Shown: positions 1 to 15,090 of the stretch, piece after piece | Layout of the letters: the number at the start of each line of letters is the position of its first letter | Numbering within the stretch: position 1 is the first letter of the stretch | From: a virus | DNA: 15,090 bases | Strand: one strand, 5' to 3' | Virus record (IMG/VR): IMGVR_UViG_3300025289_000020 | Position numbers and translations under genes: made by a program | The notes under the pieces: generated by a model | Databases searched by the model: none | The model's input: the letters and a program-made list of their open reading frames with translations, nothing else | Told to the model about the DNA's origin: nothing

Positions 1-94
1 CGCCAGCTTCACCGGCACCCTCACCTCCGCCATGGGCATCGACATCCCCGCCCCGCAGATCGTCGGCGGCACACCCACCGTCACCACCATGTAC
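1..94. repeat. Terminal overlap, identical to 14997..15090 (circular closure or terminal redundancy)
   Basis: Base-by-base comparison: cgccagcttcaccggc...caccaccatgtac occurs at both window ends, 94/94 identical. Confidence 0.95.
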
Positions 95-394
95 GGCCTC
101 CGCGTCAACGACCAGGGCCATTCCAGCATCGGCACCGTCTACGGCGTCTACATCGCCAACATCACCGCCGGCACGACCCGCCGCCTGCTGGAGGTCCTCG
201 GGCTCACCGGCCCCAACCTCCGCGTGGAGGCCGGCGACCCGACATCGCCCGGCGCCAGCAAGGGACGCTCGCAGGTGCTCCTCGACTTCAACGAGAACGG
301 CACCGTCACCCTGCGCCGCGTCGAGTGGATCGACAGCGGGGCAGCCGGCGGCGCCGGCATCCCCGCCAACGCCAAGCTACTCATCGCCGTCTAG
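2..394 (+). CDS. Tail spike/fibre protein, C-terminal part (continuation of 14110..15090 across the junction)
   Basis: The frame is open from base 2 (ASFTGTLTSAMGIDIP...) and matches the last residues of the open-ended ORF at the window end. Stop TAG at 392-394. Strong C-ending third positions. Joined length 1281 nt = 426 aa. Confidence 0.8.
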   Translation, partial: ASFTGTLTSAMGIDIPAPQIVGGTPTVTTMYGLRVNDQGHSSIGTVYGVYIANITAGTTRRLLEVLGLTGPNLRVEAGDPTSPGASKGRSQVLLDFNENGTVTLRRVEWIDSGAAGGAGIPANAKLLIAV

Positions 395-403
395 CCATGC
401 TGT

Positions 404-431
404 CCACTGCCCACTATCCACTGTCCACTGC
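404..431 (+). repeat. Four tandem heptamers: CCACTGC CCACTAT CCACTGT CCACTGC
   Basis: Read directly in the 56-nt gap between the fibre stop (394) and the next start (451). In another register it reads T(G/A)(T/C)CCAC x4. Confidence 0.9.
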
Positions 432-450
432 GACCGAAGGGAGCTGACCC

Positions 451-735
451 ATGCCACGCATCACCCTCACCGTCGACGGCAAGGCCTACGACATCCCGGA
501 CGCCGCCGTCCCCGCCATCCAGGTCCACGTCGACCGCACCAACGCCGCCGCCAACACCGCCCTCTCCCTCGGCGAGTGGCTGGCCCTCCACCTGCAGGAG
601 CTCGCCATCGCCGACGCCCTGGCCGCCGCCGTCGCCCAGCTCCAGCAGCAGCAGCAGGACGACGCCAACGCCGCCCTGGAAGCCGCGATCAAGGCCGCCC
701 GCGACGAGCTGCTCGCGTCGCTGACAACGCCGTGA
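451..735 (+). CDS. Hypothetical protein, 94 aa, Ala/Gln-rich helical C-terminus
   Basis: ATG preceded by GAAGGGAG (436-443). High GC3. Its stop overlaps the next candidate start (GTGA). Confidence 0.75.
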   Translation: MPRITLTVDGKAYDIPDAAVPAIQVHVDRTNAAANTALSLGEWLALHLQELAIADALAAAVAQLQQQQQDDANAALEAAIKAARDELLASLTTP

Positions 736-950
736 TCGCCCTCTACGCCGTCGGCGCAGCCTACGCCGTCGCCATCGTCCACGCGGCGGGCCGCCTCTGC
801 CTCCTTGCCTGCGCCCACGGGCTACGCAACGCGCTACCCGCCCTCGAACACGCACACCCGCAACCCCCGTCAGAATGGCCCCTCAGCCTGCCTCACGCGC
901 TTTCAGCGCACCCGCCTGCGCCGGTGCTACAATGGCCGCGTGATAACTGA
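732..950 (+). CDS. Small membrane protein (holin or SAR-like segment candidate), 72 aa
   Basis: GTG overlaps the upstream stop (GTGA). The N-terminus VIALYAVGAAYAVAIVHAAGRLCLLACA is a Gly/Ala-rich hydrophobic helix. GC3 is good for the first ~30 codons, then declines. Lies directly upstream of the endolysin. Confidence 0.4.
   Translation: MIALYAVGAAYAVAIVHAAGRLCLLACAHGLRNALPALEHAHPQPPSEWPLSLPHALSAHPPAPVLQWPRDN
925..933 (+). promoter_or_regulatory. Extended -10-like element TGCTACAAT
   Basis: TGnTAnAAT ends 6 nt before GTG 940, which has no Shine-Dalgarno. This is compatible with a leaderless endolysin transcript. Confidence 0.35.
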
Positions 951-1668
951 CCTCACCGCCCGCTTTCCGATCCCCCGCGCCTGGCCCCGCCAGACCAGCC
1001 GCCCCGCCGACATCGACACCAACGCCATCCACCACACCGCCACCCTCTACCTCTCGCCCACCGCCGCCGAAGCCGACGAGATCAACCAGATCGCCGTCAT
1101 TCACCAGTACCACATCGGCCGCGGCTTCGCTGGCTTCGGCTACCACGGCATCGCCTTTCCCAGCAGTCGCGCCTACATCGTCACGCCCTTCGACCAGTGG
1201 GGCGCCAACGTCGCCGAAGAGAACGACCACGTCCACGGCTACGCCGCCGCCGGCACCTACACCACCACGCCACCCCCGCCGGCCCTCCACACCGGACTCG
1301 CCCGCCTCGTCGCCGCCGGACGCCGCTACCTCGGCCGCACCGTCCCCGACAGACCGCACCGCCATTGGGGCGGCACCACCTGCCCGGGCGAACCGTGGGC
1401 GACCTGGGTGCCCGCCCTCACCATCCTCGCATCCAAGGAGGACGACACCATGACCCCACAACAGCAGAAAGAGCTCGCCGCCGCCACCGCCGCCGTCACC
1501 GCCCTCCGCAGGCGCGCCGCCTACGACGCCCACATCGGCGTCCTCCTGCAGTACGCCGGCCAGCTCACCGCCCTCGGCTCCACCGACCCCCGCCCCGTCC
1601 TCGCCGCCCTCAAGAAGCGCATCGCCACCTTCGACGCCGCCCTCGCCTCTGGAGCCGCCCATGCCTAA
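940..1668 (+). CDS. Endolysin, N-acetylmuramoyl-L-alanine amidase (Amidase_2/PGRP type)
   Basis: Motifs AIHHTAT, GFAGFGYHGIAF and HRHWGGTTCPGEPW match the zinc-ligand and signature layout of T7-lysozyme-type amidases. The start is uncertain: GTG 940 gives the usual ~30 aa before the HH motif, but the frame is open and shows good GC3 from TTG 805. Confidence 0.85.
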   Translation: MITDLTARFPIPRAWPRQTSRPADIDTNAIHHTATLYLSPTAAEADEINQIAVIHQYHIGRGFAGFGYHGIAFPSSRAYIVTPFDQWGANVAEENDHVHGYAAAGTYTTTPPPPALHTGLARLVAAGRRYLGRTVPDRPHRHWGGTTCPGEPWATWVPALTILASKEDDTMTPQQQKELAAATAAVTALRRRAAYDAHIGVLLQYAGQLTALGSTDPRPVLAALKKRIATFDAALASGAAHA

Positions 1669-1831
1669 GACCCGCACCGCCGCCGGCGTCAAGGTCACCG
1701 TCACCGCGCCCTTGCTGCCCGTCGCTCTCGCCACCGCCCAGCCCGAGGCCGCCGCCCTCTGCATCATCGCCGCCGCCCTCCAGGCCATGGAAGACCAGGA
1801 GAAGGCCCACGGCACGCCCGCCGAAACGTAA
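1661..1831 (+). CDS. Hypothetical small protein, 56 aa, with a central hydrophobic stretch
   Basis: ATG overlaps the endolysin stop (ATGCCTAA). Very high C-ending GC3. Segment APLLPVALATAQPEAAALCIIAAALQA. Stop TAA at 1829-1831. Confidence 0.6.
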   Translation: MPKTRTAAGVKVTVTAPLLPVALATAQPEAAALCIIAAALQAMEDQEKAHGTPAET

Positions 1832-2162
1832 GCCCGGCGCGCAGCCCGGCAACACCAACGCCCTCACGACCGGCCTGTACGCCCGCTCGCTCGACCGCGC
1901 CCGCCTGCACCAGTACGAGATCGCCCTCGGCATGAGCCCCACCGACCTCACCCGCGAAATCGCCCTCCTCCGCGAGCGCGTAGACCTCCTGCTCCAGGCC
2001 GCCCCCGAACGCCTGGAGCTCCTCATCGCGGCCCTTGGGCGGTTGACACGCATGGTCGCCACGCACTACCATCTCAGCGCCGCCGACACCGACCGGCTCA
2101 CCCAGGCCACACGCAACGTCCTCGACGAGATCGAGGCCACCCTCGGAAGGGGGCACGACTGA
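1830..2162 (+). CDS. GNxNA..GLY-motif protein (paralogue of the TerS-like 5902..6459). 5' boundary undefined: no start codon
   Basis: High GC3 begins exactly at 1830 in this frame (KPGAQPGNTNALTTGLYARSL...). There is no ATG/GTG/TTG in frame upstream, and the first ATG is at 1932. Stop TGA at 2160-2162. Confidence 0.55.
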   Translation, partial: KPGAQPGNTNALTTGLYARSLDRARLHQYEIALGMSPTDLTREIALLRERVDLLLQAAPERLELLIAALGRLTRMVATHYHLSAADTDRLTQATRNVLDEIEATLGRGHD

Positions 2163-2341
2163 TGGACACCGTCTTCACCGACTGCGGCAGCGCCTCCGTC
2201 GCCGTCCAAACCGCCGCAATCGCCCTCACCGCCACCGCCCTGGCCGTCTCCGCCTTCTGCCTCGCCTACATCGCCAAGACCGTCCGCAGCTGGGCAGCCT
2301 GGACCGGGTCCGCTCGAACGCCCCCCGCCGACGACGCCTAG
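2162..2341 (+). CDS. Small membrane protein, 59 aa (holin-like)
   Basis: ATG overlaps the upstream TGA (TGATG). One clear TM helix, VAVQTAAIALTATALAVSAFCLAYIA. High GC3. Confidence 0.65.
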   Translation: MDTVFTDCGSASVAVQTAAIALTATALAVSAFCLAYIAKTVRSWAAWTGSARTPPADDA

Positions 2342-2357
2342 CCCCGGAGGTCACACC

Positions 2358-2441
2358 ATGCGCAACCTGCTCACGATCGCCGCCATCTACGGCATCGGCG
2401 TCGCCACCGGCATCACCTACTCCCTGCTCGCCCTCACGTAG
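2358..2441 (+). CDS. 27-aa hydrophobic peptide
   Basis: GGAGG (2346-2350) lies 7 nt before the ATG. Sequence MRNLLTIAAIYGIGVATGITYSLLALT is essentially a single TM helix. Confidence 0.5.
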   Translation: MRNLLTIAAIYGIGVATGITYSLLALT

Positions 2442-3110
2442 GCTTTGGCGCACCAGCCGGACCCGGCGACGCCCATCGCTCGCCCCACCGCGTAGCGGCC
2501 CAGCACGACGCCATACCGGCCCCCGCCCGGCAGCGCCGACGCCTGTGCCCGCAGGGCCGGGCACGTCGCTTCGCTCCTCACTGGGCGGCGGCTCGCCGGG
2601 CCACCACCTTTCTTCACCCCCGCCTGCCGGCCACGTCGGGCGGCTCTTCGCGGGCAGGGCGCCCCACCCTCGCAGGCTCCCACCACCCCACACGCCCGCT
2701 CAGCCCGCCCTCCGTCGCCTTGCATGGCGGCCCCACGGCCACGGCTCCGCGCCACCCCCGCCGCTCAGGCGGCGACCCCTCCCGCTCCGCCGGCGCCGAC
2801 CCCACAGCGCCGGCAACGACCCGTAGCTACGGCAACCTGAATCGTTTTCCGAAAAAGAACCAAAGCGGCGCGCGAGGCGCGCGTAGCGGTAGCCGGCTTC
2901 GCCGGCACTGAGGACGGTTCACCGCTCCGGCTGGGGGGCCGTGGCGGGGCTGGCCCCTTCCTGGCACGGCGTCGCCGGTCGGCAACCCTACGGGTCCTCC
3001 GCTGCGCTACGGCCCGCCCTACGGGCGGGTGCCTTCCCGCCTCCTTCCGTGCCTGGGGGGCCTTGGCCCCGCTCACTTGGCCCCCCGCCGGGGGGCGGTG
3101 AACAGGGCTG
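2442..3110. other. Large non-coding region between the end of the late/lysis operon and the first early gene
   Basis: No frame on either strand gives a credible protein (only Pro/Arg/Gly-rich translations). The + strand is C-rich at 2442-2830 and G-rich at 2867-3110, with an AT-rich core in between. Many GC hairpins. Confidence 0.6.
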
Positions 3111-3124
3111 GAAAGGGGCGTGTC

Positions 3125-3307
3125 GTGGCCGGTGCATATCGCGCGTGTCCTGGGTGTGGCCGTCGCCGCTCGTCCTGGCTGGCCTGCGGTCACTGCGGCT
3201 GGCGCTGGCCTCTCTGTTCGTGTGGTTTGCCGTTGGGGCCGTCCGGCTGCGCCCGGTCCGGCTGTGGCGGTCAGTCGGCGCTGTTCGCGCCGGAGAAAGG
3301 GGAGTAG
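3125..3307 (+). CDS. Zinc-ribbon mini-protein A, 60 aa (CPGCG..x8..CGHCG, ends PEKGE)
   Basis: GTG lies 6 nt after GGAAAGGGG. Shares Cys spacing and the C-terminal PEKG(E/D) with the 3549..3704 product. Its last codons form the SD of the next gene. GC3 does not discriminate it from the overlapping frame of ORF 2941..3552. Confidence 0.55.
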   Translation: MAGAYRACPGCGRRRSSWLACGHCGWRWPLCSCGLPLGPSGCARSGCGGQSALFAPEKGE

Positions 3308-3309
3308 TC

Positions 3310-3552
3310 GTGTTCTCGGAGATCATCGTCGCAACCTGCCGTGAGTGCGGAGAGCACACACACCTGCGGCTGTGGCCGGAGCGGGCGGTCTGCCTGTCCT
3401 GCGGCGGGAGCTGGTGCCGGTGCTGCAACCCGCCGGTGACCCTTCCGCCCGCCGGGGCGGCCCCCTGCCCGGCGCAAGACTTCAAGCGCGCCCTGCAGGC
3501 CACCTACGGCGGGCGTATAGAAGAGCACGCGCGCTACTGGGTGGCGTCGTGA
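3310..3552 (+). CDS. Cys-rich zinc-ribbon protein, 80 aa
   Basis: GTG lies 5 nt after GGAGAAAGGGGAG. Contains CRECG...CLSCG plus CRCC. Its stop overlaps the next start (GTGA). Confidence 0.7.
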   Translation: MFSEIIVATCRECGEHTHLRLWPERAVCLSCGGSWCRCCNPPVTLPPAGAAPCPAQDFKRALQATYGGRIEEHARYWVAS

Positions 3553-3704
3553 TTGGCCTGTGGTCCTGCCCACGCTGCGGCTCGCTCTACACCGCCGTAC
3601 CGCAGCAAGATAGAAGCCCGCGCGCACCGTCGGTTTGCGGACACTGCACCGTCACCCTCCGGCCCCTGGCAACCGTCCCGGAGAAAGGGGACCAGCGGCC
3701 ATGA
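3549..3704 (+). CDS. Zinc-ribbon mini-protein B, 51 aa (CPRCG...CGHC, ends PEKGDQRP)
   Basis: GTGA overlap with the upstream gene. Paralogous layout to 3125..3307. Its C-terminal codons again spell GGAGAAAGGGGA, the SD for the next gene. Confidence 0.65.
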   Translation: MIGLWSCPRCGSLYTAVPQQDRSPRAPSVCGHCTVTLRPLATVPEKGDQRP

Positions 3705-3979
3705 GCCGCTCGGCCCGCCGCTGGCCGCCGCTGGACACGCCGCCGGAGCGCCGCCCTCCGGCCCCGGCTCCCCGCCAGCCTTCGCCCTGGTGGCCCGTCG
3801 CCGGTGTCGCCGCTGCCGCGCTACTCGTCGCAGCCGGCAGCTCCCGGCCCGGCCCGTCGCCGGAGGAATCCATACGGGCATACGCCTGCCAGCACCAGAC
3901 GGACGCCGTGCTGGCCTGGGCGGAAGACCGGGGCGTCCGGGTAGACGTGCGGGAGTGCCCGCCGAGAGAGGAGAAGTAG
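3701..3979 (+). CDS. Membrane-anchored protein, 92 aa
   Basis: ATGA overlap, with the SD 9 nt upstream. Pro/Arg-rich N-terminus, then TM WWPVAGVAAAALLVAAG, then a small C-terminal domain. Confidence 0.7.
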   Translation: MSRSARRWPPLDTPPERRPPAPAPRQPSPWWPVAGVAAAALLVAAGSSRPGPSPEESIRAYACQHQTDAVLAWAEDRGVRVDVRECPPREEK

Positions 3980-3981
3980 CC

Positions 3982-4392
3982 ATGCCCACCCTGAACGGAG
4001 CCTGCCCCGGCTGCGGCCAGCCCCTCACCCTGGAGGTAGCCGTCCGCACAGCCCCGCGCGGCTTCACGTCCGACAGCCGGCAGGTACAACTCGTCGGCGA
4101 CCGGGAGCCCGGCCAGGGCGGCACGCCCACACCGGACAACGAAGAGCCCTACGGCACCACCCGCGCCGCTGCCCCGCACTACTCCGGCGTCAGCCGTCCC
4201 CACCCGTCGCCGGTCAACTCGCAGGACGGACGCCCCACCTGCCCGGAGTGCGGCCTGGACGGCGCGCGGCTGGAGCAGGTCGCCAAGAAGAGCGGTCGCG
4301 CCTTCACCGCCTGGAAGTGCATCAACACCGAGTGCGACCAGAACGACGAAATCATCCCGGGTACCTTCCGCTGGGGAAAGGCAGCGGCGTAG
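3982..4392 (+). CDS. Zinc-finger protein, 136 aa, with a topoisomerase-type C4 finger-like C-terminus
   Basis: GAGGAG lies 8 nt before the ATG. N-terminal CPGCG. C-terminal CPECG..x20..KCINTEC with GRAFTAWKC resembles the CPxCG...F..C...C pattern of Topo I C4 fingers (from memory, not searched). Confidence 0.8.
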   Translation: MPTLNGACPGCGQPLTLEVAVRTAPRGFTSDSRQVQLVGDREPGQGGTPTPDNEEPYGTTRAAAPHYSGVSRPHPSPVNSQDGRPTCPECGLDGARLEQVAKKSGRAFTAWKCINTECDQNDEIIPGTFRWGKAAA

Positions 4393-4408
4393 ACTCCAGA
4401 CAACCACC

Positions 4409-4447
4409 GGCCCGCCGGACGGTTGCACCCCCTCCGTCCGGCGGGCC
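4409..4447 (+). terminator. Perfect 14-bp stem hairpin (GGCCCGCCGGACGG / CCGTCCGGCGGGCC, 11-nt loop), no U-tract
   Basis: Read directly, 17 nt after the 4392 stop and 27 nt before ATG 4474. Could be a terminator/attenuator or an RNA stability element. Confidence 0.5.
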
Positions 4448-4473
4448 ACCAGCACCGACAGAGGAGAACGACC

Positions 4474-5094
4474 ATGAAGAGCACAGCCACCATCGCCAGC
4501 GTCAAGACCTCGCACCAGGCCGCCAACTACAACGGCCCCGCCACCACCACCCTGAGCATCACCCTAGACATCCCCCTACCCACGCCGACCGCGCCGCTCA
4601 CAATCACCGACTGGGCGCGCCGGCTGCCGTACAACGAGACGCAGGAGATCCGGAAGGCCCAGGAGCAACGCGCGGCCAGGGCCGCCGGGCGGAAGCCCCT
4701 GAACCTCACCAAGAAGCAGAAGCAGGCCCAGGAAGACGCGCACGACGACGGCGAGGAGTGCGCCTGGACGCTCACCTGCGAGAACTGCAACCCCGTCACC
4801 GGCGCGGGAGAGGGCGACGACCTCCCCTGCCTGGAGCACAGAGACCCCGACTGCCTCACCTGCGAGGAGGCGGGCGCCCCCTTCCTGGACGGGGCCACCC
4901 AGGCCAACCTCCAGGCCCGCTACGAGCTCTACGTCACGGACGTTCAGACCATCAACCGCCAGGCCGTCCAGGCGGCGCAGGAGGCGGCCCTCTTCCTGCT
5001 GCTCATCAAGCAGGCCGTCCAGGTGACGGTCGAACCCCTGCAGGGAGCAATGTCCGACCTGCTCCTCCTGGAAGGAGGCGAGCCCGCCGGCTAA
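4474..5094 (+). CDS. Hypothetical protein, 206 aa, with a central Cys cluster
   Basis: GAGGAG lies 7 nt before the ATG. High GC3. Contains CENC..x15..C..x7..CLTC. Lys/Gln-rich linker and helical C-terminus. Confidence 0.85.
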   Translation: MKSTATIASVKTSHQAANYNGPATTTLSITLDIPLPTPTAPLTITDWARRLPYNETQEIRKAQEQRAARAAGRKPLNLTKKQKQAQEDAHDDGEECAWTLTCENCNPVTGAGEGDDLPCLEHRDPDCLTCEEAGAPFLDGATQANLQARYELYVTDVQTINRQAVQAAQEAALFLLLIKQAVQVTVEPLQGAMSDLLLLEGGEPAG

Positions 5095-5124
5095 ACGCTC
5101 ACCCGCTTAGACCTATTGACAGTC

Positions 5125-5160
5125 GCACCGCCCTGGCGCTATCGTCGGGGCGGTGCTTTT
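5125..5160 (+). terminator. Intrinsic terminator: 9-bp GC stem (GCACCGCCC / GGGCGGTGC) followed by TTTT
   Basis: Sits 30 nt after the 5094 stop. It is the only stem plus T-tract I found in the window and closes the early module. Confidence 0.7.
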
Positions 5161-5291
5161 GCGAGGCCAGCGCGGGCGGCCCGCCTGCCACCAACGGCAG
5201 CCAGGGCCGCCCGCGCCGGGCCAACAGCAGGGGCACCGAGAGGAGACGGCCATTGCAGAGCACCACCGCAGAGGCCAGAGCCACCGGCCCA

Positions 5292-5300
5292 TGCTATAAT
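5292..5300 (+). promoter_or_regulatory. Extended -10 element TGCTATAAT
   Basis: Perfect TGnTATAAT in a ~70% GC genome, located in a non-coding gap. No good -35. Confidence 0.45.
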
Positions 5301-5365
5301 CGCGGCCAGCACCAACCCCAGGGAGAACAGGGCAGCCGGGCAGGTTCGCACTATACATGTTCGCA

Positions 5366-5394
5366 TCGACGGCTGCCCCCGCTCGGCGTAGAAT
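5366..5394 (+). promoter_or_regulatory. Promoter-like TCGACG - 17 nt - TAGAAT
   Basis: The spacing and hexamers fit a sigma70/SigA-type promoter. The -10 ends 9 nt before the coding-like segment that opens at 5404. Confidence 0.45.
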
Positions 5395-5403
5395 CGGCCC
5401 CAA

Positions 5404-5626
5404 TTGTACGCCCCCGACCGGCTCCAACTCCAGCTACTCCGCCAGCTCGCCCAGACCGCCGGATACACCGGCCCCGGCCTGATCTGCCTCGACTGCCCAC
5501 GCCCCCAACACCTGCCCCCCTTCCTCCCCTTCTTCCTCCCAATCCACGTCCGGGAGCACCTGGAACGCTGGCCCACCCACGCCCTGCGCTGGTGGTGCTG
5601 GACGTGCTGCGCGTTTGATTGTACCC
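5404..5626 (+). CDS. Coding-like zinc-ribbon segment (CLDC..x32..CWTCC) with a TTG start and no in-frame stop
   Basis: High C-ending GC3 from 5404 to about 5612 in this frame, after which GC3 collapses. The frame stays open to 6459. The next real gene (ATG 5627) is in the +1 frame. Confidence 0.3.
5610..5626 (-). repeat. 17-bp motif copy A (minus orientation): reverse complement GGGTACAATCAAACGCG
   Basis: 16/17 identical to copy B at 6075..6091 in inverted orientation. Abuts ATG 5627. Confidence 0.85.
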
Positions 5627-5905
5627 ATGCCCAACGACTCGATTCAGCCCACGTTCAACGAATCCGAGGCCATCTCCAACGACGCCGCCCTGCAGCAGCT
5701 CCTCAAGTGGTACCCCGGCCAGGAGGCCCAGATCATCGCCGCCTACCGCCGCCGGCACCCACACGAAGGCTGCAACTGCCCCTGGCAGAACCGGAAGGCG
5801 GGCCGCTGCTGCACCCTGGACCGCATCAACCCGCCCCCCCAGGCCAGCCGCCGAAGCAGAAGCCCAAGCCGCGCAGGCCAGTACAGGGAGCAGATAAACC
5901 GGTGA
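5627..5905 (+). CDS. Hypothetical protein, 92 aa, with CNC...CC cysteines and a basic tail
   Basis: ATG start with high GC3. Its stop overlaps the next start (GTGA). No SD; motif copy A occupies the upstream 17 nt. Confidence 0.7.
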   Translation: MPNDSIQPTFNESEAISNDAALQQLLKWYPGQEAQIIAAYRRRHPHEGCNCPWQNRKAGRCCTLDRINPPPQASRRSRSPSRAGQYREQINR

Positions 5906-6459
5906 GCCCCCGGGGAGGGCGCCGCCCCGGCGCAGGCGCGCCACGGGGTAACAAGAACCGCCTCCTGCACGGCCTCTACTCCGGCGACCCGGAGACCCGC
6001 CGCCTCTCCCGCGCCCTCGCCGCCCTGCCCGCCGACGTCCGGCAGCAGCTCCTCCCCTACGTCAAGGAGGGCCTGGGTACAATCAAACGCCGCCTCGCCT
6101 GGGTGGCCCCGCACCTGCGCCACCAGGAGCCCACCGGCAACCTCGTCCACTTCCCTACCGTCACAACAACAACACCGCCGGTTCAATCAAACGCCCACCT
6201 GGCCCCGCTGGTCCTGCAGCTCACCGCCGCCGGCCTGTTCGGCGCCGGTCCCTTCGTCCACGACCACGCCCCAGCCGCCGGCGTCATCTGCGAGGTCCTC
6301 CAGTACATCCACGACCACCCGGAGGGGATCGCCAACCCCGGCGCCCTCATCCGATACCTCGTCCACCAGGAACTCGCAGAGCCAGCCGCGGGCGGCGGAC
6401 TCCGCTGCCCCTACTGCCGGTGGACAGACCACCGGCAAAGAGAGGAGAGCACCTCATGA
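5902..6459 (+). CDS. Terminase small subunit-like protein, 185 aa (N-terminal GAPRGNKNRLLHGLYS motif)
   Basis: GTG start. The GxPxGNxNxxxHGxY motif recurs in YjcR/PBSX-type small terminases (from memory). Size and position upstream of TerL fit. C-terminal CPYC. Confidence 0.6.
   Translation: MSPRGGRRPGAGAPRGNKNRLLHGLYSGDPETRRLSRALAALPADVRQQLLPYVKEGLGTIKRRLAWVAPHLRHQEPTGNLVHFPTVTTTTPPVQSNAHLAPLVLQLTAAGLFGAGPFVHDHAPAAGVICEVLQYIHDHPEGIANPGALIRYLVHQELAEPAAGGGLRCPYCRWTDHRQREESTS
6075..6091 (+). repeat. 17-bp motif copy B: GGGTACAATCAAACGCC
   Basis: Inside the TerS-like gene, encoded with atypical codons ggt aca atc aaa. Confidence 0.85.
6179..6195 (+). repeat. 17-bp motif copy C: CGGTTCAATCAAACGCC
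   Basis: 15/17 identical to copy B and 104 bp downstream in direct orientation. Encoded with atypical codons gtt caa tca. Confidence 0.8.
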
Positions 6460-6650
6460 CCGACCCCCAGGACATCGGCCTGGACGACGAGATCAACACC
6501 TGGACGGCCAACGGCGCCGGCCTGCTCCGCCGCATCCGCGACCGGCGTCAGAAGCTCCAGGCCGCCGACCGCGAGCTGGCCGCCATCGAGGCCCGCACCA
6601 TCGACGCCCTGCACCAGCTCAGCGCCATCCAGGAGGCGGTGACGCGATGA
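6456..6650 (+). CDS. Hypothetical coiled-coil protein, 64 aa
   Basis: AGAGGAGAG lies 8 nt upstream. ATGA overlaps at both ends. High GC3. Confidence 0.75.
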   Translation: MTDPQDIGLDDEINTWTANGAGLLRRIRDRRQKLQAADRELAAIEARTIDALHQLSAIQEAVTR

Positions 6651-6748
6651 ACGACCACGACCCCGAAGGATGGGCCTGGCCCTACGCCGTGCTGCTGCTC
6701 ATCCTCCTGCTGGCCTTCGCCATCTGGTACGCGGGGCTCGCACAATGA
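6647..6748 (+). CDS. 33-aa membrane peptide
   Basis: ATGA overlaps at both ends. Contains the TM segment YAVLLLILLLAFAIWYAGL. Confidence 0.6.
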   Translation: MNDHDPEGWAWPYAVLLLILLLAFAIWYAGLAQ

Positions 6749-6948
6749 AACCCCACTACAGCGCCCGCCTGGAACGCTGCACCCAGTCCACCGACAGCAA
6801 GACCGGCGGGCCCCTCCCCCTGCGCATCCAGATCGCCATCCCCTCATACGCCACCGGCCTGGCCATCCTGCGCGACCTGTCCGCAGGCCGCGTCCCTATC
6901 ACCATCGTCATCGAGGCCGTCCAGGCCCACCTACCGGAACCCGAATGA
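6745..6948 (+). CDS. Hypothetical protein, 67 aa
   Basis: ATGA overlaps at both ends, with good GC3. Function unknown. Confidence 0.7.
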   Translation: MKPHYSARLERCTQSTDSKTGGPLPLRIQIAIPSYATGLAILRDLSAGRVPITIVIEAVQAHLPEPE

Positions 6949-8309
6949 CCATCCAGCTCCGCCCCTACCAGGCCGAGCCGGCGCGGGCCATCATCCGCGA
7001 CGCCCGCCTCGGCGGCGGGCACACATTCACCGTCCTGATGAGCCGGCAGGCCGGCAAGAACGAGCTCAGCGCCTGGATCGAGAAGGTCCTCCTCGTCGCC
7101 AACATGGCCAACCCCCACGCGATCGGCGTCAAGACCGCACCCACCCTGACGCCGCAGCTCCGCAACAGCATCCGCCGCCTGCGGGCCCACCTGGACGCCG
7201 CCGGCTTCCGCAACGCCTACGCCCTGGAGGAGGGCCACCTCCTCACCCTGGGCGCCGCCGCCTGGAACTTCCTCAGCGCCGCCCCCGGCGCCTCCGTCCT
7301 GGGCGCCACCGCCGGCCTGCTGCTGGAGGCCGACGAGGCCCAGGATATCGACCCCGACCGCTTCACAAAGGACTTCCGGCCGATGGCGGCCAGCACCGCC
7401 GCCACGACCGTCCTCTACGGCACACCCTGGAGCGAGGACGACCTGCTGCTGGCCACCGTCGCCGAGAACAAGGCGCGAGAGCGCAAGGACGGCCTCCAGC
7501 GGCACTTCGAATACCCCTGGCAGGAGGTGGCGAAGCACGTCCCCGCCTACGCCCGCTACGTGGAGGCTGAGCGCATCCGGCTCGGCCCCACGCACCCCCT
7601 GTTCACCAGCCAGTACGACCTCACGCCACTGCCGGGCACGGGCCGCCTGCTGTCGCCCGCCCAGCTCACCAACCTCCAGGGCAGCCACGACCGCCGCCAC
7701 TTCGCCAAGAAGGGCGAGACCCACGCCGCCGGCCTGGACGTCGCCGGCGAGGAAACCGACCCGCTCAGCCCCCGCGACCGCGACCACAACGTCCTGTGGA
7801 TCAGCCGCGTCACACCCGGCCCCAAGCACTCCCTCCCACTGTCCGAGACCGTCGCCATCTACGCCTGGCAGGGCACCGGCCACGACGCCCTCTACGCGCA
7901 CCTCCACCGCCTGCTACGCGACGTCTGGAACATCGCCCACGTCGCCGTGGACGCCACCGGCGCCGGCGAGGGCATGGCGATCCTCCTGGCCCGCTCCCTC
8001 GGCGAGCACCGCGTCACCGCCTACAAGTTCACCGAGCAGAGCAAGTCCCACCTGGGCTACCAGCTCCAGGCCGCAGCGAACACCGGCGCCCTCAAGCTCT
8101 GGAAGGCCGACGGCGGCGCGGAGCACAACGAGGCCCAGCGCCAACTTCGGCTCTGCCGCGCCGAGTACCGGCCAAACCGCACGGTCCGCTGGCACGTCGA
8201 CCCCAGCCAAGGGCACGACGACTACGTCGCCGCCGCCGCCCTCGCGGTCGAGGCCGCGACCCAGGCGCAGCCCCGCCGCGCCCGTGGTAGAATCCCCACA
8301 GCGCCATGA
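6945..8309 (+). CDS. terL: Terminase large subunit, 454 aa
   Basis: Walker A-like SRQAGKNE, Walker B-like LLLEADEAQD, and C-terminal acidic nuclease-type motifs GLDVAGEE, VAVDATGAGEG and GHDDYVAAA. Located directly upstream of the portal gene. Confidence 0.9.
   Translation: MTIQLRPYQAEPARAIIRDARLGGGHTFTVLMSRQAGKNELSAWIEKVLLVANMANPHAIGVKTAPTLTPQLRNSIRRLRAHLDAAGFRNAYALEEGHLLTLGAAAWNFLSAAPGASVLGATAGLLLEADEAQDIDPDRFTKDFRPMAASTAATTVLYGTPWSEDDLLLATVAENKARERKDGLQRHFEYPWQEVAKHVPAYARYVEAERIRLGPTHPLFTSQYDLTPLPGTGRLLSPAQLTNLQGSHDRRHFAKKGETHAAGLDVAGEETDPLSPRDRDHNVLWISRVTPGPKHSLPLSETVAIYAWQGTGHDALYAHLHRLLRDVWNIAHVAVDATGAGEGMAILLARSLGEHRVTAYKFTEQSKSHLGYQLQAAANTGALKLWKADGGAEHNEAQRQLRLCRAEYRPNRTVRWHVDPSQGHDDYVAAAALAVEAATQAQPRRARGRIPTAP
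8285..8293 (+). promoter_or_regulatory. Extended -10-like TGGTAGAAT inside the last codons of terL
   Basis: The last 10 terL codons use atypical cgt ggt aga aca cca, and the element ends 12 nt before portal ATG 8306, which has no SD. Confidence 0.3.
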
Positions 8310-9655
8310 CCGACCAGACGCCACTCCCCCACCTCCTCAAGAACCGGGACCGCGACCGCCTCCAGCAGTACACCAGCGCCCTGGCCTTCTACGAGGGCAA
8401 GCAGTGGCCGGCGCCAGAGGCGCGCACCCGCAGCGTCCGCCGCCTCACGCTGAACTACGCCAAGGCCATCGTCAACAAGACCGCCACGTTCACCATGAAG
8501 GGCGCCGCCGTCAACGCCAGCCCCCGCTCCGACAGCGACGAGGACATCGCCGCCGCCGCCGCGGTCGAGCACTACCTGGCGGAGCTGGCCCACAACAACG
8601 GCCTGGCCCGCCTGGACCTGGTGACCGAGATCGACGCCGCCGTCCTCGGCGACGCCGCCTACAAGGTCACCTGGGACACCGCAGAGGAGCGCGTCGCCAT
8701 CACCGCCCCCGACGTGCGCGGCCTCTTCCCCTGGCCGCACCCGACCGACCCCACGCGGTTTACCCGCGTCGCCCATCGCTACACCCTCCCCCGCGAGGAC
8801 GTCATCGCCCTGTGGGGCATCGCCCCACGCGACAAGACCGCCGAAATCATCGAGGACTGGACCGACGCCACCCTGGACATCTGGATCGACGGCGGCCCCA
8901 CGCCCACCCTCACCCAGGTCAACCCCTACGCCCTCATCCCCCTCGTCATCTACCCCAACAACCAGGTCCCCAAACGGTGGTGGGGCGAATCCGACGTTCT
9001 CCCCCTCCAGGAGATCGCACAGGAGCTCAACCGCCAGATGACCCGCGTCAGCAACATCCTGGAGCTCTCCGGCTTCCCGATCGCCGTCCTGGAGAACGTG
9101 GACGAGGCCACCGACATCGCCGCCGTCCCCGGCGCCGTCTGGGAGCTGCCCAGGGAGGCCAAGGCCTACCTGCTGGACCTCCTGCAGGGCGGCGGCGTCA
9201 AGCTCCACCTGGACTACACCGACCACCTCCTGCGCGCCCTCCACGACATCAGCGAGACCCCCCGGACCGCTTTCGGCAACGTGGACCGCGAGCTCTCCGG
9301 CGTCGCCCTGCAGGTCGAGCTGCAGCCCCTCCTCCAGAAGGTCGACCGGAAGCGCACCATTCGCGGCGACGCCTACACCCAGCGCGCCGCTCTCGCCCTG
9401 CGCCTCTCCGACCTCTTCACCGGCACCGCCTATACCGACTCCATCGCCGGCCTCACGGCGTCCTGGGACCCGCCCGGCCCCGCAGACAGGACGCGGGACA
9501 TCGAAGACGAGACCGCGCTCGTCACCAACGGCCTGTCTAGCCGCCGCAGCAGCATGGGGCGCTTGCAGACCCCCGACCCAGACAAAGAGCTGGCGACCTG
9601 GCAGGAGGAGACCCGCGCTATCGAGGCCTTGACATCAGCGCCTAAACGCGGGTAA
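8306..9655 (+). CDS. Portal protein, 449 aa
   Basis: Immediately follows terL (ATGA overlap) and has typical size. N-terminal YEGKQW...LTLNYAKAIVNK resembles SPP1 gp6-type portals (from memory). Confidence 0.85.
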   Translation: MTDQTPLPHLLKNRDRDRLQQYTSALAFYEGKQWPAPEARTRSVRRLTLNYAKAIVNKTATFTMKGAAVNASPRSDSDEDIAAAAAVEHYLAELAHNNGLARLDLVTEIDAAVLGDAAYKVTWDTAEERVAITAPDVRGLFPWPHPTDPTRFTRVAHRYTLPREDVIALWGIAPRDKTAEIIEDWTDATLDIWIDGGPTPTLTQVNPYALIPLVIYPNNQVPKRWWGESDVLPLQEIAQELNRQMTRVSNILELSGFPIAVLENVDEATDIAAVPGAVWELPREAKAYLLDLLQGGGVKLHLDYTDHLLRALHDISETPRTAFGNVDRELSGVALQVELQPLLQKVDRKRTIRGDAYTQRAALALRLSDLFTGTAYTDSIAGLTASWDPPGPADRTRDIEDETALVTNGLSSRRSSMGRLQTPDPDKELATWQEETRAIEALTSAPKRG

Positions 9656-9658
9656 GCT
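9629..9658 (+). promoter_or_regulatory. Promoter-like TTGACA - 18 nt - TAAGCT
   Basis: Perfect -35 and a TANNNT -10 ending 9 nt before ATG 9668, which lacks an SD. Would drive the scaffold and capsid genes. Confidence 0.35.
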
Positions 9659-9667
9659 CCTCACGAA

Positions 9668-10090
9668 ATGCCAGACGCTAACGGCAACCCCACCCCCGAA
9701 GAGCAGGCGGCCGCAGAACAAGCCACCGCCGCCCAGCCGCAGGCCGACACCCAAGCCCTCACCGAACAGCTCACCCAAGCCCAGGCCCGCAACCTGGAGC
9801 TGGAGACCGCCGCCATCCGCGCCGCCAACCCCGACCTCCCGGACGCGGCCTTCGCCGGCGACGACCTCGCGGCCATCCAGGCCAGCGTCGCCACCGCCAG
9901 GGCCGTTGCCGACCACGTCCGCGAGCAAACCGTTGCCAACGGCGCCGCCACGCCCGCCGCCGCCGCCGCCGCCGTCGCCGCCGCTGCAGCCGCGACCCCC
10001 ACAGGCGCCGGCGCACAGCGAACGCCCCCCGCACCCGAGGGGCTGAAGGGCATCGACCGCATCAAGTTCGGGCTCGCCCAGAGGAGCTAA
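9668..10090 (+). CDS. Scaffolding protein candidate, 140 aa
   Basis: Lies between the portal and capsid genes. Ala/Gln/Glu-rich helical sequence, low complexity. Confidence 0.65.
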   Translation: MPDANGNPTPEEQAAAEQATAAQPQADTQALTEQLTQAQARNLELETAAIRAANPDLPDAAFAGDDLAAIQASVATARAVADHVREQTVANGAATPAAAAAAVAAAAAATPTGAGAQRTPPAPEGLKGIDRIKFGLAQRS

Positions 10091-10093
10091 CCA

Positions 10094-11059
10094 ATGGCCC
10101 TGACACTCGCCGAAGCCGACAAGTACAGCACCAATCAGGTCCTCGTCGGCGTCGCCGAGATCACAATGGACCAGAACCCGCTCCTCGGCCTCCTGCCGTT
10201 CACCCCCATTCGCGGCAACGCCCTCCAGTACCAGCGCGAGCTCGCCGCCAGCGCCCCCACCTTCATCGCCACCGGCGGCACAGTCACCGAAGGCGTCCCC
10301 ACCACCAGCCTCATCACCACAGCCCTTAAAATCCTCATCGGCGACGCCGACATCGACAACTTCCTCCGCGTCACCAGGTCGAAAGACCAGGACCTCCGCG
10401 CCGAGCTGCTGGCAATCAAGGCCCGCAACTTCGCCGACACCTGGGGCGACGCCGCCATCTACGGCAGCATCGACGCCGCCGCCGCGCAGTTCGACGGCCT
10501 CCACGAGATCATCGCCGACGACGTAACCGCCCAGCAGCTCCACGCAGGCTCCGTCGCCACGCCAGGCGTAGGAACCTTCACCCTGCTTCGCGAACTGATC
10601 GACCTCATCCGGCCCCGGCCCACCGTCCTGATCATGAGCCGCCGCACCCGGCGCGGCATCCAGAAGCTCGCCGTCTCCCAGGGCTGGGACCTGGCCCTAA
10701 CGAACGTCGCCGGCATCGACCGCCAGGTCCAGACGTTCAACGAAGTCCCCATCCTCCCCTGCGACTTCATAACCGACACCGAGACCATCGCCAGCTCCGC
10801 CTTCGCCGCCAAGACCGGCGGCACCGCCTCCAGCATCTTCGCCTGCCGGCTGGCCGAAGACGGCCTGTTCGGCATCTCCGCCGACGACCCCAACGCCCAG
10901 GACGACCTTGAGCGCATCATCCAGGTCGAAGAGGTCGGCGCCCTGGAGACCCAGGACGCCCGCCGCACCCGCCTGAAGGCCTACACCGCCCTCTGCGTCA
11001 AGGCCAGCCAGGCGATCGGCCGGATTGACGGCATCTCCTCCGGCGACTGGACCAACTAA
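10094..11059 (+). CDS. Major capsid protein candidate, 321 aa
   Basis: GAGGAG lies 7 nt upstream. Position after the scaffold gene, size typical for HK97-fold coat proteins, very strong GC3. No diagnostic motif read by eye. Confidence 0.75.
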   Translation: MALTLAEADKYSTNQVLVGVAEITMDQNPLLGLLPFTPIRGNALQYQRELAASAPTFIATGGTVTEGVPTTSLITTALKILIGDADIDNFLRVTRSKDQDLRAELLAIKARNFADTWGDAAIYGSIDAAAAQFDGLHEIIADDVTAQQLHAGSVATPGVGTFTLLRELIDLIRPRPTVLIMSRRTRRGIQKLAVSQGWDLALTNVAGIDRQVQTFNEVPILPCDFITDTETIASSAFAAKTGGTASSIFACRLAEDGLFGISADDPNAQDDLERIIQVEEVGALETQDARRTRLKAYTALCVKASQAIGRIDGISSGDWTN

Positions 11060-11061
11060 CC

Positions 11062-11250
11062 ATGGCGGGCATCTGGTGCCCCCGCTGCCAGACAAAGGTC
11101 CGCCTGGAACAGGACGACCAGAGCTGCAGCAACTGCGGCCGCAAACTCGTCATCGCGGCCCCCACACCCCCACCCCCGCCCCCACGCGGGAAACGCGCCC
11201 CACGCGCCAGGAAACCCACCAGCCCGCCCAGGCCAAAGCCCGCCGCCTAA
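11062..11250 (+). CDS. Zinc-ribbon protein, 62 aa, with a Pro/Arg/Lys-rich tail
   Basis: CPRC..x12..CSNCG followed by PPPPPPRGKRAPRARKPTSPPRPKPAA. The ATG lies 2 nt after the capsid stop. Confidence 0.7.
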   Translation: MAGIWCPRCQTKVRLEQDDQSCSNCGRKLVIAAPTPPPPPPRGKRAPRARKPTSPPRPKPAA

Positions 11251-11264
11251 AGGAGCGCCGCTAG

Positions 11265-11885
11265 GTGCCGACCGCGCTCGCCACCATCAGGGGCCGCCTC
11301 CAGACCGTCCTTGACGACGCCGCCGCCGCCGTCTGGACCACCGGCGAGCTCGACCAGCACATCCAGGACGCCCTCCGCGACCTCTCGCACCGCATCCCCC
11401 GCGAGCGCACCACCACTATCGCCACCACCAGCGGCAGCCGCGACGTGTCCCTGGCGACCCTCACCGAGCGCGTCCGCATCGTCGCCGTCGAGTGGCCCAC
11501 CGGCAGCGACCCCAAGAACTTCGTCGACTTCTCCGAGTGGGCCGACGTCCTGCGCATCGACAGCCTCGGCATCCCCGACGGCACCGACTGCATCATCTAC
11601 TGGCAGAGCCTCCACAGCATCAACGGCACCAAGACCCTGCCCGAGGACTACGACGACGCCCTCGTTCACGCCGCCGCCGCCCGTGCCTGCGACCAGCAGG
11701 CCGCCGACGCCTCCAACGCCCTGAACACCGGCGGCCCCCCGGCGACCCGCGACTGGCGCACCCTGGCCGCCCACTTCCGCAACCGCTACGAGGAGCGCGT
11801 CGCACCCCGTCGCGGCATCAAGCGCCGCCGCCTCTACGCCCCCGCCGAGCCCACGCCCACCCAGAACACCGACCCAGGGCCATAG
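11265..11885 (+). CDS. Structural protein, 206 aa (head-tail adaptor / tubular protein A-like by position)
   Basis: AAGGAG lies 9 nt before the GTG, with high GC3. Function inferred only from T7-like gene order and size. Confidence 0.55.
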   Translation: MPTALATIRGRLQTVLDDAAAAVWTTGELDQHIQDALRDLSHRIPRERTTTIATTSGSRDVSLATLTERVRIVAVEWPTGSDPKNFVDFSEWADVLRIDSLGIPDGTDCIIYWQSLHSINGTKTLPEDYDDALVHAAAARACDQQAADASNALNTGGPPATRDWRTLAAHFRNRYEERVAPRRGIKRRRLYAPAEPTPTQNTDPGP

Positions 11886-11888
11886 CCG

Positions 11889-13922
11889 GTGCGGTCCCTC
11901 TCCGGCACCCTGGCCGCCGCCCAGAAGGCCCGCGTCCGCCGCCCCCACCTGCACGTCACCGTCGCCGATCGCTTCGCCGGCATCCGCCGCCTGCGCTGGA
12001 CGCAGTGGTACGCCGGCGCCGAGGCGGACAACGGCCACGCCGCGGTCGTCGCCGACGACGGCTCACTCACCCGCGCCCGCTTCGAAAGCACCACCCTCTA
12101 CCGCTCCCGCGTCGAAACCCCCACCAGCGGCGACACGTACTCCTCCTGGACCACCTGGACCCCCGCCGTCACCCCGAAGGCCAACTTAATAGCCTTCGCC
12201 AAGGCCGGCTCCACACTGTGGGCGTTCATCGTCAACAACGCCACCCAGACCCAGGTCTACAAGGCCACCAGCGCCGACGACGGCGCAACCTGGAGCGCCT
12301 TCGCGCTCGCCTTCACCAACGACCGCGACGTCACCGCACTCGCCGCCGCCGGCAAGACCGACGGCAACGTCGTCGTCACCGTCATCCCCGGCCCCGTCGG
12401 CACCGGCGTCAAGGCCTGGCGCTGGAACGGCAGCGCCTGGACCGGCTACGACGGCCCCTCCAGCGCCCTCTCCTACTCCGGCGTCGCCGTCACCTACGGC
12501 GGCGACTGGAACGTCGTCACCACCGACGAGGACACACTCGCCGCCATCCCCGTCCAGGAGCTCCGGCAGTACATCTTCGGCGACGGCTTCTCCCAGGCCG
12601 CCAACACCTGGAGCGCCGGCGTCATCCTCCAGACCGCCATAAGCGCCGCCGGCCTCCTCTTCGCCGCCCCCTACGCCGGACGCCCCGACGTCTACCGCGC
12701 GACCTTCCGCCAACGCTTCACCGGAACCGTCGCCTACGACCGCACCCACCACACCAACCAGCCAGCCACCGCCGCCTTCGTCGACGCCCTATGGCGCGAG
12801 CCCGTCCCCCTGAACATCGTCGCCCCCTTCGGCGCCGCCATCTCCTACGACGCCACCCAGGTCTTCCTCACCACCGCCCGCTACGTCTACCAGGCGCCCG
12901 TGGCCGACGGCATCACCGACATCACCGCCCGCGTCGTCACCGCCGACCTCCACGAGACGGACACCCCCAAGCTGTCCGAGCTCATCCTGGACAACAGCGA
13001 CGGCGCCTACACCACGCCGGGCAGCGGCGCCGCCGCCGCCCTGACCAAAGGCGCCGAGGTCCGCATCAGCCCCGGCTACGTCACCACCGCCGGCGACGAG
13101 TACAGCGCCAACGCCGCCTACTACGTCGAGGCCATCCGCCACGTCTACGAAGGCGGCCGCGCGCTCGTCAAGCTCACCCTCGGCAGCCCCTGGACCGCCA
13201 TGGCCCGCCACCGCTTCCCCCGCGCCGTCGAGTTCGCCGCCGCCGCCAAAAACATCTTCCAGCAGCTCCAGCACATCGCCGCTCGCGTCGGCTACGAGCT
13301 GAGCGCCAGCGGCTCCAGCTCCGCCAGCGCCAACCTCTACCCACCGCTCGCGCTGCCGCCGGGCACCTCCGCCCTGACCGCCTTCCGCCGCACCCTCGAC
13401 CGCGTCCCCGACCGCCTCTACGCCCGCGGCGAGTTCCTTTTCCTAAACGAACCGCTCACATCCGACACCAACGACGCCACCTACAAACGCCCATTCGACC
13501 CGGCATTCGGCCAGGAGATCGCCGCCGCCGAGTACGGCGACGCCCTCAAGGACGCCAACCACGTCCAGGTCTTCGCCGACGCCGACGGCGCCGTCGTCGC
13601 CGAGGACGTCGACTACACCGAGACCGCCCTTCTCTACTCCGCCCCCCGCCAGCGCGCCGACCCCTACATCACCGCCGGCGCCGACGCCACGGCCAGGGCC
13701 GCCGCCGAGCAGCGCAGGCAGACCGTCCACACCACGCGCGGCGACCAGATCACCGCCCCCGTCCACTGCGGCCTGGAGGTCAACGACGTGATCGCTCTCA
13801 CCGACGCCAGGCACGGCCTCAGCGGCGCCAAGCGCCGCGTCCTCAGCCTCCGCACCCTCTACCGGCGGGGGCCCGGCGGCAAGGCCAGATACGACCACGT
13901 CATCGAACTGGGAGCGCCGTGA
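11889..13922 (+). CDS. Tail nozzle/hub-like protein, 677 aa, with an N-terminal BNR/Asp-box region
   Basis: GTG start and strong GC3 throughout. Canonical Asp-box SADDGATW at 12270-12293, with degenerate copies (SGDTYSSW, NGSAWTGY). Function inferred from size and synteny. Confidence 0.6.
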   Translation: MRSLSGTLAAAQKARVRRPHLHVTVADRFAGIRRLRWTQWYAGAEADNGHAAVVADDGSLTRARFESTTLYRSRVETPTSGDTYSSWTTWTPAVTPKANLIAFAKAGSTLWAFIVNNATQTQVYKATSADDGATWSAFALAFTNDRDVTALAAAGKTDGNVVVTVIPGPVGTGVKAWRWNGSAWTGYDGPSSALSYSGVAVTYGGDWNVVTTDEDTLAAIPVQELRQYIFGDGFSQAANTWSAGVILQTAISAAGLLFAAPYAGRPDVYRATFRQRFTGTVAYDRTHHTNQPATAAFVDALWREPVPLNIVAPFGAAISYDATQVFLTTARYVYQAPVADGITDITARVVTADLHETDTPKLSELILDNSDGAYTTPGSGAAAALTKGAEVRISPGYVTTAGDEYSANAAYYVEAIRHVYEGGRALVKLTLGSPWTAMARHRFPRAVEFAAAAKNIFQQLQHIAARVGYELSASGSSSASANLYPPLALPPGTSALTAFRRTLDRVPDRLYARGEFLFLNEPLTSDTNDATYKRPFDPAFGQEIAAAEYGDALKDANHVQVFADADGAVVAEDVDYTETALLYSAPRQRADPYITAGADATARAAAEQRRQTVHTTRGDQITAPVHCGLEVNDVIALTDARHGLSGAKRRVLSLRTLYRRGPGGKARYDHVIELGAP

Positions 13923-13987
13923 AAAACGACCCTCTGAGAGCCACGAGAAGCCCCCCCAACCAACCGCCACCACACCAGGAGACCCCC

Positions 13988-14113
13988 GTGTGTGAAGACT
14001 GCGGAACGCTCGCCACCACCGTCTACCCCCACTGCGACGCCAACCTCTGCCCCGACTGCATCAACGACCACATCGAGCACGCACACGCCCAATACCAAGA
14101 CGAGGAACCATGA
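13988..14113 (+). CDS. Zinc-ribbon mini-protein, 41 aa
   Basis: AGGAG lies 7 nt before the GTG. Contains CEDCG..x10..C..x4..CPDC. Its stop overlaps the spike start (ATGA). Confidence 0.65.
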   Translation: MCEDCGTLATTVYPHCDANLCPDCINDHIEHAHAQYQDEEP

Positions 14114-15090
14114 CCCAGCGCTTCGCCGACGACCCCCAGAGCATCCCCGGCGGCCGCATCATCGCCAAGGCCATCGTCAAGACCTACACCGCCGGCACCC
14201 ACAAGGCCGACGTGCAGCTCGTCGGCTCCCACCCCACCGTCCTGTCCGCCATCCGGGTGGCGACGGACATCCCCGCCGCCGACGTCGTGGCCGGCCGGCA
14301 ATGCACCGTCCTCTTCCTGGACCCCGCCAACCAGGACGACGCCGTGATCCTCACCATCCAGGGCGCCCTCCCGTCGGGCGGCGGCGGCGGCGTCACCTCC
14401 CACCCCGCCCTGACCAGCCTCGACTACGCCTCCGCCGGTCACACCGGCTTCGAGACCCCCACCGGCGCCCAGGCGAAGGTCGACACACACGCCGCCGCCG
14501 CCGACCCGCACACCGTCTACGGCGCCCTCGCCCAGGCCGAGACCTGGGCTGCCCTGCAGACCTTCGGCGCCGGCCTCCGCCTCTCCTCCGGCCAGGCCAT
14601 CCAGAACAGCGCCGGCGTCGACCGCATCCGCCTGGCCATCACCAGCCAGCACATCACCCTCATCGGCGACGCCAACGTCGACGGCAACCTCAAGGTCGGC
14701 ACCGGCCCCTTCGGCAACTTCGCCGCCTACAACACCAACCCGTCCACCGGCATCGTGAACATCGGCGGCAACACCGTCTTTACCCCCGCCACCGCCAGCG
14801 TCACCGGCCTCCAGTGCCAGGTCGTCGCCGCCCCGACCAGCGGAGCCCCCAACGTCATCGCCGTCGCCGGCTTCGCCAAGATCGGCGGCGGCAGCGGCGC
14901 CACCATCAGCAACCTCATCGGCCTCCAGTACTACGCCCAGGCCGGCGGCGCCCTCCCCCACACCAACGTTAAGTGCATCGAGGCCAAGGTTCAGGTCGCC
15001 AGCTTCACCGGCACCCTCACCTCCGCCATGGGCATCGACATCCCCGCCCCGCAGATCGTCGGCGGCACACCCACCGTCACCACCATGTAC
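14110..15090 (+). CDS. Tail spike/fibre protein, N-terminal 327 codons (open at the window end, continues at 2..394)
   Basis: ATG 14110 with no stop before the window end, so it is absent from the ORF track. The N-terminus GGRIIAKAIVKTYTAGTHKADVQLVG...CTVLFLDPANQDDAVILTIQG resembles gpV/gp5/Gp138-type OB-fold spike domains (from memory). The rest is Gly/Ala/Thr-rich and repetitive. Confidence 0.8.
   Translation, partial: MTQRFADDPQSIPGGRIIAKAIVKTYTAGTHKADVQLVGSHPTVLSAIRVATDIPAADVVAGRQCTVLFLDPANQDDAVILTIQGALPSGGGGGVTSHPALTSLDYASAGHTGFETPTGAQAKVDTHAAAADPHTVYGALAQAETWAALQTFGAGLRLSSGQAIQNSAGVDRIRLAITSQHITLIGDANVDGNLKVGTGPFGNFAAYNTNPSTGIVNIGGNTVFTPATASVTGLQCQVVAAPTSGAPNVIAVAGFAKIGGGSGATISNLIGLQYYAQAGGALPHTNVKCIEAKVQVASFTGTLTSAMGIDIPAPQIVGGTPTVTTMY
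14997..15090. repeat. Second copy of the 94-bp terminal overlap
   Basis: Identical to 1..94. It lies inside the spike/fibre reading frame. Confidence 0.95.

Follow-up and report, generated by a model that had tools for sequence, protein, structure and literature searches.

The 15,090-nt stretch of DNA analysed here (the window) contains the entire genome of a short-tailed dsDNA phage that is uncultured and belongs to a recurrent 15-16-kb lineage, in which three closed genomes of 14.9-15.9 kb, the window included, were found. The best overall explanation, to which we give a probability of about 0.6, is that the phage is complete and host-replicated, that its DNA is copied unidirectionally, and that the 5404-6459 module marks the origin.

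Positions 1-94 of the window are exactly identical to positions 14997-15090, giving a unit genome of 14,996 bp, and the junction lies in frame within a 426-aa ORF (14110->394) whose coding score is strong. In each of four public runs, Logan contigs joined 14996 to 1, the shorter side measuring 138-255 nt. All other adjacencies of the window were spanned by contigs of independent relatives: nozzle-fibre-lysis by L006, L025 and L135; lysis-NCR1 (non-coding region 1)-early by L135 and L140; and early-TerL by L002, L136 and L139. Two relatives also closed on themselves, namely L014 (14,942 bp, 127-nt overlap) and L143 (15,850 bp, 55-nt overlap). The identical ends and bridging contigs confirm that the window is a complete closed phage genome, as an earlier reading from the sequence only had claimed; closure here concerns the sequence and not the virion ends (permuted, DTR or cos). 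The same reading placed it among the smallest tailed phages, which is true but has precedent in the 14.3-15.5-kb siphoviruses RRH1 and Cluster AN (PMC5513430) and in 109 actinophages of <20 kb (bioRxiv 10.1101/2022.02.05.479200).

About 10.5 kb, from 6945 round to 2441, forms a single rightward late operon containing the genes for TerL, portal, scaffold, capsid, adaptor, nozzle, fibre, amidase, the TerS ortholog and membrane proteins (Table 1). The full morphogenesis set and lysis genes described by the sequence-only reading were recovered, the set being of short-tailed-phage type, with TerL, portal, MCP, adaptor and amidase identified by profile or tblastn; TerL also gave a Terminase_6C match (0.004) under its cutoff. 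The scaffold, nozzle (677 aa) and fibre calls are based only on position, size and family conservation, the nozzle-like protein showing only a weak BNR/sialidase-like signal. The fibre gave no Pfam match of its own, and its counterpart in L140 bears PF26696 PTL_trimer; its ~80 N-terminal residues are conserved in the family and the remainder is variable (in relatives, tblastn matched residues ~13-91 only). From their position, the membrane proteins of 2162-2441 appear to be holin/spanin-like.

Table 1. Features of the window, with positions numbered along the whole stretch
Feature	Position	Strand	Evidence or remark
Left copy of 94-nt assembly overlap	1..94	.	identical to 14997-15090
94-aa protein, after fibre gene in relatives	451..735	+	found in 15 loci
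Endolysin (N-acetylmuramoyl-L-alanine amidase)	805..1668	+	Pfam Amidase_2 4.8e-6, above cutoff; PHROG endolysin/amidase
56-aa ORF	1661..1831	+	stop abuts start-less frame of next gene
Probable TerS ortholog	1830..2162	+	N-terminal PGNxNAxxxGxY motif; conserved in nearly all family members
Small membrane proteins, 59 aa (2162-2341) and 27 aa (2358-2441)	2162..2441	+	conserved in relatives
Non-coding region 1 (NCR1)	2442..3124	.	no frame shows a coding signal
Five small early ORFs, mostly CxxC zinc ribbons	3125-3307, 3310-3552, 3549-3704, 3701-3979, 3982-4392	+	close relatives only
206-aa protein, lineage-restricted ORFan	4474..5094	+	beta-hairpin, Cys cluster, long helix
Conserved non-coding region 2 (NCR2), promoter-rich part	5095..5403	+	
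351-aa zinc-ribbon protein with TerS-type motif	5404..6459	+	open in 9/9 relatives covering the locus
Three copies of 15-bp site GCGTTTGATTG(T/A)ACC	5611-5625, 6076-6090, 6180-6194 (within 5611..6194)	+, -, -	
92-aa gene, +1 frame, inside insert of 351-aa frame	5627..5905	+	best coding score of the stretch; conserved in 13 loci
Three tiny ORFs before TerL: 64 aa coiled coil, 33 aa TM, 67 aa	6456..6948	+	
Large terminase (TerL)	6945..8309	+	tblastn 1e-41, 2e-26 to annotated phage terminases; PHROG TerL 1e-7
Portal protein, SPP1 type	8306..9655	+	Pfam SPP1_portal 2.1e-17; phrog_64 3e-26
Scaffolding protein (inferred)	9668..10090	+	between portal and MCP; Ala/Gln-rich, 140 aa, conserved in family
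Major capsid protein (MCP), HK97 fold family	10094..11059	+	phrog_212 3e-48
62-aa zinc-ribbon protein after MCP, conserved	11062..11250	+	Zn_Ribbon_1 2e-4, under cutoff; 34 matches in relatives
Head-to-tail adaptor, SU10 type	11265..11885	+	SU10_adaptor PF24175 5.1e-9, 37 bits vs cutoff 27
677-aa nozzle-like tail protein (inferred)	11889..13922	+	always after adaptor, before fibre
64-aa Cys-rich protein, nozzle-fibre interval	13919..14113	+	
Tail fibre/spike, 426 aa, runs across junction to 394	14110..15090	+	coding score 418

The 5902-6459 region had been called TerS-like, but only its N-terminal motif is of TerS type, and the ortholog adjoining TerL in distant relatives is 1830-2162. Its counterpart lies directly upstream of TerL in L069, L084, L094, L098, L103 and L132, and ~0.55 kb upstream in L109 and L127. 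In the window's clade 1830-2162 has no ATG/GTG/TTG near the motif, and the missing start codon is common to 8 genomes. Remote homologs of the motif common to 1830-2162 and 5404-6459 matched PHROG small terminases in 24 cases out of 94. Gene order thus makes 1830-2162 the likelier TerS ortholog.

No replication, transcription or integration family was matched by the called ORFs (Pfam, PHROGs and NCBIfam) or by ten alternative-frame or minus-strand ORFs of 2200-6950. Profile, PDB-sequence and structure-based searches found no polymerase, primase, helicase, Rep, integrase, repressor or RNA polymerase, in agreement with what had been read from the letters. Searched with the relatives' integrases, the window gave no tblastn match even at E<=10. 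The two largest early proteins gave no PDB sequence match and no fold match above Z 5.0, the structure-based search using two low-confidence AlphaFold (AF2) models (pLDDT 52-54). When the non-structural ORFs of the closed genomes L014 and L143 were scanned, no replication, transcription or integration family was found except the L014 integrase (tblastn); L143 encodes a DNA methylase. Since no polymerase, primase, helicase or RNA polymerase of its own is detectable, host enzymes would copy and transcribe the phage DNA. The proposed total dependence on host replication is supported by this lack, and dependence on host replication and transcription enzymes is shown as far as homology searches can show it, absence of homology not being absence of function in a genome with ~20 small ORFs of no assignable role.

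The window has a GC skew of ~-0.25 and an AT skew of ~+0.2, and in the closed genomes L143 and L014 the skew is negative round the entire circle. The third-position G/C skew of orthologs flips with orientation, i.e. it tracks the DNA strand and not gene direction: it was -0.58 for the MCP in the window versus +0.23 in L017, -0.66 for the nozzle in the window versus +0.39 in L011, and -0.5 versus +0.2 to +0.42 for the integrase by orientation, with the L024 integrase as an exception. The skew is reversed in a 0.6-kb segment of the window (2801-3400), and the first four early ORFs of 3125-4392 are nearly balanced in G3/C3 (+0.09 to -0.18). Chromosomal relatives in Chloroflexota have an absolute skew of <=0.13. 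The strand-following third-codon skew suggests one-directional copying, although skew proves mutational asymmetry and not mechanism. The asymmetry is as expected for rolling-circle or unidirectional theta replication, whereby copying would run in one direction round the whole circle and the window's minus strand would stay single-stranded longer.

In the other ~4 kb, host-type promoters are followed by small early genes that change rapidly, and the five early ORFs of 3125-4392 gave no significant family match. NCR1 has a conserved core of ~130 nt (2802-2935), kept in 11 relatives, with an inverted repeat AACGAC...GTCGTT (2815-2846), the A/T tract TTTTCCGAAAAAG, and hairpins at 2868-2883 and 2892-2906; seven pairs are altered on both sides with pairing kept. 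In NCR2 the promoter TTGACA-18-TATCGT (5116-5145) overlaps an inverted repeat (5126-5155), and there are an extended -10 TGCTATAAT at 5292 and TAGAAT at 5389. Sigma70-like promoters were placed at 5116, 5292 and 5388, and conservation of the host-type promoters extends to 6 genomes. The block 5095-5626 shows 75-79% identity across 11 relatives, among them L002 and L007, both without the 206-aa gene, and the conserved leader upstream of the 5404-6459 module measures 533 nt.

The statement that only proteins of 206 aa or fewer are encoded outside morphogenesis and lysis fails at this module, whose 351-aa frame has a zinc ribbon at its N-terminus (5404-5626), followed by a Pro/Arg-rich insert of 93 codons and then by a C-terminal part (5902-6459) that bears a RGGRRPGAGAPRGNKN..HG.YS motif and an H/H/C/C cluster. 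The relatives P0014 and P0015 are natural 260-aa fusions without the insert. Synonymous changes of the 351-aa frame are enriched in both flanking parts and not in the insert, where the 92-aa frame has the largest share. The protein gave no family, PDB or fold match. The 15-bp site was observed three times against 0.01 expected, with a degenerate fourth copy at ~5401-5412. The layout of one plus-strand and two minus-strand copies recurs in L139, L002, L009, L143 and L144, and the two minus-strand copies occupy different reading frames. We regard the protein as a candidate origin- or pac-binding protein; together with its sites, it gives the possible novel initiator among the early ORFs a concrete candidate.

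In the favoured explanation, the phage would most likely supply DNA-recognition parts only, namely the conserved non-coding blocks and the 5404-6459 protein. The protein would mark the origin by binding the 15-bp sites, three or four in number, that lie within and close to its gene, and the resulting concatemers would be cut and packaged by TerS (1830-2162) and TerL. Marking the packaging start is a close rival role for it. Pac sites of P22 and SPP1 are located inside terS, and since the motif of the 5404-6459 protein is of small-terminase type, the 15-bp sites may serve packaging and not replication. Integrase-bearing relatives without the protein must replicate lytically, so it cannot be the lineage's universal initiator.

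These last points also favour a possible, though doubtful, explanation in which no phage replication protein is needed. The origin would then be a cis element, either the NCR1 core (2802-2935) or the promoter block (5095-5403), on which host RNA polymerase, Pol I or PriA-type priming would act in the manner of ColE1 plasmids or of the single-strand origins found in rolling-circle plasmids, and the 5404-6459 protein would be a packaging-specificity factor or late-gene regulator with its sites as pac or operator. The conserved A/T tract and compensated hairpins of NCR1 are consistent with this, as are the unidirectional skew, which ColE1-type and rolling-circle modes predict, and the operator-like inverted repeat overlapping the first promoter. 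However, a second pac-recognition protein would be redundant beside the separate TerS ortholog, a search allowing <=3 mismatches did not find the NCR1 core in L143, L144, L009 or the integrase-bearing genomes, and NCR1 matched no Rfam family.

An orthologous tyrosine integrase was found in ten relatives at the position of the 5404-6459 module in the window's clade; ten loci carry the integrase, 14-16 carry the module, and none carries both. The reported absence of integrase holds for the window but is clade-specific and not a property of the architecture. Under the favoured explanation, the module would replace the tyrosine integrase of temperate cousins. It is unlikely that plasmid-like carriage has replaced integrative lysogeny, with the module serving episomal maintenance and its protein working on iterons as a Rep-like initiator or copy-control factor. 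Such a role would fit the strict exclusivity at one genome position, the repeated sites inside the protein's own gene and the promoter-rich leader with its operator-like repeat, but searches turned up no partition gene, repressor or Rep family, a 15-kb genome has little space for maintenance functions, and the only sightings of the element are short metagenome contigs that do not connect it to any host replicon.

A cryptic replication enzyme of unrecognised fold, residing in the 206-aa protein, the double zinc-ribbon 136-aa protein (3982-4392) or the 677-aa "nozzle", is quite improbable. Primase DNA-binding domains typically contain zinc ribbons, the 677-aa protein has no family match, and the AF2 models are too poor to exclude anything (pLDDT 52 and a best VIA Z of 4.4 for the 206-aa protein). 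Against this, the 206-aa gene is absent from the close relative L002, whose TerL is 89% identical, and has near-identical homologs only (76-82% identical, among 5.8 billion proteins). The early genes as a whole vary between genomes with 89% identical TerL, the 677-aa gene, conserved together with the adaptor and fibre genes, always lies between these two, and profile searches found no polymerase, primase or HUH motifs in any ORF.

It is scarcely credible that the contig is a fragment, chimera, satellite or host-owned particle locus of gene-transfer-agent (GTA) type, for although its virion-and-lysis gene content resembles a GTA cluster and Chloroflexota chromosomes carry scattered MCP-adaptor-nozzle sets with no terminase or portal nearby, four runs close the circle, the lineage has three closed genomes, the window itself encodes TerL, TerS, lysis genes and variable early genes, the chromosomal copies lack the strong strand skew of the window, and 13 runs contain at least half of its sampled words.

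The MCP has 54 relatives in IMG/VR and 353 in GTDB, the latter nearly all in Chloroflexota MAGs. Distant capsid relatives and binned contigs suggest that the host is probably a Chloroflexota bacterium, and a homolog 79% identical to 5902-6459 has been deposited as Dehalococcoidia.

The window is a complete, closed genome, as the sequence-only reading had claimed, and this is borne out by identical ends, joins in independent assemblies, spanned gene adjacencies and two closed relatives of similar size. The first 94 nt are identical to the last 94 nt, giving a unit genome of 14,996 bp with 71% G+C, and the junction falls in frame within the 426-aa fibre ORF with a normal codon pattern; the end identity together with the in-frame coding junction indicates an assembly overlap rather than a physical end. 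Among the repeats found in the window there was no terminal inverted repeat, the ends forming a 94-nt direct overlap. End-to-start joins were found in independently assembled contigs from four public soil/sediment runs, reading from about 14,520-14,854 through 14,996 into 1-138 and as far as 686, and the source sample may be among these runs. The adjacency of nozzle, fibre and lysis genes is spanned by contigs of relatives (L006, L025 and L135), that of lysis genes, non-coding region 1 (NCR1, 2442-3124) and early genes by L135, L140 and L141, and that of early genes and TerL by L002, L136 and L139. The two closed relatives are L014 (14,942 bp, overlap 127 nt) and L143 (15,850 bp, overlap 55 nt), and several additional related contigs measure 14.1-16.3 kb.

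Genes were called by a codon-usage log-odds scan and GC3 frame plots. The results showed that all genes lie on the plus strand and that 92% of the genome is coding; a tRNA scan of the window returned no tRNAs. TerL, portal and an HK97-fold capsid are encoded in one module, which on sequence makes the window a member of the Caudoviricetes. Profile searches found no tape measure, tube, sheath or protease among the window ORFs, and this, together with the putative scaffold, fits a short-tailed phage. The adaptor matches the SU10 model of the SU10/T7 short-tail plan, in which the 677-aa protein would be the nozzle by its position. For this protein, profile searches yielded no more than a weak BNR/sialidase-like signal, and PDB sequence searches with the single sequence and with a 10-sequence profile gave noise only. 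The only ORFs longer than 351 aa are those of TerL, portal, nozzle-like protein and fibre.

Genes assigned in the window and the basis of each assignment
Product	Position	Strand	Basis
TerL	6945-8309	+	tblastn 1e-41 to annotated terminases; PHROG 1e-7
Portal	8306-9655	+	SPP1_portal 2e-17; phrog_64 3e-26
Major capsid protein (MCP, 321 aa)	10094-11059	+	phrog_212 3e-48
Adaptor	11265-11885	+	SU10_adaptor 5.1e-9, above cutoff
Amidase endolysin	805-1668	+	Amidase_2 4.8e-6, above cutoff
Putative scaffold, 140 aa		+	position, size and co-conservation only
Putative nozzle, 677-aa protein after the adaptor	11889-13922	+	position, size and co-conservation only
Putative fibre	14110->394	+	position, size and co-conservation only; conserved part is the N-terminal ~80 aa only
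Two putative small membrane proteins		+	position, size and co-conservation only

We searched all 27 called products against Pfam and PHROGs, the early ones against NCBIfam as well, and 10 alternative-frame or minus-strand ORFs of the 2200-6950 region against Pfam. Neither the 27 products nor the 10 extra ORFs matched a polymerase, primase, helicase, Rep/initiator, recombinase, repressor or RNA polymerase; as regards a protein-primed family-B polymerase, no polymerase family was found in any ORF or alternative frame. Early-region matches were to zinc-ribbon models only, all of them sub-threshold. The integrases of six relatives gave zero tblastn matches in the window at E<=10, and PF00589 was not found in any scanned window ORF. 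The earlier statement that the genome encodes no recognisable replication, transcription or integration enzyme stands within the reach of Pfam, PHROGs, NCBIfam, PDB-sequence and structure searches.

The 206-aa protein (4474-5094) has homologues among 5.8 billion proteins that are all 76-82% identical, and searches of the Atlas and of PDB sequences found nothing similar. Its AlphaFold2 model, built from 7 sequences, is poor (pLDDT 52), and the best VIA-align hit against 48,161 chains is generic helical (Z 4.4). The gene is missing in the relative L002, where TerL is 89% identical, and thus behaves as an accessory cassette. An ESM Atlas feature search with this protein and with the 185-aa form of the C-terminal part of the 5404-6459 gene gave no usable match. 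Conserved promoters of host type precede the middle genes (TTGACA-18-TAnnGT at 5116, TGnTATAAT at 5292 and TAGAAT at 5389), in keeping with the lack of a phage RNA polymerase. A 10-bp inverted repeat (CACCGCCC...GGGCGGTG) with CTTT behind it overlaps the first of them at 5116-5155; the arrangement is kept in six genomes and looks like an operator or attenuator.

The 1830-2162 gene is the sole non-structural gene conserved family-wide. Its product carries a PGNxNAxxxGxY motif, in agreement with the N-terminal GNxNAxKHGxYS motif of small terminases, and has a size within the TerS range of about 110-140 aa. In distant relatives the homologue lies directly upstream of TerL (e.g. L069 171->559, L084 3683->4091 and L094 2611->2945), and the gene is therefore taken as the probable TerS ortholog; in the window it is not adjacent to TerL. 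The protein has no direct Pfam or PHROG match, and the PHROG TerS label is reached only through remote homologues of the common motif. In eight window-clade genomes no ATG, GTG or TTG occurs for 44-125 codons upstream of the motif-bearing N-terminus, and more distant homologues have normal start codons, suggesting that the gene is expressed by frameshift from the 56-aa ORF at 1661-1831 or by a non-standard start. The conserved N-terminus, from 1830, begins at the end of that ORF (ACG TAA G).

An MCP search returned 54 IMG/VR loci, and relatives at 65-99% identity make up a family of about 15-16-kb genomes with two gene orders. Orthologous TerL, portal, MCP, adaptor, nozzle, fibre N-terminus and TerS, together with closed genomes of 14,942, 14,996 and 15,850 bp, assign the window to a 15-16-kb uncultured lineage (L001-L030 and L135-L144). 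Larger low-GC relatives of 38-44 kb exist. We found an orthologous tyrosine integrase in 10 loci (L011, L013, L014, L016, L017, L021, L024, L026, L030 and L055), six of them by Pfam (PF00589, E 1e-20 to 1e-25) and the others by tblastn. The 5404-6459 gene is present in the window and in 13-15 other loci, and no locus carries both this gene and the integrase. In L016, which has the gene order of the window, the integrase is flanked by the early genes and by the homologue of 6456-6650, a position that in the window is occupied by the 206-aa gene, the leader (the conserved block at 5095-5626) and the 5404-6459 gene. This exclusive occurrence at the same position indicates that one clade, in a lineage that is temperate otherwise, has exchanged its integrase for another module. 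The integrase-bearing relatives (among them L014, L011, L016, L024 and L026/L030) share with the window TerL at 45-56%, MCP at 65-77%, orthologous portal, adaptor, nozzle, fibre N-terminus and TerS, a size of 14.9-16 kb, the lack of recognisable replication genes and a strand-wide skew; they differ in their tyrosine integrase and, in some, in inverted modules or a rotated gene order, whereas the window clade has the 533-nt leader and the 5404-6459 gene with its 15-bp sites in the integrase's place. The scanned non-structural ORFs of the closed L014 and L143 gave no replication family. One of the small genes that precede TerL in L143 (7079-7762) encodes a 227-aa N6/N4 DNA methylase (PF01555, 5.8e-13), and the window has none. 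The swap amounts to a natural experiment on the needs of lytic growth versus those of lysogeny.

The 5404 frame runs without a stop until 6459 (351 aa) in nine of the nine relatives covering the stretch. Its first part, 5404-5626, is coding: synonymous changes make up 10 of 20 in this frame, against 1-4 of some 20 in each of the others. In two more distant 260-aa homologues (P0014 and P0015, one of them from the closed L143) the zinc-ribbon part is fused directly to the 5902-6459 part, indicating that the ancestral gene encoded one protein. The window clade has a 93-codon insert, in which the +1 frame holds a 92-aa gene of its own (5627-5905), and within the insert purifying selection acts on the +1 frame and not on the long one. 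The open 351-aa frame was therefore rejected as proof of one product, and its openness can be attributed to the high GC3 of the overlapping gene, which suppresses stops there; the window may make a 351-aa protein, a frameshifted one or separate 75-aa and 185-aa proteins. Both the insert and the 92-aa gene are missing from L143 and L144.

Three features mark the 5404-6459 protein: a CxxC...CxxCC ribbon in its N-terminal part, the stretch RGGRRPGAGAPRGNKN..HG.YS, which is invariant, and a helical domain at the C-terminus (pLDDT about 80) in which His, His and Cys-x2-Cys do not vary. An exhaustive profile search retrieved 428 proteins, of which only ~44 align along their full length, the remainder having the N-terminal motif alone in common. 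PHROG small-terminase families were matched by 24 of 94 remote relatives, and a Pfam search of 94 remote homologues of the RGG..GNxN motif gave no family. The protein itself had no match in Pfam, PHROG, NCBIfam or PDB sequences, either to iteron-type initiators such as lambda O and plasmid Rep_3 or to any other family. The AlphaFold2 model of the 351-aa frame, from 16 sequences, is poor (pLDDT 54; best VIA-align Z 5.0 against 48,161 chains, generic helical), and an Atlas shape search gave TM <0.25; this model and that of the 206-aa protein neither support nor exclude any fold.

Within this gene we found three copies of the 15-bp site GCGTTTGATTG(T/A)ACC, at 5611 (+), 6076 (-) and 6180 (-), where 0.01 are expected, and a degenerate copy at about 5401. 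The layout of one plus and two minus sites is repeated in L139, L002, L009, L143 and L144, with the plus copy in the last two lying upstream of the gene, not within it. The minus copies fall in different reading frames and on rare A/T-ending codons, indicating a constraint on DNA and not on protein. The 533-nt leader (5095-5626) is 75-79% identical even where the upstream genes of the relatives differ. No clear A/T-rich unwinding element was found beside the sites.

On the plus strand of the window the GC skew is about -0.25 and the AT skew about +0.2; because all window genes point in one direction, this skew alone could be a codon effect. In the relatives L011 and L017 the skew is negative and positive, respectively, contig-wide, despite genes on both strands in each. 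Third-position G/C skew flips with orientation, from -0.58 in the window to +0.23 in L017 for MCP, from -0.66 to +0.39 in L011 for the nozzle, and from -0.50 to -0.55 on one strand to +0.20 to +0.42 on the other for the integrase, and third-position A/T bias flips in parallel. In the closed L143 and L014 the skew is negative round the entire circle, and in chromosomal relatives the absolute skew is <=0.13. The flips with orientation, the whole-circle sign and the unskewed chromosomal copies together indicate that the bias is a DNA-strand property of the free phage. Judged from its composition, the G+T-rich minus strand of the window bears the signature of longer single-strandedness over the whole circle. 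Such a signature is predicted by one-directional replication, either rolling circle or unidirectional theta with delayed lagging-strand synthesis, and the fork would then move toward lower window coordinates. A strand asymmetry independent of gene direction is a rare and direct sequence clue to the mode of copying. The exceptions are the integrase of L024 and a 0.6-kb reversed stretch of the window (2801-3400) that overlaps the least conserved early genes.

Compared with the window, the adaptor-nozzle-fibre-TerS module is inverted in L011 (15,420 bp) and the TerL-portal-integrase module in L017 (13,195 bp). The capsid, nozzle and integrase orthologs go from C-ending to G-ending codons on the opposite strand. 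Codon usage has had time to re-equilibrate since these inversions, and an assembly fold-back was rejected as the cause of the flips since it would retain C-rich coding strands.

Host enzymes probably copy the genome in one direction, with the 5404-6459 protein as the proposed origin-recognition factor of the phage, and the resulting concatemers would be packaged by headful or terminase cutting. A close rival is that the protein serves packaging or regulation instead of origin recognition. A further-reaching reading, with a probability of about one in five, makes the protein a new type of initiator, combining a zinc ribbon with a small-terminase-type motif, that would bind the 15-bp sites in its own gene and start one-directional, rolling-circle-like copying by host enzymes alone, without a phage HUH nickase, polymerase, primase or helicase. 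If this is true, the replacement of the integrase by the 5404-6459 module would make a temperate 15-kb phage lytic or episomal. In phage lambda the iterons of ori lie within the initiator gene O, and in P22 and SPP1 the pac sites lie within terS; the window resembles both arrangements in having short repeated sites inside the gene of a putative DNA-binding protein between early and late genes, and it differs in that the protein resembles neither lambda O nor any solved TerS structure in sequence or fold and in that a helicase-loader partner gene is lacking. The strand asymmetry and the zinc-ribbon protein with its TerS-type motif and sites are the two features worth following up.

NCR1 may act as a terminator, in priming or as an origin. 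A core of about 130 nt (2802-2935) is kept in 11 relatives and contains an inverted repeat AACGAC/GTCGTT, the tract TTTTCCGAAAAAG and three hairpins, in which seven pairs are altered on both sides with pairing retained. Its first hairpin and T-run read as a terminator on the minus strand. The core was not found in L143 or the integrase-bearing genomes, and an Rfam search of the window at E<=1 gave zero matches. The window has no minus-strand gene, and its integrase-bearing cousins have one. At 400-427, after the fibre gene, four tandem CTGTCCA-like heptamers have DnaA-box-like cores; the resemblance to DnaA boxes, noted at first reading, did not survive comparison, as the array is unique among the nine genomes compared (absent in L006, L135, L140, L025, L143, L024, L009 and L016) and DnaA-like cores are not enriched, and the array was rejected as an origin of the lineage.

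The host is probably a member of the Chloroflexota, a phylum for which we know of no cultured phage. There were 353 MCP relatives in GTDB (one genome per species), and the 80 listed were almost all from Chloroflexota (Dehalococcoidia and Chloroflexia), the exceptions being Binatia, Gemmatimonadales and Hyphomicrobiales bins. The family member L057 is binned with Chloroflexi RBG_16_64_32, and a homologue of 5902-6459 with 79% identity is deposited as Dehalococcoidia. The phage or near-identical strains were detected in at least 13 soil/sediment runs of 2016, each with at least half of the sampled words. The elements of the Dehalococcoides IME1 preprint (10.64898/2026.09.15.751708) are of an unrelated, filamentous type.

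Four Chloroflexota chromosomes (L058, L059, L062 and L085) carry MCP, adaptor and nozzle genes together, without strand skew, and neither terminase nor portal was found within 10 kb of them; these loci may be domesticated sets rather than prophages. Such chromosomal particle gene sets resemble the window in host phylum and in having homologous MCP (36-44%), adaptor and nozzle. Unlike them, the window is free DNA, closed at 15 kb, and also encodes packaging, lysis and early functions. A GTA would be chromosomal and vertically inherited and would not package its own genome; the window was found as a closed 15-kb circle in four runs, with strain variants in at least 13 runs, and has lysis and early genes of its own.

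Compared by megablast with 50,697 phage records, the whole genome had zero matches, and isolates gave only distant TerL matches, indicating no close cultured relative. The phi29-like small podoviruses (Salasmaviridae, Rountreeviridae and Guelinviridae) are described as the smallest known tailed viruses, and cultured short-tailed phages of this size are phi29-like, with a protein-primed polymerase (PMC11476376). The window shares with them a probable short tail, a genome below 20 kb and a strongly reduced gene set. Phi29-like phages have linear DNA, their own protein-primed family-B polymerase with a terminal protein, and unit-length packaging, whereas the window has no polymerase and no inverted terminal repeats, closes on itself and encodes a TerS/TerL pair with a nuclease-domain signal. 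Lacking the protein-primed polymerase that defines the group, it falls outside the phi29-like phages as far as its sequence tells.

Other phages of this size infect Actinobacteria: Rhodococcus phage RRH1 has 14,270 bp and the Arthrobacter Cluster AN about 15.5 kb (PMC5513430; bioRxiv 10.1101/2022.02.05.479200), and 109 actinophages are smaller than 20 kb (bioRxiv 10.1101/2022.02.05.479200). Like the window, RRH1 and Cluster AN are tailed dsDNA phages of 14-16 kb with mostly virion genes. Both are siphoviral, with a tape measure and with protease and capsid fused in one gene, whereas the window has an SU10-type adaptor, no tape measure, a separate 140-aa scaffold and 321-aa capsid, and no DNA match to them. 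RRH1 and Cluster AN are not known to have an obvious polymerase either. The window reads as a minimal host-dependent tailed phage, and small polymerase-less tailed phages were already known among siphoviruses. Tailed phages below about 16 kb show how few genes a head-tail virus can do with, and this lineage would represent a second route to a minimal podovirus, in which terminase-based packaging was kept and every replication enzyme dropped. Like ColE1-type and rolling-circle plasmids, which host enzymes copy in one direction, the window has no polymerase of its own and has a structured non-coding region, and its uniform skew is consistent with a one-directional mode; searches of the window turned up no RNA I/RNA II pair, HUH Rep or known single-strand origin, and the analogy is one of logic only.

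Contigs in two or three runs seem to skip exactly the 206-aa gene (about 4454-5092), with a flank of only 26-30 nt, and one contig seems to skip several small early genes (3406-3981), with only 26-30 nt on one side, which hints at most weakly that cassettes vary within the population. The string CCGGAGAAAGGGGA is present twice in the early region (3290-3303 and 3678-3691), and each copy codes for the PEKG C-terminus of one zinc-ribbon ORF and acts as the ribosome-binding site of the next ORF.

What the first reader, a model, noticed from the sequence alone, without database searches (positions are those of the whole stretch)
1826..1835. Coding potential jumps to the +1 frame exactly at a stop codon, with no start codon available
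The ORF from ATG 1661 ends ...GAA ACG TAA (1829-1831). High-GC3 coding resumes at AAG 1830 in the +1 frame (KPGAQPGNTNALTTGLY...). That sequence contains the motif conserved in the paralogue 5902..6459, so it is almost certainly translated. There is no ATG, GTG or TTG in that frame anywhere upstream, where the codons are agg/aga/aaa-rich and non-coding-like. Candidate explanations are programmed +1 frameshifting at a stop (prfB-like logic), unusual reinitiation, or a single-base insertion in the assembly. Deleting T1829 gives a seamless GAA ACG AAG CCC.
Basis: seen in the sequence. Interest (0 to 1): 0.6.

Follow-up and report, generated by a model that had tools for sequence, protein, structure and literature searches.

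The report
Overlapping phage gene starting at ACG
The downstream reading frame is a separate, conserved 117-residue phage gene that overlaps the end of the gene before it and most likely begins at an unusual ACG codon, where related phages have ATG, GTG, TTG or ATC, so no frameshift at the stop codon or sequencing error is needed.

Summary
High-GC3 coding switches from the frame of ORF X (1661-1831) to the +1 frame near 1830. The junction is letter-identical in 8 other assemblies and in contigs of 4 further runs, so it is not an indel error.

The switch is not at the stop. Frame-Y codons 1815-1829 read RPPKRK, which matches the N-termini of full-length homologues (MSKRPPKRKPGAQPGN...). X and Y therefore overlap.

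About 25 distinct related ~15-kb phage lineages keep the same X/Y overlap, with a Shine-Dalgarno sequence for Y inside X:
- In outgroups the codon 5-10 nt after it is ATG, GTG or TTG.
- In one or two groups (the tree leaves this unresolved) it is ATC.
- In the window's monophyletic clade (13 rows) it is always ACG (window 1809-1811, 7 nt after AGGAG 1797-1801).
- The ATG of relative L016 and the window's ACG differ by a synonymous His change (CAT to CAC) in X.

Y stays intact and under purifying selection across the clade.

Best reading, about 0.65: near-cognate ACG initiation, possibly coupled to X termination 18 nt downstream. A +1 frameshift remains possible at about 0.1, but no slippery site is shared. 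Near-cognate starts are a known kind, and this scan has noted ACG starts on other DNA. The reading is not confirmed experimentally.

The parts
805..1668 (+). Endolysin gene (N-acetylmuramoyl-L-alanine amidase, 287 aa), upstream context
   Evidence: Weak Pfam Amidase_2 hit on the called gene in identical loci. PHROG endolysin/amidase hits.
1661..1831 (+). Gene X: conserved 56-aa hydrophobic small protein (..APLLPVALAT..AALCIIAAAL..). Its ATG overlaps the amidase stop (ATGCCTAA), and its TAA is at 1829-1831.
   Evidence: Homologues occur in all related lineages. The single membrane helix and a role in lysis are inferred from sequence and position only.
1797..1801 (+). Shine-Dalgarno sequence AGGAG for gene Y, embedded in X codons CAG GAG
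   Evidence: Invariant in 10 of 11 distinct ACG-clade junctions (GAGGA in L047). An SD-like motif lies 5-10 nt before Y's start in all 24 lineages tabulated.
1809..1811 (+). Proposed non-canonical start codon ACG of gene Y, 7 nt after the SD
   Evidence: Invariant in the clade although the bases on both sides vary. It is the positional homologue of the ATG of L016 (X..A-H-D, CAT G, against the window's ..A-H-G, CAC G). Not shown experimentally.
1809..2162 (+). Gene Y: 117-aa protein with a basic N-terminal arm (RPPKRKPGAQPGNTNA), followed by helices
   Evidence: Alignment A1. At least 1769 homologues; those listed as full length are mostly 110-135 aa. AlphaFold model pLDDT 73, helical, with no fold match.
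1829..1831 (+). TAA stop of X, lying inside Y codons CGT AAG (Arg-Lys), 18 nt downstream of the ACG
   Evidence: The X/Y overlap is 23-26 nt in every ACG-clade member and 35-101 nt in all other lineages.
1933..1935 (+). Internal ATG that gene callers use as Y's start (76-aa database protein P0004)
   Evidence: This Met is replaced by Leu in clade members L015, L021 and L023, so it is not the conserved start.
5902..6459 (+). Second gene with the GN.N..HGLY motif, upstream of the large terminase; canonical GTG start
   Evidence: 36% identity over 47 residues, E = 0.002.

Best explanation
Gene Y (1809-2162) is an independent gene. Its first 23 nt overlap the 3' end of gene X (1661-1831) in the +1 frame. 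Ribosomes reach it through its own Shine-Dalgarno sequence (AGGAG, 1797-1801), which lies inside X. They initiate at the near-cognate codon ACG (1809-1811) and make a 117-residue protein that begins (f)Met or Thr-Ala-Arg-Pro-Pro-Lys-Arg-Lys-Pro-Gly.

Shown here:
- the overlap
- the conserved ribosome-binding site
- the positional homology of the ACG with canonical starts in relatives
- the long-term maintenance of Y

Inferred:
- that ACG itself is the initiation codon
- that initiation may be helped by ribosomes terminating X only 18 nt downstream (termination-reinitiation)
- that ATG was lost because the same base is the third position of a His codon in X, where CAC is favoured over CAT in a genome with GC3 above 0.9
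For: 1. Frame Y reads RPPKRK at 1815-1829, upstream of X's stop. This matches full-length homologues that begin MSKRPPKRKPGAQPGN (P0010, P0013) or MTNPSKPRRPKRRPGAQ (P0006).
2. In the overlap, changes among clade members are mostly synonymous in Y and non-synonymous in X: GCA/GCG, CCG/CCC, AAA/AAG and CGC/CGG. One change goes the other way.
3. At 1830-1932, window against L001 shows 8 synonymous and 2 non-synonymous differences in Y (pN/pS 0.09), against 1 and 8 in X's frame.
4. All 11 distinct junctions of the clade have an SD, then 5-7 nt, then ACG in frame Y. There is no canonical start in the open frame, apart from one probably chance GTG in L015. L017 has an in-frame TAG 18 codons before the PG motif, 9 before its ACG, which confines entry into frame Y to that interval.
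5. Lineages with the same X/Y overlap carry ATG (L016), GTG (L053, L079, L055, L059, L028/29), TTG (L027, L054, L056, L057, L058, L060, L061) or ATC (L026, L065, L049-L052) at the equivalent SD-spaced site.
6. From these starts Y is 113-124 aa in nearly all lineages (L065 reads 182 aa). This matches the family, whose listed members are mostly 110-135 aa; only ACG-clade entries are 76-81 aa.
7. The ACG clade is monophyletic (99/99, 13 rows) with about 30% protein divergence and intact ORFs.
8. In E. coli, ACG supports initiation at 0.1-1% of AUG, with Met and some Thr at the N-terminus (bioRxiv 10.1101/063800).
Against: - No protein or ribosome data exist for this phage. No listed sequencing run is on record as RNA.
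- ACG is a very weak start in E. coli.
- I found no described natural conserved ACG start in bacteria or phages in the searchable literature.
- Within this one genome, an SD followed by a near-cognate codon and a long open frame also occurs by chance at about five other sites. The case therefore rests on the comparison between lineages.
- The clade is one evolutionary origin, so the invariance of ACG is partly inheritance.
- X is always in the frame from which a +1 shift would reach Y. Frame geometry therefore cannot exclude frameshifting.
Confidence: 0.65

Rival explanations
1. Programmed +1 ribosomal frameshift inside the overlap, upstream of RPPKRK. One candidate is a slip of tRNA-Pro on CCC_G at 1817-1820. 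Another is a shift near the SD. The product would be an X-Y fusion of about 167 aa.
For: Y is always +1 of X. Most clade members have ACG CCC GCC in X's frame, and L017 has a run of six C. CCC-N is a known +1-prone site (own knowledge). An SD-like element lies upstream, as in prfB.
Against: - L047 and L048 have no CCC codon in X's frame (..GCC ACG GCC CAC CAG GCG TAA) yet keep an intact Y.
- No slippery motif is shared with the ATC lineages, which also lack a canonical start.
- The SD is 15 nt from CCC, not about 3 nt as in prfB.
- The A-site codon after CCC (GCC) is not rare.
- No covarying downstream RNA structure was found.
- Relatives with ATG, GTG or TTG show that Y is made as a stand-alone protein.
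- No X-Y fused homologue appears among the 120 best of at least 1769 family members, although the length range searched (62-231 aa) would include one.
Confidence: 0.1
2. One reading: a +1 shift or hop exactly at the stop codon (ACG TAA G), joining ..PAET to KPGAQ.
For: The stop sits at the frame junction. Stop codons are slow A-site codons that drive prfB-type shifts. The stop context (A/G)CG TAA G is conserved in the clade.
Against: - tRNA-Thr or tRNA-Ala on ACG or GCG cannot re-pair on CGU.
- The SD is 24 nt upstream of the shift codon.
- The fusion would omit RPPKRK, which is conserved with distant homologues and evolves synonymously in frame Y.
- The ATC lineages, which also lack a canonical start, have X's stop 56-83 nt downstream of Y's start, well inside the conserved core.
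Confidence: 0.03
3. Y is expressed only as the truncated 76-aa protein from ATG 1933, or from some other unrecognised codon. The upstream motif would then be an untranslated relic.
For: Gene callers choose ATG 1933. It is the first canonical start.
Against: The Met is Leu in L015, L021 and L023. The segment 1830-1932 is under purifying selection in frame Y. It also holds the family's only invariant block, RKPGAQPGN.NA.
Confidence: 0.07
4. A start-codon loss that silences Y, making it a decaying or trace-level pseudogene, as with ordinary ATG-to-ACG mutations seen in single phage genomes.
For: ACG differs from ATG by one base and is a poor start in E. coli. Similar single-genome cases were read that way elsewhere in this scan.
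Against: The ACG state is shared by a monophyletic clade of at least 11 distinct lineages. Their ORFs are intact, there are no frameshifts or stops, and pN/pS is 0.09-0.2 between close pairs. The SD and its spacing are retained.
Confidence: 0.05
5. A single-base insertion introduced by assembly or sequencing.
For: Deleting one base would fuse the frames.
Against: The junction is identical in 8 other assemblies and in contigs of 4 further runs, with no indel. The layout is the same in relatives with only 67-88% protein identity.
Confidence: 0.01

Closest known systems
Near-cognate (non-AUG/GUG/UUG) initiation in bacteria, such as AUU in E. coli infC and pcnB, and measured initiation from ACG and AUC in E. 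coli (Hecht et al., bioRxiv 10.1101/063800)
   Same: The codon is one base away from AUG. It is positioned by a Shine-Dalgarno sequence at normal spacing, and relatives use canonical codons at the same site.
   Different: The codon is ACG, a second-position mismatch. In E. coli it falls in the weakest class (0.1-1% of AUG), and I found no described natural conserved example in bacteria or phages. Here it is conserved across a phage clade and lies inside another gene. Its use is inferred, not measured.
Termination-reinitiation between overlapping genes, such as the coat and lysis genes of RNA phage fr (34-nt overlap; Adhin and van Duin 1990, as summarised in PMC10666635)
   Same: The downstream gene starts upstream of the upstream gene's stop, in the +1 frame, in a phage lysis region. 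The short distance (18 nt) between restart site and stop would allow local reinitiation.
   Different: Dependence on X translation is untested. Relatives with canonical starts have much longer overlaps (35-101 nt), so coupling is not a general requirement of the family. PMC10666635 finds that coupling is efficient mainly for overlaps of 1-8 nt.
prfB (RF2) programmed +1 frameshift
   Same: The frame change is +1, a stop codon sits at the junction, and an SD-like element lies upstream.
   Different: There is no slippery codon that can re-pair. The SD spacing is wrong. Conserved coding in the new frame begins 21 nt before the stop. Relatives initiate the gene independently.
Small terminase-like proteins with a GN.NA..HG motif
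   Same: The basic N-terminal arm and motif are shared with the product of 5902-6459, next to the large terminase. There is a weak hit to PHROG 1889 'terminase small subunit' (E = 0.0045).
   Different: No significant Pfam, PDB or fold match. Y sits in the lysis cassette, not beside the large terminase. Its function is unknown.

Membership tests
prfB-type programmed +1 frameshift | P-site codon whose tRNA can re-pair in the +1 frame (CUU_U type), directly before an in-frame stop | tested here: not met
   The codon before TAA is ACG or GCG, and its +1 reading is CGU, so no re-pairing is possible.
prfB-type programmed +1 frameshift | SD-like stimulator about 3 nt upstream of the shift codon | tested here: not met
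   AGGAG ends 24 nt before ACG 1826-1828 and 15 nt before CCC 1817-1819.
prfB-type programmed +1 frameshift | The conserved protein is the trans-frame fusion, and homologues without the shift encode it as one ORF | tested here: not met
   Homologues are stand-alone proteins, mostly 110-135 aa, with their own starts. None of the best 120 is X-Y fused.
Near-cognate translation initiation | Codon one base from AUG at SD spacing of about 5-10 nt, in frame with the conserved protein | tested here: met
   AGGAG, 7 nt, then ACG at 1809. The same holds in all 11 distinct clade junctions, and ATC occupies the site in L026, L065 and L049-L052.
Near-cognate translation initiation | Positional homology with canonical start codons in relatives | tested here: met
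   ATG in L016 falls on the same His codon of X. GTG or TTG is present in 12 further lineages. Predicted proteins are 113-124 aa in nearly all lineages.
Near-cognate translation initiation | No canonical start that could give the conserved N-terminus | tested here: met
   In the window the nearest in-frame canonical start is 138 codons upstream of the ACG. Relatives have stops 18-50 codons upstream of the PG motif and no start between.
Near-cognate translation initiation | Protein N-terminus or initiating ribosomes mapped to the codon | not testable with these tools
   The phage is known only from metagenomes, and no listed run is on record as RNA.
Termination-reinitiation coupling | Stop of the upstream gene close to the restart codon | tested here: inconclusive
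   The stop is 18 nt downstream of the ACG (23-nt overlap). That is the shortest overlap in the family but longer than the 1-8 nt overlaps reported as efficient (PMC10666635).
Termination-reinitiation coupling | Downstream translation depends on translation of the upstream gene | not testable with these tools
   Needs reporter constructs.
Phage small terminase | Significant match to a small-terminase family or fold, and a position next to the large terminase | tested here: not met
   The only hit is PHROG 1889 at E = 0.0045. There is no Pfam, PDB or fold match, and the gene lies 4.8 kb from the large terminase, in the lysis cassette.

The most novel reading that the evidence does not exclude
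The ACG start works only because ribosomes that finish X at the clade-specific TAA, 18 nt downstream, re-initiate locally on the embedded SD. Start-codon proofreading would be relaxed for such ribosomes. On this reading, the shortening of X in the ACG clade (overlap 23 nt against 35-101 nt elsewhere) compensates for the loss of ATG. That loss was driven by codon bias (CAT to CAC) in the overlapping gene. It would be a natural case of one gene's codon usage eroding another gene's start codon, with coupling evolving to rescue it.
Probability: 0.25. Interest if true: 0.6.

Novelty: new member of a known kind. Interest (0 to 1): 0.42.

Why it matters
If ACG is the start, a whole clade of small Chloroflexota-associated soil and sediment phages makes a conserved protein from a codon that annotation software never considers. 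Every database record of this gene in the clade is cut to 76-81 residues and lacks the family's only invariant motif.

The lineages form a natural series (ATG, GTG, TTG, ATC, ACG) at one homologous ribosome-binding site. That series could be used to measure how tolerant a non-model bacterial translation system is of near-cognate starts. It could also test whether overlap with another gene's codon bias drives the loss of start codons.

It also removes a tempting but unsupported call of programmed frameshifting.

Tried and rejected
- No whole genome is held for this window, so own-genome searches were not possible.
- blastn and tblastn against GenBank phages found nothing.
- Pfam gave nothing for X, Y or the second motif gene.
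- The profile search against PDB sequences and the Foldseek searches of PDB and BFVD with the Y model gave only chance-level helical matches. Y's function stays unknown.
- The protein atlas gave only unnamed, mostly Chloroflexota clusters.
- RNAalifold on 7 clade junctions found no pair with compensatory change. The small hairpin it predicted lies in the PGAQPG codons.
- No tRNA gene was found that could serve as a private initiator, and there were no Rfam matches.
- No RNA holder was listed among public runs. Only contigs, not raw reads, could be laid, so per-read support and expression could not be examined.
- I first considered that ATG 1787 followed by an extra G (ATG-G-AAG) marked a 1-nt insertion after an old start. 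I rejected this because relatives, including the close L039, have ATC or other codons there.
- The pN/pS comparisons of the 3' half of Y with L015, L021, L023 and L025 are invalid because of an indel and were ignored.
- The single-genome co-occurrence of SD and ACG is not significant by itself.

Full report
**What is in the window**

The window is 71% G+C and carries a phage morphogenesis set: a terminase-large-like gene at 6945-8309, an SPP1-type portal at 8306-9655 and a capsid-like gene at 10094-11059. The finding lies in the lysis region.
- An Amidase_2 endolysin gene occupies 805-1668.
- A 56-codon ORF, here called X, runs from ATG 1661 to TAA 1829-1831. Its ATG overlaps the amidase stop.
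- High-GC3 coding then continues in the +1 frame, here called Y, to TGA 2160-2162. Two small hydrophobic ORFs follow.
- GC3 is 0.93-0.97 in X's frame up to 1829 and 0.87-1.0 in Y's frame afterwards. A cruder scan puts the onset of high GC3 in Y at about 1803.

Two details do not:
- Frame Y is open back to GTG 1197, with TTG 1365 and GTG 1395. These lie inside the amidase gene in a non-coding frame.
- The codons just before 1830 are not non-coding.

**Not an artefact**

The junction is letter-identical in eight other assemblies that carry the same 76-aa database protein (L007-L014). Logan contigs from four further runs span 1650-2000 with no difference and no indel. These samples may belong to one campaign, and only contigs could be checked. 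Diverged relatives, however, have the same layout.

**The frame change is not at the stop**

A search with the Y translation found full-length homologues of 119-135 aa. Their N-termini read MSKRPPKRKPGAQPGNTNA (P0010, P0013), MTNPSKPRRPKRRPGAQPGN (P0006) and ..TSRPPKRKPGAQPGN (P0005).

The window's frame Y reads T-A-R-P-P-K-R-K-P-G-A-Q-P-G-N from 1809. The conserved RPPKRK is therefore encoded at 1815-1832, mostly upstream of X's TAA, which sits inside Y's CGT AAG.

Among clade members, the differences in this overlap are synonymous in Y and non-synonymous in X. They are GCA/GCG, CCG/CCC, AAA/AAG and CGC/CGG. Only one change goes the other way.

Downstream, at 1830-1932, window against L001 shows 8 synonymous and 2 non-synonymous differences in Y (pN/pS 0.09). 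The same bases read in X's frame give 1 and 8. Y is therefore translated from at least 1815.

**Comparison across relatives**

I fetched relatives from assemblies, IMG/VR and JGI metagenomes, which gave 73 distinct junctions. Many sit on contigs of about 14-16 kb, probably whole genomes of the same small phage type. About 25 distinct lineages keep a homologue of X with Y overlapping its 3' end in the +1 frame.

In every one of the 24 I tabulated, an SD-like motif lies inside X, 5-10 nt before an in-frame codon of Y:

| Codon at Y's start site | Lineages |
|---|---|
| ATG | L016 |
| GTG | L053, L079, L055, L059, L028/29 |
| TTG | L027, L054, L056, L057, L058, L060, L061 |
| ATC | L026, L065 (AGGAG-N7-ATC); L049-L052 |
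| ACG | window, L039, L001, L018, L017, L015, L021, L025, L023, L063, L047; also L024 |

From these codons Y is 113-124 aa in nearly all lineages; L065 reads 182 aa. A profile search found at least 1769 family members. The 120 listed are mostly 110-135 aa. Only the ACG-clade entries are 76-81 aa, because gene callers fell back on an internal Met. That Met (ATG 1933) is Leu in L015, L021 and L023.

**The ACG itself**

- It is invariant in the clade, while the base before it (C, A or G) and the base after it (G, C or T) both vary. X's residues there change among His/Asn/Asp and Gly/Ala/Val, only in ways that keep A-C-G.
- L017 has an in-frame TAG 18 codons before the PG motif, 9 before its ACG, so entry into frame Y must occur in that short interval.
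- An ungapped alignment of X between L016 (..EEEAHDQP) and the window (..QEKAHGTP) places L016's ATG (CAT G) exactly on the window's ACG (CAC G). The difference is a synonymous His change in X. In a gene with GC3 above 0.9, CAC is the favoured codon. This gives a plausible, though inferred, reason for the loss of ATG.
- A maximum-likelihood tree puts all ACG sequences in one clade (99/99, 13 rows). That clade has about 30% protein divergence and no broken copy. This argues against a silenced gene.

**Frameshifting as the rival**

Because X is always in the frame from which a +1 shift reaches Y, geometry cannot exclude frameshifting. Several points count against it:
- The only candidate slippery site, CCC_G at 1817-1820, is absent from X's frame in L047 and L048.
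- No motif is shared with the ATC lineages.
- The SD spacing is wrong for a prfB-like stimulator.
- The following codon is common.
- No covarying RNA structure follows.
- The ancestral state is clearly independent initiation.
- No fused X-Y homologue was seen.

A shift exactly at the TAA is weaker still. ACG or GCG cannot re-pair in the +1 frame, and the product would lack RPPKRK.

**Caveats**

- ACG is a poor start in E. coli, at 0.1-1% of AUG, with Met and some Thr found at the N-terminus (bioRxiv 10.1101/063800).
- I found no described natural conserved ACG start in bacteria or phages in the searchable literature. This is not proof that none exists.
- Within this genome, an SD plus a near-cognate codon plus a long open frame occurs by chance at about five other places. 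The argument is therefore comparative.
- A rough estimate puts the chance of a recognised near-cognate codon at the SD-spaced in-frame site at about 0.09 per independent lineage. There are only two or three independent origins (ACG once, ATC once or twice).
- No expression data exist.

**Possible coupling to X**

The ACG clade has the shortest X/Y overlap, 23-26 nt against 35-101 nt elsewhere. This is because X ends at a clade-specific TAA 18 nt after the ACG. Ribosomes terminating there could re-initiate on the nearby SD, as proposed for the 34-nt coat/lysis overlap of phage fr (summarised in PMC10666635). This is a single evolutionary co-occurrence and remains a hypothesis.

**Function of Y**

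Y has a basic, proline-rich N-terminal arm with the invariant RKPGAQPGN.NA block, followed by helices (AlphaFold pLDDT 73). It has no significant Pfam, PDB or fold match and only a weak PHROG small-terminase hit. It shares only the short motif with the product of 5902-6459, which starts at a canonical GTG. The atlas places the family mainly in Chloroflexota.

**Verdict**

This is a real, conserved gene overlap in which the downstream gene most likely initiates at ACG (confidence about 0.65). It is not a frameshift at the stop and not an assembly error. Near-cognate initiation is a known kind, and this scan has noted ACG starts on other DNA (e1-946018, e1-2922356 and others). I class it as a new member of a known kind, of moderate interest, pending a simple reporter or N-terminal proteomics test.

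Noticed in passing
window 1436-1452: AAGGAGG followed 8 nt later by an in-frame ATG (1450) inside the amidase gene. This could give a separate 72-aa C-terminal product of the endolysin ORF, as known for some endolysins with internal starts.
   Followed up: no
window 1827-1867: Contig depth rises about tenfold over these 40 nt in three runs. Many other contigs in the same samples, including ones of 12-15 kb, share the nucleotide string that encodes KPGAQPGNTNA. The motif is thus conserved at DNA level across many co-occurring phages.
   Followed up: partly
L033:1230-1290: A distant Y homologue has no in-frame canonical start. An out-of-frame ATG is followed by a run of ten A. This could be a homopolymer indel or a slippage site.
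   Followed up: no
L086:520-620: A Y homologue overlapping an X homologue has neither a nearby canonical start nor ACG or ATC at an SD-spaced site. Its only in-frame ATG is 29 codons upstream of the PG motif, in what looks like an off-frame reading of X. Its start is unresolved.
   Followed up: no
L065 (Y from ATC, 182 aa): In this relative of L026 the Y frame runs to 182 aa instead of about 114. Either the stop was lost or Y is fused to the next small ORF.
   Followed up: no
window 2043-2072: A promoter-like TTGACA-18-TACCAT (10 of 12 matches) lies inside Y, upstream of the two small hydrophobic ORFs. The expected number in shuffled sequence is 0.1.
   Followed up: no
window 1-15090 and relatives' contigs: Contigs carrying this gene cluster at 14.1-16.5 kb (for example 15135, 15339, 14886, 15152, 15793 and 16281). 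This fits complete genomes of a very small tailed-phage type that is common in soil and sediment metagenomes and linked to Chloroflexota.
   Followed up: partly
L015:270-275: A synonymous TGC to TGT change in X creates an in-frame GTG for Y 21 codons upstream of the PG motif. The gene caller used it (P0005, 135 aa). It is probably a chance start, but it shows how easily annotation differs between near-identical phages.
   Followed up: partly

Follow-up and report, generated by a model that had tools for sequence, protein, structure and literature searches.

A conserved non-coding region with a folded right arm in a small podovirus-like phage, a possible replication origin joined to a gene leader

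ColE1-type origins are primed by transcription, with RNA II as the primer, and replicate in one direction, while the lambda ori is situated inside the initiator gene. A different arrangement has been described for the lactococcal c2-type phages. Ceduovirus origins are non-coding, lie beside the early genes and have a non-coding transcript; they come in three non-homologous types, and plasmids replicate from them without phage proteins (PMC7150918). In c2 the ori is placed between the early promoters PE1 and PE2, with the transcript coming from the first (PMC7150918, with reference to Rakonjac et al. 2003 and Schiemann et al. 2004).

The window analysed here, a whole stretch of 15,090 nucleotides, holds the circularly assembled genome of a podovirus-like phage, relatives of which are located in Chloroflexota MAGs. 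To our knowledge, nothing is known about replication or gene switching in phages of this phylum. The two ends of the window overlap by 94 nt (1-94 = 14997-15090), inside a gene, so that the genome measures 14,996 bp; a gene-free region, originally put at about 670 bp and 4.5% of the genome, keeps that share once the overlap is removed. At the DNA level no match was obtained among 50,697 phage records, a collection with no phage from the Chloroflexota clade of the closest relatives (Dehalococcoidia, Anaerolineae). Below, we describe the region as conserved, functional and structured, and we put forward as a tentative reading, by analogy, that it is the main cis-acting control region of the phage, where a replication origin is joined to the structured leader of the following genes.

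Setting, coding content and retention of the region

The region is bounded on its left by a lysis cassette (an amidase and two small membrane peptides, ending at 2441) and on its right by the ribosome binding site of a Cys-rich zinc-ribbon gene (Table 1). The product of this gene carries the motif CPGCG...CGHCG, shows 61-87% amino-acid identity in the related lineages L004, L009 and L043 and gives a weak Pfam match to Zn_ribbon_3. The gene order is thus the one originally described as late operon followed by early gene, although the labels ‘late’ and ‘early’ derive from gene content only.

Table 1. Features of the non-coding region and its right-hand flank (window positions)
Feature	Position	Strand	Description
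Whole non-coding region	2442-3109	no strand	between the last stop of the lysis cassette and the RBS of the next gene
Left arm	2442-2811	no strand	C-rich; conserved blocks parted by variable-length insertions (alignments A1, A2, MAFFT)
Hairpin, left arm	2545-2551/2558-2564		one of the five originally predicted
Candidate stem P1	2622-2627/2672-2677		GCCTGC with GCAGGC; arms conserved in all lineages
Most conserved left-arm block	2722-2745		GCATGGC-RR-CCCC-N-CG...CGGC; invariant columns in A1, A2
8-bp GC hairpin	2789-2814		GCCGGCGC-(10 nt)-GCGCCGGC; read from sequence
Inverted repeat	2815-2819/2842-2846		AACGA/TCGTT; RNAalifold; kept in 8-9 of 9 sequences
AT-rich core	2834-2863		dyad TTTTC-C-GAAAA within CGTTTTCCGAAAAAG (2843-2857)
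Hairpin H1	2869-2883		CGCGCG-AGG-CGCGCG
Hairpin H2	2892-2906		GCCGGC-TTC-GCCGGC
Right-arm domain, ~200 nt	2907-3105		closing helix GTTCACCGC (2917-2925) with GCGGTGAAC (3095-3103); MFE folds
Hairpin, right arm	2935-2940/2952-2957		one of the five originally predicted
Hairpin, right arm	3013-3019/3023-3029		one of the five originally predicted
Hairpin, right arm	3057-3062/3065-3070		one of the five originally predicted
Hairpin, right arm	3081-3086/3090-3095		one of the five originally predicted
RBS	3110-3118	+	GGAAAGGGG; right-hand boundary of the region
First downstream gene	3125-3307	+	60-aa Cys-rich zinc-ribbon ORF; GTG at 3125, stop at 3305-3307
Second zinc-ribbon ORF	3310-3552		downstream of the 60-aa ORF

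The region is non-coding, as had been read from the lack of a credible ORF. GC content is flat across the three codon phases from 2442 to about 3110 (0.70-0.88), compared with 0.90-0.98 at the third position of real genes. When compared with the corresponding positions in relatives, all ORFs of more than 50 aa inside the region, on both strands, show an amino-acid identity of only 30-50%, against 55-88% for the flanking control genes, and reading frames are shifted between lineages by one-base indels. Three candidate frames were followed up and rejected. Firstly, a + strand peptide starting at a conserved ATG at 2724 (MAAPRPR...) runs into 1-nt indels after about 8-10 codons, with stops that differ between lineages. 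Secondly, the same block on the - strand resembles GGGG-N5-AUG, and the ensuing ORFs measure 7, 29, 81 and 101 aa in differing frames; because the frames differ between lineages, 2722-2745 was discarded as an ORF start on either strand. Thirdly, in a frame through the core (…GNLNRFPKKN…) the differences are exclusively non-synonymous.

In about 12 related lineages, a stretch of 0.58-1.2 kb at the same spot is non-coding. The homologous region has a length of 576-813 nt in the measured relatives and of about 1.18 kb in L052, and in the more distant relative L015 the non-coding DNA extends to 1.47 kb. It lies immediately upstream of the zinc-ribbon genes in all lineages. In the case of L015 this still holds, with the portal gene instead of the lysis genes upstream, implying that the region either travels with the downstream module or stands alone. 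Four modules can be distinguished, namely the left arm, the inverted repeat with the AT-rich core, the hairpins H1 and H2 and the right arm of about 200 nt. A complete lack of conservation would have spoken against the original prediction of a functional, structured non-coding element; the region is instead retained in every relative, with the same modular layout in about a dozen lineages, and in the right arm a fold is conserved through compensatory changes. An nhmmer profile of the left arm matched all related lineages and nothing else among 89 loci. Two IMG/VR pattern scans and one metagenome scan returned no lineages beyond the TerL group at about 60% identity or more, and few contigs were gained by searching for homologues of the holin-like and Cys-rich proteins.

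The relatives' regions also contain a 63-nt unit of variable copy number, direct repeats of about 100 nt together with a hairpin of about 20-bp stem (L015), and perfect palindromes of 18-21 nt (L033, L052). Several contigs break inside the region, and L052 has a scaffold gap there. These breaks would be expected if the region represented the physical ends of a linear virion genome, i.e. a direct terminal repeat or a cos site with a packaging signal, collapsed into a circle in the assembly. Hairpins and repeats would then serve concatemer processing, for which the concatemer junction of T7 offers a parallel. The ends would be placed exactly here by the gene order, in which small early-like genes come first and lysis genes last, and a circular assembly whose 94-nt overlap falls inside a gene is consistent with a repeat that was collapsed or with a permuted genome. 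However, the breaks fall at a strain-variable site and at the variable-copy repeat and not at a shared end, the contigs L040 and L086 stopping at the exact point where variants diverge. Moreover, the terminase genes are 3.5 kb away, and their closest cultured relatives (33% identity or less) are too distant to predict the end type. We regard this explanation as unlikely.

An attachment site (attP) of a temperate phage is very improbable. Relatives of TerL do occur inside large Chloroflexota contigs and may be prophages, but there is neither integrase nor recombinase among the proteins scanned, and tRNAs and tRNA fragments are absent; also, coding support is lacking for every ORF on the - strand. 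No copy of this genome integrated through a junction within 2442-3110 was seen. The core pattern has four unrelated metagenome matches, which is the number expected by chance, as estimated for the pattern.

Core, hairpins and folding of the two arms

All five GC hairpins of the original prediction are present, with coordinates that were exact or off by 1-2 nt. The left arm as a whole shows no significant excess folding (z -1.6 and -1.7), and sliding-window alifold z-scores over the left arm and the core are mostly above -2. Regarding P1, the loop is reduced to 3 nt in L007, and L043, L040, L004, L034 and L089 carry GCAAGC, so that a C.A mismatch on the + strand corresponds to a G.U pair on the - strand; this pattern is suggestive of a helix. 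An ACCC...GGGT pair behaves in the same way, the stem being conserved and the loop varying in length. The most conserved block was found in L089 and L094 as well. The 8-bp hairpin at the right end of this arm is not universal, since it is absent in L007 and has a register-shifted stem in the L009 type.

The inverted repeat next to the left arm encloses the palindrome CCGTAGCTACGG (2821-2832) in the window and takes other forms elsewhere (ACGAA/TTCGT in L089, AACGAATC/GATTCGTT in L015). In L004 it has an A.C mismatch on the + strand that reads as G.U on the - strand. The core is the 30-mer of lowest GC in the genome (37% vs 71% overall). The same is true in L094, and in L007, L004, L033 and L015 the spot of lowest GC also lies within the region. 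The core motif is common to every lineage, with a variant form in L015.

In two clades whose H1 stems are unrelated (CGCGCG/CGCGCG vs CGCAGC/GCTGCG), this hairpin keeps an identical offset from the core. L009 and L043 show the compensatory pair CGCACG/CGTGCG, and L094 the half-changed form CGCACG/CGCGCG. In the case of H2, the offset from the core is +49/+50 in all close lineages, again with differing stems (GCCGGC; GCCCGC/GCGGGC; TGCCGGCG/CGCCGGCA). As a control for this pair of hairpins, two perfect stems of at least 6 bp arose in 1-3% of shuffles per lineage.

Folding is most evident in the right arm, where the excess is significant (z -2.3 on the + strand and -4.35 on the - strand). The consensus fold comprises 52 pairs, with 90.5% of cells paired; shuffles gave 80.0 +/- 1.9 (0/500) and slid controls 42-50%. 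Both sides are changed in 16 pairs, against 8.5 +/- 1.9 in shuffles, a covariation signal drawn from just 3-4 independent lineages per type. The closing helix of L033 and L052 (GTGAACCGC/GCGGTTCAC) represents two compensatory pairs. Covariation, originally proposed as a check, thus exceeds controls in the right arm only, and not in the left. The right arm exists as three non-homologous types without cross-similarity, and folds were computed for two of them; the second type has the same closed architecture, also with compensatory changes. The type switches along with the downstream genes. For the window type, column shuffling gives a z of -4.35 for the + strand and -2.99 for the - strand, with consensus energies of -49.8 and -41.0 kcal/mol. 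The G.U evidence for the strand is contradictory between the two types, A4 favouring the + strand and A5 the - strand. Three helices (P1, the inverted repeat and H1) contain mismatches that pair on the - strand alone.

Of the large structured RNA originally suggested, what remains is at most the right arm of about 200 nt, as the left arm has no significant consensus structure. It is quite improbable that the product of the region, from either strand, is a free-standing large structured non-coding RNA belonging to a new class, with a role in trans unrelated to replication or to the neighbouring genes. Structure occupies only about 200 of 670 nt, the region as a whole folds weakly (-21.5 kcal/mol; covariation term positive), most sliding alifold scores are weak too, and no promoter or terminator brackets it. 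Furthermore, the structured part is swapped for non-homologous sequence in close relatives, unlike a conserved ribozyme-like RNA. Such an RNA would agree with the conserved fold of the right arm and its doubly changed pairs, with stems that are conserved around loops of varying length (P1, ACCC...GGGT), with the G.U-compatible mismatches on the - strand in P1, the inverted repeat and H1, and with the lack of a matching known family.

Strand composition and searches for known signals

The original prediction had described a flip from a C-rich to a G-rich strand. The skew jump at 2820 is indeed the largest of the genome (delta 0.37), but the left arm (C 50%, G 28.5%; GC skew -0.275) follows the genome-wide bias of the + strand (mean -0.22, sd 0.09), and the right arm is balanced rather than G-rich, its skew of +0.011 ranking in the top 3% of genome windows. 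With these skews the two arms are not complementary in composition, as had been proposed. The largest jump lies at the core in 5 of 9 contigs and within about 370 nt of it in two more; in L052 the jump there is the second-largest. L007, which has other downstream genes, shows no jump at the core, and the Cys-rich gene with its G/T-rich codons is a confounder of the jump. The window does have a genuine gradient of GC3 skew (rho -0.62), but this gradient was set aside as a replication footprint, being confounded by gene class and lacking a break at the core in L007. In relatives with an inverted module, the strand bias tracks the DNA strand and not the orientation of genes, which points to replication treating the two strands differently across the whole genome and hints at replication in one direction.

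Short motifs recur in the region above chance, as had been noticed: CTACGG with 4 of its 12 genome copies (0.54 expected), CGTAGC with 3 of 3 and CGCGTAGCGG with 2 of 2. The form CTNCGG is found in the window-type lineages in 5, 8, 8 and 4 copies on the + strand and in 2, 0, 0 and 1 on the other. Since most copies cap stems of just 1-3 bp, UNCG tetraloop hairpins were rejected and a directional sequence motif is indicated. No meaningful enrichment was seen for G-quadruplex motifs of the - strand, of which the left arm has one and the genome seven.

A scan with Rfam 15 (4227 models), a check named in the original prediction, gave no match to a described family in the window at E up to 1; in six relatives, it gave two sub-threshold chance matches, both outside the region. 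DnaA boxes (TTATCCACA-like) are missing from the region at up to 2 mismatches, and the whole window has 3 against 8.8 expected. Clear iterons, taken as at least three direct repeats of 17-22 bp next to an AT-rich stretch, were not detected in the window, the repeats being two-copy and imperfect (72-73% identity). No phage replication protein or initiator could be recognised among the early ORFs by family or PDB match.

The original prediction had also considered early promoters with a late terminator. Sigma-70-type promoters, with -35 and -10 hexamers at 16-18 nt spacing, are lacking between 2442 and 3124, by rules that may not be those of the host, and canonical intrinsic terminators are lacking on the + strand of the region. 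By eye, the conserved 46-nt segment has no sigma-54 or ECF-type spacing. On the - strand, H1 is the region's sole terminator-like candidate, with a T-run at 3 nt here and at 8-25 nt in relatives. Genome-wide, sigma-70-type sites occur only at 2043, 5116 and 5366. A second gene-free gap, from 5095 to about 5400, carries sigma-70-like sites, and it could be this gap that houses the origin or the main promoter instead.

These results bear directly on a possible but somewhat unlikely explanation, by which the region is a transcription boundary only. The left arm would end the lysis operon, e.g. by Rho loading on C-rich RNA, a non-canonical promoter near the core would start the next unit, and H1, H2 and the right arm would form a structured 5' leader that stabilises or gates zinc-ribbon translation, with no role in replication. 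The right-arm fold stops 6-15 nt ahead of the RBS and changes its type together with the downstream genes, the window-type consensus fold is better on the + strand, the left arm is rich in C, poor in G and without significant structure, and L015 has a good -10 (TACAAT) at the 3' end of its region, 75 nt before the first gene. All of this would suit such a boundary. However, a terminator, a promoter and a leader need far less than 0.6-1.5 kb, neither a sigma-70-like promoter nor a canonical + strand terminator was found in the region, the helices whose mismatches pair on the - strand only are not accommodated, and the left-arm blocks and the repeats and palindromes of the relatives are left unexplained. 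If the region were merely such a boundary with a leader, it would represent ordinary phage architecture.

Origin reading and comparison with known systems

Of the readings considered, the most likely one, still tentative, is that the region is a replication origin together with the leader of the next genes and not anything of a new kind. Under this origin reading, the duplex would open or be bound at the AT-rich dyad core with its flanking inverted repeat, and H1, H2 and the right arm would fold when the strand is single-stranded or transcribed. As a structured, non-translated RNA the fold could prime replication or activate it, which is the lactococcal c2 route, or else it could offer single-strand hairpins as the starting points of priming. 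The zinc-ribbon genes would be reached by the same transcript or the next one, and the C-rich left arm would be the untranslated tail of the lysis operon with further conserved sites. Origin function, transcription of the region, the acting strand and the direction of replication are points that we infer.

Several observations favour an origin. As no phage replication protein is recognisable, a host-driven origin defined in cis would be required somewhere in the genome, and from 576-813 nt to 1.47 kb of non-coding DNA is kept despite a 15-kb genome of overlapping genes. The AT-rich spot, the repeats and palindromes of relatives, the fixed offsets of H1 and H2 and the covariation of the right arm all point in this direction, as do the strand bias independent of gene orientation, the skew jump at the core and the precedent of c2. 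The reading is weakened by the lack of DnaA boxes, clear iterons and a promoter for a primer RNA, by a left arm without significant structure, by a skew jump that is confounded with the Cys-rich gene and absent in L007, by the small number of lineages per right-arm type, by contradictory strand evidence and by the second gene-free gap.

A more general proposal, which we consider rather unlikely as it stands, is that small podophages of Chloroflexota share a host-driven, transcription-primed origin, with the right arm as a structured primer or leader module that is exchanged between non-homologous types, a fixed AT core and left arm, and one-way replication. One-way replication that exposes the - strand would make third-position skew track the DNA strand and not the gene. 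If this were true, the region would be the first origin described for Chloroflexota phages and a GC-rich counterpart of the c2 ori. The region, with 0.6-1.5 kb, a defined core, positional hairpins and a swappable fold, is in any case a concrete fragment for cloning. Genetic tools, which this phylum lacks, could make use of it as a replicon or a leader.

Like GOLLD, ROOL, HEARO and similar large non-coding RNAs of phages in Rfam, the region comes from phage or metagenome DNA, measures several hundred nt and has multiple helices, but it has no Rfam match, and its structured part is about 200 nt and swapped between relatives. With lambdoid and plasmid iteron origins it shares an AT-rich spot beside repeats and inverted repeats, and relatives carry tandem or direct repeats, whereas this genome has no clear iterons or initiator gene. 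In the case of ColE1, the likeness lies in a non-coding origin of about 0.5 kb whose folded transcript would become the primer, and in one-way replication, which fits the orientation-independent strand bias of this phage group. Leftward transcription would give a G-rich RNA on a C-rich template and thus favour a stable RNA-DNA hybrid. The difference is that we could identify neither a promoter nor an antisense RNA or an RNase H site here, and that neither sequence nor Rfam gives a match.

The origin reading is based on architecture and analogy, and among known systems it is the lactococcal c2-phage ori that the region most resembles. Among the 50,697 phage records there was no sequence homology to the origins of c2, bIL67 or 923 or to Ceduovirus genomes, and as the phage is unrelated to Ceduovirus, the region would be an analogue of the c2 ori and not a member of its group. 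The early and late modules of c2 diverge from the region, whereas here both flanks run in the same direction; c2 has the mapped promoters PE1 and PE2, whereas none was found here; the c2 origins are AT-rich and belong to a low-GC host, whereas the region has 77% GC apart from the 30-nt AT core; and origin activity and transcript have been demonstrated in c2, whereas both are predictions for the present region. In both cases a small phage has a non-coding region of several hundred bases by its early genes, without RBS and without any real ORF of 100 bp or more, and a structured non-translated segment on the early-gene side. The c2 ori needs no phage protein, and none is recognisable here. Finally, both systems have non-homologous types with the same place and role and high conservation within each type, seen here as the three types of the right arm.

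A conserved non-coding region

The region at 2442-3109, lying between the lysis cassette and a 60-aa zinc-ribbon ORF, is real, conserved, modular, non-coding and of a known general kind. The original prediction had found no credible ORF here, and this was borne out: codon-phase GC is flat from 2442 to about 3110 (0.70-0.88 in the three phases), against 0.90-0.98 at the third position in real genes of this genome. ORFs inside the region share only 30-50% amino-acid identity with relatives, lower than the same blocks show at the nucleotide level, and reading frames are shifted between lineages by single-base indels.

Searches with terminase, DNA patterns and neighbouring proteins turned up about twelve distinct lineages that have a homologous region in this position, with a length of 576-813 nt (about 1.18 kb in the related contig L052). 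A profile built on the left arm plus core matched in all of these lineages and nowhere else among 89 loci. The insertions between the left-arm blocks include a 63-nt unit, present in one or two copies in near-identical strains, and this varying copy number explains assembly breaks. The unit (…CTCGACTCCGCTTCGCTTCGTCTCGGCCCGCCCCCGGCAGGCAGGGTAGGTACGGCC…) occurs twice in contig L085 (within 2680-4300) and once in the near-identical L009 and L086, and contig L006 starts inside the repeat. Two elements lacking in the window, a perfect palindrome of 18 nt (GCACTATGCGCATAGTGC) and an AT-rich hairpin of 9 bp (AGACATAAA-CCC-TTTATGTCT), occur in the left arms of contigs L033 (about 4500-4560) and L052 (1570-1650). 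No 30-mer of the genome has a lower GC content than the AT core (37%).

Bases 1-94 equal 14997-15090, an exact 94-nt terminal overlap inside a coding region, which gives a genome length of 14,996 bp; the genome is complete and its assembly circular (or permuted). That the region represents collapsed genome ends is unlikely. Contig ends falling in it were considered as a common physical end and rejected, as they coincide with strain divergence or the variable repeat.

The five predicted GC hairpins were all recovered, 0-2 nt from their expected places, and the motifs do recur: the region, 4.5% of the genome, holds 4 of the 12 genome copies of CTACGG, all three of CGTAGC and both of CGCGTAGCGG. 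Right of the core, hairpins H1 and H2 have counterparts in a second clade, at offsets of +22 and +50, whose stems are unrelated in sequence. In L009 and L043 a G-C pair of H1 is replaced by A-T, a compensatory change. Shuffled sequences of each lineage gave two perfect stems of 6 bp or more in just 1-3% of cases. CTNCGG stands solely or mainly in one orientation (25 vs 3 copies in four lineages: window 2827, 2925, 2988, 3007 and 3019, and the non-coding regions of L033, L052 and L089). It caps no real tetraloop stems; it was thus rejected as a tetraloop cap and is regarded as a directional motif.

Positions of the features discussed, in window coordinates
Feature	Position	Strand	Remark
Amidase endolysin	within 805-1668	+	recognisable gene
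Two small membrane peptides	2162-2341 and 2358-2441	+	last ORFs of lysis cassette
Left arm	2442-2811		conserved blocks split by insertions of very different length
Block GCCTGC...GCAGGC (candidate stem P1)	2622-2627 and 2672-2677		conserved
Block GCATGGC-RR-CCCC	2722-2745		conserved
Inverted repeat AACGA/TCGTT	2815-2819 and 2842-2846		runs into dyad core
Dyad core CGTTTTCCGAAAAAG	2843-2857		AT-rich
Hairpin H1	2869-2883		about +26 from core
Hairpin H2	2892-2906		about +49 from core
Closing helix GTTCACCGC/GCGGTGAAC	2917-2925 and 3095-3103		window-type right arm
Ribosome-binding site GGAAAGGGG	3110-3118	+	ahead of 60-aa zinc-ribbon ORF
First downstream gene	GTG 3125, stop 3305-3307	+	60-aa Cys-rich zinc-ribbon ORF, 61-87% identity in relatives
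Sigma-70-like sites in 5095-5400	5116-5145 (TTGACA-18-TATCGT) and 5366-5394
GGGTACAATCAAACGC-like motif	5611-5632, 6069-6090, 6180-6208	-, +, +	three copies
Large terminase	6945-8309	+	recognisable gene
SPP1-type portal	8306-9655	+	recognisable gene
HK97-like capsid protein	10094-11059	+	recognisable gene
SU10-type adaptor	11265-11885	+	recognisable gene

Right-arm fold and strand composition

The right arm (2907-3105) occurs in three sequence types without similarity between them, and folds were computed for two, the window type (window, L033, L052 and L089) and the L009 type, the third being that of L007. The folding claimed originally held for the right arm, which is more stably folded than its shuffles (z -2.3 on the + strand, -4.35 on the - strand), and failed for the left arm (z -1.6 and -1.7), where no significant consensus structure was obtained; the whole-region consensus fold was weak. 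The window-type consensus fold has 52 pairs, with 90.5% of cells paired versus 80.0 +/- 1.9 in shuffles (0/500) and 42-50% in slid controls, and 16 pairs changed on both sides versus 8.5 +/- 1.9 in shuffles; column shuffling of this type gave a z of -4.35. Its closing helix reads GTGAACCGC/GCGGTTCAC in L033 and L052, which amounts to two compensatory pairs spanning about 180 nt. The L009 type, unrelated in sequence, forms a closed domain too; its long-range helix has 16 bp, and six pairs are changed on both sides.

Evidence from these sequences on the acting strand conflicts. The better-folding strand is + for the window type and - for the L009 type. Three helices, P1 (five lineages), the inverted repeat (L004) and H1 (L094), have C.A mismatches on the + strand where the - strand has G.U. 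As most pairs are Watson-Crick, the same stems are present on both strands and in single-stranded DNA.

A flip from C-rich to G-rich had also been proposed. The skew jump at 2820 is indeed the largest in the genome; the left arm (-0.275), however, is at genome background (-0.22 +/- 0.09), and the right arm is balanced (+0.011, top 3% of genome windows), not G-rich. In five of nine contigs the largest jump lies no more than 40 nt from the core, and in two more it lies within about 370 nt; one contig has its second-largest jump at the core, and L007 has none there. The jump cannot be separated from the effect of the Cys-rich gene's G/T-rich codons and is taken only as a hint.

Third-codon-position skew in window genes is strongly C over G (-0.2 to -0.7), except in the two genes directly right of the region (+0.09, -0.01). 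The homologous structural genes of the relatives L015, L016 and L082 sit on the opposite strand with skew of opposite sign (+0.0 to +0.4), and their terminase and portal stay at -0.5 to -0.64. This sign flip assigns the bias to the DNA strand and not to codon choice, and suggests, from sequence comparison, that replication treats the two strands differently around the whole genome (replication-type mutational asymmetry). GC and AT third-position skew both track the strand, capsid, adaptor and fibre genes going from about -0.6 to values between +0.0 and +0.4 on module inversion (window genes; L015 892-4655 vs 7437-10006; L016; L082).

Gene content and relatives

The window is 71% GC, with all supported genes on the + strand, and has no DNA-level match among 50,697 phage records. 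Terminase relatives comprise 33 IMG/VR and 33 MAG contigs, nearly all Chloroflexota (Dehalococcoidia, Anaerolineae); one of them, a 12.6-kb scaffold of 'Chloroflexi bacterium RBG_16_64_32', has the same gene order. Terminase and portal relatives (38-49% identity) also lie within large Chloroflexota MAG contigs (L055, 379 kb; L058, 2.6 Mb; L072, L074, L079, L081). Related elements may exist as integrated prophages, although no integrase was found among the proteins scanned from the window genome; that the region is an attP is most improbable.

At least two genome architectures exist in the phage group, since L015, L016 and L082 have their entire structural module, from scaffold to fibre, in the opposite orientation to terminase and portal. 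In L015, a more distant relative (terminase 53% identical), the region measures 1.47 kb (10085-11555), with the portal gene preceding it and that genome's zinc-ribbon genes following. Two pairs of repeats lie in it: direct repeats of ~100 nt at 10167-10268 and 10527-10629, and another pair at about 10474-10525 and 10649-10700. The region also has a hairpin whose stem is about 20 bp long (about 10880-10975) and a zone at 11160-11290 with 23-52% GC, and its inverted repeat plus core can be recognised (AACGAATC...GATTCGTTCCCCCGCAAAC).

Small Cys-rich zinc-ribbon proteins are unusually many, four in 15 kb (3125-3307, 3310-3552, 3985-4392 and 11062-11250), and gave no Pfam family above threshold and no PHROG family. 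Between the second and an ORF starting near 3985, ~430 nt (3553-3984) have a weak or ambiguous coding signal. A second stretch without codon-phase signal, 5095-5400, has two of the genome's three sigma-70-like sites and may act as the main promoter region or else be an alternative origin. The GGGTACAATCAAACGC-like motif, with a good -10 hexamer (TACAAT), is present in two direct copies and one inverted, and may be a phage promoter or operator; L015 has a similar GGTACAAT...CAAAC 75 nt upstream of the first gene after its non-coding region.

Possible functions and the c2-type origin

No phage replication protein is recognisable in the window genome, and such a compact phage would therefore need a host-driven, cis-defined origin. 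The region is the genome's largest non-coding stretch and is kept in every relative. Together with the AT-rich spot, the positional hairpins, the repeats in relatives, the folded module beside the next genes and the c2 precedent, this makes it possible, at chances somewhat short of even, that 2442-3109 is a replication origin plus early-leader control region. Its function and acting strand are what we infer. DnaA boxes were not found in the region.

That the region is purely a transcription boundary plus structured leader is somewhat unlikely; it contains no sigma-70-type promoter (the genome's only sites are at 2043, 5116 and 5366) and no + strand intrinsic terminator. H1 on the - strand looks like a terminator, but its distance to the T-run ranges from 3 to 25 nt between lineages. 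A free-standing new RNA is quite improbable. Neither the window nor six relatives gave a match to an Rfam family, and no tRNA was detected in the window. The origin reading and its rivals are not mutually exclusive.

In lactococcal c2-type phages, the ori is a non-coding region beside the early genes, of which three non-homologous types exist; a non-coding transcript is made and thought to start replication, and plasmids replicated without phage proteins (PMC7150918). For lack of homology the region is not a member of this ori family. It belongs to an unstudied phage group, and the c2-type ori is its closest documented case, as an analogue.

What the first reader, a model, noticed from the sequence alone, without database searches (positions are those of the whole stretch)
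5610..6195. AT-rich 17-bp motif in three copies around and inside the TerS-like gene, written in rare codons (pac site or operator candidate)
The three copies are:
- Copy A, 5610-5626, minus orientation, GGGTACAATCAAACGCG.
- Copy B, 6075-6091, GGGTACAATCAAACGCC.
- Copy C, 6179-6195, CGGTTCAATCAAACGCC.

A and B form a 16/17 inverted pair 448 nt apart (5626 to 6075). B and C are direct repeats 104 bp apart, about 10 helical turns. B and C are encoded with codons that are otherwise avoided here (ggt aca atc aaa; gtt caa tca), and between them lies ACA x4 (6163-6174) where ACC is the norm. This indicates selection on the DNA or RNA itself.

Pac sites of headful phages commonly lie inside the small terminase gene, which fits the circularly permuted look of the assembly. 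Alternatives:
- Operators for an early protein.
- TACAAT-type internal promoters, with copy A firing antisense into the regulatory region.
- A long-range RNA duplex between A and B that masks the SD-less start at 5627.
Basis: partly seen in the sequence, partly recalled or inferred. Interest (0 to 1): 0.75.

Follow-up and report, generated by a model that had tools for sequence, protein, structure and literature searches.

The report
Conserved DNA sites in TerS-like gene
A short AT-rich DNA word is kept in three copies in and beside one small gene of a 15-kb high-GC phage, against the genome's codon habits and in every relative. It is almost certainly a cluster of protein-binding sites, most likely where DNA packaging (or else replication) starts.

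Summary
All three copies share an exact 11-nt core (CAATCAAACGC); no shuffle of the window gives three matches. The nine-base word CAATCAAAC is kept in every relative that carries the gene. This holds where the protein is only 38% identical, and the word is read in different frames (xIKR in copy B, QSN in copy C). CAA and TCA of copy C are the only rare codons that never vary across 12 relatives.

The layout is also conserved: an inverted copy about 300-340 nt upstream of a conserved N-terminal module, then two direct copies 95-116 bp apart on one helical face.

The same word, with a CA-rich tract, follows this module in distant prophage and chromosomal Chloroflexi homologues. There it appears in all three reading frames or after the stop codon.

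The gene is 'TerS-like' only through a roughly 25-residue motif and its position near TerL. It passes no family threshold.

- **Best reading:** cognate double-stranded DNA sites for the encoded protein, most likely a bipartite pac region of the SPP1 kind (confidence about 0.4).
- **Still open:** a replication origin inside an initiator gene, looping operators, or an RNA element.
- **Not supported:** TACAAT promoters; a conserved A:B RNA duplex.

The parts
5610..5626 (-). Copy A (GGGTACAATCAAACGCG; core at 5613-5621). It is written into the last codons of ORF X (AFDCT) and abuts ATG 5627.
   Evidence: It is conserved 300-343 nt upstream of the module in most 15-kb relatives (557 nt in L026). 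In L042, L043 and L018 the equivalent copy is non-coding, 8 nt upstream of the Shine-Dalgarno sequence of the fused X-Y gene.
6075..6091 (+). Copy B (GGGTACAATCAAACGCC), read as G-T-I-K-R in the frame GGT ACA ATC AAA CGC.
   Evidence: It lies 142-151 nt after the module start in relatives and is lost in the L006/L007/L009 allele group.
6179..6195 (+). Copy C (CGGTTCAATCAAACGCC), read as V-Q-S-N in the frame GTT CAA TCA AAC. This is a different reading frame of the word from copy B.
   Evidence: CAA and TCA never vary in 12 relatives. This is the most widely conserved copy, also present in L045, L053, L054, L174 and L175.
6163..6174 (+). CA-rich tract (ACA x4) just upstream of copy C.
   Evidence: It is ACA x4 in most relatives, TCA x4 in the divergent allele (T to S with 'CA' kept), and (CA)8-9 in distant homologues.
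5902..6459 (+). Its GTG start overlaps the stop of the preceding gene (GTGA). Copies B and C fall at the end of the N-terminal helical part and in the poorly modelled linker before a confident C-terminal helical and CPYC domain.
   Evidence: GC3 frame. No Pfam or PHROG family matches. AF2 model: pLDDT below 50 for residues 75-95, above 90 for about 100-170. No Foldseek match.
5911..5982 (+). Coding sequence of the conserved N-terminal module RGGRRPGAGAPRGNKNRLLHGLYS, the inferred nucleic-acid-binding part.
   Evidence: It is nearly invariant across 428 profile hits and at least 1974 clusters. It gives weak hits to TerS PHROGs 1889, 9231 and 509 and to NCBIfam NF040601.
5404..5626 (+). ORF X: TTG start, Cys/His-rich (CxxC...HxxxH, WWC). 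It has no stop codon of its own, and its frame stays open to 6459.
   Evidence: X and Y form one 260-aa gene in L042, L043 and L018.
5627..5905 (+). 92-aa Cys-rich gene lying between X and Y in this clade. Its ATG has no Shine-Dalgarno sequence and sits directly after copy A.
   Evidence: High GC3 in this frame. The protein is conserved in L002-L009, L041 and L044 and absent from L042, L043 and L018.
5095..5403 (+). Intergenic region with conserved promoter-like blocks that would transcribe rightwards through A, B and C. The blocks are TTGACA-N18-TATCGT (5116-5145), TGcTATAAT (5292-5300) and TAGAAT (5389-5394).
6945..8309 (+). Large terminase (TerL), starting 486 nt downstream of the end of gene Y.
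   Evidence: PHROG 5909 at 1e-7 and Terminase_6C (weak). It is 37-92% identical to TerL in 33 IMG/VR loci.

Best explanation
The three copies are cognate double-stranded-DNA recognition sites for the protein encoded around them. That protein is X-Y/Y, whose near-invariant Arg/Gly-rich module is RGGRRPGAGAP-GNxNxLxHGxYS. The sites are held by selection on the nucleotide sequence, not on the protein.

In this phage they most likely form a bipartite packaging-initiation (pac) region. Protein oligomers bind B and C, which lie about 100 bp apart on the same face of the helix. They also bind the inverted copy A about 465 bp upstream. The DNA is looped or wrapped, and the complex is handed to the large terminase encoded 0.5 kb downstream for the first cut of a headful series.

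- **Shown:** the sites exist, are non-random, are under nucleotide-level constraint, keep a conserved geometry, and co-occur with the module gene.
- **Inferred:** that the encoded protein binds them, that it acts as the small terminase, and that cutting and packaging start here.
For: 1. **Non-random and constrained at the nucleotide level.** 0 of 200 shuffles give three matches. Rare codons are used. The word is read in different frames in B and C. CAA and TCA of copy C are the only rare codons that never vary in 12 relatives.
2. **Conserved geometry.** A lies at -300 to -343, B at +142 to +151 and C at +246 to +258 relative to the module start. Motif density is 2.08 per kb within 600 nt of the module against 0.064 per kb elsewhere.
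3. **Helical phasing.** B-C spacings of 95, 96, 104, 107 and 116 nt all fall within 0.19 turn of an integer. About one third of spacings would do so by chance, and 0.33^5 is about 0.004. This suits proteins bound to duplex DNA.
4. **Motif and module travel together.** Relatives of the phage that lack X-Y lack the motif. Distant homologues keep it: 115 of 222 family proteins contain QSN, NQT or xIK[RQHPL] against 12.2 expected, and the DNA was checked directly in L045, L054, L174 and L175.
5. **TerS-like features.**
   - The module hits only families annotated as terminase small subunit: PHROG 1889, 9231, 509 and 18735, and NCBIfam NF040601.
   - In relatives with 37-39% TerL identity, the gene immediately upstream of TerL is a Cys-rich domain plus the same module plus helices. 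X-Y has this same architecture.
   - One such relative (L036) has a separate O-like initiator with its own iterons.
6. **Position and assembly.** The site sits at the head of the morphogenesis operon, 0.5 kb from TerL, downstream of conserved promoters. Two genomes of the family assemble as circles, which is compatible with circular permutation.
Against: - No binding or cutting data exist, and read termini were not available.
- The TerS assignment rests on about 25 residues. Scores are 14-25 bits against a cut-off of 120, and no Pfam family matches. Neither AF2 model matches any solved or viral structure.
- Full-length homologues sit in early operons of integrative elements, in the order integrase, HTH_17, then Y, with no TerL nearby (L054, L174).
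- Short homologues sit in Chloroflexi chromosomes beside methyltransferase, McrBC or ThiF-type genes, again with the motif but no terminase.
- The window encodes a second protein with a related motif (about 1797-2162), which could be the real TerS.
- Copy B is dispensable in one lineage, and the A-B distance is 699 nt in L026.
- All B- and C-type copies are in sense orientation and lie in a G-poor tract, which would also suit an RNA element.
Confidence: 0.4

Rival explanations
1. Replication origin inside its initiator gene, as with lambda ori in gene O or SPP1 oriL in gene 38. B and C would be iterons bound by the N-terminal module. The CA-rich tract next to C would be the easily unwound region, and the C-terminal domain would recruit host replication proteins.
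For: - B and C, with the lowest-GC stretch of the gene, lie at the end of the N-terminal helical part and in the poorly modelled linker, between the conserved N-terminal module and the separate C-terminal domain.
- The 15-kb genome has no recognisable replication gene.
- Homologues in L054 and L174 sit in early operons after integrase and HTH_17, and in L054 upstream of a DnaB_2 protein.
- Transcription from the conserved upstream promoters would pass through the sites.
Against: - There are only two direct sites about 100 bp apart, not three to five close iterons.
- The tract is about 50% GC, not AT-rich.
- There is no similarity to O, DnaD or Rep families.
- The relative L036 has a separate O-like initiator with internal iterons next to a module protein in the TerS slot.
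- A better origin candidate exists at 2350-3300: it is gene-poor, has inverted GC skew, and contains the most AT-rich 40-mer of the genome.
- Short chromosomal homologues lack the C-terminal domain.
Confidence: 0.2
2. Operators for (auto)regulation by DNA looping. The protein, or another early protein, would bind A between the promoters and the first genes. B and C would act as auxiliary operators inside the coding region, as with lac O1/O2.
For: - In L042, L043, L018 and L026, A lies between promoter-like AT-rich blocks and the Shine-Dalgarno sequence of X-Y.
- B and C are in helical phase.
- In SPP1 the pacL sites also overlap the promoter region, so this role could coexist with a pac role (from established knowledge, not tested here).
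Against: - In chromosomal and prophage homologues the sites lie at the 3' end of the gene or after it, not at its promoter, and most have no upstream copy.
- In the window clade A is 220-500 nt downstream of all promoter-like blocks.
Confidence: 0.15
3. An RNA-level element. The sense-strand CAAUCAAAC copies and the G-poor CA tract would form an accessible single-stranded site on the mRNA, bound by the Arg/Gly-rich module or a host factor. Copy A would be its antisense partner, pairing with B or C to hide AUG 5627 or the Shine-Dalgarno sequence of X-Y.
For: - The A:B helix is in the MFE and centroid fold of this window. A:B or A:C pairing is predicted in about half of the relatives.
- All B- and C-type copies across the family are in sense orientation, even after the stop codon.
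- Chromosomal homologues end with an inverted TTGATTGA that could pair with a direct copy.
Against: - There is no covariation. The core never varies, and flanks are uncompensated (3-5 of 8 pair) except in this genome.
- The region's fold is no better than shuffles (z = -0.38).
- A 9-bp AU-rich helix across 450 nt of GC-rich RNA is weak.
- The helical phasing of B and C has no meaning for RNA.
- No Rfam family matches.
Confidence: 0.1
4. Boundaries or recombination sites of a small mobile cassette that carries the module gene. The inverted copy would mark one end and the direct copies the other, in the manner of transposon ends or an attC-type site.
For: - Chromosomal copies lie at the edge of variable defence-gene islands. 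Each ends with the same TTGATTGACCG, after which sequence similarity stops.
- The word resembles the integron RYYYAAC / GTTRRRY pair at 6 of 7 positions (my own comparison, from memory of the consensus).
Against: - The phage and the chromosomal loci examined have no transposase or integron integrase.
- In the phage, B lies in the middle of a conserved gene.
- The GTT of the attC core is not kept in the chromosomal inverted copies.
- A and B are 450 nt apart, against at most about 140 nt for attC.
Confidence: 0.07
5. TACAAT-type internal promoters.
For: Copies A and B contain TACAAT.
Against: - The hexamer's key positions vary among relatives (TTCAAT, AACAAT, GACAAT), while the part downstream of it is invariant.
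- The sigma-70 scan finds no -35/-10 pair at A, B or C on either strand.
- Copy A would fire antisense into genes that all lie on the plus strand.
Confidence: 0.03

Closest known systems
SPP1 pac region (pacL / pacC / pacR bound by the small terminase G1P)
   Same: Repeated short recognition boxes lie upstream of and inside the 5' half of the small-terminase gene, at the head of the late operon. The sites are separated by hundreds of bp, so binding implies looping or wrapping. They overlap the gene's own regulatory region.
   Different: Box sequences and the protein are unrelated. Here one word is used in inverted and direct orientation, whereas SPP1 has different boxes in pacL and pacR. Spacings are larger. 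No cleavage site is known. The TerS identity of the protein is not established.
pac sites inside terS genes of P22 (gene 3) and P1 (pacA, seven hexamer repeats)
   Same: A packaging signal is embedded in the coding sequence of the recognition subunit, so codon choice is constrained by the DNA signal. P1 uses several copies of a short asymmetric word on both sides of the cut.
   Different: P22 has one 22-bp site. P1 hexamers are clustered within 162 bp and are regulated by Dam methylation. Neither word is known to be conserved across a protein family as divergent as this one, or to accompany chromosomal homologues.
Terminase small subunit families NCBIfam NF040601 (TerS_not_xtmA) and PHROG 1889 / 9231 / 509, with the HGGxSTG domain (NF041373)
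   Same: They share the G-A-P-x-G-N-x-N-A-x-K-H-G-x-Y-S module. In the relatives L034 and L036 this module follows a Cys-rich HGGxSTG-like segment and sits directly upstream of TerL. X-Y has the same order: Cys/His-rich part, module, helices.
   Different: Similarity is limited to about 25-50 residues (E of 1e-3 to 1e-5, 14-25 bits against a cut-off of 120). Y has an extra C-terminal helical and CPYC domain. Two small genes separate it from TerL.
Lambda ori within gene O (and SPP1 oriL within gene 38)
   Same: Binding sites for the encoded protein lie in the stretch of its own gene between an N-terminal DNA-binding part and a C-terminal domain, next to a less stable DNA tract.
   Different: Lambda has four closely spaced 19-bp iterons and a truly AT-rich region. 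Here there are two sites about 100 bp apart plus a distant inverted one. There is no homology to O.

Membership tests
pac site of a headful phage inside or next to terS | Lies in or beside the gene of the small terminase subunit. | tested here: inconclusive
   The gene carries a TerS-type module and is the nearest gene of TerS size upstream of TerL. It passes no family threshold.
pac site of a headful phage inside or next to terS | Terminase cuts at or near the site, giving a unidirectional headful series and a circularly permuted, terminally redundant genome. | not testable with these tools
   No reads or virion DNA were available. The assemblies are circular (94-nt and 55-nt end overlaps), which is compatible but not diagnostic.
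pac site of a headful phage inside or next to terS | Specifically bound by TerS. | not testable with these tools
   The only evidence is co-conservation of the motif with the module gene.
Terminase small subunit (NF040601 / PHROG 1889, 9231) | Profile score above the curated cut-off. | tested here: not met
   P0006 (the X-Y fusion) scores 18.8 bits against a cut-off of 120. Y alone has no hit. PHROG E-values are 0.009 for P0006 and 1e-4 at best among small module-family members.
Terminase small subunit (NF040601 / PHROG 1889, 9231) | Gene immediately upstream of TerL. | tested here: inconclusive
   Y ends 486 nt before TerL, with two small genes between them. In L034, L036 and L039 a module protein occupies the slot directly upstream of TerL.
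Terminase small subunit (NF040601 / PHROG 1889, 9231) | Fold: N-terminal DNA-binding domain plus an oligomerisation helix hairpin. | tested here: inconclusive
   The AF2 models show a disordered Arg/Gly N-terminus, short helices and a 40-residue helix. No Foldseek match has E below 1 in PDB or BFVD.
Iteron origin inside an initiator gene (lambda O type) | Three or more closely spaced iterons plus an AT-rich unwinding element. | tested here: not met
   There are two direct copies 104 bp apart, and the adjacent tract is 50% GC.
Iteron origin inside an initiator gene (lambda O type) | The encoded protein belongs to a replication-initiator family. | tested here: not met
   No Pfam, PHROG or NCBIfam initiator hit was found. 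The O-like protein of L036 is unrelated to the window proteins tested.
Sigma-70 promoter | A -35 and a -10 hexamer at 16-18 nt spacing, with conserved A2 and T6 of the -10. | tested here: not met
   No such site is found at A, B or C. Position 2 of the hexamer is T in most C copies.
Conserved long-range RNA helix | Compensatory changes keep the pairing across relatives. | tested here: inconclusive
   The core never varies, so it gives no information. Flanks pair at 3-5 of 8 positions except in this window, where 7 of 8 pair. The helix is predicted in about half of the relatives.
Integron attC site | An RYYYAAC ... GTTRRRY inverted pair 50-140 nt apart, with an IntI integrase in the element. 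| tested here: not met
   A and B are 448 nt apart, and the window has no integrase.

The most novel reading that the evidence does not exclude
The module gene and its CAATCAAAC/CA-tract cluster form a self-contained recognition cassette: a DNA-binding protein with its own cis site. The cassette is shared between small Chloroflexi phages, integrative elements, and the borders of chromosomal defence-gene islands. The chromosomal copies would be TerS-pac (or initiator-ori) cassettes that let resident islands be packaged or amplified by these phages. That would be a satellite-like route for moving defence genes in a phylum where none is known. Alternatively, the element is a new kind of cis-acting nucleic-acid signal recognised by an Arg/Gly-rich module.
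Probability: 0.15. Interest if true: 0.85.

Novelty: new variant of a known kind. Interest (0 to 1): 0.6.

Why it matters
**What the signal is.** Signals written into coding DNA against codon bias are rare and direct pointers to cis-acting sites. Here a 9-nt word is more conserved than the protein that carries it. It is read in all three frames across a family of at least 1,900 protein clusters. It gives a precise, testable recognition pair (module and word) for an uncultured group of about 15-kb high-GC phages that probably infect Chloroflexi.

**If it is the pac site.**
- It defines the packaging start and the recognition subunit of these phages.
- It supports a bipartite looping or wrapping model like that of SPP1, in an unrelated lineage.
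- It raises the question of why chromosomal defence islands carry the same pair.

**If it is an origin or an RNA element.** It would identify the otherwise missing replication or control function of these minimal genomes.

Tried and rejected
**Similarity searches that found nothing useful**
- DNA and protein similarity to 50,697 deposited phages. No DNA match; the capsid protein is at most 33% identical. The module peptide and the 1797-2162 protein gave nothing useful.
- Rfam and tRNA scans of the window found nothing.
- Pfam, PHROG, NCBIfam and PADLOC on Y, X, the 92-aa protein and their neighbours gave no family above threshold.
- A PDB sequence search with the family profile found nothing.
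- Two AF2 models and three Foldseek searches gave no structural relative.
- A literature search for the word returned only primers.
- A homologue search for the 207-aa neighbour (4471-5094) returned only unnamed proteins.

**Collection scans that were swamped**
- Motif-pair scan of viral contigs.
- (CA)n-plus-motif scan of metagenomes.
- Both were swamped by chance hits in AT-rich or microsatellite DNA, and only already-known loci or one short contig carried the module.
- Searches of viral contigs with P0051 and P0029 gave no relative and one motif-less module protein beside a primase-like gene.

**Ideas rejected**
- An analogous repeat arrangement in relatives that lack X-Y: none was found.
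- The open frame from X through to Y as evidence for a fusion protein. The -1 frame is generally open in this genome because T is rare at third codon positions; there are 873-aa off-frame ORFs.
- DnaA boxes: none.
- IHF consensus WATCAANNNNTTR: the TTR half is absent in all copies (by eye).
- A terminator role for the T-rich plus strand of copy A: the weak hairpin at 5592-5610 is not present in the L042-type relatives.
Full report
**1. Setting**

The window is a circular assembly of 14,996 bp; bases 1-94 repeat at 14997-15090. It is 70% G+C, and nearly all genes lie on the plus strand, with GC3 around 0.95.

It is a small tailed phage. Recognisable genes are:
- TerL at 6945-8309.
- An SPP1-type portal at 8306-9655.
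- The major capsid protein at 10094-11059.
- An SU10-type adaptor at 11265-11885.
- An Amidase_2 endolysin at 805-1668.

No deposited phage resembles it at the DNA level, and the capsid protein is at most 33% identical to any. IMG/VR holds 33 loci with TerL 37-92% identical. The one genome-bin hit is a Chloroflexi MAG, and protein relatives are labelled Dehalococcoidia or Chloroflexi. The host is therefore probably in Chloroflexota.

**2.

- With up to 3 mismatches the 17-mer occurs three times, against 0.01 expected, and 0 of 200 shuffles reach three.
- The core CAATCAAACGC is exact in all three copies.
- The A/B inverted repeat runs for 22 nt at 95% complementarity and covers ATG 5627.
- The codon argument is correct in numbers. 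GGT, ACA, AAA, GTT, CAA and TCA are used for 2-14% of their amino acids. Four of the 30 ACA codons are the run at 6163-6174.

**3. Conservation shows selection on nucleotides**

Every relative that carries the gene carries the motif. The consensus is GG-W-W-CAATCAAAC-S, and the nine-base word is essentially invariant. This holds for the L006/L007/L009 allele, whose protein is only 38% identical.

Copy B is read as xCA ATC AAA CGC ((T/S)IKR). Copy C is read as GTT/GAA CAA TCA AAC ((V/E)QSN). The same word is therefore kept in two frames.

The Thr4 run ACA x4 becomes Ser4 TCA x4 in the divergent allele. The amino acids change but the 'CA' is kept.

Of 168 ungapped codon columns in 12 sequences, 31 have an invariant amino acid. 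Only five have an invariant codon: GAC, CAC and TGG, plus the rare CAA and TCA of copy C.

**4. Anatomy of the locus**

The gene is more complicated than '5902..6459'.
- Upstream lies ORF X (5404-5626). It has a TTG start and is Cys/His-rich, with a CxxC...HxxxH pattern. It shows good coding statistics but has no stop codon.
- In relatives L042, L043 and L018, X and Y are one 260-aa gene (P0006, P0007). There copy A is non-coding, 8 nt upstream of the gene's Shine-Dalgarno sequence.
- In the window clade a 92-aa Cys-rich gene (5627-5905) sits between X and Y in the +1 frame. Y starts at a GTG that overlaps that gene's stop.
- In this clade copy A is written into the last codons of X. It encodes AFDCT as GCG TTT GAT TGT ACC; relatives have AYDCT as GCC TAC GAC TGC ACC. 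It directly abuts ATG 5627.
- As a result A stays 300-320 nt upstream of the module-coding sequence despite the 280-nt insertion. In L026, which has a long linker, A stayed upstream of X and lies at -557.
- The continuing open frame from X into Y is not itself evidence of a fusion. The -1 frame is generally open in this genome.

Upstream, 5095-5403 is an intergenic region with conserved promoter-like blocks. These are TTGACA-N17/18-TAnnGT, TGnTATAAT, CACTATAnATG and TAGAAT.

**5. Geometry**

Across the 15-kb phages, A (inverted) lies at -300 to -343, B at +142 to +151 and C at +246 to +258 relative to the module start. Motif density is 2.08 per kb within 600 nt of the module, against 0.064 per kb in the remaining 156 kb of the loci examined.

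B-C spacings in five lineages are 95, 96, 104, 107 and 116 nt. All fall within 0.19 turn of an integer number of 10.5-bp turns. About a third of spacings would do so by chance, and 0.33^5 is about 0.004. The lineages are few and coding limits the options, so this is suggestive only. It does fit proteins bound on one face of duplex DNA.

B and C fall at the end of the N-terminal helical part and in the poorly modelled linker (residues 75-95, pLDDT below 50). This lies between the N-terminal module with its helices and a confident C-terminal domain.

**6. The protein**

Y matches no Pfam or PHROG family. A profile search finds 428 relatives. About 44 are full-length. Hundreds share only the N-terminal module RGGRRPGAGAPKGNxNAxKHGRxS, and a second search finds at least 1,974 clusters.

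The only named families this module touches are terminase small subunits:
- PHROG 1889 is hit by 18 of 60 members scanned, PHROG 9231 by 8, PHROG 509 by 6 and PHROG 18735 by 1.
- NCBIfam NF040601 is hit at E of 1e-5 to 1e-3.
- All scores are far below the curated cut-off.

Synteny adds weight. In relatives with 37-39% TerL identity, the gene directly upstream of TerL is a Cys-rich HGGxSTG-like segment plus the same module plus helices (L034, L036, L039). This is the architecture of X-Y. L036 also has a separate O-like/DnaD-like initiator with three 23-nt iterons inside it.

Against this, neither AF2 model finds any structural relative. The window also has a second protein with a related motif at about 1797-2162.

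**7. The motif is a property of the whole gene family**

In distant full-length homologues, the linker before the C-terminal domain reads TTTT..VQSN, SSSS..EQSN, QQQQQPEQSN, THTHTDTQSNNQ or NNNNNQ. These are translations of a CA-rich tract plus CAATCAAAC.

DNA confirms it where available:
- L045 has (CA)n followed by CAATCAAAGTCAATCAAAC, in a genome with the opposite strand bias.
- L054 has a B-like copy and, 96 nt later, (CA)9 followed by CAATCAAACAATCAAAG.
- L174 and L175 are similar.

Of 222 family proteins, 115 contain QSN, NQT or xIK[RQHPL], the three reading frames of the word. Composition-preserving shuffles give 12.2.

Short chromosomal homologues (115-154 aa) occur in Chloroflexi/Dehalococcoidia contigs of up to 588 kb.
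- They lie beside N6_N4 methyltransferase with or without McrBC, TaqI_C, or HTH_3/M78/Multi_ubiq/ThiF genes.
- No TerL or integrase is nearby.
- Most (four of five examined) carry two or three direct motif copies at the 3' end of the gene, or after the stop codon.
- Three of the five end with an inverted TTGATTGACCG.

Two full-length homologues sit in early operons of integrative elements, in the order integrase, HTH_17, then Y (L054, L174).

**8. Interpretation**

Two conclusions are solid. The word is a cis-acting nucleic-acid signal, and it is tied to the gene that encodes the Arg/Gly-rich module. The simplest reading is that the module protein binds it.

For this phage I rank a pac function first, at about 0.4. 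The reasons are:
- TerS-type module and architecture.
- Synteny with the TerS slot.
- Position at the head of the morphogenesis operon, 0.5 kb from TerL.
- Sites both upstream of and inside the gene, as in SPP1.
- Helical phasing of B and C.
- A separate initiator in a relative.

The main rival, at about 0.2, is an origin inside an initiator gene. It is favoured by the linker location, the early-operon context of two homologues, and the absence of any other replication gene. It is weakened by the small number and wide spacing of sites, the lack of a truly AT-rich tract, and a better origin candidate at 2350-3300.

Other readings:
- Looping operators (about 0.15) fit the L042-type position of A. 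They do not fit the 3' location of the sites in other family members.
- An RNA element (about 0.1) fits the strict sense orientation and the G-poor context. It has no covariation support: flanks pair at 3-5 of 8 positions except in this genome, and the fold z-score is -0.38.
- Cassette ends or recombination sites (about 0.07) are suggested only by the chromosomal copies.
- TACAAT promoters (about 0.03) are contradicted by the pattern of conservation and by the scan.

**9. Novelty and limits**

A pac site or origin embedded in the gene of its recognition protein is a known kind of arrangement. Three things are unusual here:
- The word is conserved more deeply than the protein.
- It is read in all three frames across the family.
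- It accompanies chromosomal homologues next to defence genes.

Nothing here demonstrates binding, cutting or initiation. Look-ups of genomic context were limited to about a dozen loci, and collection-wide motif scans were swamped by chance matches.

Noticed in passing
window 1-94 and 14997-15090; L042 ends: Bases 1-94 exactly repeat at the end, so the window is a circular 14,996-bp assembly, broken inside the tail-fibre gene (14110..394). The relative L042 (15.9 kb) is also circular, with a 55-nt overlap.
   Followed up: partly
window 5404-6459: ORF X (5404-5626, Cys/His-rich) has no stop codon and is in frame with Y. X and Y are a single 260-aa gene in L042, L043 and L018. In this clade a 92-aa Cys-rich gene (5627-5905) lies in the +1 frame between them. 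This is either an insertion or an overprinted gene. Copy A appears to have been re-created in the last codons of X.
   Followed up: partly
window 2350-3300 (and L042 3175-4493): This is a stretch of about 1 kb with weak or no coding signal and locally inverted GC skew. It contains the most AT-rich 40-mer of the genome (2824-2863, 42% GC), next to a terminator-like hairpin on the minus strand (2868-2882). It may be an origin, a regulatory region or a non-coding RNA. No Rfam family matches.
   Followed up: partly
window 5095-5403: This intergenic region has four conserved promoter-like blocks: TTGACA-N18-TATCGT (5116-5145), TGcTATAAT (5292-5300), CACTATACATG (about 5350) and TAGAAT (5389-5394). 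The first block overlaps a conserved hairpin CACCGCCC...GGGCGGTG followed by TTTT, which may terminate the upstream operon.
   Followed up: partly
window ~1797-2162: A second protein carries a related motif (PGAQPGNTNALTTGLYA) and weak TerS-family hits. It lies between the endolysin and a 59-aa membrane protein, far from TerL, and has no CAATCAAAC copies nearby.
   Followed up: partly
window 6743-6751: A near-copy of the word, CAATGAAAC (one mismatch), overlaps the ATG (6745) of the 67-aa gene that abuts TerL. It was not checked in relatives.
   Followed up: no
window 400-430: The tandem repeat CTGTCCA occurs about 4.4 times in the short gap between the tail-fibre gene and the next gene.
   Followed up: no
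L046 8001-8465, L048 8001-8465, L050 1041-1550, L052 7001-7500: Chromosomal Chloroflexi/Dehalococcoidia homologues of the module (115-154 aa) sit at the edge of variable blocks of defence-type genes (N6_N4 methyltransferase, McrBC, TaqI_C, ThiF/Multi_ubiq). Most have their own cluster of motif copies. L046, L048 and L050 end in the same TTGATTGACCG.
   Followed up: partly
L034 3030-3140; L036 2797-2888: L034 has about 15 tandem copies of GGTGTGA (CA-rich on the other strand) immediately upstream of its TerS-slot gene. L036 has three 23-nt iterons inside an O-like/DnaD-like initiator gene just upstream of its TerS-slot gene.
   Followed up: no
L024 2692-3627; L054 1227-2366; L174 136-1275: Some relatives and homologue-bearing elements encode tyrosine integrases. 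Parts of this phage group and of the gene family are therefore temperate or integrative. The window genome has no integrase.
   Followed up: no
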